A stretch of 53,958 bases of DNA, from positions 1 through 53,958 of IMG/VR virus record IMGVR_UViG_3300008448_000114; one strand, written 5' to 3'. This document shows positions 1 to 53,958 of the stretch, one piece after another. Under the pieces are notes generated by a model. The model searched no databases, had not been told where the DNA came from, and saw nothing but the letters and a program-made list of their open reading frames with translations. A program made the position numbers and the translations under genes. The stretch comes from a virus. Taxonomy: Duplodnaviria > Caudoviricetes. How positions within the stretch are numbered: the stretch's first letter is position 1; each line of letters starts with the position of its first letter.

Positions 1-735
1 TGTTGTAGCAGTGACAGTAATAAGGTTTGTAGCACCTGCTGATAGAGATGCTGAAGTGGATGTACAAGTTACAGTTACACCTGCTGTGTTGAAGTTGAAA
101 GAACCTCCTGCTGCAAGTGCTGCTGTGCCTGGTTGGTAGAGTTCGAGTTCAGTGATAAGTATATTCCCAGCTCCTCCGTTTAATGTTATATTTATTCTAT
201 AATATCTATATGATGTTGTATTTCCTATAGAACCGCTTGAATAAGAACTACCTACCCCTATAGCAGATGGGAGTGTTACAGTATGAAGCGTTGTCCAAGT
301 AGTATTATTAGCACTTCCTTCTAATGTCCAGTTTCGGGGATTTTGAGTTTGATTATTAGAGCCAAATATTGTATAAGCGTCTATTATAACACTTGCTCCA
401 AAATCCATAGATAGCCATGCAGGTGTTGTTGTTGAAGCCCAAAAATTACTTGAAGATGCATAATTTCTATCAAAAGCATTCCAAGGAGATGCGCCTGTAC
501 TCGCAGCAGCAACATACGGACTTGGAGCATTATTAGCTGTCATAGCAGGTGTAGCAATATCCCTTGCTCTTGCAGTGTTATTCATGCTAATATAAGTAGC
601 ATCAGCCACCATATTAACATTAAAGCCATTAGTAAATACAGAGTCAGCAGATGTAGGTAAGCCTAATGTTGCCCCATCATTCCATGTACTCACGTTGTTA
701 TTATCTCCCGATGCTATTGCCCATCTAACTGCCAT
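1..735 (-). CDS. Tail fibre / receptor-binding protein with discoidin (F5/8 type C)-like domain, 3' end outside window
   Basis: Hand translation from ATG at 735 gives MAVRWAIASG...PWNAFDRN...WLSMDFG...NPRNWTLEGS...YRYYRINIT...ITELELY, open to the window edge. The start overlaps the stop of the upstream gene. Confidence 0.7.
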   Translation of the reverse strand, partial: MAVRWAIASGDNNNVSTWNDGATLGLPTSADSVFTNGFNVNMVADATYISMNNTARARDIATPAMTANNAPSPYVAAASTGASPWNAFDRNYASSSNFWASTTTPAWLSMDFGASVIIDAYTIFGSNNQTQNPRNWTLEGSANNTTWTTLHTVTLPSAIGVGSSYSSGSIGNTTSYRYYRINITLNGGAGNILITELELYQPGTAALAAGGSFNFNTAGVTVTCTSTSASLSAGATNLITVTATT

Positions 736-1037
736 TAGCTATATGTATGAGTTAAATAATTTGTCCAATCTACACCCCCAGCAGGCTGTGCTGTTGCTGT
801 TGCACTAACACTACCATCTGCTGCTATTGTAAGCCTTGTAATAGTCCACACCGTAGCAGCCTCACTACTTCCTACAAGAGCAACACCACAGTATAAATAC
901 ACACCACTCGCAGCAAACCTCCTTATTGTATTGTAAGGATTGTAAGCATCCCAAGCATAACCATTCCACTTCCAAGATGTTCCTGAAGAAGTGTACACCT
1001 GATTAAGCGTTGGACTGGATGGAAAATCTAATGCCAT
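735..1037 (-). CDS. Small tail-fibre-associated protein
   Basis: MALDFPSSPTLNQVYT..SWKWNGYAW resembles aquatic-phage fibre N-termini. Translationally coupled to both neighbours. Confidence 0.65.
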   Translation of the reverse strand: MALDFPSSPTLNQVYTSSGTSWKWNGYAWDAYNPYNTIRRFAASGVYLYCGVALVGSSEAATVWTITRLTIAADGSVSATATAQPAGGVDWTNYLTHTYS

Positions 1038-1579
1038 TAAATATCTATTTGATAAGCGTTAATGAATATATCATCCACCTCACTATCTGTTAATCCTAAC
1101 ACCGCCTGAATCATACTCACTGTAGGACTTGTTCTTTCGATGTTATTAGAATAATCCCAAGCGTATTGAGCCTTAATCTTAAACTCCTGTTCTGCTTGTG
1201 TGCTGTCAGGAAGAGCATTAATAGCTGCTGTAACATTAGCCTCAAGTCCTTGAATAGCTAACTGCGCTCTCAGCTGCCACCTTGTAACCCTAACAGGAAC
1301 ACCATCCACAACATCCTGAACAAGAGGGAAAACAAGCTTACTCTTTGCATAGTTGTCTATGTTTAGGGAGAGGAGGACATTTAATAGATGCAGTCTTTCA
1401 TCCTCAATAAGAGCTGTTTCTCCTGTTGTTTCAAGGTCTGATGCTATCCTTGCTTCGAGCAAAGGTTTGTCAGATGACACTCTTGAATAGAGAATATCGC
1501 TGATGTATTTAGCAGCCTTCTCTGTTGTCAGATAGGGTTTGCTGTCTTTCTCAATGTAAAAGTCAAAGTTGTATGTCAT
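1037..1579 (-). CDS. Putative tail fibre assembly protein
   Basis: C-terminus VTRWQLRAQL...WDYS..IERTSP....LGLTDSEVDDIF resembles small proteins found next to fibre genes. Confidence 0.5.
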   Translation of the reverse strand: MTYNFDFYIEKDSKPYLTTEKAAKYISDILYSRVSSDKPLLEARIASDLETTGETALIEDERLHLLNVLLSLNIDNYAKSKLVFPLVQDVVDGVPVRVTRWQLRAQLAIQGLEANVTAAINALPDSTQAEQEFKIKAQYAWDYSNNIERTSPTVSMIQAVLGLTDSEVDDIFINAYQIDI

Positions 1580-1580
1580 G

Positions 1581-2522
1581 TTAATAAATTCTATAGTAGT
1601 TATTTATGTTTTTTTCAATGCTTGTTCGTTTTAATGACTGGTCAGAACCATAAATGATAAGTTCAGCTATACGGCCATTCAATTGATAACTTCCTGCAAT
1701 AGGAGAAGGATTCCCTCTTAAATTACCTATCGCTAAACCATTCAATCCATTAGTTCCTGCATTACCACTTGCATAAGATTGGCCATTAATATGTATAGAT
1801 GAAGATGCACCATTATGCAAAGTAGAAAATAAATTAGGATTTGTATTGCCAGATGTTGTACCATATAATGCAGTACCTGTGCCAATACCCCATCTATTGT
1901 TTGGAAGTTCATTTGTTCCAGAGTAAAGCAATATTGATTCAGTATTATTATATGAATCATAATAAACTCCTGCAAGTGCAGTTGTTACGTTATCTTTTCT
2001 ACCGTATGTAAATGCGCTTATAGGTTGTGATATAGTTGTAAAATTAGATATTAACCTCCAATTTAATTGATTAAAAATAATCGCTTTTTCAGCTGTAGCA
2101 GTTGCATCAATCGTAGCAAATTCAAAATTCAACGCCATTAATAAAGGCTGACTTGCCGCAGTTGATTGAGTTGCATTCCTCCCGTTCCCAGATTGGTCAT
2201 ACCATGTTACAACAAAAGCCCCAGCACCACTACCAGTAAATCTTTCAACTTCATTTGTATCTACATAATTATTAACAAATCCAATATCAGTTTCTGCATT
2301 ATCTGAACTACGTCTAATTCTTATGCAACTGCCATTATAAGATGTTCTTAACTTACGTAAAGAATAAGCAGCAGCAGCTCCTGGGAATAAATCCAATATT
2401 AACGGATTCAATCTTTTAGTTTCATTTGAAACAGCACCATTACCCACACCACTATTAACACCGTTATACACACCGTTAACAGTACCTAATTCTAATCCAC
2501 TATATAGTCCGTTTGCATTCAT
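1581..2522 (-). CDS. Virion protein with concanavalin/LamG-like (arabinofuranosidase-B-like) beta-sandwich
   Basis: Motifs AAAAYSLRKL..Y.G..IRIRRSSDN.E.DIGF, VVTWYDQSGNG and GRIAELIIY. Confidence 0.65.
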   Translation of the reverse strand: MNANGLYSGLELGTVNGVYNGVNSGVGNGAVSNETKRLNPLILDLFPGAAAAYSLRKLRTSYNGSCIRIRRSSDNAETDIGFVNNYVDTNEVERFTGSGAGAFVVTWYDQSGNGRNATQSTAASQPLLMALNFEFATIDATATAEKAIIFNQLNWRLISNFTTISQPISAFTYGRKDNVTTALAGVYYDSYNNTESILLYSGTNELPNNRWGIGTGTALYGTTSGNTNPNLFSTLHNGASSSIHINGQSYASGNAGTNGLNGLAIGNLRGNPSPIAGSYQLNGRIAELIIYGSDQSLKRTSIEKNINNYYRIY

Positions 2523-2980
2523 TATGGAGCTAAATAATCTAATGCCATTGCCTGAATAAAGCAGGAAGTAGATGCTGACAAGTTTGCTAATGTTGTCGCT
2601 CTAAGCACATCCCCTGCCAACAAAGGTATGTACTGCCTTCCTGTATTATCCAAAGGAAGTCCTGGAATATTCGTGCCATTCAAGAAATCCACCGCAAACC
2701 TCGCAGCAAACGTGTTACCACTTGAAACAGGTACGTTCACAAGACCCAAAGGAACTACCGTACTACCACCTCTTAAAATGTAAAGAAACACGTTCACAGT
2801 AACTGTATCATTGGTAGTGGCTGTAAGAGCAATAACCCTTGTGCCATACGTTCCTGCTGTCTCTATTGTTGTTCCGTTAGTATTGCTGCCAAGCGTACCT
2901 ATTGTTGTGCCTGTAAGCACCGCAAAACCTGCTGCCGGCTGATTTGCCACTCTAACTAATGAACCTGAAGGTAAAGCCAT
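2522..2980 (-). CDS. Hypothetical virion structural protein
   Basis: 152-aa beta-rich ORF coupled to its neighbours in the fibre module. Confidence 0.6.
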   Translation of the reverse strand: MALPSGSLVRVANQPAAGFAVLTGTTIGTLGSNTNGTTIETAGTYGTRVIALTATTNDTVTVNVFLYILRGGSTVVPLGLVNVPVSSGNTFAARFAVDFLNGTNIPGLPLDNTGRQYIPLLAGDVLRATTLANLSASTSCFIQAMALDYLAP

Positions 2981-2984
2981 AATA

Positions 2985-4589
2985 TTAAAAATTAAATAGT
3001 ATTCTTTGATTAACCATTATCGCATAATCCACATCATCCGCAAAGCTATCCAAATTAGTTTTAACTAAGTTATTTGTAGGATATTTTGTTGACGAATTGT
3101 CTAATGTTACATTCTCCTTATTAGCCACATTCTCAGGTGTGAATCCAAGTTCTGTAACTACCGTTGTAGCACTTATAGTACTACCATTACCTTTCAGAAG
3201 TCCTGTAAAGGTAGTAGCAGTTGAGCCATTAACCACATTCGTACCGTTAGCACCTTGTGGACCTTGTGGCCCTAATGGCAATGTCTCCTGAGTCCATTGA
3301 TACGTGTTACCATCGTAGTAGTACGTGTACTGAATCCCGGTGTCAGAATGAAACCACAAAGAGCCAATGGGTATGCTACTCGTTCCTGTTCCTGTCGGAG
3401 TAGTATTCTGATTGTAAGTTCTCGGAGGGGTATATCCTAAAATAGTAGTAACGCTACGAGGCTTCCAAAGATTCGGACTACCCGTAACATAAGTCAATAC
3501 ATCATTATTTACGGGAGCAGTAGATATAAGGTCTATGTCGTGAATCTCATCGAGCTCATAACCGTTTTGGCATCTAACAAATATCTGCCCGTTTCCTGCG
3601 TTTGCTCGCTCTACTATGCCAACGTACACAAGATGATTCGGGGCATAAGGCTTAACCTTTGTGTAAGTTCCCGGAGTTGAGCCAAGATAAAGCGTATCTC
3701 CTGCATTATAAGCGCCTAAGTTAAGATTCTGTATAACACCTTGAGTGATAATAAAACCTGTTCCGTTAGGGGCTATTGAAGAACTGTACACAAGACCTAT
3801 CGTCTTTGCAGATGTAGGGTCTCCTAAGTTACTGGCTAACTTAACAGACATCCTATCCCCTGCTGCACCAAAAGCATAAACTACCTGACCTTTAGTTATT
3901 GTCACAGAATCATCATTCGTAACAAAGGCAAACATCTGATTAGGAGCAATACCTAATACCTGAAAGTTTGTCCCGTCGTAGATGATAATCATCTCCTGAC
4001 CAGCCTGAATATCTCCACCAACCAAAGTTGACGACACGTTCTTTACAAGCGTCTTAGCACCTAACCCATTTATGTTAATAGTACAAGCACCTGTGTTAGC
4101 ATTTACAAACTTTATAACATAGGTATCATTGGTAACATATCCTGTTACATTTGCTATTGTTGTAGTATATGTATCTGTTCCTGATGTAATACCAGATGCT
4201 AGACCAACAGATGTAGAGCTTAAAGTTCCGGCAGTAAGAGAAAGCCCAGTACCTATTGACAGCTCCTCTATGTCGCCAACCCCGGCAGTACTTCTACCCA
4301 ACAACTTGTTGGTATTCATTTGAGCCTCTTGAACCGTAGTTCCATTACCTGCAAGGATTCCCGTAATATTAGTTGACGTAGATGTAGAAACCGTATTAGG
4401 GCCAGCAGCGCCAGCAGGTCCAGTAGGTCCAGGGATGCCTTGAGAAGCAGCGATACTTACATTTGTAACATCGCTATCTACGATGACATTCATCTGTACC
4501 TTAGAGCCACCTGATATGATTACTTCAGCTGGCTCTTTTGAGCTTACTTCTATGAGCGGTTGTTGTCCTATGATTTCTACAAATGCCAT
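2985..4589 (-). CDS. Tail fibre protein with short collagen-like repeats
   Basis: GPTGPAGAAGP and GPQGPQG triplets, G/T/S-rich beta segments, TPENVANK motif. Confidence 0.75.
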   Translation of the reverse strand: MAFVEIIGQQPLIEVSSKEPAEVIISGGSKVQMNVIVDSDVTNVSIAASQGIPGPTGPAGAAGPNTVSTSTSTNITGILAGNGTTVQEAQMNTNKLLGRSTAGVGDIEELSIGTGLSLTAGTLSSTSVGLASGITSGTDTYTTTIANVTGYVTNDTYVIKFVNANTGACTININGLGAKTLVKNVSSTLVGGDIQAGQEMIIIYDGTNFQVLGIAPNQMFAFVTNDDSVTITKGQVVYAFGAAGDRMSVKLASNLGDPTSAKTIGLVYSSSIAPNGTGFIITQGVIQNLNLGAYNAGDTLYLGSTPGTYTKVKPYAPNHLVYVGIVERANAGNGQIFVRCQNGYELDEIHDIDLISTAPVNNDVLTYVTGSPNLWKPRSVTTILGYTPPRTYNQNTTPTGTGTSSIPIGSLWFHSDTGIQYTYYYDGNTYQWTQETLPLGPQGPQGANGTNVVNGSTATTFTGLLKGNGSTISATTVVTELGFTPENVANKENVTLDNSSTKYPTNNLVKTNLDSFADDVDYAIMVNQRILFNF

Positions 4590-4975
4590 TAAGGTATAGT
4601 TATTTCTTTTTGTACTTTAAACTTGCCTCCAATCAGCGTCTTTCTAAGGCCGCTTGCAAAAGTGCATTGCAGGTCGTAGAAGTACGTATCAATGGTAAAC
4701 GTAGGAGAGCTTGGAATATAATTAAATGTAACAATATTTGAAGATACAGTAAATCCTGCCCCTGGTTGTAATGTGGCGATAAGAGCATCCGCTTCGTTTC
4801 TAATGTGCATAAGTAGCGTAGCTCCTGTAAAGTTAAGAGGCTTTTGGTCAGCATCTTTAAATGTTACAACAGCATCAAAAGTATCTCCTTTCAGTACCGT
4901 AAAGTTTACGTCTGCCTTTATTACGTTAGAAACCTCTGTTGGTTTAGTCGTTGTAGTATCGTTGCAATTTGACAT
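4589..4975 (-). CDS. Ig-like / BppU-N-like structural protein
   Basis: Pattern KGDTF...PLNFTGAT..MHIR...YFYDLQ....KTLIGGKFKV. Confidence 0.55.
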   Translation of the reverse strand: MSNCNDTTTTKPTEVSNVIKADVNFTVLKGDTFDAVVTFKDADQKPLNFTGATLLMHIRNEADALIATLQPGAGFTVSSNIVTFNYIPSSPTFTIDTYFYDLQCTFASGLRKTLIGGKFKVQKEITIP

Positions 4976-4979
4976 ATTA

Positions 4980-6791
4980 TTAGTTTAATTTAACCCATGT
5001 TGAGCCATCATATCCCCACCAACCCTTTGATGTTATTGTAGCTCCGCTTCCATCTGTAGAGTATATCATCAACCCCTCTGCCGGACTTCCAATCAACTCT
5101 GCCTGAGCACCTGTCATTCTCGGCGGAAGAAACCCTTTTGTTGTAGATGATATATTTACTATAGCAGATGAGTTATCCGTAGGTGTACCTACCAAAAGAT
5201 TACCATTTGGTGTAACTCTTGCTCTTTCTGTTAGAGTTTGTAATGTAGTTCCTGCTGTAGTGGTATCCGATGTTCTGAATATAACCGAACCACCTAGCCC
5301 CTGACCAGTACCCCTACCTGCATTGATAGTAAAATTACTACCTATCGTATCGACAGCAGTAGGATACCCAGAAGGAGCAAAAAAGCTTATATTGCTAAGG
5401 TCTGGTTTGCGAACTCTATTTCCGCCTCCAAAATAATAATCCTTTACATATCCATTGCTAAAATTTCCTCCACCAATAAAAGCGTATTGAGTAGTAAGTC
5501 CTAATAGTGCAGTGTCGGCTTTATTACTCTCATGGCCTCCTGCTATGAGTTGTATGGAACGAGATGTGTTAGAAGGAAGATTTCCCCATCCGTCACTTGA
5601 GCCTATCATTGTATTGAAAGAAGAAGTAATACTCGTTCCTGTATTATTCCCAACAAAAGTATTCCCATTTCCTGAAATTAAGTTATTGCCAGTTCCTCTT
5701 CCTATTAATACGTTTTCAAAACCAGTAAGGTTTGAAAAAATTGCAGTAGGGTTAATAATAACATTTCTTGCCCCTAAGTTAGAAGGCAAACTCAAAGCAT
5801 TTCCAGCCCAAACAAGGCTACCATCGCCGCTATTTTGATTGATTATAACAGCTGCATTTGAAGGACTTGACGGAGCTAATCTTAATATGCCATTAACCCT
5901 TGTATTACCATTCACATTAAATACATTAGCGCTGTCAGGAGTTCCACCTATGCTTACCCTTCCGTTTGAAAAGAACCTTGTAGTATCACTACCTCCGATT
6001 ATATTCAATCTCCTACTTGACAGATTAATATTAGTATTCTCTGTTAAAGAGCCCCCTAATTTAATAGTCTTATCAGTTGCCGTAAGTCCATTGGTCGCTA
6101 CTGAAATACCAATGCTGTCCTTTATAGACAGCGTAGTATCTGATGTAGAGAAGAATATGCTATCCACCCCGGGTCTTCTGAATATGGCTTCTATGCCATT
6201 TCCAGATATGGTAGGAAGGCTATCAAATGGAGGGTAATATACAAACCCAATCTTGATTCTATTATCACTTACGCTTGGACTAACCGGGTTTAATGCTTCT
6301 GTCCCAGGTATAACCACCGGACCGGATGCTTCTAAAGCAATAATATCTATCCTTCCGTTAGCGTTAGGCGTTTTAGTAACTCCAAGCAATAGCGATAGTA
6401 CCGAGCTGTAATATTGGCCTTTGATGTAATAGGTAGAGGCCTCTACGGTGAATCTATTTAGAGTAGCACTTCTTGTAAAGCCGCCACCTGTAATAACTTG
6501 AGTGAATTTATTCTCGGCAGCACCACCTATCCTCTGCCATCTTTTCCCTGTATAGTGCCACACCGTAGTGTCGTTAGCTTTAGTTACATGCACGATATAA
6601 CCCTTTTCTGGCCACGGAGTACCCGTGAGGGGGGCAGCAGGAGTATCTATCATAACAGGGATTGATAACCACTGCTCTGCAAGTACTCTTTTGGATGAGA
6701 TGCCTTGAGGACCACCAAGTACCATAGGAGGAACCTGAGCCGTAGCAAACACACATAAAAAGACCAATAAGAACGATAAAACAAACTTCAT
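4980..6791 (-). CDS. Fibre-like protein with N-terminal signal peptide
   Basis: Signal-like N-terminus MKFVLSFLLVFLCVFATAQ, GxN repeats, C-terminal KGFLPPRMT...GLMIY...GWWGYDGSTW motif. Confidence 0.65.
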   Translation of the reverse strand: MKFVLSFLLVFLCVFATAQVPPMVLGGPQGISSKRVLAEQWLSIPVMIDTPAAPLTGTPWPEKGYIVHVTKANDTTVWHYTGKRWQRIGGAAENKFTQVITGGGFTRSATLNRFTVEASTYYIKGQYYSSVLSLLLGVTKTPNANGRIDIIALEASGPVVIPGTEALNPVSPSVSDNRIKIGFVYYPPFDSLPTISGNGIEAIFRRPGVDSIFFSTSDTTLSIKDSIGISVATNGLTATDKTIKLGGSLTENTNINLSSRRLNIIGGSDTTRFFSNGRVSIGGTPDSANVFNVNGNTRVNGILRLAPSSPSNAAVIINQNSGDGSLVWAGNALSLPSNLGARNVIINPTAIFSNLTGFENVLIGRGTGNNLISGNGNTFVGNNTGTSITSSFNTMIGSSDGWGNLPSNTSRSIQLIAGGHESNKADTALLGLTTQYAFIGGGNFSNGYVKDYYFGGGNRVRKPDLSNISFFAPSGYPTAVDTIGSNFTINAGRGTGQGLGGSVIFRTSDTTTAGTTLQTLTERARVTPNGNLLVGTPTDNSSAIVNISSTTKGFLPPRMTGAQAELIGSPAEGLMIYSTDGSGATITSKGWWGYDGSTWVKLN

Positions 6792-6792
6792 A

Positions 6793-7362
6793 TTAATAGA
6801 ATTGTATTACAAACTCATCACCAGCAACAACAGCATCTCCTACTCCTGTAAGGAAGATAGAGTTACCGCTTCTATACCAATCGTAGAAATTTATGCTGTT
6901 TCTAACTACCCTGTATCTAAACGCAGTAACCATACGAGCATCCGTAAATGATGTTACTCCGGCAGTGATGTCAACACCACCAACAAGCGTAATATCATCA
7001 GGAGGAGTGCTTCCGCTTCCTGGAGTACTTGGAACAACAGGAACACCTAAATAATCTGTATTAAGTCCTACATATACATTACTTCCGGTATTGTACATAG
7101 GCACTTGCTTGCCAAAGTCGTACAGAGACAGCCTACTAACGAGAAGCGATACTACCGCAGCTAAATTAGTAGCTGTTACGCTATTCGATGTATATACAAA
7201 AGAAACGGCCTTTTTGAGGCAGTATATCAAGACCTTCTCATCCTCGTATGAGCTATCCTCCTCAAAGAAGCGCTCATCGGTGGATTTAGTTCCGAGCTTG
7301 TAGAGGGTTTTGTTAGCCCTGCTAATCCATAACTCTATTTCGGTTTGACTATACTTGGGCAT
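6793..7362 (-). CDS. Hypothetical structural protein
   Basis: 189-aa ORF coupled to its neighbours. Confidence 0.6.
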   Translation of the reverse strand: MPKYSQTEIELWISRANKTLYKLGTKSTDERFFEEDSSYEDEKVLIYCLKKAVSFVYTSNSVTATNLAAVVSLLVSRLSLYDFGKQVPMYNTGSNVYVGLNTDYLGVPVVPSTPGSGSTPPDDITLVGGVDITAGVTSFTDARMVTAFRYRVVRNSINFYDWYRSGNSIFLTGVGDAVVAGDEFVIQFY

Positions 7363-7874
7363 TATAATCCGTCGTTATCGGTGATGAATTTGATTCTGTC
7401 AATAGCGTTCTGGGCATTCAGCACATCGGTATCTACTGCTGCGTTATTAGCCGCTTCTATATCCAAAAGTATCCTCATGCTATCCTTTAAGTATTCTGTA
7501 CTTACAAGGAGAGATGGCTCGATGACCATTTTATTCTGACGCTCGAAGAAAGCCACCTTAGAGTAGCAGGTTAGTGCTACCACCTTGCTGGCAGTATATA
7601 CGCTTCCTACTACCACCGAAGCAGGAGTAATCTCCATATTTACCTTAAATCCATAATCTTGGTCTATGCCGGTGATGGTAATTACATCAGTAGGATAGGT
7701 GGCGTATGAGAAATCTACTGTTTTATACAGCGTTCCGTCTGCTTTATACATGTATAAGTAACGGCTTGTCATAGCCGCCTTTGTTTCGGGAGCTGAATAG
7801 TTGGTAGTATCTGTTACCTGAAAGGTAGTACAGTCCGAACTTTGGGATGCTGTAAATGACGCTGTTATTGGCAT
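7362..7874 (-). CDS. Hypothetical structural protein (tail hub candidate)
   Basis: Start moved to ATG 7874 (MPITASF), downstream of a TATTTTTG promoter box at 7897-7890. Confidence 0.6.
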   Translation of the reverse strand: MPITASFTASQSSDCTTFQVTDTTNYSAPETKAAMTSRYLYMYKADGTLYKTVDFSYATYPTDVITITGIDQDYGFKVNMEITPASVVVGSVYTASKVVALTCYSKVAFFERQNKMVIEPSLLVSTEYLKDSMRILLDIEAANNAAVDTDVLNAQNAIDRIKFITDNDGL

Positions 7875-7900
7875 CTTATATCTTTTTAACAAAAATAGTT

Positions 7901-7957
7901 AATAGCCTCCATAAAAAGAGGCTATTTATATAAACACTTTCTATTACTGACCCATGT
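7901..7957 (-). ncRNA. Cassette A: 3'-UTR hairpin RNA of the giant gene
   Basis: Minus strand AATAGCCTC-TTTTTATG-GAGGCTATT, preceded by an arm complementary to cassette D. Confidence 0.4.
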
Positions 7958-10900
7958 TTACCTTCCTCCACCACCTCTACCGCTACCACCTCTTCCTCTT
8001 CCGCTTCCGCCACCTCTTCCACTACCTCCGCGGCTTCCTTTTTTACCTCCACTTTCTCCAGGCTCAAAAAACATCGTAAATCCTCTGCGCGTTTTCTTTT
8101 CTTGTTTTCTTTCTTCTTGAACAACCTCAGGCCTTTGCTCTTTAAGTATTTTAGTTCCAATATTTCTTAGGTCTCCACTCACCATATTTAAGAAAAACCC
8201 GAATTTCCCACCTATCATCATATTGGCAAATATGTACCCGTAAGCAGTAAGCCCTGCTGCAATAGCCGTCTCTTTGCTGTCAACTTTAGTGTCTTCACCT
8301 GATGCAGCATAGTATCTGCGTATATCGTTAACTGTTGTAGATAACCCGTGAATTGCAGATATTCCCGAGAACGAATTAACCAAATCTTCCCATCCCTTTG
8401 TTGGCTCTTCAGCACTATAGAAAGCTCTTATTGCCTCGTCATACGTCTTGCCTCCATAAATCTCAATAGGTCTTACGTTGTACATATTAAACCAAGACGC
8501 TTCTTTCTGCCTCATCTGCATCATAGCCTTTTTCCTTTGACGCTTATCCATCGTCAATAACCTCTCAGTAGCACCTTCTTTGTACATGTAAAATGCTGCC
8601 ATCCCTAATGCTGTCCTCCAAAAGAAACTTGTTTGAGGGTCTATTGCTGTTGACGCTATGCCATTAATTATAACTTCATTTACAGCTTTACTTTTAGCTT
8701 TAAGACCAGTCTTTATTGTTTCAATATACTTGTCCCATCCCTCTTTCTTGTCAAGTTCTTTAATCTTGTTTTCAACTGCTTTTGGGTCGTCATCATCTCC
8801 TGCCGCAGCATATACCGCTGCTGCCGTGCTTAGATACAGCACACCCATGTAAGACCTGAAAATAGAATAGGTTATTGACGGAACTATACCCTCAAGGACA
8901 GCCCTTGTTAAGTACTCGGCTCTTTTACCTAAAGAAAGGCCGCTTCTAGTTGAGAAGGCAAGCTTTATGTATGAGTTATACAACTGATGCTGGGTAGTTG
9001 GATACCCTTGAAGAAACCCTGTTAGAATAGCTAAAGGGTTATCTTTTGCAAGAGATATTTTACGTTTATCAGTATCAAACATATTCCTGATTCCTCTACC
9101 TAAGAACGGAGCTAAAAGCTGTTTTCTAAGAGGCTGCCTTGTAAATGAAGGCAAGGAGAATTGTCTGTCAGTAAACGAATCGGCTACCGAAGAAGCTTGA
9201 AGTACAGCATCCATATTAGATGCTCTGTAAACGCCTCTCTCATCTTTAAACTTTTGATGGTCTAAATACTCGCCTGTTATACGCTTAAACGCTTCCTCAA
9301 ACCTTGACATCCACCCGTGTTTCTTAACAGCCATATCCTGCCATGACGCTACTCTTTGCTGTCTTTGTAATTCCTCAGGAGTTTTCTTAAATTCATACAG
9401 GAAGTTATCAGCATACAAAGACATTACCTTATAGACAGGAGAGCCTGTCAAGTTAGCTATCTCTACATAGTCGTCCCATTTGTACGTTCCTGTATCTGTA
9501 GTATATCTTGATTTTTTAGGAGAAAGAAGTTGCAATATCTGATTTCCAAACTTTTTATTTTCAAAACCTAATGCAGACGTAAGTTTTCCAATATTTGCAG
9601 GGAAGTCGGCAAACAGCTGTCTTGTTACAGATATAAGCCATACCCTTGCAGCAAACGACTGAGCAGAACTCATCAGCCTAAAAGTATATCCAAAGTCATC
9701 ATTTACTACCCTTTCATTATGTGACAGATTAGCCTTAAGTCTTTCTGTAAGATTTTTATCAACACCTTCAAGATACGCAGCAGAGAACTCATTAACATCC
9801 TTAGCTGTCTTTACATCGTTGATAGCATCACCAAGACCTTTTATCTGCTGAAGGAATGGCATTACCTCTACCATTAGATTCAATGCCTTCATATTATGAA
9901 GGAGGACTTTGTTTGCGTCAAGGTCTATCGTTCCAGTCTCTCCTGACCGTGATATGGTCTGCCCCTTATCAATACCAAGATTTGAGAACTGGCCATTTAG
10001 GTACGCCATAGGGTCTGTTACCTCTGTTACTGTCTTATCCCCGTAAACTCTTATTGGGAAATAGTTTTTAACAGAAGCTCCCATATTGCCTACTATAACC
10101 TGTGCAGCCTCAAATGTTTCTCTATTTTGATTGATATGCTCTCTCCATCCGGCTAATCCTTCTTTTTGCTTATCTGTAAGCAAGTCCATAAGCTTACCCT
10201 CTGTCAGGTCTTTAAGCGTAGTTGTGCCTCCATTCGTAAGGGCAGCATAAGCTATCGCATCCATAAACTTATTGTTGTTTCCTTCAAGAGATTTAAAGGA
10301 TACGCCACCCTTAGTGAAGTAATCGAACATCGTACCTTCCATGAACGTTACCCCTTTCTCTCCAGCCTTAACTTCAAATATGTTCCTCTGAAGAACTCTG
10401 TCAATAATCTGAGCAGGGTTATTTGAGATATGGTCTATCTGATGGGCAACAATAGCTGCCATCCTTACCGATATATCATTCAAGAATGAAGCAGCACGAC
10501 CTTCTCTTAATTTGTTCCTAAGACTCATTCCAAGTATTGAGCCGGACACATCGTATGTCTTCAGAACTTGACCTATCGCCTTTTTGATGGTTGCATGGTT
10601 GCTTTTATCAGAAAACGCAATCATTGCCGTTTGAAGCTGACCAAGTTTTGATTGAGTCTTAACCATAGCGGCATCAATAGATGCAGCCATAGGGCCAAAG
10701 ATTTCTCTTTCAAGGTATCCCATATTAAGGCGGTCAAATTCGTTATACAACTCGTAATCAAGTGCTGTTATCTTTAGAAGGTCTAAATTACGAGATATGG
10801 CATCAGCCGAAGGTGTTGCTCCCTCTACATCAGTAAACGTTCTTGCAAAGTTTCTGAAAGCATTTTGTACAAAACCTGTTAATCCTGTTGCTGTTATTTC

Positions 10901-13900
10901 ATTTCTTCTTGCAGCAATTTCAGTACCCCACTTGTATCCACCATCTCTTTGTTTCCATCTTAATGCTTTAACATACTCGGTATATACCATATTGCTATAG
11001 TTTCCATAGTCGTACACCTGAGATAGCGCAGACGACAGGCTAAGCATATTTGCCGGACTTAAATTGCTTAAGTAATCATCCGACAGAGACGTCATAAAGC
11101 TAAGGAACTGCTGATATAGCACTCCGTTTGGTATTTTATTTCTTATATCGGAAAGCTCATCTGCTAGCTCTGTTTTTATCTTACCTACAAGAGCTGTTGT
11201 TTCTATTTTAATATCCTGCTCTTTATCAGCAATTATTCTGTTTATATCCCCTAAGTCTGTAAGCATCAGTACACCATACTGTTGCATGATGTCTGCTTGT
11301 TGCTGTGGAGTAAGCGCGGATATATTGTTCTTTCTTTCTTGTACATCTTCAACAGCTTTTTTAAGCTCCATCATCTTCTTGTAGTCAAGCATTGACAAAG
11401 TCTGCGTATTAGCCTTATTTATAAGGTCTTTTATTTTAGTCAACAGACTCTTATGCTCGTCGGCTATTTTTTGCTGATTAGACGGAGATATTGAATTAAG
11501 TATATCTATCGCATCTTGTATTGACCCTAATTTTAGAGCAACAATATCTTTGATGTGTCCGTTTAGTTTTGACAATTCCTCAAGAGATGCACTGCTATCA
11601 GGAAGTTCAGATAAAGGGAATCCAAGTATAGCTTTTACCTTATCAAAATACTCTCCAGAATACTTTGTAGATGAAGCTGTTTCAAGTCTGTCAAATGACT
11701 TTTGCACATCAGCAAGAACTTTTTTTCTGTATGCTTTTTCTACGACTTTTGATATTTCAGTAGCTCCTTTATCTACTGCTGTCATTATATCGTCTCTTGA
11801 GAAAATATTATCATTTAAGTCTTTGATAATTGCTTTTATCTGCCCTGTAGTAAGTTGAGCTCCTCTTCCATATCTATTTTGGAAATCTTTAAGTATCAAC
11901 TTAACAGCATCTTCAATCTTTTTAGCTCTGTCTTTTACATCCTTTATAGCACGTATCTGATTGGATACAGCATTTTTAATCCATTGAGAACTGGTCATAT
12001 TAACCATATCCTCTCCTTCAAACATTTGTCTATTAGCAGCAGGGAATGAAGCCCTTACGGCATCAGAAGCGATAGCAGGAGCAAGGCTCATCATGTCTAT
12101 CCAGGACACTCCGGCAGGAACAGTTCCGTTTGCATACATCCTGTCAATGGATGCTTTTACCTGACCAAGTACGGTATCGTATGCCTGTTTTGCTGTAGTC
12201 TTTGTTCTGCTGCCTACATTTGCATTTGCTATATTTTGAGCCGCCTGATTTGCGCCAGTTACAATAGCTTGGGTGCTTGGGGACGCAAATGCTTGGCTTA
12301 TCCTGCGCTGTCTTGCTGCCGCTTGCTCTGCTATCTTGCGCTCATTATACGCCTCTCCTACATAATTCTCTATTTGCTTCTGTACAGCATTATTATTGAA
12401 CTTTCCTGTTGCATTTGCTATAACAGCAGCAGATACTTCTGATGTAGCTATAGTTCTTGCTTCTTCAAGTGTTCTGCCTTTAGACAGCTCTCTTTGCATT
12501 ACAGCATTAGCAAGGTCAATCATTTGAGACTTAAATGATGGCTCTTGCTGTCTTGCCATGAATTGAGTTTGCTGCTCTATCTCCACAGCGTTCTCATCAA
12601 ATACCACATAATTGGACCCTCTTGATGTTGCTGATGTTGCTCCACGAGATATGCTTTCTGCTGGATATTTTATACCATCAATCCCGTTTTCAAGAAGTAA
12701 TAATGACGCCTCCTTATCGCTACCAATAGTTCTAGACAACTGTAAATATATGTTTTCTCCAGTTGTTTTTAATCCTGGCGTGTCTTCTGTTTTAAATCTA
12801 TTTTTAAATCCATCAACTTTTTTATCTATCTTTTCAATTATATCATTAAATCCTTCCTTATCCCACTCCAGCCAATTATATTCAGATGGCTGTTTGCCTT
12901 TATGCAGTGTAACATCATATAGAGAACCTCCTTCTTTAATAGAATACCTGCCTGATTTAAAGTCGTTTATTACATCCTCAAGCGAGTTTAATCTATCGTT
13001 CTTTATCTCATCTGTCCATGAAGTGTCTTCTATTACTTGTTTATGGTCTTCTAGGCTTTTAAGTATTTTGTTTTTATCAAAACCTTGATAAAGCCCAACT
13101 GAAACTTTATAAAGTCCTTCTCCTTCATTATATCCTTTTTTATAAGCACCAATTGTCGCATACAATTCATCATCAACTTCTTTCCCATCTTTTAATAAAT
13201 TACTTGAAGATAATGTCCTCCTATAAGTTTCTGCAATATCTTTTACATCCGTAAAGTATAAACCCCATCCAAAAGCCTGCACTCCTTCGCCTGTTCCTAT
13301 CTTTTCTGTAGTAAACTTACCAAAGCTATAAGGGCTTCCGTGATATGCTTTTACCTCAAACAGCTTATCCCTGTCCGACATCTTATTGAAAGTAACAGCC
13401 TCTCCTGCAAGTAATGATGCGTTGGCTCGGTTAAGGAACTCATCAAGCGTAAGCAGGTCTAACTCTACCTTGCTAAGATTAAATATTCCTACATACTGAG
13501 ACAGCTTACCTATCAACCTCCTTAACCAGTTTCTAAACCCTTGCTTCTGCACCTCATTAAAAAACTGCTCTCCTCTGTCACCAATAGCGGTAGCCAAAGC
13601 CTCGTTCTCCATCTCTTCAGTAGATAATCCTTCATACAACGGGTCTGCTTGCAGCTTATCCATGTATTCACTATCACGAATCAGCTCACGACCACGATTG
13701 TAAACCTCAGGAGCAATCTCCTTAGCAGCATTCAACCACAGATGCCCGAACTCATGAATAGGCGTATTATAGTTAGCGTAGTCAGGATTCAGATACACGT
13801 CACCATTCAATACCCTACCATAAACCACACCACCCTTCGTCATCAGGTCCCTTGCAGCTTCATCTTTTAATGCTGCCTGGAAGCCTTTCTTATCCATTAT

Positions 13901-16900
13901 AACCTTGACATTAGGGAATGCTTTTTTAAGCCTATCTGTAAGCGTTTTAACGGCCTTTTTATTTGCTGTATTTGCAGGTGCGTTGGATTTGTTAATCGCA
14001 TCAATTAAGGCGTTTCTTGCCTCTACTACGCGATTATTTGCTTCTGATATGACAGGAGGTATAACAGGAATAGGAGCTGCGTAATTAGTTCCAGTCATCC
14101 ATTGTTTAACCTTGTCAACAACTTGTTGCCCCATCTGCCTAACAGCACGCTCTTCTCCTTCTGTTACCTGCTGAGCCAGTTCATCCATTAACTGAACTTC
14201 CTGACCAGGATTTATTGTCCTTGTATAGTTCTGTATTACGGGAGTATTGTCGGGGAGTCCTGTTATTTCTTGGACTGCTTGCTGCGCTTGGCTGCCGAAA
14301 TTGCGATTGCGAGCATCTGCTGCCTGCTGCGTGGTTTGCCCGACGCCCCCTTCTCCTTGCCCGATTTTTTGTTGTCCTTGCTCAACTCCCGTAGGTTGTA
14401 TGAGATTGCTTGGTTGACCGCCTTCTTGCTGCGGCCTTGTGCTGATTTCAGTGGCATATTGTTGTGAATTTAAGTAACGTGATTTTAATGTTTCAAGGTC
14501 ATTTAACCTTTGTGTAAGATTTTCTACATCTGCCATCCTGTTAGAGTAAGGCATATCATTCTGTAAGGCAAACTCATAATCTACTTTAGCCTTCTCTATC
14601 AGGTCTTTAGTGTTCTGTATTTTGGTAGCTAAAAACATTTCAGGATTAGATACAATAGACGCTTCATTAGCCCTAGCAGCATTGCTGTTCTTCTCATTAG
14701 CTACGTACAAATCCCTTAATCTGTTAGAGAAACTCATCCTGTCAATAGGAGTCATATCCACCTCTTCAGCTTGAGCTGTTTGCTTTTGTTCTTCTGTCCT
14801 TGCATCAAGGATGCCATTATTCCCTATCATCGTATCAGACAAGCCAAAATAGTCGTAGATAAGCGTCTTCATTTCAGTAGGCTCAATAGCAAACTGCTGT
14901 TCAGCATATTCTACATCATTTAAAGCCTTATCAGCGTTCTGCATATATGTCTCTATTACTTGAGCAGACGCTTCAGGAGACACCTGTCCGTTCTCTACCA
15001 TTGTGCTTATCTCCTTAGCCTTAACAATATTATCAAGAGCTATTGTCCTTTGTTGCATCGTAGTTTTAGGACTAAAGTTCATCGACATAGCCGTAGGAAG
15101 CCATACGTCTCTTACCATCTCATAAACAGGAAGATTAAGCTCGGACTCTTTTATATTGCCGGACTCTACCTCCTGAATGACTTTAAGTATAGGTGCTATG
15201 TTTTCTTTTTGAGTAAGAGCAGATATAACAAAAGCCTCTTCCTTTGTAATGTTAAGTTCTTTGTTTTTGACAAGCTGTTTCCTTATCTCCTCTTGTGCCG
15301 TATTCCTGTTCTTCATATTTTGGGCAAGTTTTGTACCTCCCCTAAATATGGCAGATGTGCCTATCATTGTAATCAACATATCAAGACTCTGCTGTGCCGT
15401 AAATACCGTAGGATTAAACGTAGCATTCGTCATTGTGTTGAACGTGCTTTGCAATATTGCATTGCCTTTATCTGCAACCTCTTCTTCTAAATATTCAAGA
15501 GAGCCTGACTTTAAAACCCTTCCTGTTCTTTTTGCAAATAACCTGGCATACTCTTTAAATGCTTGAGCCCTTGTTTGCGGAGACATGATACGCTTAATCA
15601 AGTCTTTCGTAAGAACAGACTTACCCCTTCTTAATCCAAGAAGAGATGTTTCTCTTGTAATCATTTCGGAGAAAAATTCAATCCCATTATAAAGCTGAGA
15701 ATAAACTATCTGTTCTATCCCCGTTAATCCAGCATCAGCAGCTTCTCTCATGGCTCTACCTGTTCCTGTTGCAGCAAGATACGCATATCCTCCTGCCGGT
15801 CCACCTGCGATAAAAGCTCCTGAAAATGCCAGCATTTGAGGAAGGGCTTCTCCAATTTGTCCTACAATCTTTCCAGCATAACTATCAGCCTCTATATTTG
15901 TTTCAATCCTATTTTTATACTCTCTTATTGATGCTGATACGTTTGCAGCATTAGGGTTGTATCCACTCCAGTCAAAAGATGAAAGCTTATTGCCTGTTTC
16001 GCGAATACCTTCCATCATCCCTCTTATAGTATTTATAGACTTAATAGCAAATATTATATTTTTAGGAGTGCTTTTATTAAGTGTAGTTACATCCTGCGTT
16101 AATGGTGACAGCAAAGGAAAGCTGTACATATTAGTGTCGGTAAACTTGCTATTGTAGTTATCGTCAATCTCATGAAGTCGGTTTAACACAAATTTGCCTC
16201 TTTCGCTAAAAAGAGCACTTTCGTTAAATATCTTTAAACTTCCATTGTAAGAGTTTACCTTCTTTTCAAAGTCAGGCATATTCTCACTCAAAAATGCTTT
16301 AAGTTCTTTTTCAGGGAAAAGACTTTTAGCTCTTTTAGCTACCTGGTCAAGTTTTAATAACTGCTCATTTGTGCTTTCTATAACCTCTGGATTATTCAAC
16401 ATCAAATCCTTACCGGTAGTGTTTAAGAACTCAATATCGTCTGGCTTAAGGTCTGCATATCTATCTTTGTAGTTGCTCCCTTTCTCCATAAGGAACGACT
16501 TAAGTTTAATGTATCTTACAGCATCTCTAACGTTCTTATCATCGCTATTTTCAAGTGCATTGTATCCGTCATTTAACTCTTTAAGCGCAACTGTATATCC
16601 TGACTGATTATTTATCTTAAGTATTCCTGCTTCTATCAATGACTGGCTTATTTCAAGGTCTATTTTAGCGTCTTTAAAACCGCCTATAACTCCTTCTACT
16701 TCAGGAAGGAAATCTTTTAAAGTAGCATATATTGTTTCAATATCCTTGTTGTCAAGTTTTGTTTTAGCGGCATCTACAAGACTTGCCATGCCCTCTATGC
16801 TGTTAAGATACATGCCCTTTCTTCCGCCTGCCTCATCAAGTATCTGTTGCATAGCAGGTATAAGTTGAGGATTCTTTTTTACCTCAAGAGCAAGAACACC

Positions 16901-18337
16901 ATTATTTATCTTTTGAACTTCCTTACCAAGACCAGTACGCACAAGCTCCTTAAGTAAGAACTCGCCACCTTCAGCAGTTTTAGATAGTAGTGTAAATGGT
17001 GATGTCGCAATACCACCAACAGCCTCCAATAATCTTTCATACGCATCATCGTCTGATTTGCTTTGCTGTCTTATTTCTGCCCATTTCTGTTCAAATTCAT
17101 TTGTAAAGGTAGCCGCTGTCAATACCAACTTAAACCAGTCGGGTGTCTTTTTATCAGACATTAATCCTGTATAGGCAGAAGCAACATTATTCATTTGCTT
17201 GTTTCTATCATCTCCAAGCGTTTTTATCTTAATGTCGGCTTCAGCTCTTGTTAATGAACCTTCTGTTACTTGAGTCTCTATGTCAGATACTCGGTCATCA
17301 AAGTTTACAATTAAGTCGTAATCATATTTAATGGATATTGGCGTTACTTTTTTATAGTTTGCTACAGGAATAAACTGCCCTGTAGATTGGTCATATACTC
17401 CATCTATATCTTTAACTTTCTCTACAATCTTAACTTGCTTTCCTTCGCTGTTAAGTACCGGATTACCTTGCTCATCTACCTTGTTGGTAGCCCTATAATA
17501 CATAGGCTTTGCAAAAGGGGCCATTGTATTTGAATTATACCCATACAATGTAAACCCTCTGAATATGTCACCATCTTTTACTTTATCTTTTTCAAAAGCA
17601 TCTACAAATCCTTCAAATGTATTTATGCCTTTTTGATAGGTCTTCTGTGCCATATCCTCGTACTCAGGAACCGTGTCATCTCCCTGGTGAGTAGAAACCC
17701 TCTCCCATAACTCTCCATTCAATAAACGTCTCCATCTTTCAGTAGAAGCCTTTAGATTTCTTTGTACAATATAGTCAGTAGCCTTTACCTGCTTTATAGT
17801 AGGATTATTATCCTTTATGTAAGACATATTGGTATCTTTCTGATATGTCTCATATTCCTTTTTATACTTTTGTTCAATATCTCTTGTGCCTTGTCTTATT
17901 TGTCTATCCCTTCTTCTTTGGCTCTTTTTATCATTGCCTGGGTTGCGCTCAAAGGCCTGCTGTTGTAAAGTTTCTATTTCAGCGTCTTTCTGAACCTTTA
18001 ACTCTTCTGCCTTCTTTAACTTCTCTTCCTCTGTTGGAGGGTCAGGCAACTTCTCATTCTGTATTGTTTGTAAAGCGTCTTTAGGAAGCTCTGTATAAAC
18101 TTTGTCATCAACAACATAACCCTCTGCTTTCGTTTCTGTTGCTACAGGCTTTAATGACTGATAGATGTCCTTTGCCTGCTTGTCCTGCATGAAGGTTTCA
18201 TCTTCTTCTACTTTACCAAACTCTGTATTGGTAATAGAATCTAATTCAAATAAAGACGCTTCCGATGGTCCGACAAGAGGTTCTTGAATATCTTGTAATT
18301 CAGGATTGATGAATTGTTCGTTTAAGTCTTGAGTCAT
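7958..18337 (-). CDS. Giant polyvalent ejection (cargo) protein with zincin metallopeptidase and ADP-ribosyltransferase-like domains
   Basis: 3459 aa. HEFGH motif (13756-13742) followed by ENEALA; YHGS...IGTGEG.QAFGWGLYFT...DGIKY...NYVVFD block (~13350-12570); G/R-rich C-terminus. Follows the tail genes. Confidence 0.8.
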   Translation of the reverse strand: MTQDLNEQFINPELQDIQEPLVGPSEASLFELDSITNTEFGKVEEDETFMQDKQAKDIYQSLKPVATETKAEGYVVDDKVYTELPKDALQTIQNEKLPDPPTEEEKLKKAEELKVQKDAEIETLQQQAFERNPGNDKKSQRRRDRQIRQGTRDIEQKYKKEYETYQKDTNMSYIKDNNPTIKQVKATDYIVQRNLKASTERWRRLLNGELWERVSTHQGDDTVPEYEDMAQKTYQKGINTFEGFVDAFEKDKVKDGDIFRGFTLYGYNSNTMAPFAKPMYYRATNKVDEQGNPVLNSEGKQVKIVEKVKDIDGVYDQSTGQFIPVANYKKVTPISIKYDYDLIVNFDDRVSDIETQVTEGSLTRAEADIKIKTLGDDRNKQMNNVASAYTGLMSDKKTPDWFKLVLTAATFTNEFEQKWAEIRQQSKSDDDAYERLLEAVGGIATSPFTLLSKTAEGGEFLLKELVRTGLGKEVQKINNGVLALEVKKNPQLIPAMQQILDEAGGRKGMYLNSIEGMASLVDAAKTKLDNKDIETIYATLKDFLPEVEGVIGGFKDAKIDLEISQSLIEAGILKINNQSGYTVALKELNDGYNALENSDDKNVRDAVRYIKLKSFLMEKGSNYKDRYADLKPDDIEFLNTTGKDLMLNNPEVIESTNEQLLKLDQVAKRAKSLFPEKELKAFLSENMPDFEKKVNSYNGSLKIFNESALFSERGKFVLNRLHEIDDNYNSKFTDTNMYSFPLLSPLTQDVTTLNKSTPKNIIFAIKSINTIRGMMEGIRETGNKLSSFDWSGYNPNAANVSASIREYKNRIETNIEADSYAGKIVGQIGEALPQMLAFSGAFIAGGPAGGYAYLAATGTGRAMREAADAGLTGIEQIVYSQLYNGIEFFSEMITRETSLLGLRRGKSVLTKDLIKRIMSPQTRAQAFKEYARLFAKRTGRVLKSGSLEYLEEEVADKGNAILQSTFNTMTNATFNPTVFTAQQSLDMLITMIGTSAIFRGGTKLAQNMKNRNTAQEEIRKQLVKNKELNITKEEAFVISALTQKENIAPILKVIQEVESGNIKESELNLPVYEMVRDVWLPTAMSMNFSPKTTMQQRTIALDNIVKAKEISTMVENGQVSPEASAQVIETYMQNADKALNDVEYAEQQFAIEPTEMKTLIYDYFGLSDTMIGNNGILDARTEEQKQTAQAEEVDMTPIDRMSFSNRLRDLYVANEKNSNAARANEASIVSNPEMFLATKIQNTKDLIEKAKVDYEFALQNDMPYSNRMADVENLTQRLNDLETLKSRYLNSQQYATEISTRPQQEGGQPSNLIQPTGVEQGQQKIGQGEGGVGQTTQQAADARNRNFGSQAQQAVQEITGLPDNTPVIQNYTRTINPGQEVQLMDELAQQVTEGEERAVRQMGQQVVDKVKQWMTGTNYAAPIPVIPPVISEANNRVVEARNALIDAINKSNAPANTANKKAVKTLTDRLKKAFPNVKVIMDKKGFQAALKDEAARDLMTKGGVVYGRVLNGDVYLNPDYANYNTPIHEFGHLWLNAAKEIAPEVYNRGRELIRDSEYMDKLQADPLYEGLSTEEMENEALATAIGDRGEQFFNEVQKQGFRNWLRRLIGKLSQYVGIFNLSKVELDLLTLDEFLNRANASLLAGEAVTFNKMSDRDKLFEVKAYHGSPYSFGKFTTEKIGTGEGVQAFGWGLYFTDVKDIAETYRRTLSSSNLLKDGKEVDDELYATIGAYKKGYNEGEGLYKVSVGLYQGFDKNKILKSLEDHKQVIEDTSWTDEIKNDRLNSLEDVINDFKSGRYSIKEGGSLYDVTLHKGKQPSEYNWLEWDKEGFNDIIEKIDKKVDGFKNRFKTEDTPGLKTTGENIYLQLSRTIGSDKEASLLLLENGIDGIKYPAESISRGATSATSRGSNYVVFDENAVEIEQQTQFMARQQEPSFKSQMIDLANAVMQRELSKGRTLEEARTIATSEVSAAVIANATGKFNNNAVQKQIENYVGEAYNERKIAEQAAARQRRISQAFASPSTQAIVTGANQAAQNIANANVGSRTKTTAKQAYDTVLGQVKASIDRMYANGTVPAGVSWIDMMSLAPAIASDAVRASFPAANRQMFEGEDMVNMTSSQWIKNAVSNQIRAIKDVKDRAKKIEDAVKLILKDFQNRYGRGAQLTTGQIKAIIKDLNDNIFSRDDIMTAVDKGATEISKVVEKAYRKKVLADVQKSFDRLETASSTKYSGEYFDKVKAILGFPLSELPDSSASLEELSKLNGHIKDIVALKLGSIQDAIDILNSISPSNQQKIADEHKSLLTKIKDLINKANTQTLSMLDYKKMMELKKAVEDVQERKNNISALTPQQQADIMQQYGVLMLTDLGDINRIIADKEQDIKIETTALVGKIKTELADELSDIRNKIPNGVLYQQFLSFMTSLSDDYLSNLSPANMLSLSSALSQVYDYGNYSNMVYTEYVKALRWKQRDGGYKWGTEIAARRNEITATGLTGFVQNAFRNFARTFTDVEGATPSADAISRNLDLLKITALDYELYNEFDRLNMGYLEREIFGPMAASIDAAMVKTQSKLGQLQTAMIAFSDKSNHATIKKAIGQVLKTYDVSGSILGMSLRNKLREGRAASFLNDISVRMAAIVAHQIDHISNNPAQIIDRVLQRNIFEVKAGEKGVTFMEGTMFDYFTKGGVSFKSLEGNNNKFMDAIAYAALTNGGTTTLKDLTEGKLMDLLTDKQKEGLAGWREHINQNRETFEAAQVIVGNMGASVKNYFPIRVYGDKTVTEVTDPMAYLNGQFSNLGIDKGQTISRSGETGTIDLDANKVLLHNMKALNLMVEVMPFLQQIKGLGDAINDVKTAKDVNEFSAAYLEGVDKNLTERLKANLSHNERVVNDDFGYTFRLMSSAQSFAARVWLISVTRQLFADFPANIGKLTSALGFENKKFGNQILQLLSPKKSRYTTDTGTYKWDDYVEIANLTGSPVYKVMSLYADNFLYEFKKTPEELQRQQRVASWQDMAVKKHGWMSRFEEAFKRITGEYLDHQKFKDERGVYRASNMDAVLQASSVADSFTDRQFSLPSFTRQPLRKQLLAPFLGRGIRNMFDTDKRKISLAKDNPLAILTGFLQGYPTTQHQLYNSYIKLAFSTRSGLSLGKRAEYLTRAVLEGIVPSITYSIFRSYMGVLYLSTAAAVYAAAGDDDDPKAVENKIKELDKKEGWDKYIETIKTGLKAKSKAVNEVIINGIASTAIDPQTSFFWRTALGMAAFYMYKEGATERLLTMDKRQRKKAMMQMRQKEASWFNMYNVRPIEIYGGKTYDEAIRAFYSAEEPTKGWEDLVNSFSGISAIHGLSTTVNDIRRYYAASGEDTKVDSKETAIAAGLTAYGYIFANMMIGGKFGFFLNMVSGDLRNIGTKILKEQRPEVVQEERKQEKKTRRGFTMFFEPGESGGKKGSRGGSGRGGGSGRGRGGSGRGGGGR
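14263..14457 (-). CDS. Small basic protein nested out of frame in the giant gene
   Basis: MPLKSAQGRSKKAVNQAISYNLREL...GKPRSRQQMLAIAISAAK, with leader TAAATTCACAACAAT-ATG resembling the capsid gene leader. Confidence 0.6.
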   Translation of the reverse strand: MPLKSAQGRSKKAVNQAISYNLRELSKDNKKSGKEKGASGKPRSRQQMLAIAISAAKRSKQSKK

Positions 18338-18341
18338 AGAA

Positions 18342-18349
18342 CAAATATA
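18342..18349 (-). promoter_or_regulatory. Bacteroidota-type -7 box, probably leaderless transcript
   Basis: TATATTTG-TTCT-ATG directly before the giant gene. Confidence 0.6.
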
Positions 18350-18399
18350 AGAATTGTTAAGAATATAGTATATGGATTATTTAAACACAATGGAGGTTT

Positions 18400-18720
18400 T
18401 TCCCTGCACTTAACAGCGCGGCGACCAAAAAAGCGTGAGTCGTTGCTTTTTAGCTCATCCAACCAAAGATTCCCTACCCCTGCTACTCCAATACTAACAA
18501 AAAAATACACGGGCTTGTCAGTATCAGTAATTATTTATAGGAGGAACAGCTTTTGCCCATATATCATCATGTGCAGGTACTCGTTGTCACCTCTAAGACA
18601 GAGCGAGATATTTTCTGTTCCTATCACCACCAAGCCCTTCCTGAAAATTAACTTCATTATTGCCGATGGCTATCTTCATGGATATGTTTCATTGTACTCA
18701 TGTGGGTGAAACACGGAAAA
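18400..18720 (-). ncRNA. Candidate ~320-nt structured ncRNA
   Basis: Nested inverted repeats GGGCTTG(18511-17)/CAAGCCC(18631-37), GAACAG/CTGTTC, TGTC/GACA, TGTTTCA/TGAAACA in a gap with no credible ORF. Confidence 0.45.
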
Positions 18721-18730
18721 GACCACAATT

Positions 18731-18830
18731 AAAAAACCCTTGCAGGGAGCAACTACAAGGGCTAATTTAAAAGGGTCTTAATCCTTAAAGATTAACCCGA
18801 TTACGTATTGCTCCTACCTAATCGGATTCT
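18731..18830 (-). ncRNA. Three-hairpin kissing-loop RNA ending in a terminator
   Basis: Loop GGAGCAA in hairpin 1 is complementary to loop TTGCTCC in hairpin CCCTTGTAG/CTGCAAGGG-TTTTTT. Confidence 0.55.
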
Positions 18831-18836
18831 CTAACA

Positions 18837-18867
18837 CAAATCTATAACAGATTTATCAAACCACAAA
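18837..18867 (-). promoter_or_regulatory. Bacteroidota sigma-type promoter
   Basis: TTTG-N19-TAGATTTG on the minus strand. Confidence 0.6.
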
Positions 18868-18874
18868 ATATTTT

Positions 18875-19468
18875 TTATTTTTTCTTCAAAGAAAATTTAG
18901 GACCAGCTTTAACAGCACCTTGTACTTCAGCTGTTTTAGAAACAATATCAGCGGTTTGAGTAGGGCTTAATGGATTAAATCCTACCCTTCCTGCCACCTC
19001 ACGACTATTTACTTTACTCATAAATTCAGAAGAGAATTTAGTACTTGTAGTAAACTGACCAGGAAACTTATCAACAGCAGTCTTTGCTATCTTACCCATA
19101 TAGTTATCATCAACATCTTTCTGCTGAGCAGGAGTTAATTGATTGTAAGACATTTCTTTTCCACCATAGCTAATCTTCATCTTGCCCTGCTTTATACTAT
19201 CTAAAGAAAAGTTTCTGTAATCCTGTAATTGTTTCTGAATCGTTCCTATATCGTCTTTTTTAATAGTAAATGAAGGATTTATTTTTCTGTACTCTTCCAT
19301 CATTTGGAATCCTTTATCTCCTTTATCAAGTTCAGGACTACCCTTCATCCCTTTAGAATCCAGCCAATCAACATAACTGTTCCATTGCTGCATAATATTC
19401 CCATCCATATTATTTACTGGGCTTGCTGTAGGCGTTACAGGATTGTTCTTTTTCTTTAAAAATGCCAT
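18875..19468 (-). CDS. Hypothetical virion-associated protein
   Basis: Start moved to ATG 19468 (MAFLKKK), just after the upstream stop. Confidence 0.6.
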   Translation of the reverse strand: MAFLKKKNNPVTPTASPVNNMDGNIMQQWNSYVDWLDSKGMKGSPELDKGDKGFQMMEEYRKINPSFTIKKDDIGTIQKQLQDYRNFSLDSIKQGKMKISYGGKEMSYNQLTPAQQKDVDDNYMGKIAKTAVDKFPGQFTTSTKFSSEFMSKVNSREVAGRVGFNPLSPTQTADIVSKTAEVQGAVKAGPKFSLKKK

Positions 19469-19478
19469 ATTATATGTA

Positions 19479-21041
19479 TTATTCGTTATCAGGTATAAAC
19501 TGTTTAGATTCTTTCCATTTTTTTCCTTTTCTACCTTCTTTAAATTCTGTTTTAGCAGCATCAATAGGAATGGCATCCTGAACGTACGAGTTCATATTTG
19601 AAATAGATGGAGCTAAATTAGCAGCTTTAGGGTCTAATATAGTTGTTCTTTCCATTTGAGCATACCATATACCGTCTCTTGACAGCTCGGCTTTTACGTT
19701 TGTAGATGCACTTCTAAGTTTAGAATTTCCTCTTACATTTTGGTCAGCCTGAGCTTTTGTAATACCATTAGCAGATGTAAGATTCTTTCCTTCTGCATCT
19801 TTTAATGGAACTTGCGTATAGTAAGTAACAGTAACCTTTCCATTGGAATCAGGAGATGAAAATTCGTATCCGCCTGCTCTAACTCCACTTGCTCCTGGGT
19901 GGTCTATGTTTGACCAACCATTCATATAAGCATTCCATTCATCTTTATTGAACTTACCGCTTTTAATTGCTTTAGTAAGTGTAGCATCAAATCCTTCTTC
20001 CTCAGATTCTTTTTCTTTTTGGAAAGCAAATCTGCTTCTAGACAAATTTAACTGCCATTGTTTTAATAAGATGCTCTGCGTTCTGTAATCATAAGTATCC
20101 TTGATAACCTGAGGCATTTTTGCTTGAAGCTTTTTAAAAGCAGCTAATTCAAGTTCGTTATCTATAAATTGACCGTCTCCTTTCTGAAACCAAGGCCTCA
20201 TATCTACTCCTGACAAATCTTTATAGGCATCCATTACGCCATTAAATTCGGATTGTCTTTCCCATTCAGGCAATGATTTATATACAGCTAATTGAGGAGA
20301 ATAATGCCTTAAAAATCCTTTTGGCTGAGTATTAGCAAAAGATTCTGTTTGGCCTACAATTCCATAAGGGTCGTAAATACGTGTTTCAGTAAGCTGGTCT
20401 GCATATATCCCTAATTTAGGGTTATTCGTCAAAGTCACTACATCAGGAGTATAAGGTTTTACATTCCTTGTAATAGCGTCATCAAGTTTTACTTCATCAA
20501 ACTTTTTCATGTACTTTAAGTCTGTTACATTGAACTGGTCAATAGGCGTAGCAACACCATTACGGTCAAATGTAAGGCCTTCGCGCTGGTCTAAAGGAAG
20601 CTCTCTTTTTCTTATTAATTCAACTAAGTCGTCTTCATAATAATTAGCATCCTTCATGGCCTCTTTTAATACAGGAAGTGTTTTTTCATCTTCTATTCTT
20701 TCACTAACAGATTTTGTTATTAATGAAGTTGCTTTAGCCATCTTTTCATTTAACTGTTTTCTTTTTGCTACATCGCCTGCATCTAAACTTGGCTTATTAT
20801 TATAATAAAAATCGTTTGCTTCTTTACGCGCATTAAAAATAACATTATCGTCTTGACTTCTTGTTGTTCTTTTGTCAACCATCATTAAGTCTAACTGCTT
20901 CTCGATGTCCTTTTGAGCCTGTGCCTGACGCTTTCTGATAGCAGCAGCGTTCTGGACAATAGCATTGTACGTCTTATTAAAATCTATTACCTGTGCTTCA
21001 AACGCGCCTACCGCCGATGGTATTGGTCTAACTTCTGCCAT
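19479..21041 (-). CDS. Ejection (cargo) protein
   Basis: 520 aa, helical and charged, between the small and giant cargo genes. Confidence 0.55.
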   Translation of the reverse strand: MAEVRPIPSAVGAFEAQVIDFNKTYNAIVQNAAAIRKRQAQAQKDIEKQLDLMMVDKRTTRSQDDNVIFNARKEANDFYYNNKPSLDAGDVAKRKQLNEKMAKATSLITKSVSERIEDEKTLPVLKEAMKDANYYEDDLVELIRKRELPLDQREGLTFDRNGVATPIDQFNVTDLKYMKKFDEVKLDDAITRNVKPYTPDVVTLTNNPKLGIYADQLTETRIYDPYGIVGQTESFANTQPKGFLRHYSPQLAVYKSLPEWERQSEFNGVMDAYKDLSGVDMRPWFQKGDGQFIDNELELAAFKKLQAKMPQVIKDTYDYRTQSILLKQWQLNLSRSRFAFQKEKESEEEGFDATLTKAIKSGKFNKDEWNAYMNGWSNIDHPGASGVRAGGYEFSSPDSNGKVTVTYYTQVPLKDAEGKNLTSANGITKAQADQNVRGNSKLRSASTNVKAELSRDGIWYAQMERTTILDPKAANLAPSISNMNSYVQDAIPIDAAKTEFKEGRKGKKWKESKQFIPDNE

Positions 21042-21053
21042 AATGTATTATAT

Positions 21054-21776
21054 TTATCCTATTCCTGGTATTCTAGGTGTAAAAGAAATTGGTTTTACAT
21101 TTCCAGAAAGGAATTTTTGCTGTGGGTTATATGATGTTTGTCTAAGTGAAGGATTTGTTGTAGTCCCTCCACCTGTCATAGCATCAATATAGTTCTGTTG
21201 CAACATTCCACCTGTAAATGTATCAATACCTCCAGCTATGTTCTGTATTCCAGCTCCTATCAACGCTCTGCGCTGTTGCTCTGTGTTCATCCAAGACTGA
21301 AACTTATTAGCAAAAGCCTTGTCTTGATACTGAGCACCAGCCATCAAAGCAGAATATAAAAACCGTTGATTCTGCATACGAGCAGCAGCATCCTGTGCAG
21401 CTAAACCTACAACAGACCTGTCTTGTTGCGCTTGTACATTACCTTGCCCAGCTAATGCAGAACCTCTTCCAAGAGAAGCTATATTTCTACCTGACTGTAC
21501 AGCTGATTGTTGTATGTTCTGCAAAGCAGCCATACGCTGAGCTTCTGGCATACCTTCAGCAGCCATACCCCTAGCTAAATCAATAGACTGCCCTACCTCT
21601 TTTGGTATTTCATATTTAGGTTCAGGCTTCTTCTTAGGTGCAAATAACATTTGTCCTGCGCCTAATAACGCTTTTGCTCCTGCTCCTATTGCTAATGCTG
21701 CTAACGGAGCAATAGAGTAATACATGCCATCGCTATTCGGAATTATTTTTAAGAAATGTAAGATAAGACCTAACAT
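21054..21776 (-). CDS. Small ejection protein
   Basis: A/G/Q-rich helical protein with a hydrophobic N-terminal segment, directly after the muzzle gene. Confidence 0.6.
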   Translation of the reverse strand: MLGLILHFLKIIPNSDGMYYSIAPLAALAIGAGAKALLGAGQMLFAPKKKPEPKYEIPKEVGQSIDLARGMAAEGMPEAQRMAALQNIQQSAVQSGRNIASLGRGSALAGQGNVQAQQDRSVVGLAAQDAAARMQNQRFLYSALMAGAQYQDKAFANKFQSWMNTEQQRRALIGAGIQNIAGGIDTFTGGMLQQNYIDAMTGGGTTTNPSLRQTSYNPQQKFLSGNVKPISFTPRIPGIG

Positions 21777-21777
21777 A

Positions 21778-24700
21778 CTACATATTTGTTAAAGGTGATT
21801 GAATATATTTCAAAGATACAGAAATTAAGCGTTGAGACGTAGAAGAACTGTTATTAAGTTCAACACGTGCAAAAAGACCCTTCATTGACTCCCCGAAGAA
21901 CTTACCTCCAGGCTTGTTTGTGGCTCTTTTAATAGTAGCATTAAACTTATTCTCCATCGCATTATAAGTAACGCTACCAGCCACTTTTTGGAAGTCATTC
22001 GCCTCGATGCTTGTTGTCTGATTTGTTAGTGGTCCGGTAGCTAAAAACCCTGTCCAAAGACCATTAGCCAACTCCTCTATTGCCACATACGTCTTTTTCA
22101 GCTGGAAATTGCCATTGAAGTGCGTATGGATAGATGAACTTTGCTGTTCTCCGTAGAAGTTGTTTCTGACGATATTGTCATGCTTATACAAGTGCCATCC
22201 CTGATTTACCTGAGCCGTTGGGTCAACATATAAAGTATAAATAAGCCCATTTATGAACAGCATAGCATTAGCCTTAGTAAACCCATAAAAGCTTTCAAAG
22301 TTCTTATCAGCCTCGCTGTAAGCTATTATATTGTTGGTAATAATACTTGTATCAGGGTCAATGCTTCCAATAAGCATAACCACATTCCTGTTCTCGTAAT
22401 TAAAACAGCCGTATCCGTATGAGTTAACATTTATATTTTCATTGGCCCATGTAGCCATATTATACGTGTCGCTGATATTAGTAACGCCATCTAAACTAAC
22501 CCTTACAATAGCCTTATTTAAAGAGTCTATGAAGTAATCGCCGTAATCTGTTGATATTAAACTACTTCCATATTTATCTATACCATATTCTCCGGAGTAG
22601 TAGTTAGGCTTATTCAATAGCTTCTCTGATAAAGCCACCTGAGTAGATGTAGCATTGTCCACGATGATGCTACGATATATAGGTATCATAGCCACCTTAA
22701 ACCGCTGGAACATACGTATGAAGTTCTCACGCGTCTTTAAACGTAGAATATCCCCAAAGCTGTTATCTGCTTCCTCCTGATTTTCAGGATAGAATCTGTT
22801 AAGGTTGTTTATGTTAGAGCCTTGCAAATATGAATTAGAGAAACGTAGTAATGCCGGGAAATACTGAGATTTAGCAGATTCGTCAATAACAAGAGGTCTG
22901 CCTTGACTCCAAACAGCACTCTCCCAAAAGTCGCTGAAGTTAGCATCCATACATGTGTATTCTGTATATTCATTAGCAGAACCTGTAACAAGCCTTCTTA
23001 ATCTTGTGTAGTAGTCTCCATCGCCAAGTCTTATTATAGCAGATTGAGAACCAGCCCCAATTATTTGATTTTGAGCAGAACCGCTATGAACAAGATTTCC
23101 ATTAACGTCATTAACAATATTAAATCTTTCCCCTATTTCATAATAAACATTTTCAGTCTCGTCTGAAATAACTGGAGCAGGCCTTAATATTTCTATCAAA
23201 TATTGGTGACTTGTATTAGAGCTTATATTCATTCCTGCTACAAACGCTAACTTAAGATGAATGTCTGTTCCTCCTTTGGCTAGTACGCCAAGTATCTCAT
23301 GGTCTTTTTGACCTACAACTACAGAGCCAGATGTCATATTTTTTATAATACGCACCCTGTCGCCTTTTACAAAAGATGTAGTTCCGTAGTTAACTATTGT
23401 TGAAGAAGCAGGTACTTCTTGCCCATGAACAAGTATATTTTGAATATTTAAATATATGTATGGAGCAGGAGTTTGACTAGTTTCGTTTACTATAGAAGCT
23501 TTTGTTATTAAAAACTTTGAAAACGAACTTGTAAGCTCTTTACTTCTTACGATATGATAATAGCTTGCCCAAGATGGAGGAGCATGATTAATATTTAATT
23601 GAACAGTAAATATTTTTGGCTGACCTGTTACTTCTTTATATTCAGGTATATCGACAGTTAAATTCTTATTGTTCCCAATATAAACGCCATTAGTTTTACC
23701 ATCATGACTATAATAAGCTATCCCATATTTATATCTTCCTTTCCATTTCAATGAAGATACAGAATCTGTTGAATTGCCTGTAGCTCCAGTAAATGGCTCA
23801 AAAGTATTTGTAACGCCGCCTCCAAGAAAATCACTCGAAATAAAATAATGGTCAGAACTAATAAGATTAAAGCGAATTATAACATAGCTCCCAAGATTAT
23901 AATCTATAAACATCTCAATATTAGAACTTGTTGAGTTTATAAGATTCCTTATACTTATAAGAGCATCATATAATGTTTGACCTGATGTTACTGTATAGTT
24001 TATTGGAGGTTCAGAAACCGGATTTAAGTTATTTATGTCTAATGGGTATGATTGATATATATAAAAACCAAAACTTATAATATCTCCAGCATTTACTGTA
24101 CCAGTTACTTCTACTACCTGTTGCGTATTATAATAAAGATATGGAGGATTTGGCTCAAAAAATGAGTTATTATAAGATGCAGGGTCAAACGTAACGCTAC
24201 CTGGTATAGCAGGGTTTACTTCATATATTGATGATGTTACATCAAAATTTGTAAGTCTTGGCAACCCTTCTTTAATCCCTCCATAAACCAAAGTGCTACC
24301 ATTAGCTAGCTCCAAAGCATTAGCCTCATCAGGAACATAATCGAACAGCAAGTTCCCTTCTTCTATGTCAATAGGAATATAAGAGCCATCATTAAAAAAA
24401 GAATACTGATATGATGTATTATTCCCTAAGGATAATTGAGCTTTGTCAAGTGTTTCTATAAGGAAGAAATCACTCCATACAGATTCTATGTTTACCCTTC
24501 CGGCAATCTCTATCTTTTTAACTAACTTGTTACCTGTTTGAACGTTTACGTAAATACCATTTGCTTTTGTTCCGTCAGCATAATAAGCATCATCATTAGC
24601 CTTTGTTGGCAATGGGACTTTGCTTATTGCGCTCCATACGCTTTTCTCCTCATCATCAAAAACAAACCTATACTTAAACTGGAATAGCTTCTTTCTTAAG

Positions 24701-25287
24701 TTGTTTATGCTTCTTCCGGCAGCATCATAATAACTACATATTGGCTGGCTTGTAGAAGGAGCTTTGATTACCTTAAAATAATCAAACAGCACATCGTTTG
24801 TAGCTGATAACGTAGGGAGAGTAGAAATATTAAACTTTAAAGGCCTTTTCAACGGGTCTATAAAATAAACCAAATCTCCTCCGTTATCCTTATATACAAC
24901 CTTAATATCCTTGATAATCTTATTTGGATTGTACTGCGAATCTGTCCCCCAGTTAAGTATAGTTCCTCCACCTGTATCAGCCCTATCCTCAAATAAAACA
25001 GTATGAACCTCTGTAGCTACATCTACAACAATTATTCTATGATTTTGGGTTGCATTAAATGTAAAGTAGATAATACGCTGTCTTGTCTTATCAAAGTGAG
25101 CTCCACAAATCCATTCTGAACCATTGGCAGGAGGAGGTGCACCTGCTAAAAGAGTGTTCCCCAGCAGGTTAGTTATACCCTCAGAACCATTAGTAACATT
25201 CATGGCATAGATATAATCTCCGGCAGGCAATAACTCAGGCGCTGCATCGGTATTCATCCCACCATTAAAACCTCTTACATCTACCAT
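21778..25287 (-). CDS. Tail muzzle / stabilization protein
   Basis: 1169 aa. N-terminal FNGGMNTD...LP.GDYIYAMNV, KLFQFKYRFV..D.E.S, C-terminal GESMKG.F. Confidence 0.75.
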   Translation of the reverse strand: MVDVRGFNGGMNTDAAPELLPAGDYIYAMNVTNGSEGITNLLGNTLLAGAPPPANGSEWICGAHFDKTRQRIIYFTFNATQNHRIIVVDVATEVHTVLFEDRADTGGGTILNWGTDSQYNPNKIIKDIKVVYKDNGGDLVYFIDPLKRPLKFNISTLPTLSATNDVLFDYFKVIKAPSTSQPICSYYDAAGRSINNLRKKLFQFKYRFVFDDEEKSVWSAISKVPLPTKANDDAYYADGTKANGIYVNVQTGNKLVKKIEIAGRVNIESVWSDFFLIETLDKAQLSLGNNTSYQYSFFNDGSYIPIDIEEGNLLFDYVPDEANALELANGSTLVYGGIKEGLPRLTNFDVTSSIYEVNPAIPGSVTFDPASYNNSFFEPNPPYLYYNTQQVVEVTGTVNAGDIISFGFYIYQSYPLDINNLNPVSEPPINYTVTSGQTLYDALISIRNLINSTSSNIEMFIDYNLGSYVIIRFNLISSDHYFISSDFLGGGVTNTFEPFTGATGNSTDSVSSLKWKGRYKYGIAYYSHDGKTNGVYIGNNKNLTVDIPEYKEVTGQPKIFTVQLNINHAPPSWASYYHIVRSKELTSSFSKFLITKASIVNETSQTPAPYIYLNIQNILVHGQEVPASSTIVNYGTTSFVKGDRVRIIKNMTSGSVVVGQKDHEILGVLAKGGTDIHLKLAFVAGMNISSNTSHQYLIEILRPAPVISDETENVYYEIGERFNIVNDVNGNLVHSGSAQNQIIGAGSQSAIIRLGDGDYYTRLRRLVTGSANEYTEYTCMDANFSDFWESAVWSQGRPLVIDESAKSQYFPALLRFSNSYLQGSNINNLNRFYPENQEEADNSFGDILRLKTRENFIRMFQRFKVAMIPIYRSIIVDNATSTQVALSEKLLNKPNYYSGEYGIDKYGSSLISTDYGDYFIDSLNKAIVRVSLDGVTNISDTYNMATWANENINVNSYGYGCFNYENRNVVMLIGSIDPDTSIITNNIIAYSEADKNFESFYGFTKANAMLFINGLIYTLYVDPTAQVNQGWHLYKHDNIVRNNFYGEQQSSSIHTHFNGNFQLKKTYVAIEELANGLWTGFLATGPLTNQTTSIEANDFQKVAGSVTYNAMENKFNATIKRATNKPGGKFFGESMKGLFARVELNNSSSTSQRLISVSLKYIQSPLTNM

Positions 25288-25289
25288 AT

Positions 25290-26051
25290 TTATCCTTTAA
25301 CAGCAAGAACTTCTCCGGCTCTGATAATATCATTAGCCTCCCAAATTCTTACAGGGTTTATTCTGAATTTTGCTTTCTTTTTCTCTCTTACGTAGTTCAC
25401 TCTGCGCTGTTCCTTGCCCATCTCCTGGAACCTTCTGCCAACCGTCTTATACTCATGGTCCTTCCAAGCTATCCAGGAAATCAACGCCTCCTTAACAATA
25501 ATAGGAACCTTATACTCTTCATCCTCTCTTGGAGAAGATACGTATTCAAGTATTACATATTCGTACGCAAACTGATTATCAAGGATAATAACACCAGCAT
25601 CCTCGTCAATATTAAAGTTGCCGGCACTCATTAAAAACCCTCCTAATCCATACAGATTAAACAGCGAACCATTATTATCGTAGTTCAGATAAACAAAGTC
25701 GCGAATGTTTGTAGGGTCAACAGGGGCATCCGTATTCAAATCAGTTCTGTTAGTTAACTCACTAGCAAACAATGACAGATTTGGGTTTTTTGATAATGTA
25801 GCCACTTCCCCTTCGCTGTTCAATACACCAATCTTAGCATAAGATACGTAGTCTCCGGGAAGCTTTACCGTCTTATTAGGAAGTACAACTAATTTAGCCG
25901 TCTTAGGAGTCTGATAGATATTAAATGACATATCCTCCAGTCCTCTAAAAGCTATATTCCACAGCCTTCTGTAGTGAGCCATATTAAGCTCTGCTTGGGA
26001 GATATACTCCTTTACAACCTCCTCCAAAGTAACATATCGAGCTGTATTCAT
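25290..26051 (-). CDS. Tail ring (tubular) protein
   Basis: VKLPGDYVSYAKIG motif and position before the muzzle gene. Confidence 0.65.
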   Translation of the reverse strand: MNTARYVTLEEVVKEYISQAELNMAHYRRLWNIAFRGLEDMSFNIYQTPKTAKLVVLPNKTVKLPGDYVSYAKIGVLNSEGEVATLSKNPNLSLFASELTNRTDLNTDAPVDPTNIRDFVYLNYDNNGSLFNLYGLGGFLMSAGNFNIDEDAGVIILDNQFAYEYVILEYVSSPREDEEYKVPIIVKEALISWIAWKDHEYKTVGRRFQEMGKEQRRVNYVREKKKAKFRINPVRIWEANDIIRAGEVLAVKG

Positions 26052-26058
26052 CTAAGTA

Positions 26059-26673
26059 TTATTTAATATCTGTTCCGTCGTTTGCAATATCAATCACGTT
26101 AGCTCTGCTCTTCAGCCTTCTGATAACCAAATCAGCAGCCTGCGTACCAACGTTATCGGGGATGTCATCGTTATCTTCAATCTTTGTAGTAACCATCCGT
26201 ACGATAGCTTTTAAGTCCTTGATGTTCTTATAGCTCATCATATAGAACTGGTCGCCCTCTGCCCATCCGTAAATCTTGTTTTTAGGCATCGGAATACCTC
26301 TCATAATGTCAATCTCCTGAGGGGCAATCTGTACAACAGTTTCGGTGAGCTGTCCTTCAGCACTCTTAAAGTAAACACCTGCGATAGAAATACCTCTCGG
26401 AAGACCAAGTGGAACTTGGGGAAGACAGAAATAATAGTATCCGGTATCAGTATCTTTACTTACACTACGATTCTTAAAAGTAGCATAGTAAAAGTCATTC
26501 ATATAAGTAACACTCTCAAGCTCTGCGGAAGCCTTATATCTTTCTTCCATAACAGTAGCTATGGCCTGACTGAGCCATAACCCTATCTCATTATCAGATA
26601 CTTGTGCATCATCATGCGGCAACCCGTTGTTCAGGTCGCGCTGTATAAGTTCTATCAGTTGAGCTCTTGTCAT
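26059..26673 (-). CDS. Tail ring / adaptor protein
   Basis: Size and synteny. Confidence 0.55.
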   Translation of the reverse strand: MTRAQLIELIQRDLNNGLPHDDAQVSDNEIGLWLSQAIATVMEERYKASAELESVTYMNDFYYATFKNRSVSKDTDTGYYYFCLPQVPLGLPRGISIAGVYFKSAEGQLTETVVQIAPQEIDIMRGIPMPKNKIYGWAEGDQFYMMSYKNIKDLKAIVRMVTTKIEDNDDIPDNVGTQAADLVIRRLKSRANVIDIANDGTDIK

Positions 26674-27356
26674 TCGCCTTGTTGTTTAACAGTCTGAGAC
26701 ATTCTTATCAAGTCGGCATCTTTAAGATTGATACCTATAAGTCCAAGCTGTATGAATATAAGTTCGTTTATCTCCTGGTCTCTCCACTCAGGATTCTTTA
26801 ACGTAGGGTCTGCCGGATTAAATGTAGGCACACCTCCTGATATAGTAAATGGCCAAGTAATGTCCTGTGGCTTTCTGATATACGTCATAATCATCCTATC
26901 CAAATCATCAACACCTGACAGAATCCTAAAACCTGCATCGTACTCATAATAATAGGGATTTGTAGCAGAAGGAGGGTCAATCGTAGAACTTATAGCACTA
27001 TGTATCTGCTCGTGGCGTACACGTCTTACCCTTCCTCCATCTTCCGTATTGAGACTTAAAAGTTTCAAAAAGTCGGTAAATTGTGTCTTTACTGACGCAA
27101 TTTCATTTGCAGACTTAAGCGTTACTCTCTTAGTAAATGGAGCAAGCTTTTCCTCTACAACCTGCGTCATGTGACTTCCAGTACGAGCAACAGGCCTTCC
27201 TGGCTGATACTCCTGTACCTGACCTAAAATCCGGTTAATGTATATCCTTTGAGCCGTATTGAATGTACTGACAAACTCATCAGGAGCTACATATCCGTGA
27301 TGATACTTATTGCAGAGGAATTGCACTTCCTCATATACCGAGTTAGAAGTAGCCAT
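26670..27356 (-). CDS. Tail ring / adaptor protein
   Basis: NK...GYVAPDEF...FN.AQ and YIRKP....W motifs. Start moved to ATG 27356, after TATCTTTG-GTGT. Confidence 0.65.
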   Translation of the reverse strand: MATSNSVYEEVQFLCNKYHHGYVAPDEFVSTFNTAQRIYINRILGQVQEYQPGRPVARTGSHMTQVVEEKLAPFTKRVTLKSANEIASVKTQFTDFLKLLSLNTEDGGRVRRVRHEQIHSAISSTIDPPSATNPYYYEYDAGFRILSGVDDLDRMIMTYIRKPQDITWPFTISGGVPTFNPADPTLKNPEWRDQEINELIFIQLGLIGINLKDADLIRMSQTVKQQGE

Positions 27357-27371
27357 ACACCAAAGATAAAA

Positions 27372-27421
27372 ATAAAAGGCCACTGTAGAAACAGCAGCCT
27401 AAACCTAAAACATGAAAAAAT
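27372..27421 (-). ncRNA. Cassette B: anti-start-codon sRNA candidate with hexaloop terminator
   Basis: Minus strand TTTTTTCATGTTTTAGGTTT-AGGCTGCTG-TTTCTA-CAGTGGCCT-TTT. Confidence 0.5.
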
Positions 27422-27439
27422 CAAACTTTATATCAACAC

Positions 27440-28414
27440 TTATTCAGAAACTACGTTTTTAAGGGTTTCGTAAAATTCGTTAGCTTCCTTCGTTTTTGTC
27501 ATCGCAAACTCGGTAATAGACTCATACGCCTTCTTACCCAAAGGAATCTCACAAATCACCGCACCATCCTTCCAGCAGGCATATCCTTTCTTCGTAGATA
27601 CATCAATATGCCCATCGTCAATCCCTTTCTTTACAAAGAACTGAACTTTGGAGATAGTGGTTCCGGCAGACTTCATGAAAGCGTCAGGATTAGCACCGGC
27701 CTTATTAGCGTACTCTACACGTACTTTAGCTATCGTTTTCTGCTCTCCGTACTCGTTTGTCATACCAATGCCTAAGTACTGGGCATGAATCATCATATCC
27801 TCTACAGAAGCGTTCATAGAGAAGTTAATAGCCCTTAATCTTGCTTCTTCTTTTTTCAGCTCATTAGATTCGTTTTCTGCTGTATTTACAAGGGTATATC
27901 TTGCTTTCTTATTACGCATACGGTTCTCCTTCTTATCGTAATCGTCGCTGTTAAGTAAGAAGTTCAACAGCGTTCTATTGGTACGAGGAACGCGCAGTAT
28001 CCCATTGTTAAAGATAATATCCTGCTTGTTACGCTGGATGTACTGAGGAGTAAACCCTTCCTGCTCATCCATCCAAATAGAACTTGCTCCACGGATAAGA
28101 CGAATCGTTCTTACGGAGTTGCTTTGTACGTCAAATACAGGCATCTCATTCACCAAAGACTCATAAGACTTAGGCTTAACATCAGATGGCAATAACAGCT
28201 TAAAGACGTACATATCCGGCTCTTTCTGTTGCACCTTAATCTTTTCTTCTGTCCTCTTAATCATGCGTTTTAGCTGTAAAGAATCATCATCTTCAAATTC
28301 TTTAATAGTAGCTTGAGAGGTTGTTCTCTCTTGAGTAACAGCACCTGTGCTGTCATCAAATGCGTTCAATACGGGTAGTTGAACTTGTTGTTTTACCTGT
28401 TTTTTCTCTGACAT
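27440..28414 (-). CDS. Conserved protein downstream of the capsid gene (crAss-like head module)
   Basis: IRLIRGASSIWMDEQ...IIFNNGILRVP...LLNFL. Start at MSEKK, after TATATTTG at 28438-28431. Confidence 0.6.
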   Translation of the reverse strand: MSEKKQVKQQVQLPVLNAFDDSTGAVTQERTTSQATIKEFEDDDSLQLKRMIKRTEEKIKVQQKEPDMYVFKLLLPSDVKPKSYESLVNEMPVFDVQSNSVRTIRLIRGASSIWMDEQEGFTPQYIQRNKQDIIFNNGILRVPRTNRTLLNFLLNSDDYDKKENRMRNKKARYTLVNTAENESNELKKEEARLRAINFSMNASVEDMMIHAQYLGIGMTNEYGEQKTIAKVRVEYANKAGANPDAFMKSAGTTISKVQFFVKKGIDDGHIDVSTKKGYACWKDGAVICEIPLGKKAYESITEFAMTKTKEANEFYETLKNVVSE

Positions 28415-28440
28415 ATTACTTTGTTTGATACAAATATATA

Positions 28441-28500
28441 AAAAAGCCCTCAATTTAAAAAAAGAGGGCGATGATTAACTCTAAACAAAACTTTATGAGA
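28441..28500 (-). ncRNA. Cassette C: stand-alone anti-start-codon sRNA candidate
   Basis: Own TATATTTG box (28512-28505), then CTCATAAAGTTTTGTTTAGAGTTAATC, hairpin GCCCTC/GAGGGC and TTTTT. No ORF. Confidence 0.55.
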
Positions 28501-28527
28501 TACGCAAATATACGATTATATACGAAA

Positions 28528-28586
28528 CAAAAACCCCCGAGTATAAACAAGGGGGGCCAGTAATAGAAAACAGGTAAATCCAATGC
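28528..28586 (-). ncRNA. Cassette D: sRNA candidate
   Basis: Box variant TAATTTTA (28596-28589), arm GCATTGGATTTACCTGTTTTCTATTACTGG, hairpin CCCCC-TT-G-TTTATA-C-TC-GGGGG, TTTTT. Confidence 0.5.
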
Positions 28587-28645
28587 TGTAAAATTACTCC
28601 TATATCAACTATTATTTCAATCTATCAATCAACACATAGCAAAAG

Positions 28646-28667
28646 AAAAACCCCTCTTTTGGAGGGG
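28646..28667 (-). terminator. Intrinsic terminator of the capsid gene
   Basis: CCCCTC-CAAAA-GAGGGG-TTTTT. Confidence 0.75.
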
Positions 28668-28691
28668 CCTTCTTTCTATGCTTAGTTAAGA

Positions 28692-30056
28692 TTAAGCACT
28701 GATACGAACGAAGCGGTTTGCACCGAATACGCGCAGACCTGCATAACACAGGTGGTGTACGTTCAGTTCAGCCACATCGCTGGTAGGACTCTTAGCGAAA
28801 GCACCAGTTTCCCAAATATGAAGGTCTTTACCATTCACGTTGTTGTAAGTGATTTCGATTGAGTTGTAACGCTCTCCAGTTTGAGGGTCTTTACCTTGAG
28901 CCATCGGAACCACGATACCGTAGTTTTTGTACTGATGGTCAGCAGGAGTAGCACCATAAACAGCTTCAGGAGAGAACGGCAGGTACTTCTTAATGTGGAA
29001 GGTATAACCATCCATAGTGATAGAACCGAAACCGTACATAGCAGCAGCTTCTTTGCTACCACCTACAGTACCCCAAAGGATAGCACCGGCATCGTACAGG
29101 TCGAACAGTTCGTCATCCAACTCTTGACGTAAGAAAACGTCAGCAAGAAGGTGATTCTCCATAGAACCTCCGTTGAAATCCAAAGCACGAGTTACTTCGT
29201 GAAGCTTAGCTCTGTCTAAAGAACCAGCAGTATAAGATACGCCAGTACCACGGTTTTCGATTTGATTCAGAAGACCGATAGTGTTCTTAGAAGTAGCAGA
29301 AGCGTTTGTGTTAGTAACGTCTTTACCGAACATCAGAGTAAACTCTTTGTTGTTCATATAACGCTTAACAGCTTCGTCAAGACCTTTGTAAGAGTAGTTC
29401 TCACCAAACCAGATTTCTTCAATCATAGCACGGTCAGTTACTCTCCAGTCTTCACGGATTTCAGAAACGTAGTTCAGAACTTCTTCAACGCGGGGAATCA
29501 GAGCATCTCCTTTAGAAGAAGCTTCACCTACCGCAGCTTGTCCACGGAAGAGAATCCACTCGTTAGCATCCAAACGACCATCAACAGCAGCAGACTCAAA
29601 TTGTTGAGTAGAGCTAAGAGGGCGTACAGTTGCCTGGTGAGCGCCAGCAGAAGTTTTATCAACTGAAACTACTTTACCTTGAATACCGGTAGAAGCGATT
29701 TCAACGATTTCACCAACACGAATAGGAGATTTAGAACCGCTATCGTAGTGAGAGCCGGAAGTCAAAGTGAAAGTAACAGCAGAACCATTGGTTGCGCCAG
29801 TTACGTTAGCTTGAACCTGAACAGCTTGGTGCATTTTACCCAAATCTTCCCAGTGACGGATAGTTTGAGATTTCACCTGTCCTTTAAACCCAAGCATTTC
29901 CAACAGCATAGTGTAGTTTTGAGCACCATACTTGCTGATGAATTTAGGGTAGTACTGAGGCTTTAAGATACTAAGGTCACTAACGATGCCTCTCGTTAGG
30001 CCTGCGCCAGGATTTACAAACGCTGACGGTTTCTCTGAGGCTGAATTGTATGCCAT
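28692..30056 (-). CDS. Major capsid protein
   Basis: 454 aa, follows the scaffold gene, ends in CYAGLRVFGANRFV, biased codon usage, own terminator. Confidence 0.85.
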   Translation of the reverse strand: MAYNSASEKPSAFVNPGAGLTRGIVSDLSILKPQYYPKFISKYGAQNYTMLLEMLGFKGQVKSQTIRHWEDLGKMHQAVQVQANVTGATNGSAVTFTLTSGSHYDSGSKSPIRVGEIVEIASTGIQGKVVSVDKTSAGAHQATVRPLSSTQQFESAAVDGRLDANEWILFRGQAAVGEASSKGDALIPRVEEVLNYVSEIREDWRVTDRAMIEEIWFGENYSYKGLDEAVKRYMNNKEFTLMFGKDVTNTNASATSKNTIGLLNQIENRGTGVSYTAGSLDRAKLHEVTRALDFNGGSMENHLLADVFLRQELDDELFDLYDAGAILWGTVGGSKEAAAMYGFGSITMDGYTFHIKKYLPFSPEAVYGATPADHQYKNYGIVVPMAQGKDPQTGERYNSIEITYNNVNGKDLHIWETGAFAKSPTSDVAELNVHHLCYAGLRVFGANRFVRISA

Positions 30057-30082
30057 TTTTGTGAGATTTTAAATTTTAAAAA

Positions 30083-31201
30083 TTAAGTGTTACCAAAAAA
30101 GAAGTTTACCATTTCATCTTGCGAAGCTTGCTGCTCGTCTGGTAAACGCCTACTTACCGATTCCTGGAAGTTAGCGTTCTTCAAACCCTTAACGAAAAAT
30201 GACTTTGCCTGATTTACAGCCTGACTTACGTGTGCTTCAACAATCTTATCAAAGTTCTCCAACACGTAGAGGTCGTGAGCTATGGACTCTGTATCAAAGT
30301 CTCCATTCTCGTCAATGTAGCGCGGCATAAAGTAGTCCTGTAATGTAAAGTTCTCCATCTTATCTTTCAGTGAAGCCTTTTCGTTGGCATCAATGACATA
30401 AGTCGTATTGAACTCTAACTCACTGTCCTTGTACTTGCTTTCAAAACCTACAATTTCATCAATGGTTGCAGGAATCGCTTGCATGTACTTGTCTCTGAAC
30501 TCCTTGATTGCCGCCTCTTCAGCTTCATTTGAAACCGCCTGTTGCTGTTGAGGAGCGCTCGTTTGAATATCCGGTAAAACTATCTCCTGCTTTTTGCTGT
30601 TCAAGAACTCTTTCGCCTCCTTTAAGTCCTTCTTCTTCAAACGCTCCATGTTGATTTTCTCACGCTCAAACTTCTTCTTCTCTTTTGCAATCTCCTCTGG
30701 AGTGTCTAAATCCTCATCAATATCCGGCTCTTGAACACCGTACTTAAAGTTGAACTCATCATCTACTTCCTCGCTTGACAGCTCAGGGTTTTCTTGCCTT
30801 ATCTTAAGTTTAAGCACATCGTCTGCGCTCATCTTATCAAGTGAAGCAAGTTGTTGCTGTTGCTGATACACGTTTACTACCTCATCTATCTTTCCTTCCT
30901 TTAAGTACTCGAATACTTTCTTTGCAGTATCATTAGCAAAATTAATCTCTTGATTAACAGGTTTATCAGCTAATTGAAGTAATTCATCAACACTTTTAAA
31001 TTTTCCGCCTGTTCTTTCTGCTAAAAGGGCTTCAAAGTCTATACCTGTTGAAGAATCATTGTTTGCTGTTTGCGAATCAGAAACTGATTGCTGTTGTTGT
31101 TGAGGTTCTGCCGGCTGAGATTGTGGCTGTCCTTGCGGTGCTTCGCCCATCTCACCAGACGTGATTAAATCCTCAAACATCGAAGATGTTGAATTACTCA
31201 T
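30083..31201 (-). CDS. Capsid scaffolding protein
   Basis: Acidic, Q-rich coiled coil immediately upstream of the capsid gene. Confidence 0.7.
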   Translation of the reverse strand: MSNSTSSMFEDLITSGEMGEAPQGQPQSQPAEPQQQQQSVSDSQTANNDSSTGIDFEALLAERTGGKFKSVDELLQLADKPVNQEINFANDTAKKVFEYLKEGKIDEVVNVYQQQQQLASLDKMSADDVLKLKIRQENPELSSEEVDDEFNFKYGVQEPDIDEDLDTPEEIAKEKKKFEREKINMERLKKKDLKEAKEFLNSKKQEIVLPDIQTSAPQQQQAVSNEAEEAAIKEFRDKYMQAIPATIDEIVGFESKYKDSELEFNTTYVIDANEKASLKDKMENFTLQDYFMPRYIDENGDFDTESIAHDLYVLENFDKIVEAHVSQAVNQAKSFFVKGLKNANFQESVSRRLPDEQQASQDEMVNFFFGNT

Positions 31202-31221
31202 TGTTTTCTATTTTATTGTTA

Positions 31222-31353
31222 TTAATACTTGGTCTTACCTTTCATCTTACCCATAGCAGTGTTTGCTTTTTTGGATACAGGTGAGGCTTTACCTTGCTTT
31301 TTTGCCATTTTCTCTTGCATTGCTTTAAATGCTTCGTTCTTTTTTGCTTTCAT
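31222..31353 (-). CDS. 43-aa K/M-rich basic peptide
   Basis: Hand translation MKAKKNEAFKAMQEKMAKKQGKASPVSKKANTAMGKMKGKTKY with an A-rich leader. Confidence 0.6.
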   Translation of the reverse strand: MKAKKNEAFKAMQEKMAKKQGKASPVSKKANTAMGKMKGKTKY

Positions 31354-31384
31354 TTTATTTTGTTTTTATTAATTACGAAGATAC

Positions 31385-31774
31385 TTATTTTCTGAATCTT
31401 GCTGTCTTTTTTGCAACAGATTTTGGTTGGCTTACGAATTGCTTACCCTCTTTATTTCCTTCTGCCTTTGCTTTATTAGTAGCTGATTTCTCAGATGATG
31501 ACAATGCAGCCCAAGCAGCTTTAGGTAAATACCTACGCTTACCTTCTGATGGTTTGCCGGATGATGTAGTCCACTCCTGCTTACTCCATTTAGATAAGCT
31601 GTTAGATTCTGACTTAGCCCCTTTATATCCACCTCCTGCATCCTTGTATCTTTTAACAGCTATCTGTGCTTTGCGAGCTGACCACTCTCCACTATCGCCT
31701 CCTTTGCTTCCACTTTTAACAGATGCAACTATTCTTTTCCAAAGTCCTGGATTTGTTTTTGTAGCAGTACTCAT
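31385..31774 (-). CDS. Basic phage protein (DUF5872-like)
   Basis: GSKGG..GEWSARKAQ...YK.AGGGY...KW..Q.W...RYLPK.AW. Confidence 0.65.
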   Translation of the reverse strand: MSTATKTNPGLWKRIVASVKSGSKGGDSGEWSARKAQIAVKRYKDAGGGYKGAKSESNSLSKWSKQEWTTSSGKPSEGKRRYLPKAAWAALSSSEKSATNKAKAEGNKEGKQFVSQPKSVAKKTARFRK

Positions 31775-31787
31775 AAATTATTGATTA

Positions 31788-32081
31788 TCACCATTTTACA
31801 CGATTCGCCCAGTAGGCCGCGCTCATCTTTCCTTTATTGATATTACGTGCGTGTCTTGCTTTAAATGATGCTCTCTTTTTCTTCATGCGCTCAGACTCTC
31901 CAGCTTTAGGTTTGCCGGCAGTTTCTGCTCCTTGCTCCCCGAACCGTATTGTCTTTACTTGACTGCCTTCTTTAGCAACTACAATATGTGATTTCTTTGG
32001 ATGATTAGGAGTACGTTTAGGTTTATTATATCCCGATACTCCTGCTCTTTCAAGTCTTGAATCTTTCTTTATAAATGGCAT
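31788..32081 (-). CDS. Basic phage protein
   Basis: GYNKPKRTP.HP.KSH.V.AK...IRFG.QG...SFKARH...SAAYWA...KW. Confidence 0.7.
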   Translation of the reverse strand: MPFIKKDSRLERAGVSGYNKPKRTPNHPKKSHIVVAKEGSQVKTIRFGEQGAETAGKPKAGESERMKKKRASFKARHARNINKGKMSAAYWANRVKW

Positions 32082-32485
32082 ATTATTTAACTTTTTTAAC
32101 CAGTCTTGGTTTTGTAATAGTTTCGTAAAGTTCTCCTTTTCTTTTTTGTTTTGGTATTATTCTACTTGCAAATTCAGCAGCTAAAGCTTGGGCTGCTGGT
32201 ATATAAGGAGTTGCAACTGAAGCTATAGGCATCATTGACATCATTGCCCCACCAACTCCAACAGCTAAAGACCTTAATAATCTTTCTTTTTTCTTTGCTG
32301 TTTGCTGTTTAATAAATTCAGGAGTATTAAAATCAGCACCATCTTCTTCAGCCTGTCTTTTTTTAGCCTCAAATAATGATTTTGCTTTTGCCTTTTCTAC
32401 ATCTGTTCTGGTATCTTGACTAATTGTAGCCATTTTACCACCACCATTATTTTTTTTCTTTAATGGCATATTATTTAACTTTTTT
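32074..32485. repeat. 24-bp direct repeats flanking the 128-aa gene
   Basis: AATGGCATATTATTTAACTTTTTT at 32074-32097 and 32462-32485. Confidence 0.85.
32083..32469 (-). CDS. Basic protein (MPLKKK start) with a hydrophobic segment
   Basis: 128-aa ORF coupled to its neighbours. Confidence 0.6.
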   Translation of the reverse strand: MPLKKKNNGGGKMATISQDTRTDVEKAKAKSLFEAKKRQAEEDGADFNTPEFIKQQTAKKKERLLRSLAVGVGGAMMSMMPIASVATPYIPAAQALAAEFASRIIPKQKRKGELYETITKPRLVKKVK

Positions 32486-32633
32486 CTTCCATTTTAGAAT
32501 CCTCTTCCTCCTCATCTTCATCTTCTCCCATATCCTCCATCTCTTTCAGAGCTTTATATAAGGCCATAAATTTAGCCATTTCTAAAGCTGTTAAGCTATA
32601 CTTCTTGTCTTTGCTTTTTTTCTTTAATGGCAT
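32475..32633 (-). CDS. 52-aa protein, basic N-terminus and acidic C-terminus
   Basis: Hand translation MPLKKKSKDKKYSLTALEMAKFMALYKALKEMEDMGEDEDEEEEDSKMEEKS. Confidence 0.6.
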   Translation of the reverse strand: MPLKKKSKDKKYSLTALEMAKFMALYKALKEMEDMGEDEDEEEEDSKMEEKS

Positions 32634-32634
32634 A

Positions 32635-35025
32635 TTACTGATTTTGTTGTTGTTGCATCATTTGATTCTGCATCATTTGTTGTTGTGCTGCATCATTCTC
32701 ATCTACCATACCTTGTAGCTCATCTACCTGGTCAGGAGTAATACCTTGTTGTGCTAAAAACTCCATCTGAGCCTGTTGTTGCTGTTGTGCTAACGCCTGC
32801 TCTTCCATCTGCTTCTGACGAGCCTTCTCAGCAAAATACCCATCCACTATATCCTTCACATATCCAGTAAGTTCTTTACCCTCCTTGAATGACATCAACA
32901 GCACATCATGTACAAATTTCTGCATATTTTCGTCATTCTTAAATCTTGATGACGATTCATCAATCATTACCTGCATCTTAGCCTTAGCCTCCTCAATAGC
33001 AGCATCTGCCTGCATCTTAGCCTGTGCTGAACGTTCTTGTATCTGTGCGTTCATCTCCGAGTTCTGCTGAGCCTTCTGCATCTCGGTTTGCATGCGTTTG
33101 TTCTTAGCTCTTGTAAGATACAACTCCTGCAACTTCACATTGTCAAGCCTTCTGATTTTAAACGCATCATCAAAGTCAATCATGTTATTTGATATAGCGT
33201 TGTTTGTCATCGACTCAACATAAGCCTTTTCAACATCATCAGGAAGCATCTCTATCTTAAACTCAAAGAACATATTCGCAAGCTCTTTATTGCCGAAGAA
33301 CTCACGATACGCTGTACCACCATACACCACAGAATCATGAAGCAAGATGCCTATTTTCGAAAGCGTCTGCTCAGTAATCTCCAAATAAGAGTCATAGATA
33401 AAATCAGTAGCATTGTTAGATTCGCGGATTTGAGATTCTAAAACACCTAATCCCATCTTGGGATTAACACTTGAGCCTTCCCTGTATTCATTGATACCTA
33501 CCTCATCACGTATCTTAGCCACATAGAAATTATAGACCTGTATAGACGCATTAATTTGGTTAATATTACCAATATTTGGTAATTCATTAATCGGCAAAGA
33601 CCTTCTTTCACCATCCTCATCTACACTATTGTAATATATGTTACCAGTCTGGTCGTAAACCCTTTGAATCTCAAGAGGCTTGACTTGTCCTTGACCTAAA
33701 TCTACTTCCTTCAATCCGGATATGTCAACAGCAATACCAGATGGTCTCATCTTAGCTATTAGTTGCTGTATCTTCATGTGGGTAAGCGTAATCATACGAA
33801 CCGAAGAACTAATCCTTTCAGCAAGAGGGGTATTATTCATACCTATGTTATTAGGCATATACACCGAATAGCTGAAGTAAGCTTTAGACAGCTCTTTAGG
33901 ATTAGAAGGTCTAATCATAGGACTGTTAGGCTGGAACTTCAGCAAACGATTTGATTGAGGAAGATACACACCTGCGTATATAACCTCCATCTCTTTCTGT
34001 ATAACCAATTTATCCTCTCCTACGTTCTCAGGTCTTCCCTTCTTGCGTTCTACATACTTTCTGTTCTCCCTGTTCTTCTCTACCCAAAACATTGGTCTAA
34101 CGGTCTTCGCCTCAAAGAACAGCACCTCTATGGCATAATCGTCATAAGGTCTTGAACCAGGATTCATGTACTCATTCTTCCACTTAAACGTATATGGGCT
34201 AACGCAATCCTTAGATGTCTTAGCTATTTCAAATAGTTGTTCTTCTGTAAGTCCAAATCTCTTACGCAATTCGTACAACTTCATCGACTTACGATGCCCC
34301 ATAACTGACGCATCTGCCATATCGTTCCTCTCTGAATAAGAACAGAAAAAGTCTATCGGATTGATAGCTTCTACGATTACTGTTCCGTCTCCGTCAGCTC
34401 TTGTATAAGTGACTCCATATCCTCCATCTCTAATGTGGCAGAGTAGATTACGTTTAATGTCATTCCAGTTGTTGTTGTGCAGTACCATTGATGCACCTCG
34501 CTCCATGAGTATCTCTTCGGGAGTTCTGTAATCAACGTTGAAGAAGATGTCCAGTTCGTCATAACTTTCAGGTTCAAAAGTTTCTCTGTTTTTATACGTT
34601 CCTAATGCCTCATCAGCCATCTTATTAAACTCAGGCTCAAGCATACGGAACTCAGCCATAGCCTTATCATACTTCTTCTTTTTTATGCTAACAGGGTCAA
34701 CAGCAGTACATCTTGGCTTCTCTCCTCTTTTCATAAAACCACCAATAAGCACCTCCATGAATTTAGGTGCAATCATTGGAGGAGTCCAGTCAAGGTTGAC
34801 ATAAGACTGCTTGCCATCTATATTAAGAAACTGCATGTAGTCTCTCATGTCCTGCCTTCCTGTGGACAGCTTCATGTTCTTAGCTATCTCTACGTTTCTT
34901 TTCTCAAAGTATTCATTACTAACAATAGAATGAACATACTTAGCCATTTTCTCACCAAGTTCGGCATCAGAAACGCCATCCAGGTTGAGCTGAAACTGCA
35001 ATGTTGGATTATAAAATGGAGTCAA
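32635..35025 (-). CDS. Portal protein
   Basis: 796 aa after TerL; NLDWTP....PKF, YDQTG..Y, IRDEVGINE.REGS; Q/M-rich tail. Confidence 0.85.
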   Translation of the reverse strand: MTPFYNPTLQFQLNLDGVSDAELGEKMAKYVHSIVSNEYFEKRNVEIAKNMKLSTGRQDMRDYMQFLNIDGKQSYVNLDWTPPMIAPKFMEVLIGGFMKRGEKPRCTAVDPVSIKKKKYDKAMAEFRMLEPEFNKMADEALGTYKNRETFEPESYDELDIFFNVDYRTPEEILMERGASMVLHNNNWNDIKRNLLCHIRDGGYGVTYTRADGDGTVIVEAINPIDFFCSYSERNDMADASVMGHRKSMKLYELRKRFGLTEEQLFEIAKTSKDCVSPYTFKWKNEYMNPGSRPYDDYAIEVLFFEAKTVRPMFWVEKNRENRKYVERKKGRPENVGEDKLVIQKEMEVIYAGVYLPQSNRLLKFQPNSPMIRPSNPKELSKAYFSYSVYMPNNIGMNNTPLAERISSSVRMITLTHMKIQQLIAKMRPSGIAVDISGLKEVDLGQGQVKPLEIQRVYDQTGNIYYNSVDEDGERRSLPINELPNIGNINQINASIQVYNFYVAKIRDEVGINEYREGSSVNPKMGLGVLESQIRESNNATDFIYDSYLEITEQTLSKIGILLHDSVVYGGTAYREFFGNKELANMFFEFKIEMLPDDVEKAYVESMTNNAISNNMIDFDDAFKIRRLDNVKLQELYLTRAKNKRMQTEMQKAQQNSEMNAQIQERSAQAKMQADAAIEEAKAKMQVMIDESSSRFKNDENMQKFVHDVLLMSFKEGKELTGYVKDIVDGYFAEKARQKQMEEQALAQQQQQAQMEFLAQQGITPDQVDELQGMVDENDAAQQQMMQNQMMQQQQNQ

Positions 35026-35056
35026 GTTATGTATTATTTTATCAAAAATACGAAAT

Positions 35057-37093
35057 CTATCTTATGTTACTAATGTCATACGTCTGAACGAACCCCACAG
35101 AGTCCTTCTTTTCTTTCAACACATTCCGTACGTCACCAGCTGCCGCAACAAGCGCAATCATAAAAGCAACGGTAATATCCGACTTGGTTCTGTTGAAATG
35201 GTCGTACTCAAGCATATCCTCAAATATTTCCTTAAAGAACATTTTTTCAGAATAATTATCAACCCAAAACTGGGCCAGCTCAAGCTGTTTATTCAGCGAG
35301 AACGGGTCTTTTGGTGATACACCCCACGTCTGCACCGTCTTGGCTTTCCTGTTAGGGTCAAGCACCGACTTAGGCGTTTTAGTGATAAAGTTCTTATGCC
35401 CTTTGTCAATAAACCACTCAAAATAATCATCATTGGCGTTCTCGTACGTAGCCTTACACCCGAAGTAGTGACAAGCATACAACACCTCTGTATGAAACAG
35501 ATTCTTCGTTTTAGGTCTTCCTACATACATAGCCACCGGCATGCCCGTGTTCTCCGGGTCGGTAGGGTCGTACTGCTCATATACCACAATAACGCCATTA
35601 GAACCCTTACCAACAATAATAGTAGAGGCAAAGGGGTCAACTCCTATCTTATACTGATGCGTGTTGGCCGGCTTCTTACCTGAATCATCATAAATAATTC
35701 CATTAGGGAATCTAGGTTGCTTTAGTAGCAGCCACTTGCCATTCGGGTCATCTCGGTAGTCCACCTTATTTTTTTCATCCCATCCAAACGTAACCCTACG
35801 TATTGATGGCTTATTATCTTTAAGATAATCTAACTGCTGCCTAATCATTTGGATATTAAAGAAAGACTCGGACTCATCAGCAGCAAATGCCTCTTCCTCA
35901 TTAAATGGCATCATCCGTTTCTCCTCCAATCTCATCTCATCATCCTCTATCTTTTCTATCCGCTGACGCAAGTATTCCTTTGCCCCAATCCGTATCTCTT
36001 CAAGCGTAAGCGTAGTGGTCTCTTGCAAAAACTTCTCCTGGTCTTTAGTAGGAGTATCTATGACAGATATGCCATATTTATCAATAAATCCTTCGTACCC
36101 GTCGTATGCCGGTTTAAAGTATCTGTACAGCCCTGATGGAGTTGTCTTATGGAGCAACTGGTTTGATTCGTTCCATAGCGTCTTATATCCTGCTCCTCCG
36201 TCTTTCATCTTGTTAACGGTAGATGGCAGTTCAGCAAACCCTACCTTCCTACTACCTTTCTCCAGCGTCTTTCTCACAATCGACCAATACCGTTGTATAG
36301 GTACATCTGTCGGGAACTTACCGCCCTCATCGACTAACAGCCTTGTATTTCTTTTAGAGTCATAGCTATTTAGCTTTGTATTTTTAAAATCTATCTGCGA
36401 GTTCAGCCCTTCCGGTTTCTCCCTGATAGATGTCTGCTGCTTCTTTTTAACCCTTGACACTTGTTTCATGAACCTAAGTATCTTTTCGGGGTCATCACCG
36501 GCTGCAATATCCGGCTTCATAAACAGCGGCAGGTTACGAAACGCATACACCACCATCTCCTTAAATACAGACTTGGCATCATCACCCGTTTTGGAAACAA
36601 TACCGCACTTGGCCTGCTCGGTAGTAGTGGCTGTATATAGCATATTGGAGGATGCCTGGGAGGTAGCACCTTCCCTACGTGACTTAACGCGTATCACTCC
36701 AAGAACATTAGAAGACTTCTCGCAGTGGTCGAGGAACAGATACCACCTCCTGTCGCAGTCGCGATACTGAGGCTTATCTCCATTTTCAAGGGTGAAATAA
36801 TTTAAGAAGTAGTAGTATTTACCGGTAATATAAGTAGGTTCTCCGCAGTTCAAGAACCAATGCCCATCACGACATTTGACAAGTTCTTTCATGATAAAGT
36901 CCCACTGCTTATCTGTCCATAGTGGGTTGCCATTAGCATCATACTCCAACTCATCAAAGTATTCGGGTATATCGGTATAACGGAAGTATTGTTCTTTGCG
37001 GCTGTACTTACAGTTCTCCATCGTGTACGCTGCCGGTTGTTTCGGCAGGGAGTACTGGATTCCGTACAAACTTACGCTTTCGTTTTTTTGCAT
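35057..37093 (-). CDS. terL: Terminase large subunit
   Basis: ITGKYYYFLNY, Walker-A-like KSRREGAT, Walker B LLVDEGGK, nuclease motifs IGVDP and YENA. Confidence 0.9.
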   Translation of the reverse strand: MQKNESVSLYGIQYSLPKQPAAYTMENCKYSRKEQYFRYTDIPEYFDELEYDANGNPLWTDKQWDFIMKELVKCRDGHWFLNCGEPTYITGKYYYFLNYFTLENGDKPQYRDCDRRWYLFLDHCEKSSNVLGVIRVKSRREGATSQASSNMLYTATTTEQAKCGIVSKTGDDAKSVFKEMVVYAFRNLPLFMKPDIAAGDDPEKILRFMKQVSRVKKKQQTSIREKPEGLNSQIDFKNTKLNSYDSKRNTRLLVDEGGKFPTDVPIQRYWSIVRKTLEKGSRKVGFAELPSTVNKMKDGGAGYKTLWNESNQLLHKTTPSGLYRYFKPAYDGYEGFIDKYGISVIDTPTKDQEKFLQETTTLTLEEIRIGAKEYLRQRIEKIEDDEMRLEEKRMMPFNEEEAFAADESESFFNIQMIRQQLDYLKDNKPSIRRVTFGWDEKNKVDYRDDPNGKWLLLKQPRFPNGIIYDDSGKKPANTHQYKIGVDPFASTIIVGKGSNGVIVVYEQYDPTDPENTGMPVAMYVGRPKTKNLFHTEVLYACHYFGCKATYENANDDYFEWFIDKGHKNFITKTPKSVLDPNRKAKTVQTWGVSPKDPFSLNKQLELAQFWVDNYSEKMFFKEIFEDMLEYDHFNRTKSDITVAFMIALVAAAGDVRNVLKEKKDSVGFVQTYDISNIR

Positions 37094-37730
37094 GCTGATG
37101 TTCTTTTTTCACAAATTCTATAATAGGCTCTACAAAGTTCCTTCCTCTTTCTGTCAGGTCGTACCTATTTCTCGAACCTACTTTTGTTATCCTCATCAAA
37201 TTAAACTGAATCAATCGTTTTGAAAACTTTAAAATAGACGGAATACTTATGCCGGTATCTTCTGTCCACTTTCTTGACGTAGCGTCTCCTTCCTGATGAG
37301 CGCTAATCCACAACAAAAGTATGATTTCAGTATTTTTTAATTTTGTTCTTTTTCTTACAAGTCCTAACTTAGCATATATTCGAGTCCACGTGATTATATT
37401 GTAATTACGCGGATTCGTTTTGTCATTTGGGACCTCCCAGTAGTACTTAGCCCTGTTCCACTCGGTTTTCCGCATTTTTTTTATCTCTTCCTTTTGGAAC
37501 TTCTCGCGTTTGTTTTTCTCTGTTTTAAGCTTCTCTTCCCACTTAGCCATCATTACTCTATAGTTCTTTGCAAGCCCGTTGTTGCGAAGTGTTAATATGC
37601 TAGCCTTTTTGATATGCTTCTGCATCTTCTTCATGTTCCTGTCACGCATATTCTTATTCGTCTTCAGCAGACTTCTTGACTTGGCTCTTTCAACAGCAAG
37701 CTTATAGCGTAACTTATTGAGCATTTCCAT
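37008..37730 (-). CDS. Basic coiled-coil protein with C-terminal MarR-like winged HTH
   Basis: LKNTEIILLLWI...ISIPSILKFSKRL...RNRYDLTERG. Start uncertain. Confidence 0.55.
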   Translation of the reverse strand: MEMLNKLRYKLAVERAKSRSLLKTNKNMRDRNMKKMQKHIKKASILTLRNNGLAKNYRVMMAKWEEKLKTEKNKREKFQKEEIKKMRKTEWNRAKYYWEVPNDKTNPRNYNIITWTRIYAKLGLVRKRTKLKNTEIILLLWISAHQEGDATSRKWTEDTGISIPSILKFSKRLIQFNLMRITKVGSRNRYDLTERGRNFVEPIIEFVKKEHQHAKKRKRKFVRNPVLPAETTGSVHDGEL

Positions 37731-37786
37731 GACCTTCTCTCCGCTATATGTGCGGCTGGCCTTTACGAATATGCGTTCACACTTCT

Positions 37787-38110
37787 TTACTTTTTTAGGA
37801 ACGTCTCCAGCGGATTCCTCGATACTAACGGCTTCTCCTCCTCCTTCGACTCTCCCACTTTGAGTTCCTTCTTTAACCACAGCAGGTTTTGTGCTACGTC
37901 TTTGCTGTCCACCATTGCTTTCCATACGCGTTCAAATGTTTTATCGTTTTTAGATTTAAAGGATACGTATTCTCCGTTTAGCTCTTCTGCAAGCTTTACT
38001 ATCTGATAGTTCAAGGCATGGTACAGTCCTTGCAGTCCGTCTGCCTTATAGGTCTCCAACTCCTTTTCGAGTTCCTCTATCCTTTGTTTCAGTTTTACTA
38101 TATCTGTCAT
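37787..38110 (-). CDS. Small helical protein, terminase small subunit candidate
   Basis: Size and position upstream of TerL only. Confidence 0.4.
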   Translation of the reverse strand: MTDIVKLKQRIEELEKELETYKADGLQGLYHALNYQIVKLAEELNGEYVSFKSKNDKTFERVWKAMVDSKDVAQNLLWLKKELKVGESKEEEKPLVSRNPLETFLKK

Positions 38111-38745
38111 ATTCCAATACGCATTGTTTCGTTTATTTCAAATGTATGGTCTATCGCCATAATGTCTTGTTCTTTGATACGGATGATACGATGCTCACGA
38201 CCTTCATGCGCATACACAACCTCATAGTCAGCCATAGTCTCTGTAATAAGCACATCTCCTATGGCAAATATGTCATATCCTGATGGTGTACCCTTAACTA
38301 CAACCCGGTTGTTTTCTTTCTGTTCATTGATGTCTGTCAGTATAAGAGATGACTTCGGTTTGTAATATATCCTGTCAACTAACAGATAGCCTTCCATTGG
38401 TATTGGATTGCCATTATCAATGTAAAAGAATATCTTATCGGGTCGAAGGATATGTACTTCCAGTTTCTTTTTACCTCCATATACAGAATCTTCATCGGTG
38501 TCGATGGTATCTACGAGTGTATGTTCGGTAAACGAGTTGTGCCAGCAGACGATAGGAGTACCTTCTTTGAGGCTAGTCTTTCCTGGACTTTTGACGATGG
38601 CATTGACAGCATTCTTCTCTCTTTCGTTCCATCCAAAGTCTTTGTCGATAAATAGTTTGATGTCGGTTCCTGCGATGGTGTGGGTGTACTTATCCTCTTT
38701 ATCTACAATAACGATAAGCTCCCCTCTGATTGGTTTGGGATTCAT
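38107..38745 (-). CDS. Tandem GroES-like co-chaperonin
   Basis: Two repeats of P...(L)IV ... V ... (E/I)G(T/D).(I/L), ending IRIKEQDIMAI. Confidence 0.65.
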   Translation of the reverse strand: MNPKPIRGELIVIVDKEDKYTHTIAGTDIKLFIDKDFGWNEREKNAVNAIVKSPGKTSLKEGTPIVCWHNSFTEHTLVDTIDTDEDSVYGGKKKLEVHILRPDKIFFYIDNGNPIPMEGYLLVDRIYYKPKSSLILTDINEQKENNRVVVKGTPSGYDIFAIGDVLITETMADYEVVYAHEGREHRIIRIKEQDIMAIDHTFEINETMRIGI

Positions 38746-38790
38746 TGCTGTTTCTATTTGTCACAAATATAGGAAATTTTGTGACTAAAC

Positions 38791-38853
38791 AAAAACCCCG
38801 CCTAAAAAGACGGGGCGTGTGTTAACCAATTAAACAAACCAAACTATGAAAAG
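38791..38853 (-). ncRNA. Cassette E: 3'-UTR anti-start-codon sRNA candidate
   Basis: Minus strand TTTTCATAGTTTGGTTTGTTTAATTGGTTAA, then CCCCGTC-TTTTTA-GGCGGGG-TTTTT. Confidence 0.55.
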
Positions 38854-39393
38854 TTATGGGTAAACCAAGATTTCGATAGCGTATGCGCTAAGGATACCAT
38901 CTGCTGCCGTACCTGCTGCGCCTGTGTTAACAGTAATTACATCGGCAGATGTTCTTGCTGTTACTACATCTTTTACAGCAGTGATAGCACCAGTGCTACC
39001 AGAAGACATAACAAATGTTTTGTCAGCTGTAAATGCTGCCGCAAGGGTAGCTGTGTAAGTGCCTGTAGAGCCACGAGCCCATACTACAGTACCACCTAAG
39101 CTGTTCTCAAGAACAGTAGCTGTAGGAGCTGAAGTAGATGACTGAGTTACTAATGCACGATAAGCTTTAACTGCTACGTTACCAGCAGGAGCAGAGCTTG
39201 TAACAAGCGACCATACACCTGTAAGTCCAGGGAAAACATCAATGCTATTTGCTGTTCCTGCGCCTAACCATTCAAATATTCCGTAATCTTTTACAAGTAC
39301 GGTATAATTTTCACGACCTGAAATTGTAGCCAGGTCAGCTGTTGTGTCCACGAATCCTTGTTTGTTAGAACGTGGTTTAAATTGTACTGCCAT
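38854..39393 (-). CDS. Virion decoration / head-fibre protein (paralog of 39419-40453)
   Basis: Shared N-terminus KPRSNKQG.V.T.ADLA...GRENYTVLVKD.G.FEW and C-terminus EI.VYP. Confidence 0.6.
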   Translation of the reverse strand: MAVQFKPRSNKQGFVDTTADLATISGRENYTVLVKDYGIFEWLGAGTANSIDVFPGLTGVWSLVTSSAPAGNVAVKAYRALVTQSSTSAPTATVLENSLGGTVVWARGSTGTYTATLAAAFTADKTFVMSSGSTGAITAVKDVVTARTSADVITVNTGAAGTAADGILSAYAIEILVYP

Positions 39394-39418
39394 TTTTTTT
39401 TGTTTTTAAATTTTAATA

Positions 39419-40453
39419 TTATGGGTAAACACGAATTTCTACAGAAAAGTTTCCGCTAAATGTTACGGAACTTGAATTATCTGCTGCTTTTATTGAAGTA
39501 TATCTTACGACAGTATTGCTGATTCTTCTTCCCCAATAATTAAATGCTTCTCCTCCACCTATTGAATTTGATGGCATAACCCATGTTTTCCCAGAAGGAA
39601 ATGCTGTACTTCCTGTCATTGTAAAATTAAAATCAACTTCATCTCTTGTTATTACAATATCTGTAATACCATCTTGGTTTCCATCTCCTATTGTATTTTG
39701 CAATACTGACCAACCTACACCTGGAGAACCTGCTCCTGCTGTCAATATAGCTGTATACACTTTATATGGGAGTCCTGCATTGTTATCTACGTAAGTTTTA
39801 ACAGCATTTTGAGTAGGGTATAAAGTATTGCTAGTACCTAAAGAAGTACTTGTAGATTTATTAGCTACATTTTCAGGAGTATATCCAAGTCCTGCATCTA
39901 AAATATTCCAGTTACCTGCTGTTTGACCAGGAGCATCAGAAAGTGCACGGAAGCTAGTTCCTGTAACTACAGCTGTTGTACCTAAGAATCCATTAGCAGC
40001 ACAGAACCATAGGTCTCCTTTTTTAATAGCACCAGCAGTACCGCTACCACCAGTAGTAGGCCAAGAACCTGGAGAACTTACACTTGGCGTGAAGTTACCT
40101 CTGTCATTTAAAAGACCTACAACTAATGAATCTGCATAAGTTTTAGCGGCTTTTACTGAAGGGTACTTAGTATCACTTGCAGCATCAGCTGTAACAGAAA
40201 TAGACTTGTTTGCAGAATCTTCTGGAGTAAATAACAAATTAGTTCCTTCGCCTGACTGAAGCACTCTGCTCCAGAATCCGTTCTTACCTGCGAAGATATT
40301 TGTGCTGTCAACAGTACCAGTTGGAACCCACTCAAACAATCCTAAGTCTTTTACGAGTACGGTGTAATTCTCTCTGCCTTCTACATTAGCTAAGTCAGCA
40401 GAAGTATTTACGATACCTTGCTTGTTACTTCTAGGCTTTAATATAACTGCCAT
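39419..40453 (-). CDS. Virion decoration / head-fibre protein
   Basis: Paralog of the previous gene, plus a central insert with TPE..ANKS repeats. Confidence 0.6.
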   Translation of the reverse strand: MAVILKPRSNKQGIVNTSADLANVEGRENYTVLVKDLGLFEWVPTGTVDSTNIFAGKNGFWSRVLQSGEGTNLLFTPEDSANKSISVTADAASDTKYPSVKAAKTYADSLVVGLLNDRGNFTPSVSSPGSWPTTGGSGTAGAIKKGDLWFCAANGFLGTTAVVTGTSFRALSDAPGQTAGNWNILDAGLGYTPENVANKSTSTSLGTSNTLYPTQNAVKTYVDNNAGLPYKVYTAILTAGAGSPGVGWSVLQNTIGDGNQDGITDIVITRDEVDFNFTMTGSTAFPSGKTWVMPSNSIGGGEAFNYWGRRISNTVVRYTSIKAADNSSSVTFSGNFSVEIRVYP

Positions 40454-40513
40454 TTTGTTTTTTTTGTAAATTTAAAACTAATCCAACCTATTTATCTGTC
40501 AATCCTTCAACAC

Positions 40514-40912
40514 TTACTTGTCCTTACGAGGCAAATACCACAACTGAGGCCACATACGTACCGTTCCGGAGCTGATAAATGTAATACGCCAGTTCGTACA
40601 TACAGGAGTAATCTTACTGATAAATGCTGTATTTGTAACCGCATTTGTAAGGGCAATGCTGTCAGTAGAGATATAGTTCACCCCATCAAGGCTTTGAGCA
40701 AACACTACCTTGCCGGCAGCAGTACCTGATACGCGACTCAGCACAGGTTGAAATATAACTCCATTCAAAGAACTGGACAGCGTAAGGTTTACAACAGCCG
40801 TATCTGCGTTGATTAAGCTGTCAACACCTACAAATGGTACTGAAATAGCTGCCTGGCTATAACAGAAATTAATTGCAAAAAGTAATACAATAGTGGAAAA
40901 AATCTTTTTCAT
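40514..40912 (-). CDS. Exported beta-sandwich protein
   Basis: Signal peptide MKKIFSTIVLLFAINFCYSQ; TATATTTG box at 40934-40927. Confidence 0.65.
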   Translation of the reverse strand: MKKIFSTIVLLFAINFCYSQAAISVPFVGVDSLINADTAVVNLTLSSSLNGVIFQPVLSRVSGTAAGKVVFAQSLDGVNYISTDSIALTNAVTNTAFISKITPVCTNWRITFISSGTVRMWPQLWYLPRKDK

Positions 40913-40955
40913 TTAAAATGTTTTTACAAATATAATGGAAAATACTTTACCAAAT

Positions 40956-41010
40956 AAAAGTCCCCCCAAGTAGAAACAAGGAGGGAACAGCTTACTTTTT
41001 TATAGACACA
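40956..41010 (-). ncRNA. Cassette F: stand-alone sRNA candidate
   Basis: Full promoter TTTG-N20-TACATTTG, ~25-nt arm, hairpin TCCCTCC-TT-G-TTTCTA-C-TT-GGGGGGA, CTTTT. Confidence 0.55.
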
Positions 41011-41012
41011 AT

Positions 41013-41076
41013 CAAATGTACAACAAAAGTGTTGATAAAACAAATTTGGATAAAATATTTTCTGTTACTAACTTTG
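41013..41076. promoter_or_regulatory. Back-to-back promoters sharing palindrome CAAATTTG
   Basis: Plus: TTTG(41045-48)-N20-TAACTTTG(41069-76). Minus: TTTG(41044-41)-N20-TACATTTG(41020-13). Confidence 0.7.
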
Positions 41077-41081
41077 GTACA

Positions 41082-41415
41082 TGGTATTAAAGCAATTTTA
41101 TATCAAGACACCGAACCCTCTCAGGTTCGTACAGCTTTCCAGAGATAGAGATTTATCCTATCAATCTAAAGCTCAGAAGTCGGATGGTAGCTGTCACCAC
41201 AACATAGACAGTAAGATTTCTCCGATAGTGTCGCAAATGGTTCAGAAACATAAAGACCCTTAGAGGTAACAGCTGTTAAGGATAGAGTAACCCTTACAGG
41301 ATATCAGGGCTGTTACGAAGGTGTACTAACCACGGTTAGCAACGTACGGTCTAAGGCATAAATTCTGAACTAATGTAAACGAAATTCATCCCGTATCTAA
41401 GGGGATACTATGCGC
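41082..41415 (+). ncRNA. Candidate ~330-nt multibranch ncRNA
   Basis: Nested stems GTTCAGAA/TTCTGAAC, AGACC/GGTCT, GTAACAGC/GCTGTTAC, TCGGA/TCCGA, AGCTTT/AAAGCT, CGAACC/GGTTCG. Confidence 0.55.
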
Positions 41416-42019
41416 CTACACCAATACCGTATCTAATAACACCCCATCAAAGCTGTTATTAATACCATCACCCGGTTAGCAGCATCACTACACATAAACC
41501 CCCTAAATTCACCACCCCTCCGCACACATAACAGCTACCCCACACATTAGGTTTTTGTAAAAAAACCGGGTAGGTACGCTGTTAAACAATGGGATTGTTG
41601 GAATTTAAGTGAAATACATGAAGGTTCAGGATAACCCCCTCCCCTCTACCAACATTCCGAATCGGGGAAACGGATTCCGCAGACTGTGTACCTCGTTTTG
41701 CTTCGTTTCGGTTATGCTTCCCCGTTAGCTTCATGCTACTTTGTTAGCTGAAAAAAATCAAACTGATTTTGTATGGCTGATATGTCATGCGGGATGTTTT
41801 GTTATCCCCCCCGCCTAATTAGTACTTTCGTTCTTTTGCATCTCATTAATTTATTAGTGTTTTATTTTACGGGATGTTATGCCATGTCAGGAAGTTATTT
41901 TTTTATGTTTGTTTATTGGATAAATACAGCTAATTATTTTAGTATTATTTGCTAAATAATTTAGTTAGATATTTTCTAATAAAACAGCTTAAAATTTAGA
42001 AAACATTTAATGGCTTTTA

Positions 42020-42052
42020 TTTGGAATGTAGTACATATACTCCTTATCTTTG
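42020..42052 (+). promoter_or_regulatory. Early promoter
   Basis: TTTG-N21-TATCTTTG. Confidence 0.75.
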
Positions 42053-42089
42053 TATCGTTAATTTAATCACTCAAAACAAAACAAATTTT

Positions 42090-42557
42090 ATGAGCACACA
42101 AAAAAACGCAGTTAATCAGGAGCAAACAATTAGCGAAGGTAAAAAAGTAATTAACTTGACGGGCAAAGATGGTAAATTATCGGGCAAAGGTTTGACAGCT
42201 AAACAGGAACGCGAAGCAAAAAAAGCCCTCCGCAAAGAAACGAACGAAGCCAGGAAGGAAGCCATAAAGGAGCGCAAAGATGAACAAAAAACGTTATCTT
42301 ATCAATTTAAGGAGCTTCAAAAGTACGGGCAAACATACGCGGATAAATTAAGCAAAGAAACGGGAGCAAATGTTACCCTTGCCAATATTCAGGCGTTAAA
42401 ATATCGGGACTTTTTGCCTTTCCTTACCATGTCCGAAGATTATTCAAACACTGCGAACGGCTGGACCTTTGCCCGTCTGTTGTCTGTTGTTGCCCGTTAT
42501 TACAGAAACGAAGCAAAAAAGCAAATTACAGATTCTATCTTATTGGATATAGAATAA
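42090..42557 (+). CDS. First early gene, K/E-rich hypothetical protein
   Basis: Start moved to ATG 42090 (MSTQKN), downstream of the promoter and A/C-rich leader. Confidence 0.7.
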   Translation: MSTQKNAVNQEQTISEGKKVINLTGKDGKLSGKGLTAKQEREAKKALRKETNEARKEAIKERKDEQKTLSYQFKELQKYGQTYADKLSKETGANVTLANIQALKYRDFLPFLTMSEDYSNTANGWTFARLLSVVARYYRNEAKKQITDSILLDIE

Positions 42558-42563
42558 GACAAG

Positions 42564-43443
42564 GCACGCCCGTATACGTAAAAACGTACAGATAAAATTT
42601 TGCTTATCTACGGGTGCAATATGTCGACAAAAAATGAAGATAGTCGACAAGCATAGGCAAAAAATAACCATACATGAGGGTAAAAAATTCAGTGAATTTC
42701 CTCAGGTAGCTTCACAAGTTGTGAACGGGCAAAGATATGTCAATGTCATCTTCAGTTCTTTGACATAACAGAATAAAGTAAGGGTATTAAGTACTTATGT
42801 ATGAACGGGTAAAAGTTCAGTGAACTCCGTTTATATTCGGCAAAGTTTGCCCAATAATCTATTTAATATCTGTAAAGCATAAATTTACTTTATTTAGCGT
42901 TAAGGGTTAACTACATTCTATAAAAACATAATTTAATTATGTTCAGGAAAGGAAAGGTATTTTTATACCTTATCAATCTTTGTGGTAAGTCGATACCAAG
43001 ACCCAAACCTTAAACAAGTTTGCTAATTGATTCGCTCCGGTCGTTTGACTTTTATAGATTAAAGATTATTTGTAGTTAACACAAAGTAGCCCTGCATGAT
43101 GCTGATGCAGTAAAGTTTTTCTGTTTAGGCGAAGGTGCATGAAAGTGTACCTATAAACGAACTATAAAACAGATGTAAGGATTGCCAAAAATATATCTCG
43201 ATTTATCATTTATATATCCCCACACACCGGACAGCCGGAAGAGTCTGCATAAAACAGATTCGACAATTAAGGCATGAAAGTACTTTGCTACTTCGATTTA
43301 TTCATTTAGTAAAGGCGTGACTACTTTCATAAAGGTACAAATGTCTGCAAAAAAACAACCAATATTTAAGTAATGGCAAGGGCAAAGTTTGCCCTATACC
43401 TATACTCGCCATGATATTAAACAAATGGTATTGCTTAAATATT
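42564..43443 (+). ncRNA. Large structured ncRNA or ncRNA array
   Basis: ORF-free and densely paired: long-range 9-14-bp stems, a kissing loop, a GAAA tetraloop and five AGT-triloop hairpins. Confidence 0.65.
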
Positions 43444-43458
43444 TTTAATAATAACAAA

Positions 43459-43514
43459 GGGAAATGGCATGGTGCATGCAGTAATGTAGTCCGGTTCGAT
43501 TCCGGGCTTTCCCC
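43459..43514 (+). ncRNA. Mini tRNA-like element lacking an anticodon
   Basis: GGGAAA/TTTCCC acceptor-like stem, GTCCGG-TTCGATT-CCGGGC T-arm, GCA-TGG-TGC mini D-arm, TGCA-GTAA-TGTA in place of the anticodon arm. Confidence 0.6.
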
Positions 43515-43542
43515 TATTTATTCACTCTAAACACTAAACACA

Positions 43543-43728
43543 ATGAAAGGGACAAAAGTATGCTCGGCAAAGCCCGGCAAAAATGTACGCATGAACGTAC
43601 ACACAAAGCGTGAAGCCATACAGCTCATGCAGAAACTGACAGCACTCGGAAAGGACATAAAAACTTATGTCCGCGAAGTGCAAATCAGACAAGAAATCAA
43701 ATTAATAAACCTAAACATTCATCCATGA
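43543..43728 (+). CDS. Hypothetical early protein
   Basis: 61 aa with an A/C-rich leader. Confidence 0.6.
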   Translation: MKGTKVCSAKPGKNVRMNVHTKREAIQLMQKLTALGKDIKTYVREVQIRQEIKLINLNIHP

Positions 43729-43829
43729 AAAAAAGAAAATGTACTGACGCTGAATTACAGCGCAGACTGGAATTTTGCGTAGGAGTAATAATATCATTAT
43801 TAGCCATCGCAATATTGCAAAATATATAA
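43725..43829 (+). CDS. 34-aa single-TM peptide
   Basis: MKKRKCTDAELQRRLEFCVGVIISLLAIAILQNI, ATGA overlap with the upstream gene. Confidence 0.5.
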   Translation: MKKRKCTDAELQRRLEFCVGVIISLLAIAILQNI

Positions 43830-43838
43830 ATGTAGTAT

Positions 43839-44141
43839 ATGGAAGGATATAATAAATGGGCAAATGAAATGAATGTAGGTGCATACTATGTACCGCCCAC
43901 ACCTCCGGCAAATGGTCACTACTTTGACGCAAAAGTTTATACTAAATCTAAAAAACAAAATATAAGCATCGTAAAACGCTTATTAAAGCTACTCAGCTTT
44001 TTTCTGTTCACTCTCATCATGTCATCCTGCTCACGTTACGTTAATTCCGGAGGTGGAGGATGCGGAGTATGGCATCCAAAGAAATACTCCGGAGCTGCGC
44101 CTAAGATGCGCTCAGGGGCGAAACTTGTATCCATTCACTAA
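43839..44141 (+). CDS. Membrane protein / possible lipoprotein
   Basis: Internal KRLLKLLSFFLFTLIMSSC lipobox-like segment. Confidence 0.5.
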   Translation: MEGYNKWANEMNVGAYYVPPTPPANGHYFDAKVYTKSKKQNISIVKRLLKLLSFFLFTLIMSSCSRYVNSGGGGCGVWHPKKYSGAAPKMRSGAKLVSIH

Positions 44142-44153
44142 ATAAAACTTAAT

Positions 44154-44333
44154 ATGAAAAAGATTTTAACAGCGGGCATAATGCCATTAGTTCCGTTCGT
44201 ATTCGGGATATTCCTGTTAGCATTTTCGCTAAACCCATTTAAGTCTTATGTATTCTGGGCAGTCACTTACGTGTACTTAGTTGTATGCCTAGTAATTGTT
44301 CTAGTAATGCAGACAGAAGAAAACAGTGTTTGA
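44154..44333 (+). CDS. 59-aa two-TM membrane protein
   Basis: Hand translation MKKILTAGIMPLVPFVFGIFLLAFSLNPFKSYVFWAVTYVYLVVCLVIVLVMQTEENSV. Confidence 0.6.
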   Translation: MKKILTAGIMPLVPFVFGIFLLAFSLNPFKSYVFWAVTYVYLVVCLVIVLVMQTEENSV

Positions 44334-44341
44334 GTGAGGAT

Positions 44342-44374
44342 AGCCGGTAACAGGTAACGCTGACCGGCTTTTTT
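44342..44374 (+). terminator. Intrinsic terminator
   Basis: AGCCGGT...ACCGGCT-TTTTT. Confidence 0.7.
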
Positions 44375-44408
44375 ATTTTACACTATTGTAAACTTTCAAT
44401 TTACATTT

Positions 44409-44645
44409 ATGAAAATGATACCATGCAAACGATGCTCCGGACCAATGCCGGAACTACGCCTGACTAGATGCGGATTCAATACGTGTATTACATGTGCATC
44501 TACGCAGAAGGTAGGTTGCATCCCCGTAACTAATCATAAGACGGGCAATACTATTCAGGTCGTACCAATGGAGACAGCTAATAGAGTAAACCGCCTGGCT
44601 CAACGCAAAGGGTATGGCGTAATGTCAGGAATGAAACACAATTAA
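44409..44645 (+). CDS. DksA/TraR-type C4 zinc-finger protein
   Basis: CKRC...MPELRL......CITC. Confidence 0.6.
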   Translation: MKMIPCKRCSGPMPELRLTRCGFNTCITCASTQKVGCIPVTNHKTGNTIQVVPMETANRVNRLAQRKGYGVMSGMKHN

Positions 44646-44656
44646 ATCAATCTACA

Positions 44657-44800
44657 ATGAGACAGATTAAAAAGCATTTCGATACGCAGAGACAAGCGGA
44701 GAACTATTTGAATATACTCTACGGAGTGTACGACTATGTTAAACTCATCCGCTTTCCAATGCTCACTGAATCAGGCACTTATATATTTGAAGTTCACTAA
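44657..44800 (+). CDS. 47-aa hypothetical protein
   Basis: Hand translation MRQIKKHFDTQRQAENYLNILYGVYDYVKLIRFPMLTESGTYIFEVH. Confidence 0.6.
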   Translation: MRQIKKHFDTQRQAENYLNILYGVYDYVKLIRFPMLTESGTYIFEVH

Positions 44801-44826
44801 TTAATTAACCAATAAATCAAATCACA

Positions 44827-45297
44827 ATGACAAAGCAAGAAAAACTCGCTGTTAAAAGCAGCCTGCTGTCTATAAAGGACAGCTTATTCAGAGACGCATG
44901 GGAAGATATTGTATCTGACCATCCGTATGTAGAACAAGACGACGACGACATCGAAGATGATGTGTTAGTTATAGCAGATGCACCGGAGAAACCATCTTGG
45001 AAAATAGGTGAGGAGAAGATTCAGCGTAGGCGTAACGGATTTAGCTTTAATGACATGGAGAGTGCAATAGATGAGTTAGTGAGACTATGGGGCGTGGAAT
45101 CATTTACTCAACCTCTAATGTCATATACTCTAGGCGAAGAAGAAGGCATGGGGCTGTACTTTAAATCTAAAGATACATTCGTGCGTAGTAGCGATGCGTC
45201 TCTAGGTATCGTCAATACTAATGACGAAGACGAACAAGCATACCTTCTGCATATAGGATATAAAAGATTCTCCGATATAATTATAAACGATAACTAA
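44827..45297 (+). CDS. Hypothetical early protein
   Basis: 156 aa; C-terminus similar to the next gene. Confidence 0.65.
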   Translation: MTKQEKLAVKSSLLSIKDSLFRDAWEDIVSDHPYVEQDDDDIEDDVLVIADAPEKPSWKIGEEKIQRRRNGFSFNDMESAIDELVRLWGVESFTQPLMSYTLGEEEGMGLYFKSKDTFVRSSDASLGIVNTNDEDEQAYLLHIGYKRFSDIIINDN

Positions 45298-45346
45298 TTA
45301 CTCTAAACAAACGTGGAGTCACCACGATAAAAACTGAACATTCGAT

Positions 45347-45736
45347 ATGTCACAAGTAACATTAGACCGCAGCACGCTCAAAGCAATGTACAATGCCGAC
45401 CAAAACGGAGACGTACAATCCATCATCCTTAACGCTGTCCCTGACCTGCTATCAAAGCAAGGCTTCGTGCTTGACATTGACTCGGGTTCACTCTCACAAT
45501 TCGTTGATACGCTTGATATCTCCGATTGCAATGACACGAGGCTCATCGAGGTAGTCAATCGTACTGCATCCGGAGACGAAGCAGGCAAAGGTTTCTACCT
45601 GCACAAGCAAGGAGGCGACGTCGTATGGTACGCATCACCTACTAAGAAAGGTAAGGCAGTGCGTCTAGTTCCGGTGTTTGCAAACAGCGAAGCAGAGCAT
45701 CACCTCGTTGACCTCGGATACCTTCCGCTTGGTTAA
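45347..45736 (+). CDS. Hypothetical early protein
   Basis: 129 aa; GDEAGKGFYL...HLVDLGY. Confidence 0.65.
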   Translation: MSQVTLDRSTLKAMYNADQNGDVQSIILNAVPDLLSKQGFVLDIDSGSLSQFVDTLDISDCNDTRLIEVVNRTASGDEAGKGFYLHKQGGDVVWYASPTKKGKAVRLVPVFANSEAEHHLVDLGYLPLG

Positions 45737-45764
45737 TTAGGTAGCACTAAAATGACATCATCAT

Positions 45765-45792
45765 GGGAGGGGCGTAACAACTCCTCCCTTTT
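45765..45792 (+). terminator. Intrinsic terminator
   Basis: GGGAGGGG-CGTAACAA-CTCCTCCC-TTTT. Confidence 0.7.
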
Positions 45793-45818
45793 ACTAATCT
45801 CTCAACAAATCAAACATT

Positions 45819-47423
45819 ATGTTTACATTACGTACAGAAGCCATCATCGAGAACGCAGCACACTCTATCTACGGAGCAGAACTTCCAGGCATTGAACACG
45901 TGCACCTAAGGGGTGCTATGTTCGGCTACTACAAAGCAGGTAGCGGAGCAACAATAATAAACGGCAGGTGGCAGGACAAGGGACTGCAACTAATAAAGCC
46001 TGGCAAGTTTATCAAGATGATTAACAAGGATATGTCCGACGATAAGGTAGAGCGTATGGTTAACCGCATCAAGTCATACGTATCAACCTTTGGCGACGAG
46101 CATGGCGAAGGTATCGAAGCTCCGTTCTTCAGTGTCGCATCGGGAGAGATGATAGGGCACTACTACCTCGACAAGAACTACGCTGAAAGCGATGGAAATT
46201 TGGGCAATAGCTGTATGCGTAGGCCTGAATGTCAGCCGTATTTCAAGCTATACGAACAGAATCAAGATGCTGTCAGTATGCTAGTGTTACGTAACAGCGA
46301 ACACATTATCGTAGCACGTGCGCTGCTGTGGTTCGATGGTACAGATACCTACATGGATACTATCTACCGGATAGCTGACAAGTTCGAGACAAGCATGATT
46401 GAGTACGCCTGCCGTCATGGTATATACTACAAGCGTCAGCAGTCGTGTCATTACTTCGCATTCGATATGTTCAACCGCGAAAAGATAGAGCCTAAGATTC
46501 TCAACATACATATCGACAAGGTAGATGTGGTAAAATGGGAGTTCCCGTGGCTGGATACGCTGATGTATATGTACATGAACAGCGGTAAATACTATCTGAC
46601 TAACTGCCCTACTCCAGGAATCAACGGAACAATATTGCAACTGCGTAGCACAAGCGGTAGTATATACGACCACAATATCAACGACGACAGACTACTGCAC
46701 ATGGAGACAGCGTTCACCTTATTGTACGGAGGTAAGCGTAGCCCATCGGTCACTAAGTTCTTAGAAGATAGAGAGGCGTTAGTAGAAGCTGTCGAAGGAG
46801 ATGAAAATAGTATCGTAAGCAACTGGAATGGTAGCTTCCTTGCAACCATTATCAAAGAGCCGAAAGACATACCATTAGGATACAAGCGTCTGTTCATAAA
46901 CAATCAGCCGGAGGAAGGACAGGTAGAGATTAACGGAGAGTTCTACGATGAAGATGATTGTGTTATAGATATACATGGCAACTGGGTGCATATTGACGAT
47001 GCAGTAGAGGTAGATGGAGACTGGTATCATCATGAAGACGGTAGAATCAGGTACTCTGAACACTACGGAAGACATTACCACGAAGATGATGTTACGTATG
47101 TGGAAAGCAGAGACGACTACTATCCTAATGATGATACTGTATGGGATGAATACACTAACGAGAATATCCTTGAGAGATACGCGGTATATGTACAAGACTA
47201 TGGATATATACACGAAGATGATGTACACGAGGTAGCCGTAGAGGTTAATGGAGAATACCACAAGACAGAGAGATGCTTCCAATGTGAGATAACAGACGAG
47301 TGGTATCTGAACGATGAAAAGTGCGAGCTTCCTGATGGTAGGGTGGTATGCCAAGAAGCGTATGACGAATGGATTGAAGAGAACGATACTGACGAACAAG
47401 AAGTAGAAGAAGAGCAACCTTAA
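45819..47423 (+). CDS. Protein with SCM...ARALLW...MD.IY domain (PcfJ/GNAT-like) and acidic beta repeats
   Basis: GNLGNSCMR, IVARALLW, YMDTIY, repeated DD.V......WYH units. Confidence 0.6.
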   Translation: MFTLRTEAIIENAAHSIYGAELPGIEHVHLRGAMFGYYKAGSGATIINGRWQDKGLQLIKPGKFIKMINKDMSDDKVERMVNRIKSYVSTFGDEHGEGIEAPFFSVASGEMIGHYYLDKNYAESDGNLGNSCMRRPECQPYFKLYEQNQDAVSMLVLRNSEHIIVARALLWFDGTDTYMDTIYRIADKFETSMIEYACRHGIYYKRQQSCHYFAFDMFNREKIEPKILNIHIDKVDVVKWEFPWLDTLMYMYMNSGKYYLTNCPTPGINGTILQLRSTSGSIYDHNINDDRLLHMETAFTLLYGGKRSPSVTKFLEDREALVEAVEGDENSIVSNWNGSFLATIIKEPKDIPLGYKRLFINNQPEEGQVEINGEFYDEDDCVIDIHGNWVHIDDAVEVDGDWYHHEDGRIRYSEHYGRHYHEDDVTYVESRDDYYPNDDTVWDEYTNENILERYAVYVQDYGYIHEDDVHEVAVEVNGEYHKTERCFQCEITDEWYLNDEKCELPDGRVVCQEAYDEWIEENDTDEQEVEEEQP

Positions 47424-47449
47424 TCATTAAAAATCAAAACAATTAAACA

Positions 47450-48718
47450 ATGGTAGAACAATTATTCAAGGACATCCTGAGTACGCAGTCGCACTCAGGT
47501 CATGTCGAACGCATGACGCAACTTATCGCAGACTACGCCACATACTTCGGAGCAGATGTACGTATCGAGAGCAACAATATCTACGTCACCAAAGGTATCC
47601 CACTTCCTAATGGCTATCCATGTATCGTATCCCATACCGATACTGTCCACGCAATAGTACCCGACGACGAGTTCAGGGTAGGCTATGACCACGACAACCG
47701 CATCATATACGGATACAATCCTATCAAGCGCGACTTCACCGGCATAGGAGGTGATGACAAGGTAGGCATCTACATCGCCCTCGCTGCTGTCCGTGACTTC
47801 ACAAGTATCAAGGCCTGCTTCTTTCGAGACGAGGAGATAGGTTGCGTAGGTAGTGGAGAGGCCGACTTATCCTTCTTCTCCGACTGCATGTATATCCTGC
47901 AATGCGACCGCAAAGGTAACAAGGACTTTGTCAATCGTATATCATCAACGCCTATATCCTCCAAAGAGTTCCAGGATGACGTAGCTAACATCATCAAGAA
48001 CTATGGCTATGACTTCCACGACGGTGGTATGACAGATGTGTACAAGTTAACAACTCGGCAGGTAGGTATCAGCACAGCCAATATGAGCTGTGGCTATTAC
48101 AACCCTCACTCATCAGACGAACTTATATCTGTCGATGATGTTGACAACACACTGCGTATGGTATATGAGATACTGTGGACACTAGACAAGAGGTACGAGC
48201 ATAAGGTAGAGACTCCGGTATATACTAATAAGAAATACTACTACGACTATGACGATTGGTACACGCCTAAGTTTAATACGCCATCTGCCAAGATAGATAC
48301 TATCGACTCAGTTGATGACTTCGGAGACTACTTAAGTATGCAGGATATGCCGACGGATGAAGACATGAAGAAGATGTCTTATGATGATTTCTACTGCCAT
48401 GCCTTAGCTGTCATGTTCGGATATGAGTACACAGGCAATGGCATCTATTCATTTGAGTCAGGAAGGATTACAAGCTATACATCACTGGCTAAGATAGACA
48501 TTAAGGAGCTAGAGAAAGAGATAGATGACAGCGCTATATGGGAGGCGGTAGAGTTCGCGTCATTCTGCGAAGAGCAAAGGGATATATTGATGGAAGATGA
48601 TAAGCCTAAGTCTGAGTGTAACTGTCAGTCATGTGGTACGGGAATAACTAAAGACCAGCAGAGATGGTATGATGGTGTGTGCGAGGGTTGCTTCCGTAGC
48701 TACCATACGATTCTGTAG
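47450..48718 (+). CDS. M20/M28-clan zinc peptidase with C-terminal Zn ribbon
   Basis: SHTDTVH, GGDDKVG, DEEIG, QCDR, GYYNPHS; CQSC...CEGC. Confidence 0.8.
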   Translation: MVEQLFKDILSTQSHSGHVERMTQLIADYATYFGADVRIESNNIYVTKGIPLPNGYPCIVSHTDTVHAIVPDDEFRVGYDHDNRIIYGYNPIKRDFTGIGGDDKVGIYIALAAVRDFTSIKACFFRDEEIGCVGSGEADLSFFSDCMYILQCDRKGNKDFVNRISSTPISSKEFQDDVANIIKNYGYDFHDGGMTDVYKLTTRQVGISTANMSCGYYNPHSSDELISVDDVDNTLRMVYEILWTLDKRYEHKVETPVYTNKKYYYDYDDWYTPKFNTPSAKIDTIDSVDDFGDYLSMQDMPTDEDMKKMSYDDFYCHALAVMFGYEYTGNGIYSFESGRITSYTSLAKIDIKELEKEIDDSAIWEAVEFASFCEEQRDILMEDDKPKSECNCQSCGTGITKDQQRWYDGVCEGCFRSYHTIL

Positions 48719-48730
48719 CAGTGTTCACTC

Positions 48731-49000
48731 TCACGATTTTTTGGTTGACTTCCCGTTAGCGCCATTACGAGCCCGGTTTTTGTGTTTTGATTCCATAACG
48801 AGCTTACCATTCTTGGTATGGCTCATATCTTTATTATCACCATTACCGTACGTTCCGGCTTCGCGATTAGCTTTATTCAGCTTGGAGCGATATGCTACAC
48901 GTTCAGGAGCTTTGTTATACAGCGCATCGTACGCTGCCTTACGCTTCCTTGCTTCGGGATTCTTATCGTAATACTTTTGAGTTCTTGACTTCTTAACCAT
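48731..49000 (-). CDS. 89-aa basic protein with degenerate HNH-like motif
   Basis: Start ATG 49000 after TATATTTG-TGT; GNGDNKDMSH...KNRARN; fits the gap between two plus-strand genes. Confidence 0.65.
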   Translation of the reverse strand: MVKKSRTQKYYDKNPEARKRKAAYDALYNKAPERVAYRSKLNKANREAGTYGNGDNKDMSHTKNGKLVMESKHKNRARNGANGKSTKKS

Positions 49001-49031
49001 ACACAAATATAATAATTTAAAACAAATCAAC

Positions 49032-49391
49032 ATGGAAGGAAAATTAATCTTCAAGTATGACAGATGGTATGTTGACAAGGTTGACGAAGACCTGCTCATA
49101 CCACTATGTAAGACAGATGATGACTTTATCAAATCCCTTGACGATGAGTATATTGTAAAAGCTGTTACGTCTAGATTGGTAGAGTTTACCATCATTACCG
49201 AGTTCAGCCATCCTGAGCAATTCGAGGGCGTAGCATGGGGTGACGGAGAAATCCAGGCGCTACTCGTGAATAATAGGCGCAATGATACATGGGATGACAT
49301 ATATATGAAGCACCGGCATCTTTCCGATGGCGACTTCATTGATATGCTGTACAGAAACTACTACCCACCTAGAACAAAAATGCCATTTTAA
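49032..49391 (+). CDS. Hypothetical protein
   Basis: 119 aa with a typical leader. Confidence 0.65.
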   Translation: MEGKLIFKYDRWYVDKVDEDLLIPLCKTDDDFIKSLDDEYIVKAVTSRLVEFTIITEFSHPEQFEGVAWGDGEIQALLVNNRRNDTWDDIYMKHRHLSDGDFIDMLYRNYYPPRTKMPF

Positions 49392-49445
49392 TTTGGTGGA
49401 TTCAACTATATGTAGTATATTGCATAACAATTTAAACAAAACTAT

Positions 49446-49541
49446 ATGGAATTTGTCATCATCACAATCGGCATGTTTGCAGCAGGATGTTACGTATGGT
49501 CTCTAATCCTGGAAATTATTGAACACGAACAAACCAAATAA
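49446..49541 (+). CDS. 31-aa single-TM peptide
   Basis: MEFVIITIGMFAAGCYVWSLILEIIEHEQTK, downstream of a near-consensus promoter TTTG(49392)-N20-TATATTGC. Confidence 0.5.
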   Translation: MEFVIITIGMFAAGCYVWSLILEIIEHEQTK

Positions 49542-49542
49542 C

Positions 49543-49788
49543 ATGACTAAGCAAGAGTACCTAATCTACAAGCAGTCCGACCAGATGGCTGTCCTTTACG
49601 AATACTACAAGGAGAGATTCAATAAGTTCAAACACAAGCCCTTCCTTACAAGGAAAGAGTTTGACACATTCGCTCCCATGTGCATGGATGTAAACCAAGC
49701 CTATCATAAGGTATGCCAGCACTACGACAGCGAACTTAACTGCATAGAACTAAGGAGTAAAGAAGGTAAAACATTAATGATTTATTAA
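49543..49788 (+). CDS. Hypothetical protein
   Basis: Start moved to ATG 49543 (MTKQEY). Confidence 0.6.
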   Translation: MTKQEYLIYKQSDQMAVLYEYYKERFNKFKHKPFLTRKEFDTFAPMCMDVNQAYHKVCQHYDSELNCIELRSKEGKTLMIY

Positions 49789-49798
49789 ACAAACAACT

Positions 49799-50431
49799 AT
49801 GACAGCAAATGCAAAGTTCATCAGCGAACTAACAACCAATCTATCCAAGCCAATGCCATACCAATGGCGTGTGCAATCCTTCAACAAGAACAATACAAAG
49901 TGTACCTGCGTAGCGTACATCGACGCAAGACAGGTGATGGATACGCTTGACAAGTACTGTACCTACGGATGGGTAAAGAAGTACTACGACATCAAAGGAA
50001 GCATCTACTGCTCCATCGGTGTAGTAATGCCTGACGGAACTATTATGGCGCGTCAAGACGTAGGCTCAGAAGGTAACTTTGAAGCCGAGAAGTCAGCAGC
50101 ATCCGACGCTTTCAAACGTGCAGCCGTTAACTTCGGAGTAGGCAGATTCCTATACGACCTGGAAATCGTTGACCTGAAAGCAGGAGTAAGCGAGTTCAAT
50201 GGTAAGCAGTATCCATTCCCGGCAGATGATAAGGGTAATAAGATATGGGATATTACGGAGTACATTAACAATATGCAGGGCGTAGTTAATGGCGTACATC
50301 CTCTGCAAGAGGCTTTGTCGAAGCTGTCAGGTATGACGGACAAGGCTAAGGCTATCGAGTGGGCGAAGACTCTACCGGACAGCGTAAAGACGCACGCATC
50401 ATTCCGTCAATCATTCGCTAAACAATTTTGA
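49799..50431 (+). CDS. Rad52/Sak-family single-strand annealing protein
   Basis: AYIDAR.V...LD...W...QDVG...EKSAASDAFKRAAV.FGVGRFLY. Confidence 0.85.
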   Translation: MTANAKFISELTTNLSKPMPYQWRVQSFNKNNTKCTCVAYIDARQVMDTLDKYCTYGWVKKYYDIKGSIYCSIGVVMPDGTIMARQDVGSEGNFEAEKSAASDAFKRAAVNFGVGRFLYDLEIVDLKAGVSEFNGKQYPFPADDKGNKIWDITEYINNMQGVVNGVHPLQEALSKLSGMTDKAKAIEWAKTLPDSVKTHASFRQSFAKQF

Positions 50432-50432
50432 T

Positions 50433-50636
50433 ATGACAGCAGAACAAAAAGCACATAGCCTCGTTAATCAGTTTATGCTGATGCCTCCGACAAAGCTGTC
50501 CGACTATTCAAAGATATACATGCCGACCGCCAAGATATGTGCCTTAAAGGTAGTAGATGAGGTACTTGAGACATGCAGTATAGGAGATACGTATGAGTTC
50601 TATGAGCAGGTTAAAGAACACATTGAAAAGATATAA
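50433..50636 (+). CDS. Small phage protein
   Basis: MTAEQKA..LV...AK.CAL.VVDEVL...FY.QVK..IEKI. Confidence 0.65.
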   Translation: MTAEQKAHSLVNQFMLMPPTKLSDYSKIYMPTAKICALKVVDEVLETCSIGDTYEFYEQVKEHIEKI

Positions 50637-50640
50637 AAGC

Positions 50641-50703
50641 ATTGCCGCTTGTAATTATTATTAATCGTTAGTGAGTAATTGGTTACTTAAAGGGGGCGGC
50701 AAT
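50641..50703 (+). other. Long irregular hairpin
   Basis: ATTGCCGC(50641-48)/GCGGCAAT(50696-703) enclosing GTAATTATTA/TAATTGGTTAC. Confidence 0.5.
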
Positions 50704-50705
50704 AT

Positions 50706-50798
50706 CCCGGAAGGCGTATGGAAAGCCGACAATGAGGGTGAACGTGGCCCGTCTGTAAACTCAGTAAATTGTATCAGGTTCGACTCCTGATTCCGGGG
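50706..50798 (+). ncRNA. tRNA-like element with expanded, non-canonical anticodon arm
   Basis: CCCGGAA/TTCCGGG, TCAGG-TTCGACT-CCTGA, GGC-GTATGGAAA-GCC, and ACAAT/ATTGT enclosing 34 nt. Confidence 0.6.
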
Positions 50799-50843
50799 CA
50801 TTTTGGTACTTATAGTACCAATACAAGTCAAAAAATAAACTAA

Positions 50844-51113
50844 ATGGACTATATAATCAATGACCAAGACAAATCAATAGAGCATAACGGAGTAAAGGTA
50901 TTCCCTCCAAGAAAGGAGTTTATGATGTTCTGTTATCTTTTAAACAATCCTAACAGAATCATAAGCAGAGATGAGTTGCTGAAAAATATATGGGATGACG
51001 GCATCATTGTAGAATCAAGAACAATAGACGTACACATGAGGAGGATTAGGGAAAAGCTACCTCACGCACCAATAATAACCAGGAGGTGCTACGGATATAT
51101 GTATAAAAAATAA
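50844..51113 (+). CDS. Stand-alone OmpR/PhoB-type winged-helix DNA-binding domain
   Basis: KEF....YLLNNPNRIISRDELL..IW.....ESRTIDVHMRRIREKL.....ITRR..GY; no receiver domain. Confidence 0.85.
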   Translation: MDYIINDQDKSIEHNGVKVFPPRKEFMMFCYLLNNPNRIISRDELLKNIWDDGIIVESRTIDVHMRRIREKLPHAPIITRRCYGYMYKK

Positions 51114-51147
51114 TAAAACGATTTACTCACTATTAAACAAAACAAAC

Positions 51148-51426
51148 ATGACATCAGAAACTCGCGGTCTATTCGTTGACGACCCATCAAAACTCAACGA
51201 GCTTACTATTACAATCCATAAGACGTACTTGGATGCCTGGAAGTCTATCGACAAAGACTATATCCACTTCATCGACATTCAAATCTATAAAGAAGATATG
51301 GTAAATATTACATTCGAATACAACCCTAACTTCATATCTTACTTGCTTAGAGGTATATTCTCGGCAGGATTAAGATACGGTATGGATACAGCATTCGGCA
51401 TATCTAAAAAAGCAATAAACCAATAA
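51148..51426 (+). CDS. Hypothetical protein
   Basis: 92 aa with a typical leader. Confidence 0.65.
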   Translation: MTSETRGLFVDDPSKLNELTITIHKTYLDAWKSIDKDYIHFIDIQIYKEDMVNITFEYNPNFISYLLRGIFSAGLRYGMDTAFGISKKAINQ

Positions 51427-51437
51427 ACCCATATAAC

Positions 51438-52229
51438 ATGACAATCACAAAGGAGTACTTACAGGAACGCCCGCTGTCGTTCAGCTCACTGAAACAGTTT
51501 ATCAAGTCCCCTCAGCACTACATCCAGTACCTGACGCAGGACAAGAAGCCTACCGAATCAATGATTATCGGCTCTCTAATCCACAACATGCTACTGGAGC
51601 CGGATGGGTTTGACTCCAAGTTCATCATCGAGCCGGACATTAACAAGCGTACCAATCAAGGCAAGGAAGACTATCAAAAGTTCCTTGAATCAGTAGCAGA
51701 TAAGAAGCTACAAGTGGTAGAGCCTAAGACCTTCATCAAGGCGAAGGAGATTGTAACGCAGGTAATGTACAGTCCAACGTACAACTACATCAAGCAGATG
51801 ACAGAAAAAGAGGTACGCTTTGACAAGTACTACGATGGCATACCTATATGTGGTTATGTGGATGGCATGGACCCGGTGTACAACTTCGAGATTAAGACTA
51901 CATCATCCTCTGACATTGACGACATCAGACGTGACTTCTACAACCTAAAGTACTATCTGCAGGCAGCTATGTATCAGTGGTACAATGGTAAGAAGATGAT
52001 ATACATCGTCATCGAAACGTCTGCGCCATACCTCAGCCGTGTATTTGTAGCATCCGATAGCTACATGAAGGAAGGGCACAAGCTGTTCGAGAAAGCTATG
52101 ACCGACTTCTCCTATTGCCTGAGCATGGACCAGTTCGATATGGGGTACGAGTTCTATGGAGGCTCTGACCTGAATGCTCTTGACCTGCCTGCATGGGCTA
52201 AAAAGACGACCGATGATATGGCTACTTAA
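51438..52229 (+). CDS. RecE/ExoVIII-like PD-(D/E)XK exonuclease
   Basis: LSFSSLK....SP.HY, GSLIH..LLEP, E..F...CGYVD...EIKTT, Y.LQAAMY. Confidence 0.85.
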   Translation: MTITKEYLQERPLSFSSLKQFIKSPQHYIQYLTQDKKPTESMIIGSLIHNMLLEPDGFDSKFIIEPDINKRTNQGKEDYQKFLESVADKKLQVVEPKTFIKAKEIVTQVMYSPTYNYIKQMTEKEVRFDKYYDGIPICGYVDGMDPVYNFEIKTTSSSDIDDIRRDFYNLKYYLQAAMYQWYNGKKMIYIVIETSAPYLSRVFVASDSYMKEGHKLFEKAMTDFSYCLSMDQFDMGYEFYGGSDLNALDLPAWAKKTTDDMAT

Positions 52230-52260
52230 GGACCAAATATATAATGTATTTGGCGTTAAG

Positions 52261-52389
52261 ATGGCATTGATTTATGCTTTAGGGACAATACTAATGGCAA
52301 TTTATTTGTCATTAATTTTAATAGCAAATCTTCTGTACGCCATAGAAGATATAAAACAATATTTAAAAAAGAAACAATGGATAGAGTAG
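52261..52389 (+). CDS. Small membrane protein
   Basis: MALIYALGTILMAIYLSLILIANLLYAIEDIKQYLKKKQWIE, in an AT-rich segment. Confidence 0.4.
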   Translation: MALIYALGTILMAIYLSLILIANLLYAIEDIKQYLKKKQWIE

Positions 52390-52757
52390 AAGACCTAGTG
52401 ATGATTCCGCTGATGTGGCTACCGCCTAAGGTGCTAAGGCTTATCAGCTCCAAAGAGAAAGCCCTTCGTAACGATGGGATGCACGACTTCTTTACCGATG
52501 AGATGTCAGGCGAAGGCGACATATACTACATTGATACTGTCGGCAGGCTCATTGTAGAGCGTATCAAAATGTCGGTTGTAGAAGATGCTGTTCTTACCGG
52601 AGTGTCAACCACGATGCTGGTATGCGACATCAAGCACAACCAAATCATGTTCCCTATGCTTGAAAAAGTATATTGTGAAATTCGTGGGAAAAGATGTACC
52701 TTAGAGCTGTCATTTGATGACGGACTATTATCACAGGTAAATTCAATTATTGTATGA
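52377..52757 (+). CDS. Hypothetical protein
   Basis: 126 aa, ATGA overlap with the next gene. Confidence 0.6.
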   Translation: MDRVEDLVMIPLMWLPPKVLRLISSKEKALRNDGMHDFFTDEMSGEGDIYYIDTVGRLIVERIKMSVVEDAVLTGVSTTMLVCDIKHNQIMFPMLEKVYCEIRGKRCTLELSFDDGLLSQVNSIIV

Positions 52758-53191
52758 CACCCGTAGGAGTGCTTATAGAATCCACGCTCAAAGAACTCTC
52801 CGAGAGAACAGGTATAAAGTGGACAGCTCAACTGACATCGAAGGGATTTATAGTATATCGTAAACAGACGAACGAGGACTATGTTGCATCCGAGTACAAC
52901 AAATGGCGTGATGCCTGCTGTGTTATCTTCAACATAGGATACGATACTCTCGACAACGATATAAGAAACGGCAAGAACGTCAACCCTCGTCATTGGTGCT
53001 GGTACATGATGTTTGCTATCTCAGGAGTTAATATTGACAGCATCGTTAAGCTACTCAACGGGCAGAAGAACAGGACATCTGTCCTGCATGCAATCAGAAA
53101 GATACACAACTTCTTGTATCGCAAAACTCCAGACAGGAAGTCGGTAGATGTGTATGGTAAACTAGTGGAGTATTATCAATCTTTAAAATAA
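52754..53191 (+). CDS. Protein with DnaA C-terminal (domain IV)-like HTH
   Basis: R....VNPRH..WYM.......IVKLL...NRTSVLHAIRKI. Confidence 0.75.
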   Translation: MTPVGVLIESTLKELSERTGIKWTAQLTSKGFIVYRKQTNEDYVASEYNKWRDACCVIFNIGYDTLDNDIRNGKNVNPRHWCWYMMFAISGVNIDSIVKLLNGQKNRTSVLHAIRKIHNFLYRKTPDRKSVDVYGKLVEYYQSLK

Positions 53192-53196
53192 AAACA

Positions 53197-53475
53197 ATGG
53201 CAGATTTCGTAAAAGGAATGTTCGTAAAGCAAGGAAAGTACGGAGTAAAAGTATCTTTCAAAGCAACTGAGTTCATCGAAGAACTTAACTCAAAGAAAAA
53301 CAAAGATGGTTTCGTTAACGTAGAAATCAAGACATCTAAATCAGGCGACAAGCTGTACGCTCAATTTGATACATGGGAACCAACAAGCAAGGGTGGCGCA
53401 CCTGCTCCTAAGCAGGCGTATTCGTCTAAGCCAAAGGTGCAGGCGAGTAATGATGATGACGGCCTCCCGTTCTAA
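53197..53475 (+). CDS. Single-stranded DNA-binding protein
   Basis: Small OB-like protein with acidic tail DDDGLPF. Confidence 0.65.
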   Translation: MADFVKGMFVKQGKYGVKVSFKATEFIEELNSKKNKDGFVNVEIKTSKSGDKLYAQFDTWEPTSKGGAPAPKQAYSSKPKVQASNDDDGLPF

Positions 53476-53501
53476 TCTGTTCTTTTGAAACCAAAGATAG
53501 T

Positions 53502-53528
53502 TGCCCCTCGCAATTCGGGGGGCATTTC
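53502..53528 (+). terminator. Hairpin / possible terminator
   Basis: TGCCCCTCG-CAATT-CGGGGGGCA-TTT. Confidence 0.45.
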
Positions 53529-53569
53529 TATCTGCATGAATTTTCCCAAAAAAACCATTCACTCTCACG

Positions 53570-53958
53570 ATGCCAAACGTAACACTATTCAAAACAATAA
53601 CCGATATATCAAAGCCGGTACTACAGCCAGTAGATAAGGTGCTTGAGTATATCAGGGATGGCAGGTGGAAGGATAAGATAGAGCACATAAGAGAATCGAG
53701 CGATGAGGATGAGATTAACAGCCTTAAATCACAACTGCCCTGCATCCTGTATGCCGGAGAGTTTACCATAGAAGTAGAGAACGATAAAGGACAGCCAACC
53801 TACCGCAAAGACGAGTGCCTATCCAAACACAGCCACCTAGTACCCATAGACATAGACGATGTAGATAATATTGACGATGTTATAGAAAGCCTCAAGCAAG
53901 ACCAGTTCATCCATGCCCTATGGAAATCTCCATCAGGCAAGGGCTGTCACGGACTAAT
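53570..53958 (+). CDS. BT4734/VirE-N-like primase-associated protein, partial
   Basis: Hand translation MPNVTLFKTI...LKSQLPCILYAGEF...HSHLVPIDIDD...WKSPSGKG, open to the window end. Confidence 0.75.
   Translation, partial: MPNVTLFKTITDISKPVLQPVDKVLEYIRDGRWKDKIEHIRESSDEDEINSLKSQLPCILYAGEFTIEVENDKGQPTYRKDECLSKHSHLVPIDIDDVDNIDDVIESLKQDQFIHALWKSPSGKGCHGL

Follow-up and report, generated by a model that had tools for sequence, protein, structure and literature searches.

Terminator-promoter punctuation and two candidate base-pairing RNAs on the late strand of an uncultured freshwater phage

INTRODUCTION

What is the role of six hairpins (A to F) scattered along the late region of the minus strand of an uncultured freshwater phage? 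The initial annotation had taken them for one family of small-RNA cassettes, in which variable arms would block the translation starts of early phage or host mRNAs and a conserved hexaloop would serve as a protein-binding tag. We analyzed the whole stretch of 53,958 nucleotides (the window) and compared it with 12 metagenome loci and five whole relatives; the relatives G001 and G004 are incomplete contigs. The reading that we lean toward, with somewhat more confidence than doubt, is that the hairpins are terminator-promoter punctuation and that C and D in addition yield base-pairing RNAs directed at start regions of the phage's own genes.

Searches of phage records gave no match, and the host search found no relative in the genome collection. 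An Rfam scan of the whole window returned no match at gathering score, in agreement with the annotation's remark that no described family was recognized. The only hit, to ctRNA and on the capsid-gene terminator, was subthreshold (22 bits versus 50).

RESULTS

Six intrinsic terminators, each followed by a promoter box

All six minus-strand hairpins were found where they had been placed. Each has a GC stem and a T-run on the minus strand, the anatomy of an intrinsic terminator, and all six are, judging by these features, ordinary Rho-independent terminators. The terminator scan caught five of the six, the D loop being beyond its loop limit; D was located by a separate scan. The sites and the neighboring capsid-gene terminator are as follows.

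Site A, 7901..7957, minus strand: 3' UTR and terminator hairpin of a 3459-aa gene; hairpin in the scan, 7926-7901
Site B, 27361..27439, minus strand: gene X 3' UTR, hairpin 27400-27377 (same limits in the scan), apex GTTTCTAC, T-run, -7 box
D cassette, 28440..28512, minus strand: -7 box TATATTTG at 28512-28505, predicted start ~28500, arm 28500-28470
D hairpin and tail, minus strand: hairpin 28469-28446 (own scan; 6 pairs, 12-nt loop, six T behind), T-run 28445-28440
C cassette, 28529..28596, minus strand: variant -7 box at 28596-28589, predicted start ~28584, arm 28584-28557
C hairpin and tail, minus strand: 28556-28534 (28553-28534 in the scan), T-run 28533-28529, apical TTGTTTATACTC
Capsid-gene terminator, 28672-28646, minus strand: loop CAAAA, without the apex motif
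Site E, 38764..38853, minus strand: 3' UTR and terminator of a 179-aa gene (hairpin in the scan, 38816-38795), then box TATATTTG at 38771-38764
F cassette, 40927..41020, minus strand: head of the late strand; box TACATTTG at 41020-41013, predicted start ~41008, A-rich arm, hairpin 40986-40961 (40983-40962 in the scan), apical TTGTTTCTACTT, T-rich tail

Fold z-scores against 200 shuffles were -2.5 (A), -3.7 (B), -1.6 (C), -2.8 (D), -3.0 (E), and -1.9 (F); in A, the T-run starts 5 nt past the stem. Three terminators stand in tandem behind the highly expressed capsid gene. RNA contigs from four freshwater libraries, which as assembled contigs cannot reveal small RNAs, covered 28711-30840, the capsid genes only; none lay over 27336-28671 and none ran past ~28711 from the capsid gene, which we take as a weak hint.

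The Bacteroidota -7 box, TAnnTTTG at positions -12 to -5 (consensus from PMC7366714 and PMC9723704), follows all six hairpins on the same strand. At A it reads TATTTTTG (7897-7890) and precedes a gene starting at 7874. At B it reads TATCTTTG (27368-27361) and lies 4 nt ahead of ATG 27356, so that a leaderless mRNA is predicted. F is followed by another box (TATATTTG, 40934-40927), that of the first late gene. Window-wide, the 8-mer shows no enrichment (66 occurrences versus 55 expected), and the argument therefore rests on position and conservation rather than on count.

Three orphan units

Protein genes end at A, B, and E. The other three sites, C, D, and F, are orphan units, each laid out as a promoter box, a ~25- to 30-nt unpaired arm, and a terminator. 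A promoter and a terminator without a conserved ORF were found together at C, D, and F; A and E are gene 3' ends, as is B, which has a possible promoter in one clade. The predicted RNAs of C (~56 nt), D (~61 nt), and F (~57 nt) are noncoding, and folding left the arms mostly unpaired. The upstream boxes, TACATTTG for F, TATATTTG for D, and the variant TAATTTTA for C, are kept in all aligned relatives; the imperfect C box of the window is TATTTTTG in one clade. The variant box that had been given to D thus belongs to C. Short frames do exist where none had been seen (a 42-aa TTG frame across C-D and a 30-aa plus-strand frame), but neither is kept: relatives carry indels not in threes, and one clade has a stop at codon 3.

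Among the other sites, the B hairpin and apex are kept in all seven distinct relatives seen, whereas the B arm differs between clades, one of which has a perfect upstream -7 box (TAAATTTG). The A loop TTTTTA is kept in two of three distinct relatives, and the A arm is not conserved. The E hairpin is missing in contig L008. F is present in L008, G003, G004, and G005 with differing stems and the same apex.

A shared apex on a subset of terminators

The loop letters were as described: TTTCTA in B and F, TTTATA in C, and TTTTTA in A, D, and E. A six-base loop closed straight by the stem occurs in B and E but not in A, C, D, or F. In C and F, the six letters lie inside a 12-nt apical region with one closing G-C pair, which RNAfold draws as G-C, U-A, and then a tetraloop; the A loop has 6 to 8 nt and the D loop 12. 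The element is better described as an apex G-UUUNUA-C than as a hexaloop. It is kept over covarying stems in B, C, F, and the D of some relatives and is missing from A, E, and the window's D. The loop conservation that had been expected among relatives was therefore seen for B, C, and F but not for E (kept in two of five clades, different in three) or the window's D, and the six do not form one uniform family. As had been noted, the motif is also missing from the capsid terminator, the 18763 terminator, and the early-strand terminators of the window.

The apex (GTTTNTAC) caps 3 of the 12 compact terminator-like hairpins in the window. Six related genomes carry it on 19 of their 78 such hairpins, whereas none of 86 hairpins from 67 more distant phage loci has it (Fisher 2e-7, with orthologues that are not independent). 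A covariance model built from C alone recovered F (24 to 35 bits) and D (20 to 30 bits). Protein-gene terminators, including an early-strand terminator in G001 and G002, also carry the apex, which speaks against an sRNA-specific handle. Other strong terminators of the genome lack it, so it is not needed for termination as such. A fixed apex over variable stems, the boxB-type trait, is present; no boxB/N- or Q-type antiterminator protein was recognized in the subset of proteins scanned. The apex is probably a lineage-specific, selected trait of a terminator subset.

The C arm is complementary to four start regions

The C arm is the best-conserved noncoding stretch: its mean pairwise identity is 0.93, whereas the adjacent spacer reaches 0.55 and the opening 12 codons of gene X 0.76. 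The arm is missing from metagenome contig L122. The C stem covaries, two pairs having changes on both sides, and one relative has GTTTTCAC in place of the apex. Four start regions are complementary to the arm, three of late genes and one of an early gene, and perfect runs of 10 to 14 nt recur at these same places in several genomes.

Gene X start, 28392..28438, minus strand: promoter box 28438-28431, ATG 28414
T1, 28403-28392, minus strand: gene X, codons 4-8; complementary to the C arm middle
T2, 38748..38759, minus strand: 5' UTR of a 212-aa gene (ATG 38745); pairs with the C arm 3' block
T3, 31202..31212, minus strand: 11 nt abutting ATG 31201 of the 372-aa gene that precedes the capsid gene; complement of the C arm 3' block
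T4, 52733..52742, plus strand: in the 5' UTR of early gene 52754; complement of the variable C arm middle

C lies 150 to 160 nt upstream of gene X. In two clades, T1 pairs perfectly over 12 to 13 positions; in the third, 20 of 22 positions pair, with two bulges. Two C-T1 pairs have changed on both sides. T2 gives 13 perfect pairs in G001, 14 in G002, 12 in G003, and 8+3 in the window. The 11-nt T3 match is perfect in the window, G003, G004, and G005, and codons 3-6 of gene 31201 match the C arm 5' block in relatives. At T4, the window shows 10 perfect pairs and G003 shows 14, while G005 has one mismatch and one wobble there.

When 34 orthologous start regions were ranked by duplex energy, +52754 came top (-18.2), followed by 31201 (mean of -16.6 kcal/mol over 5 genomes), 28414 (-16.4), and 38745 (-15.7), with the next at -13.2. 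Four groups thus reached -15.5, compared with at most one in 150 column permutations of the arms. Matching changes occur in three arm/target haplotypes. In the 12-pair helix, 87.5% of cells pair, compared with 42 to 62% after sliding, and 5 of 500 shuffles reached the score. Swapping partners showed the cognate one to be best in all three arm classes, although by columns the G001 arm binds the window target better than the window's own arm, and the G005 T4 site fits a window-type arm better than G005's own. Independent compensatory events are few, amounting to three haplotype classes, and the targets are A-rich, low-complexity sequence. Within the window alone, with 56 start regions, the C duplex energies were no better than those of shuffled arms (P 0.23).

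The D arm matches an early-gene leader

D keeps the core of its arm, while its hairpin sequence and loop vary by clade. The arm is the complement of a leader common to early genes.

Early-leader motif ACTCTAAACAAA, 45300..45311, plus strand: complementary to the D arm
Other early-leader motif sites, 43524-43533, 49433-49443, and 51134-51143, plus strand

On the early strand, D-complementary 10-mers numbered 5 in the window (P 0.02), 8 in G003 (P <0.002), and 8 in G005 (P 0.006), versus ~1.3 expected; no excess was seen on the late strand or in G001 and G004, both incomplete contigs. The top three conserved partners of D are all early genes, a result reached by 0 of 100 permutations, and the best partner varies between genomes. 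Within the window, over the same 56 start regions, D energies were no better than those of shuffled arms (P 0.53).

Arms A, B, E, and F gave no phage target signal above shuffles, and B, E, and F had no conserved partner in the comparative ranking. The proposal that the arms are antisense to start regions is therefore supported for C, through its compensatory changes, and for D, through its early-leader complement, but not for the other four. The C arm is unpaired, complementary to starts, and conserved or covarying; the same applies more weakly to D. Against shuffled controls, arm matches failed in single-genome energies and exceeded them in the comparative tests of C and D. Early phage mRNAs fit as targets of D, but the best partners of C are three late genes and one early gene. 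Arms B, C, D, and E of the window do contain the CAT followed by T/G-rich sequence that had been read in them; relatives of C do not keep the CAT, however, and the C pairing flanks the start codon instead of covering it as had been supposed.

DISCUSSION

In the arrangement that we propose, transcription of the late minus strand would proceed in short units separated by the six terminators, each of which gives way at once to a host sigma-A-type promoter (-7 TAnnTTTG); at several sites, the terminator T-run plus G may double as the -33 TTTG. C, D, and F would give noncoding RNAs. C is most likely a base-pairing RNA: its 3' block would pair with the A-rich stretch that directly precedes the AUG in genes 31201 and 38745, its middle with gene X (ATG 28414) at codons 4-8 and with early gene 52754 in the 5' UTR, and its 5' block with codons 3-6 of gene 31201. 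Such pairing within the ribosome landing zone would reduce translation initiation. The partner of D is most likely the leader common to several early genes, whose translation D would damp once late promoters fire. From the observed hairpins, boxes, conservation, complementarity, and covariation, we infer discrete C and D RNAs that would act in trans and repress.

A simpler account, which we find rather unlikely, would have terminators and promoters only, with the orphan units as tandem terminators shielding gene X and the first late gene against strong transcription from upstream, and the complementarity as a by-product of T/G-rich spacers facing A-rich, Shine-Dalgarno-less leaders. The terminator anatomy and downstream box at six of six sites fit it, as do the three tandem terminators behind the highly expressed capsid gene, the single-genome duplex energies of B, C, D, E, and F, which are no better than shuffles, and the want of a conserved partner for B, E, and F. 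It leaves four observations unexplained: the C arm is better conserved than adjacent coding sequence, four orthologous start regions rank ahead of the rest in the cross-genome comparison, arm and target change jointly, and the upstream -7 box of every orphan unit is kept in all relatives. Plus-strand features, with the arms as early-type leaders plus ATG that drive tiny ORFs or antisense-to-late transcripts, seem very improbable: D does resemble such a leader plus ATG on the plus strand, with a 30-aa frame, but it is the minus strand alone that has T-runs behind the hairpins, no plus-strand TAnnTTTG box lies near 28400-28700, and indels break the plus-strand frames in relatives.

C could instead act in cis, as a leader. 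In RNA reading through from the capsid gene or the C promoter, past both terminators, its arm would fold onto gene X at codons 4-9 and mask the start, so that only own-promoter transcripts would be translated; the apex would mark these terminators for a phage or host factor that lets polymerase through. In all three clades, minimum-energy folds of the read-through RNA (202 to 216 nt) do pair the arm with the start of gene X, and beyond the orphan units the apex also caps terminators that stand right in front of gene blocks (B, F, and the early-strand one of G001/G002). We nevertheless regard this as improbable: three of the four conserved C partners lie 3 to 24 kb away, one on the opposite strand, and are therefore out of reach in cis; every apex-bearing terminator has its own promoter behind it, making read-through unnecessary; and the scanned subset of proteins yielded no antiterminator. 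We give a similarly low probability to the original idea that all cassettes are riboregulators, with a dedicated protein on the loop and arms against early phage or host mRNAs. The apex is invariant over differing B, C, and F stems that covary among orthologues, it is lineage specific (19/78 versus 0/86), the C-only model finds F and D, and B combines a clade-variable arm with a fixed hairpin. Yet the apex is missing from A, E, and the window's D and present on protein-gene terminators, it is replaced by GTTTTCAC at the C site of one relative, no phage target above chance emerged for arms A, B, E, and F, and the protein partner of the loop is only putative.

Our preferred reading, punctuation with C and D as base-pairing RNAs, has parallels in known systems. 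In Bacteroidota, the sigma-A promoter combines -7 TAnnTTTG with -33 TTTG (PMC7366714 and PMC9723704). The six sites share with Bacteroidota terminators and promoters a stem-loop plus T-run and then a -7 box at the expected distance; they differ in that a subset has the apex G-UUUNUA-C and in that three of the terminators end units without a gene. In Bacteroides thetaiotaomicron, GibS and other intergenic sRNAs combine their own promoter and an intrinsic terminator with a long unstructured 5' seed, which pairs around the start codons of Shine-Dalgarno-less mRNAs (PMC7366714). C and D resemble GibS in placing a 5' seed on start regions ahead of an intrinsic terminator; unlike GibS, they are phage encoded, much shorter (~56 to 61 nt), in tandem, and predicted to target the phage's own genes. 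No sequence or Rfam relation to GibS-type sRNAs was found for C and D.

The lambda late leader consists of PR', 6S RNA, and tR', and the nut/boxB hairpins of lambda have a fixed loop over variable stems. F likewise heads the late genes with a promoter, a short RNA, and a terminator, and the hairpins here share with boxB a fixed loop over variable stems. Unlike in lambda, a second promoter lies behind F, and read-through is therefore not required; unlike boxB, the hairpins are themselves terminators, and no Q- or N-like protein was identified in the subset scanned.

The gene for c4 RNA shares a block with its target and lies directly ahead of it; cut from a longer transcript, the RNA pairs through loop sequences and controls an antirepressor for immunity. 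Processing and loop pairing of this type do not apply to C, which has its own box and terminator, pairs through a linear 5' arm, and has several partners among structural-region genes. In P1 and P7, c4 acts by pairing at the ribosome-binding region, and from one related phage to another its sequence differs in step with that of the target (PMC12197685). By analogy, and in mode of working only, with no sequence relation, C is like c4: it lies upstream of a target within one block, is complementary to codons 4-9 of that gene, and occurs with this target in three matching haplotypes.

Genome layout and probable host

The window (53,958 bp, 40% G+C) is an entire virus record. Its late genes lie on the minus strand, from about 40,900 downward, and recombination and nuclease genes lie on the plus strand from about 41,080. 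PHROG matches identified the following late genes.

35057-37093, minus strand: terminase large subunit
32635-35025, minus strand: portal
28692-30056, minus strand: capsid-like gene, among virion structural proteins

One large protein gave a weak match to a crAss-type muzzle domain, and ARAGORN detected no tRNA or tmRNA in the window. TAnnTTTG, found upstream of gene starts, is described in two reports as the -7 box of the primary sigma factor of Bacteroidota, located at -12 to -5 (PMC7366714, PMC9723704). As start codons are also preceded by A-rich leaders devoid of Shine-Dalgarno sequences, the phage host is very probably a member of the Bacteroidota. No match to the window was obtained in a collection of phage records, with either the DNA or the capsid protein, and no terminase relative was found in a genome collection, so that search did not yield the host. 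In public RNA data, nine runs contain 5-18% of the sampled words. In four freshwater RNA libraries originating from different studies, contigs align at 88-100% identity with the capsid gene and its upstream neighbor (28711-30840), suggesting that this clade of phages occurs, and is probably active, in fresh water. The RNA contigs cover that segment and one piece at 26299-26460, and none falls on the stretch with hairpins C and D and gene X described below. As assembled contigs cannot reveal small RNAs, ends or strands, these data are neutral with regard to such RNAs.

Several regions outside the hairpins deserve mention. A single open reading frame (ORF) of 3459 aa (7958-18337) encodes a protein with a repeated, Gly/Arg-rich C terminus and a weak match, below the cutoff, to the ADP-ribosyltransferase domain of polyvalent proteins. 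A 537-nt noncoding gap (18338-18874) lies between this giant gene and a strong terminator (18763-18735) that is conserved with its flanks in two of the five whole related contigs (G001 and G002). The roughly 700 nt at 41080-41770 have no convincing ORF, a higher G+C content, repeated GCTGTTA and GTTAGC words and no Rfam match; this region is possibly an origin or a structured RNA. At 32063-32648, three successive small genes have near-identical start regions (TAAATAATATGCCATTAAAGAAA), which form direct repeats with spacings of 388 and 164 nt. Lastly, three genes starting with ATGGCA, including the capsid gene, have in common the leader TTAAAATTTAAAA...AAAA (30057-30082, 39394-39418 and 40454-40476, minus strand) without a -7 box, which may represent a common translation signal for abundant proteins.

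Six hairpins, two kinds of units

The initial annotation had described six minus-strand hairpins (A to F) in the late region. We found all six, each with a GC stem followed by a T-run. Five are listed by a terminator scan, and D, which has a 12-nt loop, was recovered by a separate hairpin scan. All are more stable than shuffled sequences (z scores of -1.6 to -3.7). A -7 box is present on the same strand 3' of every hairpin (6/6), and thus the basic anatomy is a terminator followed by a promoter. Three sites also have a -7 box upstream.

7897-7890, minus strand: -7 box after A
27368-27361, minus strand: -7 box after B
28512-28505, minus strand: -7 box after C, which is also the upstream box of D
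28438-28431, minus strand: -7 box after D
38771-38764, minus strand: -7 box after E
40934-40927, minus strand: -7 box after F
28596-28589, minus strand: upstream box of C, a variant box
41020-41013, minus strand: upstream box of F

A, B and E come immediately after the stop codons of the 3459-aa gene, of the gene directly downstream of C and D (gene X, 27440-28414) and of a 179-aa gene, respectively. Half of the reported "family" is thus ordinary terminator-promoter punctuation, and annotators would best treat A, B and E as such. C, D and F have their own upstream -7 box, contain no gene, and their arms, the stretches 5' of the hairpins, fold mostly unpaired. On these grounds they are predicted to yield RNAs of about 56, 61 and 57 nt, respectively. 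Small peptides were considered, as 42- and 30-codon frames run across C-D and others lie near F, and were rejected because these frames are not conserved in relatives.

No Rfam family matched the window. We built a covariance model from eight C sequences, whose E values are rough. C orthologues scored 76 to 86 bits, followed by F (24 to 35 bits, E values of 3e-4 to 0.09) and D (20 to 30 bits), while E (19.9) and B (18.8) were close to noise. It follows that C, D and F have a common architecture.

Other observations concern the promoter boxes. Two -7 boxes, TATCTTTG and TATATTTG (27356-27368 and 18337-18349, minus strand), end exactly 4 nt ahead of an ATG. Given the -12 to -5 position of the box, the virion protein gene at 26670-27356 and the 3459-aa gene are predicted to have leaderless mRNAs; the arrangement at 27356 is retained in all relatives seen. 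GTGTTGA(N)ATAAA, in this form or slightly altered, immediately follows stop codons or terminators at 7937, 27439, 28633, 40513 and 41109 (minus strand) and at 41029 (plus strand), with no window-wide enrichment (11 versus 8.5). The copy behind gene X is the same in almost every relative. In one clade it leads into a perfect -7 box (TAAATTTG), which suggests a possible promoter extension.

A conserved apex on a subset of terminators

Six-letter loops had been reported for the six hairpins. The letters are present, but the loop is closed by a stem in B and E only. RNAfold resolves the conserved motif G-UUUNUA-C at the hairpin top, hereafter the apex, into a G-C pair, a U-A pair and a tetraloop. 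We surveyed it in the five whole related contigs, other viral loci and 12 metagenome loci. The apex is found in B of all seven distinct relatives seen and in seven of eight distinct C sequences, the remaining one having GTTTTCAC. It also occurs in F of four relatives (L008, G003, G004 and G005) with quite different stems, and on one early-strand terminator of G001 and G002. In D it is restricted to G004 and G005; it is replaced by GTGTTTAC in G003 and by other loops in the window, G001 and G002. The E loop is TTTHTA in two of five clades, and one relative lacks the hairpin; the A loop is TTTTTA in two of three distinct relatives. Therefore, the loop does not unite the six sites as a set, as had been proposed, and rather marks a subset of terminators.

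In a mechanical count of compact terminator-like hairpins, the apex was present on 19 of 78 in six genomes versus none of 86 in 67 phage loci that are less closely related (419 kb), with a Fisher P value of 2e-7 that is overstated because orthologues are not independent. Other strong terminators of the same genome lack the apex, indicating that it is not required for termination. Across the aligned C sequences, mean identity is 0.89 in the apical 12 nt versus 0.55 in nearby spacer, and the C stem covaries. This dispensability for termination, conservation and covariation argue that the apex is a real, selected and lineage-specific motif. Its possible roles include binding a protein, directing processing or marking a terminator for regulated read-through. 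Loop-loop pairing with UAGAAAC-type leaders fits only the B and F loops of the window and fails with the other fourth letters of relatives, and it was rejected. A likeness to CRISPR repeat handles was dropped, as the window has no repeat array.

A stretch resembling a tRNA T arm (GGTTCGATTCC between complementary flanks) lies at 43480-43510 on the plus strand, upstream of the early ORF 43543, where ARAGORN predicts no tRNA; at the same position, G001 and G002 have a terminator with a GTTTCTAC apex.

The C arm and its putative partners

Of the noncoding sequence that separates the capsid gene from gene X, the C arm is the best-conserved part, with an identity of 0.93 versus 0.76 for the first 12 codons of gene X. 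Perfect complements of the arm were searched genome by genome, and the same places recurred.

T1, codons 4-8 of gene X, 150-160 nt downstream of C: 12 nt in the window; 13 nt in G003-G005; 20 of 22 with two bulges in G001 and G002
T2, 5' UTR of gene 38745: 13, 14 and 12 nt in G001-G003; 8+3 in the window
T3, 11 nt directly before the AUG of gene 31201: window, G003, G004 and G005
T4, 5' UTR of early gene 52754: 10 nt in the window; 14 nt in G003

At T3, the conserved 5' block of the arm is additionally complementary to codons 3-6, so that pairing would bracket the AUG. When 34 orthologous start regions were ranked by mean duplex energy with the cognate C arm, the T4, T3, T1 and T2 genes came out on top (-18.2, -16.6, -16.4 and -15.7), followed by the next at -13.2. 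When the arm columns were permuted 150 times, identically for all genomes, no more than one group reached -15.5.

Three variants of the middle of the C arm occur, and the codons of gene X vary in step with them despite differences in the encoded residues. On a 12-pair helix, 87.5% of the cells are paired versus 42-62% when the register is slid, two pairs are changed on both sides, and the score was reached by 5 of 500 shuffles; every unpaired cell comes from the clade with a bulge-shifted register. When arms and targets were swapped, all three C-arm classes bound their own target best; column-wise, one foreign arm outdoes that of the window. These comparisons involve only three independent arm/target haplotypes, and the targets are A-rich.

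A version in which the C arm acts in cis, within a read-through RNA and on gene X only, is feasible: when that RNA was folded, the arm lay on the gene X start in three clades. The other three partners are out of its reach.

Protein-based scans for further C loci returned only the same six IMG/VR contigs, and a DNA pattern for the arm returned these and two chance matches without a hairpin. In one metagenome contig (L122), D and gene X are intact, but the C arm is missing, as is the 5' half of the hairpin, and another coding sequence adjoins the remaining half; C is therefore dispensable unless this contig is chimeric. Where the early strand begins (41029-41072, plus), just behind a GTGTTGA motif, a C-arm-like TTGGAT is followed after 6 nt by TTTTCTGTTACT. 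The C covariance model matches there weakly (15.7 bits, E value of 5). The sequence may be a counterpart of C on the early strand, or a chance resemblance.

The other arms

The conserved core of the D arm is the reverse complement of a motif found in several early-gene leaders. Complementary 10-mers on the early strand numbered 5 versus 1.4 in the window (P = 0.02), 8 versus 1.3 in G003 (P < 0.002), 8 versus 1.4 in G005 (P = 0.006) and 5 versus 1.9 in G002 (P = 0.08), and none were found in the incomplete contigs G001 and G004. The excess is confined to the early strand. The three best conserved partners of D are all early genes, a result reached by 0 of 100 permutations. The best partner and its register vary between genomes, and pairing is weak in the window (-9.4).

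The arms had been proposed to target start regions. The B, E and F arms gave no signal above shuffles and no recurrent or conserved partner; for E this test is weak, as its pattern caught two genomes only. The B arm is strongly divergent between clades, although its hairpin is fixed. F is an orphan unit. In the window alone, the A arm was the sole one to beat shuffles (100 of 100), by matching the 5' UTR of ORF 41081 through an 11-nt motif present in exactly three copies, in A, in C (inverted) and upstream of F. This match was set aside because the A copy is not conserved in relatives.

Discussion

In this computational analysis, the initial annotation holds in part, both as an observation and in its interpretation as a riboregulatory system. 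The shared apex is a real clade-specific signal. C, with good comparative support, and D, with moderate support, are candidate phage antisense RNAs that would form a new family of a known general kind. Pairing at -15 to about +30 would lower translation initiation. Repression is the likely effect, since this is within the region that the ribosome must occupy; a duplex over the first few codons would keep the 30S subunit from binding.

A larger scheme can be envisaged, although we consider it improbable: tandem late-strand small RNAs would run part of the expression program, with C tuning genes of the structural region and D shutting early genes via their common leader, and the sequence-specific apex, which these RNAs would have in common with selected terminators, would dock a dedicated RNA-binding factor, be it a chaperone, a stabilizer or a terminator-specific antiterminator. 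If true, this would represent a guide-plus-handle arrangement in Bacteroidota, a phylum that to our knowledge has no Hfq.

Base-pairing small RNAs are barely explored in Bacteroidota. In the portion of the full-text literature covered by our searches, we found no description of such RNAs from phages of this phylum, and the terms "Bacteroid" and "Flavobacter" are absent from a 2025 review of phage small RNAs. Should C and D prove real, the phage would use antisense pairing to control how its own late and early genes are translated, in hosts that do without Shine-Dalgarno sequences. Nature provides three compensatory arm/target variants, and the apex is a concrete bait for an RNA-binding partner in Bacteroidota, where the identification of RNA chaperones is still under way.

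C and D are most economically interpreted as short base-pairing RNAs of the kind described in Bacteroides. They resemble GibS of Bacteroides in having their own promoter, an intrinsic terminator and a long unpaired 5' seed directed at start regions, and among phage RNAs the mode of working of C resembles that of c4 of P1 and P7.

Follow-up and report, generated by a model that had tools for sequence, protein, structure and literature searches.

Does a stretch of DNA inside the gene for a giant phage protein encode only a low-complexity linker, or does it also encode a second, much smaller protein in another frame? The question is raised by a 53,958-nt record of a tailed phage (IMGVR_UViG_3300008448_000114; the whole of this stretch is referred to here as the window), in which an initial annotation made from the letters alone had pointed to a Lys-rich small gene within a 3459-aa gene. 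Our comparison with related phages indicates that the region 14263-14457 on the minus strand is very probably a genuine gene in the +1 frame of the giant gene, with one stretch of DNA encoding two proteins.

The nested ORF and the giant gene around it

The giant gene (7958..18337, minus strand; 3459 aa) lies in the virion module and is probably of the large polyvalent protein type. The genes neighbouring it match tail and virion structural families. The giant protein's own ART-PolyVal match is sub-threshold (23.8 bits vs a cut-off of 31.2 bits). The homologues found with its residues 1000–1700 carry PF18760, PF18798, PF18812, PF18838, and PF18823; LPD and other polyvalent-protein domains are present on giant homologues, and one source name reads 'Large polyvalent protein assoc...'. 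A first search for relatives with an 800-aa piece of the giant protein returned none, and blastn of the 3 kb around the site against a GenBank phage collection gave no match.

The nested gene (14263..14457, minus strand) contains 64 codons and a TAA stop and encodes a DUF6496-like basic protein. Its ATG is located 3880 nt into the giant ORF, on the same strand and in the +1 frame, such that nested codon position 1 is giant position 2, nested position 2 is giant position 3, and nested position 3 is giant position 1. The 64-aa out-of-frame ORF had been placed at 14263-14475; the ORF itself stands, but the upper coordinate takes in 18 nt of the leader. The peptide starts with ATG-encoded Met, opens MPLKSAQGRSKK, and closes KQSKK. 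It is strongly basic, with 18 K+R against 3 D+E and a pI of 11.25. Its MPLK start had further been likened to that of basic genes near the portal. Two genes directly after the portal gene (32083-32469, 128 aa, and 32475-32633, 52 aa) do both begin MPLKKK, but in profile comparison the likeness is confined to the first 5–7 residues, and we rejected these genes as homologues of the nested protein.

The giant-frame reading of the overlap (14264..14458, minus strand) corresponds to giant residues ~1294–1358 and is rich in Q, G, and E. In the AlphaFold2 model the overlap has a pLDDT of 32–41, falling below 50 at giant residues ~1297–1338, and the helices that flank it reach 77–84. The stretch over the nested gene is therefore predicted to be disordered, which agrees with the earlier description of a Q/G-rich low-complexity linker.

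Viewed in this single sequence, the length of the nested ORF is not beyond chance expectation. Its 68-codon open run compares with other +1-frame runs of 69, 69, and 54 codons within the giant gene, and when the giant segment is recoded synonymously 20,000 times, the nested frame stays open in 4.0% of cases. It is the comparison with relatives that puts the nested ORF far above chance.

A DUF6496-like family, embedded and free-standing

The initial annotation had likened the peptide to a phage protein family of the type MPLKKG.S...IS.NI.EL...QA.AIA. This family is real and corresponds to Pfam DUF6496 (PF20106) and to phrog_2423. The window peptide matches DUF6496 over profile positions 4–50 of 58 with E=5.9e-4 and 20.6 bits (20.3 bits in the genome search), which is below the gathering cut-off of 24 bits. 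Among 40 aligned homologues, 31 match DUF6496 at E<=0.01 (best 1.3e-6). The match of the window peptide to phrog_2423 has E=0.035, and 17 of the 40 homologues match that family at E<=0.01 (best 6.2e-9). The PF20106 label is precomputed on many database homologues and is found on 17% of the members of one Atlas neighbour cluster. The search for homologues, a check that had been proposed for this ORF, finds them in abundance: one search gives 176 clusters at 50% identity with E<=1e-3, mostly of proteins of 40–90 aa, and in another 1902 of 8000 scored candidates fall at E<=1e-3. Some database proteins of 135–205 aa bear the DUF6496 module in frame at their C-terminus.

AlphaFold2 predicts the nested product to consist of two helices, with a pLDDT of 89.1. 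A search with this model against the PDB and viral models gave nothing at E<=0.001, the profile of the nested protein had 0 matches among PDB sequences, and an NCBIfam search with the protein had 0 matches. There was also no match in tblastn against the GenBank phage collection with either the window peptide or a free-standing homologue, a search in which the low-complexity filter may mask Lys-rich queries. A homodimer prediction scored 0.08 against a mark of 0.42, which is evidence neither way. To our knowledge DUF6496/phrog_2423 is a family without known function, and the literature searched contains no mention of DUF6496. The nested product would be a strongly basic protein of 64 aa and two helices that belongs with DUF6496/phrog_2423; other phages encode proteins of this kind in free-standing small genes.

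We gathered 47 related contigs, in sets of 28, 14, and 5. The nested ORF has no internal stop on any of the 47, a count to be read with the retrieval in mind, as 45 of them were found by the nested peptide itself and the sample therefore favours intact copies; in the two contigs retrieved through the giant protein (L003 and L004) the ORF is likewise intact. A frame disrupted in relatives had been named as an outcome that would speak against the gene, and the opposite is seen. The copies begin MPL or MPI, except for one free-standing copy that begins ML, and one copy (L035) is cut by the contig end. With the window included, 36 copies are embedded and 12 are free-standing. In the window and the 35 other contigs with embedded copies, the small ORF is enclosed in full by a longer one that shares its strand but not its frame, and these enclosing ORFs span 696 to >2700 codons within their contigs.

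The split form is seen in two contigs (L042 and L045), in which an upstream ORF of 434–437 codons in the giant's phase ends 1 nt before the ATG of the small gene, and the same phase is open again for 986–1001 codons from the small gene's end. Some relatives would accordingly read as an N-part gene, the small gene, and a C-part gene side by side, with the phases unchanged. The flanks of the split genes match the giants at blastp E-values of 1e-6 to 1e-10 (small database) and at 12–31 bits in phmmer with filters off only; for the ORFs beside free-standing copies, hmmsearch with the giant-protein profile and phmmer with default filters gave no match. We grade this flank homology as weak, because the matches came only from blastp and the filters-off search. 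In an unrooted tree of the copies there are at least two switches between the embedded and the free state, and the best explanation is that the embedded and split arrangements interconvert. Five of the loci come from genome contigs, all of them in MAGs, of mixed taxa. The host may be a member of the Bacteroidota, to judge from the SD-less leaders, the Spirosoma names among the giant homologues, and one Chitinophagaceae MAG.

Constraint on two frames and the nested start site

The variation among the copies follows the nested frame. At nested codon positions 1, 2, and 3 it amounts to 0.30, 0.20, and 0.43. The least variable site is thus nested position 2, the third base of giant codons, and the most variable is nested position 3, their first base; if only the giant frame were under selection, the reverse would be expected. 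Variation at giant third positions is 0.16–0.34 inside the overlap vs 0.51–0.76 in the flanks. The conserved block begins ~14 nt 5' of the ATG and saturation resumes directly after the stop, so the conserved limits coincide with the nested leader and stop. At identical giant codons, synonymous differences number 2/57 inside vs 190/517 outside the overlap for L033, and 2/48 inside vs 183/370 outside for L003. The Fisher p of this contrast is 1e-8 to 1e-10, and it is safest for L033, L036, L003, and L038, because the flanks of distant pairs align poorly (~21% identity). Identity is higher in the nested than in the giant frame for each of the 465 pairs (means 67.3% vs 44.2%), in an alignment that was built in the nested frame and leans towards it. 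The proposed check of frame-specific conservation thus comes out in favour of the nested gene.

The same measurements bear on a reading in which the island is kept for some other reason, be it a motif of the giant protein (for instance for docking or processing), an element acting as RNA or DNA, or a joint for recombination, and in which the DUF6496 ORF is a passive relic. We consider this very unlikely. The giant-frame peptide is recognisably conserved in 12 of the 120 giant homologues listed, as such a motif might be, and one giant homologue (P0002) has a ~270-aa insertion bounded by one full and one partial copy of the stretch, which suggests recombination there. But the codon-position pattern, the pairwise identities, and the limits of the block all argue for the nested frame as the object of selection. 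The nested frame is also the one that is predicted to fold, in contrast to the predicted disorder of the giant-frame stretch, and the free-standing copies retain the protein although their other frame is full of stops.

The giant frame, too, bears a mark of selection. It contains no stop in 32 of the 32 embedded copies examined vs 1–8 stops in each of 9 free-standing copies. When the window peptide is recoded with the codon usage of the phage, the giant frame acquires 7.9 stops on average and is open in 0 of 20,000 recodings. Given this absence of stops where 7.9 are expected, together with the constraint on the nested frame, both frames are maintained by selection. In the overlap, selection on the giant frame probably consists mainly of keeping out stops, and the sequence of this Q/G/E-rich linker, predicted to be disordered, is probably set for the most part by the nested codons. 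The giant stretch is rich in Q, E, and G because the nested Lys codons (AAR) read one base earlier are NAA, and with T barred from the first position such a codon of the giant frame reads as Q, E, or K. The earlier proposal that a real gene is nested here and shapes the linker is hence supported by the homologues, the intact frames, the frame-specific conservation, and the derivation of Q/E/G from Lys codons.

Two further readings of the open frames are almost certainly wrong. In one, the functional ORF is antisense (plus strand, 14270..14467, 65 aa); in the other, the 64-aa ORF is open by chance. One antisense frame does stay open at 27 of the 31 embedded loci, and ORFs about as long as the nested one recur in the alternative frames of the giant gene. 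However, the antisense frame is interrupted at the remaining 4 embedded loci and at 9 of the 10 free-standing ones, and each free-standing homologue has an ATG and a stop of its own, on the strand used by its neighbours. The intact copies on 47 of 47 contigs, the family matches, and the codon-position pattern go beyond what a chance ORF explains.

The nested gene is preceded by a leader (14458..14471, minus strand) that also codes for the giant protein. It is A-rich and has no Shine-Dalgarno sequence, and it carries A at -3, -6, -12, and -13, the positions described as positive start determinants in Flavobacterium (PMC6847099). All four are present at the nested start of the window, at 5 of 250 other internal ATGs, and at 7 of 24 gene starts. 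At the other embedded loci (n=31), four are present in 10, three in 7, two in 11, and one in 3. The folding energy at the nested AUG of the window is -3.2 kcal/mol, and the gene starts of the window average -2.39; at 30 other loci the nested AUG has a mean of -1.76 vs -6.63 at other internal ATGs (median percentile 0.025). The leader had been compared with that of the capsid gene. What holds is a generic A-rich, SD-less leader as in most phage genes; no capsid gene was securely identified among the genes of the window. The nested AUG thus lies in an unstructured, A-rich, SD-less leader of the type seen in the phage's other genes and in Bacteroidota.

The motif TAnnTTTG, which we take to be the Bacteroidota-type promoter consensus, occurs as TATATTTG just upstream of the giant ATG (18342..18349, minus strand). 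Going upstream from the nested gene, this is the second occurrence, the nearest being at 17614-17621 inside the giant gene; no internal promoter of the Bacteroidota type was found near the nested gene on the minus strand between the ORF and 17614. Overall the motif is not enriched (66 found vs 55 expected). A look-up of sequencing runs that contain the stretch listed no RNA run. We infer that the nested protein is translated independently from the late mRNA of the giant gene, by internal initiation at its own AUG.

A programmed frameshift out of the giant frame would instead yield a truncated N-terminal giant fragment with a DUF6496 tail and no separate protein. Both frames do lie on one strand and one mRNA, and fused forms exist in the C-terminal DUF6496 modules of the 135–205-aa proteins, but we regard this as extremely unlikely. 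A stop in the nested frame lies 1–27 codons 5' of the ATG (a gap of 1 in L020, 2 in seven loci, and 4 in the window), and the few open codons contain no slippery heptamer in the window sequence, read by eye, so that the open upstream frame and conserved slippery site of a programmed frameshift are not found. Moreover, the ATG and the Pro-Leu/Ile that follow it are preserved in all embedded copies, and the same Met begins the free-standing homologues.

Origin of the arrangement and comparison with known systems

The small gene had been called overprinted inside the giant gene. The direction was probably the reverse: the small DUF6496 frame is widespread, and we suggest, with low confidence, that it is the older one and that the linker frame of the giant is derived. 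Equally tentatively, the nested protein may be an accessory that binds nucleic acid or resides inside the virion and is produced along with the injected giant protein. A more elaborate scenario seems to us possible but rather doubtful. The giant gene would have grown through an older, free DUF6496 gene between virion genes, with at least two flips between embedded and split forms; the product would be the giant's packaging or ejection partner, made in excess, and the DNA would serve as a recombination joint for polyvalent modules. Within this scenario, a strong nested start inside a giant gene with a poor start would lead to the excess of the small protein.

A nested gene of this kind has several implications. 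A conserved small protein may be systematically missed or mis-assigned in many phages of the group, because gene callers omit genes nested in longer ORFs. As a natural example of dual coding the locus would also be exceptionally clean: the gene occurs both embedded and free, and the cost of the second frame can therefore be read directly, as 0 vs 1–8 stops and as altered codon choice. A giant multidomain protein can have a conserved 'low-complexity linker' that is the imprint of a second gene and not a property of the protein itself. Finally, the tie of DUF6496/phrog_2423 to a virion and polyvalent-protein module provides a concrete place to seek the function of the family.

Large polyvalent phage proteins are predicted to be packaged and injected (Iyer et al. 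2017, PMC5512222), and an embedded second gene appears to lie outside the architecture described for them, since the main text of that paper does not use 'overlapping', 'frameshift', or 'linker'. The homologues of the giant gene resemble these proteins in bearing ART-PolyVal, LPD, and related domains and in being located among virion genes. The nested protein in turn shares with DUF6496/phrog_2423 the pattern MPLKK..S..NI.EL...(K/G-rich loop)..PRS..QI.AIA.S.A.K, a length of 45–65 aa, and a basic composition; it differs in that the window copy falls below the Pfam cut-off, has a loop insertion (DNKKSGKEKGxxG), and is not free-standing.

A close parallel in layout is Rz/Rz1 of phage lambda, where the larger gene contains the whole of the smaller in its +1 frame, both on one strand; the small gene has its own start, and both products are needed. 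Related phages have embedded, overlapped, and separated arrangements of the two. The nested gene likewise shares the strand of the gene around it, uses its +1 frame, has its own start codon, and occurs in embedded and separated variants. Rz and Rz1, however, are two interacting lysis proteins, whereas here a giant virion gene, probably of polyvalent type, encloses the gene for a highly basic, soluble protein with two predicted helices. The frame of that protein comes from a family of wide distribution and is probably the older of the two.

Microviruses provide the other comparison, with overprinted gene E within D and B within A, where one frame is structured and the other is skewed or disordered. 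The predictions for the nested and giant frames fit the same division. In classical overprinting a new gene arises within an older one, whereas here the embedded small frame is likely older and the long ORF has apparently read through it, in a tailed phage whose ~54-kb genome faces no extreme size pressure.

A basic ORF nested within the giant gene

The giant gene, an ORF of 3459 codons running from 18337 to 7958 on the minus strand, has neighbours on both sides with matches to tail and virion structural families, and the portal and large terminase genes lie upstream; the IMG/VR virus record is estimated to be 75% complete. Within it lies a 64-codon ORF with an ATG start (14457 to 14263, minus strand), which begins 3880 nt into the giant in the +1 frame, so that the first position of a nested codon coincides with the second of a giant codon. 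This nested ORF overlaps giant residues ~1294–1358, which read as a Q/G/E-rich linker, and its own peptide is strongly basic (pI 11.25; 18 K+R versus 3 D+E). Length alone does not set the ORF apart from chance: runs of 68, 69, and 69 codons are open in the giant's +1 frame, and when the giant segment was recoded synonymously 20,000 times, the nested frame stayed open in 4.0% of cases. The window peptide matches Pfam DUF6496 with E = 5.9e-4 and 20.6 bits, below the curated cut-off of 24 bits. It is comparison with relatives that carries the case for a nested gene.

Elsewhere in the window, two pairs of adjacent minus-strand ORFs overlap by ~98 nt (18875–19576 and 19479–21041) and ~86 nt (35057–37093 and 37008–37925), exceeding the usual 1–4 nt; start-codon choice or another cause may account for these overlaps.

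Conservation and dual coding of the nested site

Giant residues 1000–1700 as query retrieved 219 proteins at E ≤ 1e-3 (2419 scored candidates), many of which contain the polyvalent-protein domains PF18760 and several LPD families; two carry Spirosoma names. Among the closest giant homologues, the linker is more conserved than its flanks. The full 64-codon ORF is present in both L003 and L004, two IMG/VR loci reached via the giant protein (overall identity 38%; nested frame 84% versus giant frame 59% over the surrounding 130 residues). Searches with alignments of the nested peptide yielded 28 viral, 14 metagenome, and 5 MAG loci, or 47 contigs, two of the viral loci sharing contigs with L003 and L004. 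The nested ORF is uninterrupted in 47 of these 47 related contigs, the copy in L035 being truncated at the contig end. Counting the window, 36 copies sit within a long ORF on the same strand, in phase with the giant, and the other 12 are free.

Averaged over pairs of the 32 embedded sequences, differences at nested codon positions 1, 2, and 3 are 0.30, 0.20, and 0.43, showing that constraint tracks the nested frame across giant-gene relatives; in the overlap the giant third position varies least and the giant first position most. When 31 loci are aligned by giant-frame codons, diversity at the third position is 0.16–0.34 in the overlap versus 0.51–0.76 in the flanks. In the closer pairs, synonymous differences among identical giant codons are much rarer inside the overlap than outside: 2/57 versus 190/517 for L033, 2/43 versus 222/476 for L036, 2/48 versus 183/370 for L003, and 3/38 versus 193/384 for L038 (Fisher p 2e-7 to 1e-10). 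Protein identity is higher in the nested than in the giant frame in 465 of 465 pairs (mean 67.3% versus 44.2%), in an alignment that was built in the nested frame and so favours it somewhat. Conservation sets in at about −14 in the profile anchored on the ATG, and in the stop-anchored profile diversity is back at saturation (0.69) directly after the nested stop.

The giant frame is kept as well. There are no giant-frame stops across the overlap in any of the 32 embedded copies; in nine free copies, the corresponding frame contains 1–8 stops. When the window peptide was recoded with phage codon usage (20,000 trials), giant-frame stops averaged 7.9 and not one frame was open, and thus the embedded copies use special codons that keep the long ORF open. 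In the giant frame, the overlap always opens with the codons NAT (Y, N, or D) and GCN, which preserves the nested ATG. Judged from these sequence comparisons, the nested site is a real, conserved, dual-coding locus: the initial annotation had proposed a true nested gene, and the intact copies, the frame-specific constraint, and the keeping of both frames support that proposal.

An antisense ORF of 65 aa (14270–14467, plus strand) spans the same stretch. Its frame, open in 27 of the 31 embedded loci, is broken in the other 4 and in 9 of 10 free ones; the ORF is apparently a side effect of the constraints on the two sense frames.

Start site and expression

Gene leaders in this phage are mostly A-rich and lack a Shine–Dalgarno sequence. 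The 20 nt upstream of the nested AUG are 45% A and 20% G+C, compared with 49% and 20% at 24 gene starts and 34% and 40% at the giant's other internal ATGs. The predicted folding energy at the nested AUG (−25 to +25) is −3.2 kcal/mol, the 11th percentile of 250 internal ATGs, and the window's gene starts average −2.39. In 30 other loci the nested AUG averages −1.76 versus −6.63 at other internal ATGs (median percentile 0.025). A at −3, −6, −12, and −13 are the positive determinants reported in Flavobacterium johnsoniae (PMC6847099). All four are present at the nested start in the window, a full set also seen at 5 of 250 other internal ATGs and at 7 of 24 gene starts; the nested starts of another 31 embedded loci have four (10 loci), three (7), two (11), or one (3). 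None of the four is present in the leader of the giant itself.

The Bacteroidota-type promoter consensus is TAnnTTTG. It is absent from the minus strand between the nested ORF and 17614, and one such motif lies directly upstream of the giant's own ATG, where its position 5–12 nt before the start would make the giant mRNA leaderless or nearly so. Motifs of this type reading TATATTTG (18342–18349, 28431–28438, 28505–28512, 38764–38771, and 40927–40934 on the minus strand; 44782–44789 on the plus strand) are located in or near intergenic spaces ahead of gene blocks; TAnnTTTG has no overall enrichment in the window (66 observed versus 55 expected).

Given the leader and folding features and the lack of a promoter motif nearby, we favour a model in which the nested protein would be translated by internal initiation on the giant's mRNA. 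Frameshifting from the giant frame into the nested frame is unlikely, since a stop closes the latter 1–27 codons before the ATG across loci (4 codons in the window) and the Met-Pro-Leu/Ile start is retained throughout the nested copies.

Three consecutive minus-strand genes after the portal gene (31788–32633) have near-identical initiation regions (AAATAAT/CAGTAAT followed by ATGCCATT...) and N-termini MPFI, MPLKKK, and MPLKKK; with the nested gene included, three window proteins start with MPLK. The likeness to these genes remarked on at the outset holds for the start itself but ends after 5–7 residues, and we rejected them as homologues. Their common start could provide a strong context for initiation or encode an N-terminal signal that they share.

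Protein family, origin, and known systems

The nested peptide has many homologues: 176 clusters at E ≤ 1e-3 in a profile search against 1.84 billion representatives, mostly of 40–90 aa with an MPL start, and 1902 proteins at the same threshold in a word-indexed search (8000 scored candidates). DUF6496 is matched by 31 of 40 aligned homologues (best E 1.3e-6) and phrog_2423, a family with no annotated function, by 17 (best E 6.2e-9). NCBIfam gave no match. The AlphaFold2 model of the peptide (40-row alignment; pLDDT 89.1, pTM 0.73) has helices at 11–29 and 45–56 joined by a Lys/Gly-rich loop, with no fold or sequence match among solved structures or viral model structures. The giant frame over the same DNA is predicted to be disordered (residues ~1297–1338, pLDDT 32–41; bordering helices 77–84).

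In a few proteins the module is fused in frame, at the C-terminus of 135–205-aa proteins (P0154, P0156, P0160, P0161, and P0163) or the N-terminus of 121–179-aa proteins (P0205, P0223, P0236, P0256, and P0262). The former have unrelated N-terminal parts, all ending ...GGK-MPLKK, and the latter an acidic helical tail after the module. With the free and embedded copies counted, DUF6496 thus occurs in four kinds of context: free-standing, N-fused, C-fused, and embedded in another frame. One free copy (L030) follows an LPD38-bearing 1238-aa protein and another (L029) precedes an SU10-type adaptor. From the charge, the position in the virion module, and the recurrent neighbourhood we would guess, with low confidence, at a nucleic-acid-binding or virion-internal accessory made with the injected giant protein.

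An upstream ORF of 434–437 codons, exactly in phase with the giant, terminates in L042 and L045 at a TAA lying 1 nt ahead of the small gene's start codon. Where the small gene ends, this phase opens again for 986–1001 codons, and 5–8 stops separate the two open stretches; this layout is the split equivalent of the embedded arrangement. The flanking ORFs of L043 and L044 have weak collinear similarity to the giant parts before and after the nested site; the L030 neighbour matches the region after it and so is not collinear. An unrooted tree of 40 peptides (62 columns, many forks unresolved) requires at least two embedded/free switches, with free copies nested within embedded diversity. Of 120 listed giants, 12 have a recognisable linker-frame peptide; the DUF6496 kind is far more widespread, from which distribution we think that the small frame is older and the giant's linker derived.

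P0002, the closest giant homologue (3479 aa), has a ~270-aa insertion at the nested site, bordered by a full divergent linker-frame copy (residues ~1294–1355, 55% identity) and a partial copy of the linker 3′ end (residues ~1622–1644, 87% over 23 aa). Module exchange may use the conserved nested DNA as a recombination joint. P0272, a 64-aa protein with 95% identity to the nested peptide, shares a 9136-base contig with P0006 (2206 aa), which starts ~3 residues past the nested gene's end point in the window's giant; the public gene caller there reports the small gene and a C-terminal giant fragment. This may be a giant split at the nested site in a very close relative, or a calling artefact.

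The words 'overlapping', 'frameshift', and 'linker' are absent from the main text of the paper that first defined polyvalent proteins (Iyer et al. 2017, PMC5512222). In the literature searched, no paper mentions DUF6496, and the sole one with both 'polyvalent protein' and 'overlapping gene' uses the terms for unrelated points; within that literature, the embedded DUF6496 gene is undescribed. In phage lambda, Rz1 is a small gene embedded in the +1 frame of Rz with its own start. The nested gene is likewise embedded in +1 with its own start, and its architecture is that of classical viral overprinting.

Follow-up and report, generated by a model that had tools for sequence, protein, structure and literature searches.

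A candidate antisense small RNA 3′ of the capsid gene in an uncultured phage with Bacteroidota-type promoter signals

In a 2025 review (PMC12197685, citing Citron and Schuster 1990), the c4 RNA of P1/P7 is described as an antisense RNA that, with limited complementarity, binds stretches around the ribosome-binding site of a phage mRNA and blocks its translation; it controls the antirepressor of temperate phages, and its antisense bases lie in structured loops (PMC12197685). The candidate described here, cassette D, resembles c4 in being phage-encoded, in not overlapping its target, in facing mRNA of its own phage and in having a specificity that differs between related phages (PMC12197685), but it differs from c4 in its linear 5′ seed, in its position 3′ of the capsid gene and in its apparently several targets, and the two have no sequence in common. 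VpdS of vibriophage VP882, of ~50 nt, acts on phage and host mRNAs (PMC12197685), and D would likewise be small, trans-encoded and of phage origin; VpdS uses Hfq in a gamma-proteobacterium (PMC12197685), whereas D has no known chaperone and the targets considered here are from the phage only. OOP and aQ of lambda and sar of P22 are short phage RNAs which tune phage genes by base pairing (PMC12197685), as D would, but they lie opposite their targets and are fully complementary to them (PMC12197685), whereas D lies on the same strand as targets that it matches over 11-15 nt. On the side of possible hosts, small RNAs of Flavobacterium psychrophilum such as Rfp18 are described in PMC9723704 with a sigma-A -7 box TAnnTTTG at -12 to -5 and with intrinsic terminators, signals to which the -7-like box and the hairpin of D would correspond, and one pairing region of Rfp18 is predicted to match several mRNAs, as is that of D (PMC9723704); these are host genes, with no sequence relation to the phage cassette. 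Finally, the sponge pair AgvB/GcvB (PMC12197685) is the model which an earlier note on this DNA had proposed for D and for cassette A, the 3′ UTR of a giant gene 20 kb away. Sponge complementarity of the AgvB/GcvB type is conserved (PMC12197685), whereas that of A is not.

The kind of RNA proposed here is already known from c4 and VpdS; D is related to none of the RNAs described above by sequence or through Rfam, and the support for it is comparative. The available text of the 2025 review contains no word beginning 'Bacteroid' (PMC12197685), and a literature search for phage-encoded small antisense RNAs in Bacteroidetes returned only unrelated work. If the reading given below is right, D would be a compact regulatory RNA in an uncultured freshwater phage with Bacteroidota signals, and the system could show antisense-RNA control of translation where mRNAs are without a Shine-Dalgarno sequence.

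The capsid-gene spacer and the anatomy of cassette D

The DNA analysed (the window) is one whole IMG/VR record of 53,958 bases, linear and ~75% complete, a fragment of a phage genome. The genes that serve as landmarks are:

32635-35025, minus strand: portal gene (PHROG 6547)
30083-31201, minus strand: scaffold-position gene, 372 aa, named by its position
28692-30056, minus strand: major capsid gene (PHROG 13704; Pfam SU10_MCP, 26.7 bits vs a cut-off of 24.1)
7958-18337, minus strand: giant gene, 3459 aa (stop codon 7960-7958)

The 324-aa, 372-aa and 212-aa genes that figure below as targets received no function from PHROGs or Pfam, and a Megablast search with 27400-31300 found nothing in the phage collection. 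A tRNA scan of the whole window found none, and Rfam covariance models run over the whole window gave no match at or above the gathering threshold; the sole sub-threshold match, to ctRNA_p42d (22 bits vs 50), fell on the terminator T1 of the capsid gene. Spacers in the window follow one plan, in which a stop codon is followed by a G+C hairpin, a T-tract, a TAnnTTTG box and, a few to ~20 nt further on, an ATG. In Bacteroidota, the primary sigma factor uses TAnnTTTG as its -7 element, at -12 to -5 (PMC6847099, PMC9723704), and initiation in Flavobacterium uses unstructured A-rich start regions without Shine-Dalgarno pairing (PMC6847099). Because the spacers carry Bacteroidota-type -7 boxes, the host is probably a member of Bacteroidota, judging from these signals only.

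A capsid search gave relatives at 7 IMG/VR loci and 21 metagenome loci. Of these, 21 loci include the spacer, and together with the window they yield 15 distinct spacer sequences; the alignment omits L007, L084, L087-L089, L091 and L092, which are without the capsid-gene 3′ end or the spacer. In this clade the spacer 3′ of the capsid gene has grown to 277 nt, compared with ~80-120 nt in most of the distant relatives. The latter (39 in number, with ~35-50% capsid identity) keep the layout of T-tract, TAHHTTTG and ATG behind the capsid gene in 38 cases, and mostly have one terminator and one promoter there, to which the window's clade adds two short units, D and E, in both of which a -7 box precedes a conserved segment and a U-tract hairpin. 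In the order of the minus strand, the spacer contains:

28646-28672, minus strand: T1, the capsid-gene terminator, detected in the terminator scan with an 11-bp stem
28589-28596, minus strand: -7-like box of D, TAATTTTA, of the form TA[A/T/C]TTTT[A/G], in the same place in 15/15 distinct spacers
28529-28584, minus strand: cassette D, candidate small RNA of ~56 nt, with its start predicted at 28584 and its 3′ end at 28529, where the U-tract ends
28560-28583, minus strand: core or seed of D, TTGGATTTACCTGTTTTCTATTAC, 24 nt, identical in 15/15 distinct spacers except for three columns
28534-28556, minus strand: hairpin 2, the terminator of D by the terminator scan, followed by TTTTT at 28533-28529
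28440-28512, minus strand: unit E, in which the -7 box TATATTTG at 28512-28505 is followed by the conserved segment GTTTTGTTTAGAGTTAATC at 28491-28473, by hairpin 3 at 28469-28446 and by a U-tract
28431-28438, minus strand: -7 box of the next gene, directly after unit E

The stem of T1 varies in sequence between lineages while its pairing is maintained. Unit E is possibly a second small RNA.

The start of D at 28584 is placed by the geometry of the -7 box (-12 to -5; PMC6847099, PMC9723704). The box ends 5 nt 5′ of the core, and the predicted start falls 1 nt before the onset of conservation. The full consensus TAnnTTTG is present in 6 of the 15 variants; the other 9, the window included, have an A in place of the near-invariant G at -5. 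Sequence 5′ of the core diverges freely and the flanking spacer diverges as well while the core stays, reading TTGGATT[T/G]A[C/CT/AT]CTGTTTTCTATTAC across all 15 variants. In predicted folds the 5′ ~27 nt of D are largely unpaired, and the 3′ hairpin with its U-tract forms in 14/14 folded variants. Hairpin 2 looks weak for a terminator, having a 5-bp stem and a 12-nt loop. Covariation is seen in its stem, where the pair 52-67 reads CG 13 times and GC once, and the pair 53-66 reads AU 5 times, CG 3 times and GU 3 times; its loop, TTGTTT[T/A][T/C]AC, is conserved. In two loci, L073 and L090, a NUMOD4/HNH_3 homing-endonuclease gene has been inserted directly behind this hairpin, and D is intact in both.

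The core occurs once per contig and in only 6 IMG/VR contigs, the same 6 being found with two search patterns. Its pattern had no match in bacterial genome contigs, which yielded no attB-like or host copy, and it is present in none of the 39 distant relatives, which confines D to a narrow clade. Rfam, which includes a c4 model, has no family that matches D. As regards expression, 16 of the 23 runs listed were RNA runs which contain part of 27400-30100, all with small shares; the contigs of 4 metatranscriptome runs cover only 28708-29500, within capsid coding sequence, and are silent on D, and RNAs this short are unlikely to be assembled. Taken by its anatomy, D looks like a constrained RNA gene of the small-regulatory-RNA type, with a candidate transcript.

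Complementarity of D to gene starts

In each genome we searched for perfect complements to the D core which that genome carries. The best match on the same strand in the window is a 12-nt perfect complement ~155 nt downstream of D, inside the start of the next gene, and corresponding sites are found in the relatives at about +8 to +26 in all three lineages:

28392-28403, minus strand: best-supported target site of D, AAAACAGGTAAA, +12 to +23, codons 4-8 of the gene 27440-28414
Lineage 1 (window, L072, L074, L079, L073/L090): D TTTAC-CTGTTTT, site AAAACAG-GTAAA, 12 nt (11 in L074)
Lineage 2 (L004-6, L077, L078, L080, L082, L083): D TTTAATCTGTTTT, site AAAACAGATTAAA, 13 nt
Lineage 3 (L001-3, L075, L076, L081, L085, L086): D TTGACTCTGTTTT, site AAAACA-AGTCAA, 6 bp + 6-8 bp with a 1-nt bulge

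The sole variable bases of the D core face the variable codon of the target, as TTTAC-CTG/CAG-GTAAA in lineage 1, TTTAATCTG/CAGATTAAA in lineage 2 and TTGACTCTG/CA-AGTCAA in lineage 3. Shuffled cores gave a match as long in 21/20000 trials for the window, in 9/20000 for L004 and in 802/20000 for L001, where only its 8-nt run is counted. In L074 the nucleotides AAACAGGTAAA are retained in a different reading frame (MSKETGKK vs MSEKKQVK). L073 and L090 have the 161-aa HNH gene between the two arms, which puts ~775 nt between D and the site, and both arms are retained; these two loci are omitted from the alignment used for folding (A5) for that reason, and their site was checked separately.

Folded without guidance, the 14 aligned sequences of a 230-nt stretch gave, by RNAalifold, a predicted helix between D and the site together with hairpins 2 and 3. 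Pair 24-229 of this helix is G-C in 6 sequences, U-A in 4 and U-U in 4, the last reflecting the register shift of lineage 2. With the columns held fixed, 91.0% of cells are paired, compared with 44-63% when the arms are slid against each other, and 0/500 shuffles reach 91.0%. In terms of covariation by fixed column, 1 of the 15 pairs has changed on both sides (4 cells) and 8 are invariant, a score reached by 36/500 shuffles; the remaining matched change takes the form of indels and register shifts, counted per sequence and among three lineages only. Formal covariation between D and the site is thus modest. The predicted duplex energy averages −13.9 kcal/mol within lineages (n = 68), compared with −8.9 kcal/mol across lineages (n = 128), and the cores of lineage 3 pair about equally with their own and with other lineages' sites. 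Overall, complementarity between D and the next gene appears to have been kept through changes on both sides, in three lineage-matched versions.

Further matches lie at the starts of other genes. Start regions were taken to extend from -25 to +30 around the first ATG in every open frame of at least 60 aa, which makes the start calls crude. Apart from D itself, perfect D matches of at least 11 nt fell in such regions in 2/2 cases in the window, 5/5 in G004, 2/2 in G005, 1/4 in G001 and 1/3 in G003; shuffled cores equalled these counts in 6/1000, 0/1000, 12/1000, 81/1000 and 93/1000 trials, respectively, so that the enrichment is not significant in G001 and G003. When start regions were ranked by their predicted energy of pairing with D, the same four orthologous genes were among the top 7 of 75-102. 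One is the next gene, with rank 5 in three genomes. The sites in the leaders of the other three are:

52733-52747, plus strand: ACAGGTAAATTCAAT, -21 to -7 of the 145-aa gene (52754-53191)
31202-31212, minus strand: AATAGAAAACA, 11-nt perfect match abutting the ATG of the scaffold-position gene (30083-31201)
38748-38759, minus strand: AAATAGAAACAG, upstream of the 212-aa gene (38107-38745), paired with a 1-nt bulge at −16.4 kcal/mol, rank 3

The leader of the 145-aa gene pairs with the first 15 nt of D over 15 bp (14 Watson-Crick and 1 G-U, −18.6 kcal/mol) and ranks 1 of 91 in the window, 1 in G004, 2 in G001 and 4 in G003. It is best matched by the D of its own genome in 4/5 genomes, the exception being G006, which has a lineage-1 site in this leader and a lineage-2 D. 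The encoded protein has a weak DnaA_C helix-turn-helix match (24.6 bits vs a Pfam cut-off of 31.5) and is 60-74% identical between lineages. The scaffold-position gene, for which the earlier note had given the 11-nt complementarity to D correctly (31212-31202), ranks 6, 1, 3, 5 and 1, that is, within the top 6 in 5/5 genomes; its site is retained in lineages 1 and 2 and has a T-to-C change in lineage 3, where D is without a matching change. The 212-aa gene ranks 3, 2, 6 and 3, and in relatives its leader has, next to the ATG, a perfect run of 13 nt in G001, 14 nt in G003 and 12 nt in G004. The scaffold and 212-aa sites match a different part of D and have only ACA(G) in common with the other sites.

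Interruptions of the helices were found in three places, L074, the window's 145-aa leader and the leader in G001, and all three are G-U compatible. Among start-region sites of at least 10 nt, the mRNA is complementary to D in 16/42 and identical to D in 0/42, with a mask slightly stricter than that used for the counts of at least 11 nt. Because start regions are A-rich and the seed is T-rich, matches are inflated, and this explains part of the orientation bias.

The match between D and the 3′ UTR of the giant gene

The observation from which the earlier note started is accurate. The minus-strand segment 7953-7935, GGGTCAGTAATAGAAAGTG, pairs contiguously with minus-strand 28572-28554, TGTTTTCTATTACTGGCCC, over 19 bp, with 15 Watson-Crick and 4 G-U pairs and a 12-nt perfect core. 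The further statement that both arms sit just 5′ of hexaloop hairpins holds for A, with a 10-bp stem and a 6-nt loop, and fails for D because of the different loop of hairpin 2. The elements on the side of A are:

7935-7953, minus strand: A arm, within the giant-gene 3′ UTR, 19 bp with D, unconserved
7890-7926, minus strand: hairpin of cassette A (7926-7901) and -7 box of the next gene, TATTTTTG (7897-7890)

The length of this duplex is near chance and not convincingly above it. Compared with itself, the minus strand of the window gives 18 contiguous Watson-Crick/G-U duplexes of at least 19 bp, 5 of which have at least 15 Watson-Crick pairs. The A-D duplex is the best pair among the 8 minus-strand intergenic regions (1416 nt); dinucleotide shuffles of those regions reach at least 19 bp in 46/1476 trials, and 19 bp with at least 15 Watson-Crick pairs in 21/1476. 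Shuffled D units have a partner of at least 19 bp somewhere on the minus strand in 77/1000 trials, and against the 101-nt A region alone, which was picked after the fact, shuffled D reaches 19 bp in 1/5000. On the D side, 3 of the 19 positions (28556-28554) fall in the C run of the hairpin 2 stem. Moreover, G-U-tolerant matches are favoured between a pyrimidine-rich seed and the A/G-rich end of the giant gene, which encodes a Gly/Arg-rich tail.

The A region was recovered in 4 relatives (3 distinct sequences), none of them from the window's own lineage; it was searched for in records G001 and G002 and not found there. In these 4 relatives the D arm within the 24-nt core is unchanged (13/14 positions), whereas the A arm has been replaced in 4/4, reading CGT-CTATAAAGTG, AGA-CAATAAAGTG or AGATAAGAAAGTG. 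None of the 4 relatives has a duplex at the homologous place in A. The longest duplex between the D core and the A region is 9 bp (4 Watson-Crick) in L009 and L012, 8 bp in L011 and 13 bp in L010; with flanks, the L010 duplex extends to 15 bp (11 Watson-Crick + 4 G-U), but it is shifted into the coding tail of the giant gene and is not homologous. Towards its 3′ end (CTGGCCC) the D arm differs even between D's nearest relatives. What is conserved in the A arm is limited to its last bases, AAAGTG, which form part of a different motif, AAAGTGTTnAnATAAA. Folded locally, 7960-7885 reaches −20.5 kcal/mol (z −4.15), with the A arm paired to the downstream -7 box region. By its sequence layout, the hairpin and box of cassette A is an ordinary terminator-plus-promoter spacer.

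The proposal that D and the giant-gene 3′ UTR are a functional RNA-RNA pair, either as small RNA and sponge or in trans control of termination or read-through, is the least probable of the readings considered here. The duplex does exist and is the best of its set, equalled by 21-46 of 1476 shuffles and by 1/5000 when D is tested against A alone, and L010 together with L004 has a different 15-bp duplex of D with the last codons of the giant gene. However, the pair was picked post hoc from a window with 18 duplexes of this length, its CTGGCCC part overlaps the terminator stem of D, and its A arm is occupied in its own local fold. The complementarity is also absent in the 4/4 relatives compared, none of the window's lineage, where the D core is unchanged and the A arm rewritten; this is the outcome that the earlier note had named as refuting its proposal, and it speaks against a sponge pair and against control of termination or read-through alike. 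Most likely, the 19-bp match is fortuitous and window-specific, a coincidence of the seed and a few unconserved flanking bases with an A/G-rich, unconserved 3′ UTR, and it should not be carried forward. From the earlier view of D as a regulatory RNA we retain the small-regulatory-RNA anatomy and the seed matches to initiation regions, and give up A as the partner.

Interpretation of D and its alternatives

The reading we prefer, with a probability of roughly 60%, is that D is a phage antisense small RNA of ~56 nt which pairs with the initiation regions of the phage's own mRNAs and lowers their translation. What the analysis shows directly is the sequence features themselves, how far they are conserved, the complementarity, and the changes matched between D and its sites; from these we infer transcription of D as an RNA of its own, action in trans and a repressive effect. 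The near-invariant, unstructured 5′ 24 nt would be the seed, which would pair with codons 4-8 of the gene 27440-28414, its clearest target, and with the 5′ leader of the 145-aa helix-turn-helix-like gene (52754-53191), and probably also with the leaders of the scaffold-position and 212-aa genes. Free D RNA would occlude these start regions, so that 30S binding would be blocked and translation lowered; such a block would be expected because Bacteroidota mRNAs, being without Shine-Dalgarno sequences, need an open A-rich start region. The RNA could arise from a promoter of its own, or it could be freed from capsid-gene transcripts that have read through T1 and terminated at hairpin 2; D may indeed be without its own promoter, because the box has an A at -5 in 9/15 variants. 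The three lineage-specific pairs of seed and target amount to natural 'compensatory mutants', which could be tested in a Flavobacterium reporter system.

The same imperfect box would also suit a long-range helix in cis, in which D, not a separate RNA, serves as the 5′ arm of a stem formed only in capsid read-through transcripts that cross hairpins 2 and 3. The stem would mask codons 4-8 of the next gene, and translation would be limited to transcripts begun at that gene's own promoter (28438-28431). D and its best site do lie on one strand ~155 nt apart, and RNAalifold folds both arms together in the 230-nt stretch, but two U-tract hairpins and two -7 boxes lie between the arms, and in L073 and L090 both arms have been kept at ~775 nt from each other through the inserted gene. 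Moreover, a cis stem does not account for the further start-region matches, which lie 3-24 kb from D and in one case on the opposite strand; such sites favour action in trans over a cis stem, and we consider the cis helix unlikely. A DNA-level reading, which seems to us distinctly unlikely, takes the words shared by the sites (ACAGGTAAA in the window, ACAGATTAAA in lineage 2) as operators that bind a protein, perhaps the 145-aa protein in autoregulation, with a protein specificity that would differ between lineages as in phage immunity regions. That one site lies in the leader of the gene with the weak DnaA_C match, that all sites within a genome change together and that the 145-aa protein is 60-74% identical between lineages would all fit this. 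However, the scaffold and 212-aa sites match another part of D, and because the targets overlap one another only through D, an RNA hub is favoured over a DNA operator. The interruptions of the helices are G-U compatible, the mRNAs are complementary to D in 16/42 sites and identical in 0/42 (composition explaining part of this), and D is flanked like an RNA gene.

It could also be that there is no pairing at all, that D is kept for protein binding, as an antitermination-type signal or as an invertible promoter, and that the matches are compositional. D does have a linear conserved box, separated by a variable spacer from a hairpin whose loop is conserved and whose stem covaries, a layout which we take to resemble nut-type sites; the start-region enrichment is weak in 2/5 genomes, and D together with its site makes up an inverted repeat that encloses two promoter boxes. 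For an invertible switch, however, 12-13 bp is a short repeat compared with invertase sites, and 21/21 spacer-spanning loci have a single orientation, while the absence of pairing is at odds with the joint change of D and two separate sites and with the shuffled-core controls of 21/20000 and 9/20000. This reading therefore appears very improbable.

An extension of the antisense reading, more ambitious and in our view doubtful, is that the capsid-gene spacer encodes two tandem 'anti-leader' small RNAs, D and E, which time the phage programme by base pairing alone. D would switch off an early helix-turn-helix regulator and somewhat lower the output of several structural genes. E (28500-28440) would act as an antisense RNA to the leader word TCACTCTAAACAAAA-ATG, which many opposite-strand, presumably early, genes have in common, and it would silence that class of genes once the late region is transcribed. 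If this were true, seeds and leaders would co-evolve by lineage, giving private regulatory codes where initiation is not based on Shine-Dalgarno pairing.

Small open reading frames antisense to D and E were considered and rejected, since these frames are not conserved: they are inconsistent among the variants and absent in L076 and L077. In an uncontrolled comparison among the distant relatives, the inner segment of the extended spacer of L031 and L032 gave a duplex of −19.6 kcal/mol with the start of the next gene.

Unit E in the capsid-gene spacer

The spacer behind the capsid gene holds, 3′ of D (the candidate small RNA of ∼56 nt), a second short unit, E, whose -7 box (TAnnTTTG, the promoter element of the Bacteroidota primary sigma factor) matches the consensus. 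From its sequence, E may be read as a candidate second small RNA.

28440-28512, minus strand: unit E, with consensus -7 box, conserved segment GTTTTGTTTAGAGTTAATC and hairpin 3
28512-28505, minus strand: -7 box of unit E

Several opposite-strand genes have a common word in their leaders, TCACTCTAAACAAAA, which often directly adjoins the ATG; the segment GTTTTGTTTAGAGTTAATC is antisense to this word. Examples of such matches come from the window and from two relatives.

Window: 45300 (12 nt), 49433 (11 nt), 51134 (10 nt)
G004: 32914 (14 nt), 35371 (13 nt), 35854 (11 nt)
G003: 47052 (12 nt), which fits this genome's own E variant

Shuffle controls for the start-region matches were uneven across genomes: 1000 shuffles per genome equalled the matches once in G004, 39 times in G003 and 55 times in G001, and the match count in this control was none in the window and none in G005.

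Variation around D and metatranscriptome contigs on the capsid gene

In two relatives (L073, at 2611-3096, and L090), a homing-endonuclease gene of 161 aa with NUMOD4 and HNH_3 domains and low G+C is inserted immediately 3′ of the hairpin of D, and the 3′ half of this hairpin is duplicated downstream of the inserted gene. Both loci retain D, E and the target site (codons 4-8 of the next gene) despite the insertion. In G006, the record behind L006, D and the next-gene site are of the lineage-2 version, but the leader site of the 145-aa gene homologue is of the lineage-1 type, and this mixed set of sites suggests module exchange between phage lineages.

Contigs from four freshwater metatranscriptome runs, whose libraries may contain DNA, match the capsid coding region (window 28708-29500), some of them differing at 0-1 positions across 102-548 nt. 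They end 16-19 nt short of the capsid stop codon, and such contigs cannot show RNA ends.

The 3459-aa gene and repeated words

Upstream of the 3459-aa gene lie 537 non-coding nt (18338-18874, minus strand) with several hairpins that carry T-tracts. Because its -7 box is only 4 nt from the ATG, the sequence suggests a nearly leaderless mRNA. The protein ends in a Gly/Arg/Ser-rich repeat (window 7958-8060, minus strand). The DNA coding for this repeat is rich in purines (GGAAGAGGTGGT and similar words), and the stop position of the protein varies among relatives.

The motif AAGTGTTGATATAAA begins at stop codons or just 3′ of them, a few nt upstream of terminator hairpins.

7925-7939, minus strand: AAGTGTTGATATAAA
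27427-27441, minus strand: AAGTGTTGATATAAA
41027-41041, plus strand: AAGTGTTGATATAAA

With up to 3 mismatches it has 10 matches against 4.45 expected, a count reached in 2 of 100 shuffles, and the copy at the A site, the 3′ UTR of the 3459-aa gene, is kept in relatives. A near-palindromic 19-nt word, GCTGTCCTTTATAGACAGC, and its reverse complement stand 38 kb apart, at 44865-44883 and 6114-6132, and form the sole 19/19 Watson-Crick pair in the window.

Follow-up and report, generated by a model that had tools for sequence, protein, structure and literature searches.

The stretch of DNA analyzed here (the window) is a whole IMG/VR record, linear and 53,958 nt long, with a completeness estimate of 75%. 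It is a 54-kb piece of a lytic phage from freshwater metagenomes. The DNA runs that hold it are labeled mostly as freshwater or lake metagenome, some as fungus metagenome or plain metagenome, and a DNA similarity search found no match to the window among deposited phages. None of the runs listed as holding 37000-42000 is an RNA run, and a metatranscriptome from the sample of one DNA run has hardly any of the window's words, a result that says nothing about expression. The genes between position 1 and ~41 kb lie on the minus strand, and those from ~42 kb onward lie mostly on the plus strand. The minus-strand set consists of structural genes, including a portal protein (32635-35025; PHROG E = 4e-71), a capsid protein (28692-30056; Pfam SU10_MCP), a virion structural protein, and a giant protein of 3459 amino acids. 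The plus-strand set consists of replication and recombination genes, among them a peptidase-like gene (47450-48718), the gene for an Erf-like single-strand annealing protein (49799-50431), and a PD-(D/E)XK nuclease; in relatives, a primase/helicase is found among the genes of this class. By analogy with other phages, we refer to the minus-strand genes as late and to the plus-strand genes as early/middle.

Because G accounts for only 4% of the plus-strand leaders (with 52% A and 19% C), these leaders carry no Shine-Dalgarno signal. Perfect −7 boxes of the Bacteroidota primary sigma factor precede minus-strand genes at seven places in the window, as judged by the −33/−7 consensus given in PMC6847099. 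From the missing Shine-Dalgarno signal, the A-rich leaders, and these host-type boxes, we infer that the host belongs to the Bacteroidota, in which translation initiation is described as depending on unstructured A-rich leaders (PMC6847099). A tRNA scan of the window returned nothing, and Rfam gave no match in the window at the gathering threshold. Permissive Rfam scans of three regions produced sub-threshold matches only, the best within 38700-38900 scoring 22.1 bits versus a threshold of 42. A search for the single-subunit RNA polymerase family yielded 0 matches in the window and four relatives, and the control genomes gave 0 too.

The element under study lies in the spacer between two minus-strand genes near 38.8 kb. 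The upstream gene (38854..39393; stop codon at 38854-38856) is an ORF of the late module that encodes a 179-aa protein, for which no match was found in Pfam, PHROG, or PDB and for which the leads from Atlas features all fall below 0.9. Its leader belongs to a repeat family (D8) that is common to the leaders of the capsid gene and of the upstream 344-aa gene. Sharing a leader family with the capsid gene suggests strong expression, and the 179-aa gene is probably highly expressed. Reading along the minus strand, its stop codon is followed by a G/U-rich 3′ untranslated region (3′UTR) of 37 nt (38817..38853, hereafter the arm), an intrinsic terminator, a −33/−7 promoter, and then a 212-aa gene (38107..38745), whose ATG at 38745 follows a 14-nt A-rich leader.

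The arm begins 1 nt past the stop codon, and its sequence is the reverse complement of the early-leader consensus together with the start codon, the complement of ATG lying at 38846-38848. Structure prediction leaves most of it single-stranded, and in the centroid fold calculated for the terminated RNA it forms no pairs. On the minus strand, other noncoding parts of the window are G/T-rich as well. The terminator (38790..38816) combines a 9-pair stem with 6 G-C pairs, a 4-nt loop, and a T run; the hairpin proper (38816-38795) starts 37 nt past the stop codon and is followed by the T run. The stem-loop is G+C-rich, it and the T run lie past the stop codon, and its stem changes in a compensatory way among relatives, all as expected of an intrinsic terminator. 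The arm sits where the body of a 3′UTR-derived small RNA (sRNA) would, between stop codon and terminator, with the terminator common to it and its parental mRNA. The original prediction had taken this stretch to be the 3′UTR of a late mRNA, and that placement, directly upstream of a terminator hairpin with compensatory stem changes, is supported.

The predicted promoter of the 212-aa gene (38760..38793, minus strand) conforms to the Bacteroidota primary-sigma consensus, with a −33 box at 38790-38793 and, 18 nt from it, a perfect −7 box at 38764-38771. The −7 box ends 18 nt before the ATG at 38745, and the promoter is embedded in an 8-nt inverted repeat (38778-38785 and 38760-38767). A search for a −7 box upstream of the arm, within the end of the 179-aa gene, found none. 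No repeat family of the window includes 38746-38853, and terminator-promoter units elsewhere in the window differ in sequence from this one.

The starting point for the present analysis was a 23-mer, the plus-strand text of the 3′UTR at 38827-38849, which had been said to match the leaders of several early and middle genes. All of the quoted strings are present where they had been placed, and the four matches are exact as described: 11 + 8 nt flanking a 2-nt gap in the leader of the Erf-like gene (49784-49802), 19 of 21 nt in the leader ending at the ATG of the gene at 51148, and 11 nt each at 47440-47450, within the leader of the peptidase-like gene (47425-47455), and at 49528-49538. The accompanying proposal, that equally good matches from shuffled sequence would speak against the idea, had a divided outcome. 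Across the whole window, neither word counts nor gapless matches rise above shuffles. On both strands there are 8 gapless matches of at least 16 of 23 positions and none of 17 or more (shuffles, 4.1 ± 2.2; 22 of 300 equal), and the exact 9-, 10-, and 11-mers number 17, 8, and 3 versus 16.0, 4.1, and 1.1 in shuffles, counts equaled by 213, 68, and 76 of 500 shuffles, respectively.

Among the leaders themselves, the matches do exceed those of shuffled sequence. For this comparison we used the full 37-mer (38817-38853) and 36 nt around each of 23 plus-strand gene starts, which were curated from the ORF list together with the upstream text and are our own ORF-based calls rather than annotation. 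The arm has a 9-mer in common with 6 of the 23 leaders, a result equaled by 1 of 1000 mononucleotide shuffles; corresponding values are 7 leaders for 8-mers and 13 for 7-mers, with 8 of 1000 shuffles equal in either case. No natural window reaches six leaders by 9-mer, neither among 8175 windows of plus-strand text nor in the minus-strand text of 1-41 kb.

Read on the plus strand, the same text can just as well be regarded as copied from an early leader or promoter. The element could then be a displaced copy of an early/middle upstream region (phage-specific promoter, initiation region, or both) that gives rise to an antisense transcript into the 3′ end of the late gene, or else a micro-ORF, an explanation that we consider improbable. 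It would account for the strand bias of the 9-mers that were tested, which are confined to the plus strand in the window (with, for example, 5 copies there and 0 on the minus strand) as well as in the relative G001 (6 versus 0). It would also fit the extent of the match, which covers the entire upstream consensus with a box found 14-21 nt ahead of many early ATGs, and the ATG that comes next. By our reading, this box tends to follow larger gaps. However, no host-type promoter box lies nearby on the plus strand. The open frame from the ATG of the 23-mer has 5 codons only, those in relatives have 8, 13, or 14 codons in differing registers, and a plus-strand gene start with a conserved open reading frame was not found at the arm. 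When scored position by position as a gene start, the ATG ranks only 42 or 59 of 2046 ATGs, which makes it leader-like but not outstanding.

The predicted pairing between the arm and the early leaders is exceptional. The mean predicted duplex energy across the 23 leaders is −12.55 kcal/mol, with 15 of them at −10 or better, in duplexes that are A-U rich and with energies that take no account of target accessibility or competition. Mononucleotide shuffles of the arm average −6.65 ± 0.95 and dinucleotide shuffles −8.19 ± 0.91, and none of 300 and none of 200, respectively, is as good. In a sample of 3414 late-strand 37-mers (−5.60 ± 1.40), the value is reached by the arm alone, and the best of 917 other noncoding late-strand windows attains −11.21. 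Among late-strand 30-mers, the arm ranks 1 of 2732 for pairing with the phage's own leaders. The pairing is also selective, as the mean is −8.98 with 29 late leaders (Mann-Whitney p = 0.0002). That the RNA would be a consensus complement of early and middle leaders, as had been suggested, is therefore borne out by the shuffles and noncoding windows alike. The true antisense of each leader, scored against the other 22 leaders, gives a mean of −9.23, and only 1 of the 23 equals the arm, so that "consensus anti-leader" is accurate as a description of its sequence.

The best predicted target is the leader and start of the Erf-like gene (49774..49804) at −20.9 kcal/mol, a single-duplex value that 3 of 200 dinucleotide shuffles equal. 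It is followed by the leader of the 92-aa gene at 51148 (51123..51153; −18.0 kcal/mol); the leader of the 81-aa gene at 49543 (49518..49548), which holds one of the 11-nt matches, gives −17.6 kcal/mol. All three are on the plus strand. Given how close the arm lies to the stop codon, part of it would be covered by ribosomes that terminate there.

These comparisons bear on the simplest alternative, in which the arm is a functionless spacer or recombination linker, made of slippage-prone low-complexity DNA, and its complementarity to leaders is a by-product of composition and shared ancestry. We regard this as rather unlikely, although several observations argue for it. Matches in the window as a whole are no better than those of shuffles, and the minus strand has G/T-rich noncoding DNA elsewhere too. 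However, pairing with the leaders is much weaker both for the dinucleotide shuffles and for every one of the 917 other noncoding windows, and composition alone hence does not explain the fit.

Relatives of the 179-aa protein are encoded at 71 viral and 78 metagenome loci, the close ones on 4 viral contigs and about 14 metagenome contigs. We compared the spacers of 17 loci that contain the stop codon, which fall into 10 distinct types, the window's own counted; left out were L092, which reads straight into another gene, and L098, with no stop codon within the locus. A hairpin with T run follows in all 10 types, with stem sequences that differ and yet still pair through compensatory changes, and the −7 box is likewise kept in all 10. 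The G/U-rich tail, with two to three copies of one pentamer composed of two G and three T, is found in 8 of the 10 types (11 of 17 loci), and variant contigs in two further runs have G/U-rich tails too. The remaining 2 types (6 loci, G002 included) carry an unrelated A/U/C-rich tail and no arm, and the arm is by this measure dispensable. An in-frame extension of the 179-aa gene by read-through can be ruled out for this region, as the indels among variants are not multiples of three.

Three relatives' records were fetched whole, and the early leaders there carry the same consensus as in the window. Where the arm is present, so is its property: measured on leader sets that were assembled automatically from ATG-initiated ORFs of at least 60 aa and include some false starts, the homologous 3′UTR of G001 is equaled by 0 of 454 sampled windows (rank 1 of 1147) and that of G003 by 1 of 874 (rank 2 of 2197). 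The unrelated tail of G002 is among the worst, as 586 of 594 windows pair equally well or better. Nevertheless, a 4 × 4 matrix of arms versus leader sets has no diagonal and thus gives no sign of covariation between arm and leaders. The window's arm scores −12.6, −13.7, −11.6, and −11.0 on the four sets, and the arm of G003 scores better on the leaders of G001 than on those of G003. As arms pair about equally well with own and foreign leaders, the fit is a generic one of G/U against A/C.

Mean pairwise identity among seven arms is 0.745, above the 0.632 ± 0.014 of composition-matched shuffles (0 of 200 shuffle sets as high), and the four-fold degenerate sites of the adjoining gene are 0.62 identical. 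Once their two-letter composition is allowed for, the arms are conserved no better than silent sites. Duplications and indels distinguish them from one another, a pattern typical of low-complexity DNA prone to slippage. Relative to L085, the window is 96% identical in the gene and 0.65 identical in the arm; relative to L095, the gene is 66% identical and the arm 0.82. The spacer is accordingly a mosaic module, in which the identity partner switches at the stop codon, at a single junction. Several contigs from other strains lack 75-132 nt of it or have other sequence in its place.

Much of this is what a functionless linker would produce: arms that vary through duplicated units and indels and that, with composition allowed for, change at roughly the pace of synonymous sites, the lack of arm-leader covariation, the absence of the arm from two of ten types, the mosaic junction at the stop codon, and the spacer replacements in other strains. 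On the other side, the complement of the start codon is kept in seven of the eight G/U-rich types, and, as described below, an unlinked element with the same property has its own promoter box and terminator. A conserved or target-covarying seed, as expected of an sRNA, was not found among these loci, and what persists, in 8 of 10 types, is the class of motif.

In a read-through RNA, pairing is also predicted between the arm and codons 3-6 of the downstream 212-aa gene. A cis-acting structure could exploit such pairing, so that only transcripts from the internal promoter would be translated, though we think this quite improbable. Both the minimum-energy and the centroid fold of 38700-38880 pair the arm with the downstream gene start (z = −2.7; 2 of 200 shuffles fold as well). 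The A/C-rich codons concerned match in all eight G/U-rich types and differ in the two arm-less types, a correspondence that represents one phylogenetic event. However, the helix amounts to only about 8 + 4 base pairs, and arm and codons do not covary: the window's arm scores −14.6 with its own gene start versus a mean of −13.4 with others, and that of L097 scores −15.9 versus −17.2.

A second element with the same property lies downstream of the capsid gene, also on the minus strand. Two terminators follow the capsid gene, the first (28672-28646) separated by a spacer of ~90 nt from the second (28553-28534). Beyond them lies a candidate small RNA unit of ~60 nt (element 28441..28512, unit 28441-28501), which comprises a perfect −7 box (28505-28512), a G/U-rich body of ~30 nt that is complementary to early leaders, and a third hairpin with T run (28440-28469); a further −7 box (28438-28431) then precedes the next gene. 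The layout of −7 box, ~30-nt anti-leader, and terminator recurs in 5 of 5 distinct variants, and the predicted fold consists of a weakly structured 5′ part and the terminator. For pairing with its own early leaders, the body ranks 1 of 2197 in G003, 1 of 1497 in G002, and 7 of 2732 in the window, where its best targets are the leaders at 42090 (−19.7) and 49446 (−18.4). It scores −10.0 with early versus −7.5 with late leaders (p = 0.016).

From its sequence, this sister element has the look of a stand-alone small RNA. As a candidate of the same kind, it is independent support for the anti-leader idea, including in G002, which is without the 3′UTR arm. Common descent of arms and sister bodies was considered and set aside: their layouts are similar, but both are too low in complexity for such a claim. 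The sister element also bears on the plus-strand explanation introduced above. Both anti-leader elements point, when read on the plus strand, into late genes described as strongly expressed (38854-39393 and the capsid gene), as antisense transcription would have it. Nevertheless, the sister body is bracketed by a minus-strand −7 box and terminator in all five variants, and the signals that frame both elements are minus-strand ones.

Just upstream of the second terminator, a conserved block pairs with positions +7 to +33 of the next gene. This pairing covaries in 5 of 5 variants and is made by differing sequences in three lineages; the covariation is genuine and speaks for antisense pairing to the start of a gene within this group of phages. 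Such predicted pairing close by in the lineage counts in favor of an anti-leader role for the arm. It also lends some plausibility to a cis structure at 38.8 kb, as a comparable pairing of upstream block and gene start with the real covariation that the arm lacks.

The motif shared by arm and leaders could alternatively be a protein-binding site on RNA or DNA, recognized, for example, by a phage regulator. Its occurrence in two to three tandem copies and its strict strand specificity are consistent with such a site, and the window does encode small DNA-binding proteins, namely a winged-helix protein of 89 aa (50844-51113; Pfam E = 6e-18) and a weak match to a DnaA-C-like helix-turn-helix within 52754-53191. 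We consider this very unlikely, as nothing links those proteins to the motif, which here lies upstream of a terminator and not at a promoter.

We therefore favor, as a tentative leading reading held at less than even confidence, that the arm is part of a late-strand anti-leader RNA that would act in trans on the initiation regions of early and middle genes. The original prediction of such an RNA gains from the position of the arm, its unpaired tail, and its complementarity; it loses from the lack of covariation, the fast turnover of sequence, and the 6 of 17 loci without an arm. The host phylum offers a precedent in the sRNA GibS (see below), which represses by pairing across start codons. Because the seed is neither conserved nor covarying, we file the element as an sRNA candidate only.

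In the proposed mechanism, the arm would be transcribed as the end of the late mRNA, and as this mRNA accumulates, its single-stranded tail would pair in vivo with the unstructured leaders and AUGs of early and middle genes. The effector could be the full late mRNA or a released, processed 3′ fragment that retains the terminator hairpin. Since host ribosomes depend on an unpaired A-rich initiation region, such pairing would block initiation and so contribute to turning early synthesis off. The unit at 28441-28501 would act likewise from its own promoter. A broader version of this proposal, which we consider doubtful, is that nearly all early/middle genes have one common leader, by which mirror-image late-strand RNAs could stop early translation globally, as an RNA counterpart of T4 RegA/RegB; the effectors would be the 3′UTR at 38817-38853 and the ~60-nt unit at 28441-28501. 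As host leaders are A-rich too, such RNAs would possibly also be a means of host shut-off.

Among known systems, the closest in function is the RegB/RegA pair of phage T4, the closest in form are 3′UTR-derived sRNAs and GibS, and the closest in genome dynamics are the PeSL cassettes. Enterobacterial 3′UTR-derived sRNAs that act in trans reuse the terminator of the mRNA and hold a single-stranded seed upstream of its hairpin; they are processed by RNase E, depend on Hfq, and have well conserved seeds. The arm occupies the same position, from stop codon to intrinsic terminator, but its seed is conserved in kind and not in sequence. GibS, an sRNA of Bacteroides thetaiotaomicron, is described as using a long unstructured seed to pair with initiation regions, and the same account lists 21 candidate sRNAs derived from UTRs in that bacterium (PMC7366714). 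As far as that account goes, the arm resembles these host RNAs in coming from a phage of the same (inferred) host phylum, in its long unstructured AT-rich seed directed at the start codon, and in a terminator common with the parental mRNA. GibS, however, is an intergenic host RNA with a 5′ seed and two validated metabolic targets, whereas the arm belongs to a phage 3′UTR and represents a consensus for many targets, and the sequences are unrelated.

In T4, the RegB endoribonuclease and the RegA repressor are reported to inactivate many early mRNAs at their initiation regions (PMC3014915). The proposal made here would likewise be a general post-transcriptional shut-off through a feature common to initiation regions. 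In T4, as described there, the agents are proteins that act on Shine-Dalgarno or AUG-proximal sites in Escherichia coli; here, the agent would be a candidate RNA, and the leaders are A/C-rich and lack a Shine-Dalgarno sequence. Phage antisense RNAs that repress phage genes by base pairing are represented by OOP and aQ of lambda and sas of P22 (PMC12197685). In the description given there, these are cis-encoded, match one gene perfectly, and mostly serve lysis-lysogeny decisions, whereas the arm is trans-encoded with respect to its candidate targets and matches many genes imperfectly. The PeSL elements of T4-type phages are cassettes of promoter and stem-loop (PMC2839356). The spacer at 38.8 kb is similar in combining an intergenic terminator stem-loop with a strong host-type promoter, at what may be a mosaic junction of the same kind. 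PeSLs as described are conserved repeats, many per genome and without an anti-leader arm; the cassettes here, in contrast, are not repeats of one another.

A literature search, outside subscription journals and supplements, found no virulent phage that times its early-to-late switch by a consensus antisense RNA. If the leading reading is false, the locus would still illustrate cleanly that complementarity of a regulatory kind can be mimicked by leaders and spacers of low complexity. If it is true, this would be the first case known to us in which a consensus antisense RNA, and not a protein, times the early-to-late switch of a virulent phage. It would also offer a compact, portable off-switch for engineered Bacteroidota genes, and it would show that translation can be addressed collectively in bacteria that do without Shine-Dalgarno pairing.

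Downstream of the capsid gene (28692-30056, minus strand), the minus strand carries, at 28441-28512, a putative small RNA roughly 60 nt long. A perfect -7 box of the host type, the promoter element of the Bacteroidota primary sigma factor, is followed by a G/U-rich body of about 30 nt that is complementary to early leaders, and then by a hairpin with a T run. This architecture is kept across five variant sequences, and in two of the relatives' whole records (G002 and G003) the body of the element ranks first among late-strand windows when compared with their own early leaders.

On the same strand, a conserved block at 28540-28588 precedes the second of the terminators that follow the capsid gene. 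It pairs with 28381-28432, where it complements nucleotides +7 to +33 of the following gene, which begins at 28414; the paired sequences covary in all five variants. The block also contains an 11-nt complement to the leader of another gene, which starts at 31201, and in G002 and G003 it contains complements of 12-13 nt to the leader that precedes the 212-aa gene's homologue. The block is either a structure acting in cis within a 5' untranslated region or a second small RNA.

The 212-aa gene itself (38107-38745, minus strand) lies directly downstream of the terminator of the gene for the 179-aa protein (38854-39393, minus strand), and the -7 box of its promoter is surrounded by an 8-nt inverted repeat (38760-38785), which is partially retained in relatives and may serve as an operator. 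At 38854, where the 179-aa gene ends in its stop codon, there is a mosaic junction. The gene is 96% identical to its homologue at the relative locus L085, while downstream of the junction both the spacer and the beginning of the following gene resemble L093 and L095, two loci whose homologues of the 179-aa gene share 66-71% identity with that of the window. Contigs of other strains have 75-132 nt replaced at this junction. At the G001 locus (L001, positions 3538-3620), about 70 nt are missing relative to L085. Among the missing sequence are the terminator's 3' half, the promoter, and the downstream gene's start codon; this absence may represent a deletion that arose naturally or an artefact of the assembly.

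Elsewhere on the late strand, a 3459-aa protein (7958-18337, minus strand) has as its sole match the ADP-ribosyltransferase domain of polyvalent proteins, a weak, sub-threshold hit over residues 1663-1714. Between the late and early modules, about 800 nt (41264-42089) contain no convincing gene; the minus strand here is strongly G/T-rich, an Rfam search of the region returned no match, and the stretch may serve in control or as an origin.

Within the early region, a perfect -7 box on the minus strand (49004-49011) precedes an ATG that lies inside the minus-strand frame 48731-49339. The interval 48731-49011 may represent a small gene for a basic protein, running against its neighbours, with a promoter that overlaps the leader sequence of the gene at 49032 on the plus strand. 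A 200-nt gap at 50640-50843 contains a stretch resembling a tRNA T-arm and 3' end, in which neither ARAGORN (no tRNA) nor Rfam at a permissive threshold (no match) found a known RNA.

Many early leaders, on the plus strand at 42-54 kb and in the early regions of the three relatives' records (G001, G002, and G003), share a likeness that goes beyond A-richness: a short conserved box 14-21 nt upstream of the ATG, followed by an A/C run. The box is found mostly after larger intergenic gaps, and could be more than an initiation signal, acting as a phage-specific promoter or processing site.

Follow-up and report, generated by a model that had tools for sequence, protein, structure and literature searches.

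Bacteria and phages have few large ornate RNAs, and each new class of them gives a further handle on their function. To our knowledge, almost no regulatory RNAs have been described in Bacteroidota-type freshwater phages. In MALAT1, a cut by RNase P makes the 3′ end of the long RNA and RNase Z frees the tRNA-shaped element (mascRNA), and tRNA punctuation is found in mitochondria and in the phage T4 tRNA cluster, which includes small stable RNAs. For a bacterial Y RNA (YrlA) with a 7-bp acceptor stem, it is reported that RNase P cuts in vitro and that CCA is added in vivo (PMC4201824). An IMG/VR screen for structured RNAs of 29–151 nt may include pieces of the region described here (PMC10690425).

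This region comes from a freshwater phage, of which a DNA stretch of 53,958 nt (the window; the record is 75% complete) was analysed. It is a non-coding stretch of about 1 kb located immediately 3′ of the first rightward gene (gene 1), and lies near the point where two gene blocks diverge. We read 42558–43514 as a large modular plus-strand RNA of a non-Rfam family, which would be co-transcribed with gene 1 and end in a processed tRNA mimic, and the probability of this reading is estimated at about 60%.

In line with a preliminary description of this DNA, there is no ORF of at least 60 aa inside 42558–43542, and the longest start-to-stop ORFs are 51 aa (43302–43457, minus strand) and 44 aa (42634–42768, plus strand). 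In the ORF comparison of homologues, matches are scattered over all frames and both strands, and the single frame common to the homologues has a protein identity of 62% against a DNA identity of 89%, indicating that 42558–43514 is non-coding. Small conserved peptides as the product of the region were dropped after this comparison. The extensive pairing that had been noticed is also borne out: the plus-strand MFE fold of the whole region reaches −234.2 kcal/mol (z = −3.69), and none of 20 shuffles is as good. The individual helices named earlier can be found again as well. The three-way junction placed at 42564–42617 is present at 42567–42616, both in the MFE fold and in a three-homologue consensus with compensatory changes; the stem 42772–81/42885–94 is real (42771–42781/42885–42895) and kept in L004; the stem 42906–15/43071–80 and the GAAA hairpin 43133–52 are both part of the window's MFE fold and lie in window-specific sequence; and the 14-bp stem 43361–74/43430–43 is 93% complementary, is kept in L008 and beats 2000 of 2000 shuffles of the upstream partner region. 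The features are listed in Table 1.

Table 1. Coordinates of the features in and around the structured region (positions in the window).
Feature	Start	End	Strand	Description
Bacteroidota-type promoter-like site before gene 1	42020	42052	+	TTTG, 21 nt, TATCTTTG
Gene 1	42090	42557	+	155-aa basic helical protein, always directly upstream of the RNA
5′ three-way junction	42567	42616	+	closing stem 42567–73/42610–16; hairpins 42575–88 and 42590–609
Hairpin B	42622	42649	+	7-bp stem, A-rich 14-nt loop
Bulged hairpin 1	42671	42708	+	lower stem, GUAAAA bulge, upper stem, AGU triloop
Hairpin E	42709	42730	+	AGU triloop in L002 and L004
Hairpin F	42738	42766	+	stem 42743–47/42762–66, conserved 14-nt loop (helices 1 and 11 of the consensus)
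Domain closed by 11-bp long-range stem	42771	42895	+	stem 42771–81/42885–95
Optional inserted domain	42906	43080	+	closed by 10-bp stem 42906–15/43071–80; in the MFE fold
Terminator-like hairpin and U-rich run	43092	43125	+	hairpin 43092–43110, 6-bp stem, 7-nt loop
Hairpin with CUCGAUUUAUCAUUU loop	43191	43217	+	loop kept in L008 and L004 with differing stems (by eye)
Hairpin with CUUCGAUUUAUUCAUU loop	43283	43314	+	loop similar to the flanking genes' 5′ leader
3′ core three-way junction	43361	43443	+	P2 43361–74/43430–43; Pa 43379–95; Pb 43408–12/43425–29
U/A-rich single-stranded linker	43444	43458	+	presumed 5′ leader of the tRNA-like element
tRNA-like element	43459	43514	+	acceptor 43459–65/43507–13; T stem 43490–94/43502–06; discriminator C 43514
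Leader UAUUUAUUCAC... and small gene 2	43515	43728	+	gene 2 at 43543–43728

Homologous non-coding stretches of 609–985 nt were identified in 9 IMG/VR records (the window and 8 others), and all of them are located between a gene 1 homologue and a small gene. These records contain 7 distinct sequences (the window, L002, L004, L007, L008, L009 and L035), a family total which limits column-wise covariation. Scans of more viral contigs revealed no further members of the 42558–43542 family; one scan of genome contigs gave no matches, and another gave 3 MAG matches, each a chance similarity of 20–21 nt. No match to the region was found by DNA comparison with GenBank phages, and a related-locus search using the 534-aa neighbour protein as query found nothing. 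In the layout of the family RNA, conservation holds for the two ends, and exchangeable domains make up a mosaic middle. The window's region is unique in its middle third. None of the 21 sequencing runs listed for the sequence is an RNA run, and metagenome DNA contigs from four runs, compared with the region, reveal mosaicism between phages. For example, one contig carries 34 nt in place of 42895–43080 (joint 42894>43081).

In the 5′ domain, the consensus of three sequences contains 61 pairs with 97.8% of cells paired, and 20 of these pairs show compensatory changes. None of 500 shuffles reaches this level, and slid alignments give 0–4. Between the window and L004 the identity is 78.6% over 201 nt, while gene 1 is alignable over 48 nt only; by this alignment, the 5′ domain is better conserved than its neighbouring gene. 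In helices 2–4, which form the 5′ junction, the 18 pairs have 100% of their cells paired and 2 of them are compensatory, and the same architecture is recovered by independent single-sequence folds in 5 of 7 homologues with unrelated sequences. Compensatory changes are located at 4 of 7 pairs in hairpin B (helix 5), which is predicted in 6 of 7 homologues, at 9 of 15 pairs in bulged hairpin 1 (helices 7–8), and at 4 of 9 pairs in hairpin E (helices 9–10). Pairing of 42738–41 with 42558–61 may close the whole domain. An iron-responsive-element-like identity of the CAGUG loops was also considered and was dropped, with no Rfam match.

Among the middle domains, the one closed by the 11-bp stem includes bulged hairpin 2 (42800–42835) and an AGU hairpin (42839–42851), and 5 of its 44 pairs are compensatory between the window and L004. 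The inserted domain (42906–43080) is missing from L002 and L004. In L004, 43081–43112 (32 nt) is 100% identical, and the terminator-like hairpin in this segment could stop the gene 1 transcript upstream of the 3′ domain. The word ATTTATTCAY is found at 43296 and again at 43516.

The 3′ core junction is recovered by independent folds in 6 of 7 homologues. Its strand CUAUACUCG at 43400–08 is identical in 7 of 7, and the Pb loop is GAUAUUAAACAA, the family-wide loop type being GAUGUUAAACAA. Pair 4 of Pb is A-U in 2 sequences and C-G in 5, and pair 1 is G-U in 6 and G-C in 1. P2 is formed by four different sequences across the family, with shuffle support in 5 of 7, and is no better than shuffles in L007 and L009. 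When RNAalifold was run on the sequence alignment of all 7 cores, helix Pb alone was recovered. The linker contains a U5–7 run and an AUAA-type sequence in 7 of 7 homologues.

The large RNA of the preliminary description is supported, but the tRNA-like element that ends it, the part from which most can be learnt, had been overlooked. This element has the anatomy of an RNase P minihelix substrate, in which a 7-bp acceptor is placed on a 5-bp T stem with a 7-nt T loop, preceded by a single-stranded 5′ leader and followed by an unpaired discriminator. The T loop (UUCGAUU, 43495–501) is canonical by the consensus used for comparison, UUCRANY. In place of the D and anticodon arms the window's element has a 24-nt segment, and the spacing from acceptor to T stem in the family mimics is just 17–27 nt. 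It is accepted as a tRNA neither by ARAGORN, which makes no tRNA call either in the window or across 9 family loci, nor by Rfam, in which the best of the tRNA-clan models (tRNA-Sec) gives 15.7 bits against a gathering score of 47 bits. In six mimics, 69 of 72 cells are paired and covariation exists in both acceptor and T stems; acceptor pair 5 is A-U or C-G, and T-stem pairs 2 and 3 show three pair types each. MAFFT misregistered 2 of these 6 mimics, and the pairs were therefore counted by positional parse.

MFE folds recover the acceptor and T arm in 6 of 7 homologues; in the L002 mimic the T arm is not formed. L035 lacks the T-loop consensus and keeps a 7-bp stem stacked on a 5-bp hairpin, which points to selection for a minihelix shape read by RNase P. 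Directly 3′ of the L004 mimic there is a hairpin followed by T6, as expected if the mimic is the 3′-terminal module. The T-loop word GGTTCRANTCC occurs 2 times in the window, with 0.10 expected. A second tRNA-like element is located at 50705–50798 on the same strand, in another intergenic gap. A pseudoknot of the mimic's middle segment with the UCGCC strand was rejected, the complementary pentamers being out of register between homologues by eye.

The G-U pairs and the GNRA loop had been taken to favour the plus strand; folding energies do not bear this out, since of 14 modules only 6 are more stable as the plus strand. The minus-strand fold of the region (−239.0 kcal/mol, z = −3.95) is as good as the plus, and the minus-strand consensus fold, with 18 compensatory pairs, has −58.9 kcal/mol against −57.6 kcal/mol. 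We infer a plus-strand RNA from the orientation of the tRNA-like element, from synteny and, modestly, from the variable pairs of the 5′ domain, where 8 G-U cells are found against 2 A-C cells.

The motif TTTG-N18–22-TAnnTTTG, which we take to be a Bacteroidota-type promoter consensus, occurs 7 times in the window, compared with 1.67 expected (0 of 100 shuffles reach 7). One site precedes gene 1, with an equivalent arrangement upstream of gene 1 in L002, L008 and L007, and none is present inside 42558–43542. The RNA is most likely made by read-through from gene 1. The relatives of the terminase are in Flavobacterium and Cellulophaga phages, and together with the promoter motifs this makes the host range appear Bacteroidota-type; expression would be early, judging from gene order and the host-type promoter. 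Homologues of gene 1 exist in all 7 distinct loci (28–84% identity). The protein has no match in Pfam, PHROG or GenBank phages, and its AF2 model (pLDDT 69.7) has no match at E ≤ 0.001 by Foldseek against PDB. In 4 of 7 loci, the leader behind the mimic resembles the sequence that comes after the promoter of gene 1. Another structured RNA stretch, region U (about 41083–41800), lies upstream of gene 1, and in the viral scan one contig carries region U only.

In the process that we propose, host RNA polymerase would start at the 42020–42052 promoter, and the RNA would be the continuation of the gene 1 transcript. The mimic, an acceptor/T-arm minihelix, would be recognised by host tRNA-processing enzymes, and by analogy it is probably an RNase P/RNase Z processing and 3′-end signal. 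It predicts a cut by RNase P before G43459 (43458/43459) and, after C43514, either a cut by RNase Z or 3′ trimming, upon which CCA may be added. The product of such processing would be a stable non-coding RNA whose 3′ end is defined, and the downstream mRNA would be freed with a 5′ leader like that of a primary transcript. For a role in trans, a scaffold or decoy for a protein or the ribosome is our leading guess.

No Rfam family is detected at gathering score in the window or in L002, L004, L007, L008, L009 and L035, and with E up to 10 (40900–44000) only chance-level matches appear, GOLLD not among them. This search, suggested in the preliminary description, gives no match, GOLLD and ROOL included, and the new large RNA proposed there is supported by conserved structure with compensatory changes outside any Rfam family. 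The other proposal made there, an array of decoys in the form of separate small RNAs or of hairpins that bind protein, would titrate one protein, which could be the basic protein of the adjacent gene 1 or an RNA-binding factor of the host, and the leader-like loops could also bind. Gene 1 is always adjacent, and AGU-triloop hairpins (stem of at least 5 bp) are enriched in the region: they make up 5 of its 13 triloop hairpins in 985 nt, compared with 15 on both strands in the rest of the 53 kb (6 plus, 9 minus), and L004 has 4 and L002 has 2. The window has two copies of the bulged GUAAAA...CAGUG motif (0.17 expected), both of them inside the region, and the terminator-like hairpin conserved in L004 could split the region. 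However, L008 and L009 have one AGU hairpin each, and L007 and L035 have none even with a stem of at least 4 bp, so the motif is not family-wide. The three long-range stems (42771–81/42885–95, 42906–15/43071–80 and 43361–74/43430–43) and the junctions favour larger folded domains, separate starts have no promoter-like site inside the region, and gene 1 has no recognisable RNA-binding fold (Pfam, PHROG, Foldseek PDB); we consider such an array unlikely. A cis-acting UTR, which would shield the gene 1 mRNA from 3′ exonucleases and/or be an insulator controlling how far transcription or translation extends to gene 2 and beyond, fits the position within one transcription unit without a promoter-like site of its own, the distance of just 10 nt from the gene 1 stop codon to the first junction, the gene 1-like leader behind the mimic, and the terminator-like hairpin behind the mimic in L004. 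On this account the mimic would serve only for processing, with no role in trans for the RNA. But a conserved multi-domain structure of 0.6–1 kb with invariant single-stranded motifs exceeds the usual needs of a stabiliser or attenuator, and its 5′ domain is conserved above gene 1, which makes this account rather improbable in both its parts.

The nearby divergence point of two gene blocks, the equally good folding of both strands and the mosaicism between phages could also be explained by an element acting as DNA, such as an origin of replication, a hot spot for recombination, DNA hairpins that serve a virion RNA polymerase as promoters, or an attP with a tRNA gene fragment. Against this, G-U replaces A-U or G-C at covarying positions of the 5′ domain, and pair 1 of Pb is G-U in 6 of 7. 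An attP would carry the 3′ part of a tRNA only and lie with an integrase gene, whereas here both acceptor strands are present and covary, a complete acceptor stem and T arm are unexpected for such a fragment, and the 75%-complete record has no match to Phage_integrase (tyrosine integrase). A virion polymerase is only putative, the 3459-aa ORF having no PHROG match. A DNA-level element is consequently very unlikely in our estimate. N4-like DNA hairpin promoters were dropped in view of this giant ORF and of the host-type promoter motifs. A decaying tRNA pseudogene as the 3′ element, with the remainder a tolerated spacer that has chance hairpins, is scarcely credible. ARAGORN and Rfam do reject the element as a tRNA, and its acceptor and T-arm words recur in a true tRNA of the unrelated phage L005, but the covariation of the mimic's stems, the 20 compensatory pairs around it and a conservation above that of the neighbouring gene largely refute this reading.

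From the above, a modular RNA ending in a processed mimic is preferred. Its useful traits are a fixed operon position beside one conserved protein, separable conserved and swappable domains, and an anticodon-less mimic of its own. Region U and the second mimic 7 kb downstream suggest that tRNA-shaped punctuation and large RNAs together are a strategy general to this phage group. A bolder version, speculative and distinctly improbable, is an RNA cassette at the start of the rightward operon in which two ornate RNAs of 0.7–1 kb (region U and the region studied here) flank the small basic gene 1 and form a GOLLD/ROOL-type particle, alone or with the gene 1 protein, whose CCA-tagged mimic docks on tRNA-handling machinery. 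The docking targets would be the ribosome, EF-Tu or tRNA-targeting defence nucleases, and if true, this would be a new class of RNA device for host takeover or anti-defence.

Compared with known systems, the region shares the general anatomy of large ornate phage RNAs: it is longer than 500 nt, non-coding and phage-borne, has covarying helices and junctions, and lies beside a tRNA-type element. GOLLD and ROOL are similar in size (0.6–1 kb), in multi-stem junctions, in being phage-encoded and in their physical link to tRNA-type elements, and GOLLD also combines well-conserved parts with poorly conserved ones; however, neither covariance model reaches its gathering score in the window or in six relatives. 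The tRNA-type elements of GOLLD and ROOL are true tRNA genes, while here an anticodon-less mimic is built in; the phage RNA has conserved ends and a variable middle, is located inside a protein-coding operon directly 3′ of a gene, and appears to have a Bacteroidota-type host range. YrlA and the tRNA-like domain of tmRNA resemble the mimic in having acceptor and T arms without a decoding function. The mimic of Y RNAs is internal to the Ro-binding stem, whereas the phage mimic is a 3′ appendage, and neither a Ro60/TROVE gene, adjacent or elsewhere in the 75%-complete record, nor a Y-RNA-type Rfam match was found. No tmRNA is detected by ARAGORN or Rfam, a tag reading frame is lacking, and at acceptor pair 3 all 6 of 6 mimics have G-C instead of G3-U70, the alanine identity pair of tmRNA. 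As in tRNA punctuation, RNase P/RNase Z sites would part the functional RNAs of one transcript, and the second mimic at 50705–50798 adds to this likeness, but the tRNAs of those systems are functional and the phage elements are unable to decode. The mascRNA of MALAT1 is likewise a small tRNA-shaped element ending a long non-coding RNA, and similar processing is predicted for the phage element. It is eukaryotic and nuclear with a full cloverleaf, whereas its phage counterpart belongs to a bacterial/phage setting, has no anticodon arm, and is followed by an mRNA.

The stretch at 42558-43542, flanked by gene 1 (42090-42557; a 155-aa basic protein) and a 61-aa gene (43543-43728), was confirmed as a structured region without an ORF of at least 60 aa, as the preliminary description had proposed: the longest ORF inside it is 51 aa, the plus-strand fold reaches -234.2 kcal/mol (z -3.69), and all the stems named there were found. 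A protein-anchored search gave the first relative, and further ones were collected by DNA-pattern scans and then blastn; the core pattern (15 specified bases) matched 45 stretches, comprising 8 true relatives and 37 without further similarity. The order gene 1 homologue, non-coding sequence (609-985 nt) and small gene is present in 8 other IMG/VR contigs, whose loci carry L numbers here. The region is near-identical in two contig pairs (L004 with L028/L006, L009 with L021), and the distinct sequences number seven. Gene 1 proteins of the relatives are 28-84% identical to that of the window, and no GenBank phage matched the region DNA or the gene 1 protein. In contig IMGVR_UViG_3300008448_000086 (59 kb), the core motif lies at the end (L028) and the tRNA mimic at the start (L006), so that the RNA region spans both contig ends, pointing to an assembly with circular permutation or terminal redundancy.

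The region is non-coding. In the seven regions, 147 stop-to-stop frames of at least 25 codons were listed, with a maximum length of 73 codons. Homologues match one another in every frame of both strands, and the frame shifts from one homologue to another; the only long shared frame (window and L002) has 62% protein identity at 89% DNA identity, and L002 lacks the ATG that opens the 44-aa ORF in the window.

The multi-domain fold is conserved and ends in a tRNA-shaped module. For the 5' domain, an RNAalifold consensus of window 42555-42775 with L002 and L004 contains 61 predicted pairs in 11 helices, with standard pairs in 97.8% of cells and both-sided changes in 20 pairs; none of five measures was reached in column shuffles (0/500), and when the partners were slid by 1-3 columns, only 27-40% of cells paired, with 0-4 compensatory pairs. 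Window and L002 share 89% identity in this domain (85.6% in gene 1), and window and L004 share 78.6% over 201 nt, with gene 1 alignable over only 48 nt. In the 5' domain, the remoter relatives L007, L009 and L035 have sequences unrelated to the window's. In single-sequence folds of the first 112 nt past the stop codon, a closing stem around two hairpins appears in five of the seven sequences and a hairpin after the junction in six (z -3.9, -4.1, -3.8, -0.4, -3.8, -2.9 and -4.2). The neighbouring domain at 42771-42895, common to window and L004, has 44 pairs, 5 of them compensatory.

The middle of the RNA region is mosaic. Among the homologues, 42906-43080 is found in the window only, and 42895-43080 is swapped for 34 nt in one metagenome contig and likewise in L004. 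The segment 43081-43112, a terminator-like hairpin by score followed by a U-rich run, is 100% identical with L004, and 43160-43542 is 86.5% identical with L008.

Features of the RNA region and of region U, the second structured region upstream of gene 1
Feature	Position	Strand	Remark
Promoter-like site, region U	41045-41076	+	back to back with 41013-41044 (-)
Terminator-like hairpin, region U	41766-41795
5' domain three-way junction	starts 10 nt past gene 1 stop codon	+
5' domain hairpin with A-rich loop		+	RNAalifold consensus
5' domain bulged hairpin with AGU triloop		+	RNAalifold consensus
5' domain, two more hairpins		+	RNAalifold consensus
P2, 3' core	43361-74/43430-43
Pa, 3' core	43379-95
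Invariant strand, 3' core	43400-08
Pb, 3' core	43408-12/43425-29
Mimic acceptor stem	within 43459-43514	+	7 bp
Mimic middle segment		+	24 nt in place of D and anticodon arms
Mimic T arm		+	5-bp T stem, loop UUCGAUU
Mimic 3' end		+	3' acceptor strand abuts T stem, then unpaired C

In the 3' core, the strand CUAUACUCGCC is invariant and hairpin Pb present in all seven sequences, with a 12-13-nt loop of GAUGUUAAACAA type; Pb pair 4 is A-U in two sequences and C-G in five, and pair 1 is G-U in six and G-C in one. The junction of P2, hairpin Pa, a single strand and Pb forms in six of the seven cores (94-95 nt each, folded singly), and the L002 core forms P2 around an alternative interior. Four unrelated P2 sequences occur among the homologues. 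When the upstream partner region was shuffled 2000 times, the shuffles equal to or better than the real P2 numbered 0 for the window, 1 for L008, 41 for L004, 77 for L035, 93 for L002, 1664 for L007 and 1559 for L009, the last two having only 5 contiguous pairs. Since a plain alignment of the seven cores recovers Pb as the only helix, P2 and Pa are supported by per-sequence evidence. A linker of a U5-7 run and AUAA-type sequence lies downstream in all seven.

The mimic at 43459-43514 lacks an encoded CCA. Across six sequences, 69 of 72 cells are paired; acceptor pair 5 is A-U in four and C-G in two, and T-stem pairs 2 and 3 show three pair types apiece. In the L035 counterpart, a stem of 7 bp stacks on a hairpin of 5 bp whose loop has 8 nt, and the middle arm is longer. 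MFE folding recovers both acceptor and T stems in six of seven. The T-loop word has 2 copies in the window (0.10 expected), the second of which is part of a tRNA-like fold of 94 nt at 50705-50798 (+), where about 60 nt separate the 7-bp acceptor stem from a T arm with loop UUCGACU. This element, with a hairpin downstream (50806-50820), lies in the intergenic gap of 207 nt that separates ORF 50433-50636 from ORF 50844-51113; it drew no ARAGORN call, and the tRNA-Sec model gave 13.4 bits (E 6.3). By eye, the C-terminal part of the small ORF 50844-51113 (+) resembles an OmpR/PhoB-type winged-helix DNA-binding domain.

Folding energies do not decide between the strands: of 14 modules, 6 are more stable as plus strand, as are 4 of the 7 whole regions, the minus-strand fold of the window's region has z -3.95, and for the 5' domain a consensus fold of the minus strand roughly equals that of the plus strand. 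An RNA on the plus strand is favoured because the T loop and acceptor stem of the mimic are legible on that strand only, and the flanking genes and promoter-like site also lie there. The 5' domain (8 G-U cells vs 2 A-C cells) and Pb pair 1 (G-U in 6 of 7) point the same way, although these counts are biased since the structures were predicted on the plus strand.

Upstream of gene 1, region U (41045-41800, +; core 41125-41410) is also conserved and structured. A prediction over four sequences gives it 72 pairs, of which 23 show compensatory changes, and the plus strand has 23 G-U cells; its identity among relatives is 72-83%, with gene 1 proteins there only 28-50% identical. Region U has no Rfam match and may form an RNA of its own, about 700 nt long.

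The IMG/VR record (53,958 bp; 75% complete by estimate) carries minus-strand genes up to 40912, portal, terminase and virion proteins among them, and large ORFs mostly on the plus strand from 42090 onward. An ORF of 3459 aa at 7958-18337 (-) matched no PHROG at E <= 1e-5 and may encode a giant protein associated with the virion. Terminases of Cellulophaga, Flavobacterium, Maribacter and Tenacibaculum phages share 28-29% identity with the one encoded here, and all 87 matching records are below 60% identity. The pattern TTTG-N18-22-TAnnTTTG, which we take to be the Bacteroidota promoter, has 7 copies in the window (1.67 expected; 7 reached in 0/100 shuffles), one of them at 42020-42052, immediately upstream of gene 1. 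From the terminase relatives and this pattern, we infer a Bacteroidota-like host and transcription of gene 1 by the host polymerase. Freshwater, lake and 'fungus' metagenomes contained DNA of the region, in 20 runs belonging to 16 studies.

No such promoter-like site lies within 42558-43542, and a transcript from 42020-42052 would cross gene 1 and the RNA region. RNase P would then cut 5' of G43459, and RNase Z or trimming would act 3' of C43514; this processing is suggested by the 12-bp acceptor/T minihelix, which is kept in L035 without the T-loop consensus, by the single-stranded A/U leader before the mimic, and by the hairpin and T6 directly 3' of the mimic in L004. A precedent is published for bacteria: RNase P cleaves one Y RNA, whose acceptor stem has 7 bp, in vitro, and CCA is added to it in vivo (PMC4201824). 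The downstream mRNA would start with UAUUUAUUCAC..., a leader resembling the sequence after the gene 1 promoter in four of seven loci, and the released RNA may act in trans. AGU-triloop hairpins are enriched (5 in the region's 985 nt vs 15 elsewhere, both strands), and leader-like motifs are displayed in some loops; these features, neither of them family-wide, hint at protein binding. The motif ATTTATTCAY (at most one mismatch) occurs at 42061, 43296, 43516 and 51121 (+), at leader starts 20-30 nt ahead of start codons and once in an RNA hairpin loop, without genome-wide enrichment (13 found vs 16.2 expected). Plus-strand genes have A/C-rich CTAAACA-type leaders ahead of start codons, without Shine-Dalgarno sequences.

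Several known identities were considered for the region and rejected. ARAGORN made no tRNA or tmRNA call in the window or 9 family loci, while calling the true tRNA of L005, an unrelated phage locus; the best Rfam tRNA-clan score was 15.7 bits vs a gathering score of 47, and acceptor pair 3 is G-C in 6/6, which argues against a tmRNA. A Y RNA and an attP site were set aside because the 75%-complete record has no TROVE and no Phage_integrase match, respectively, and the mimic retains both acceptor strands, against attP.

From the above, the region is a real feature, a predicted new family of large, structured RNA in phages that carries its own tRNA mimic, represented by seven distinct sequences. 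No Rfam family matches the window or L002, L004, L007, L008, L009 and L035 at gathering score, and in the literature, as far as available, we found no description of this large RNA; pieces of it may be among the 8,495 short candidate structures (29-151 nt) given in a 2023 IMG/VR screen (PMC10690425). In kind, the region is like GOLLD and ROOL, large ornate phage or prophage RNAs frequently found beside tRNAs; in GOLLD, one half is conserved and the other variable, and the linker at times holds tRNAs. The region differs from both in its fold, in its fixed position within an operon, and in bearing a non-decoding mimic rather than tRNA genes.
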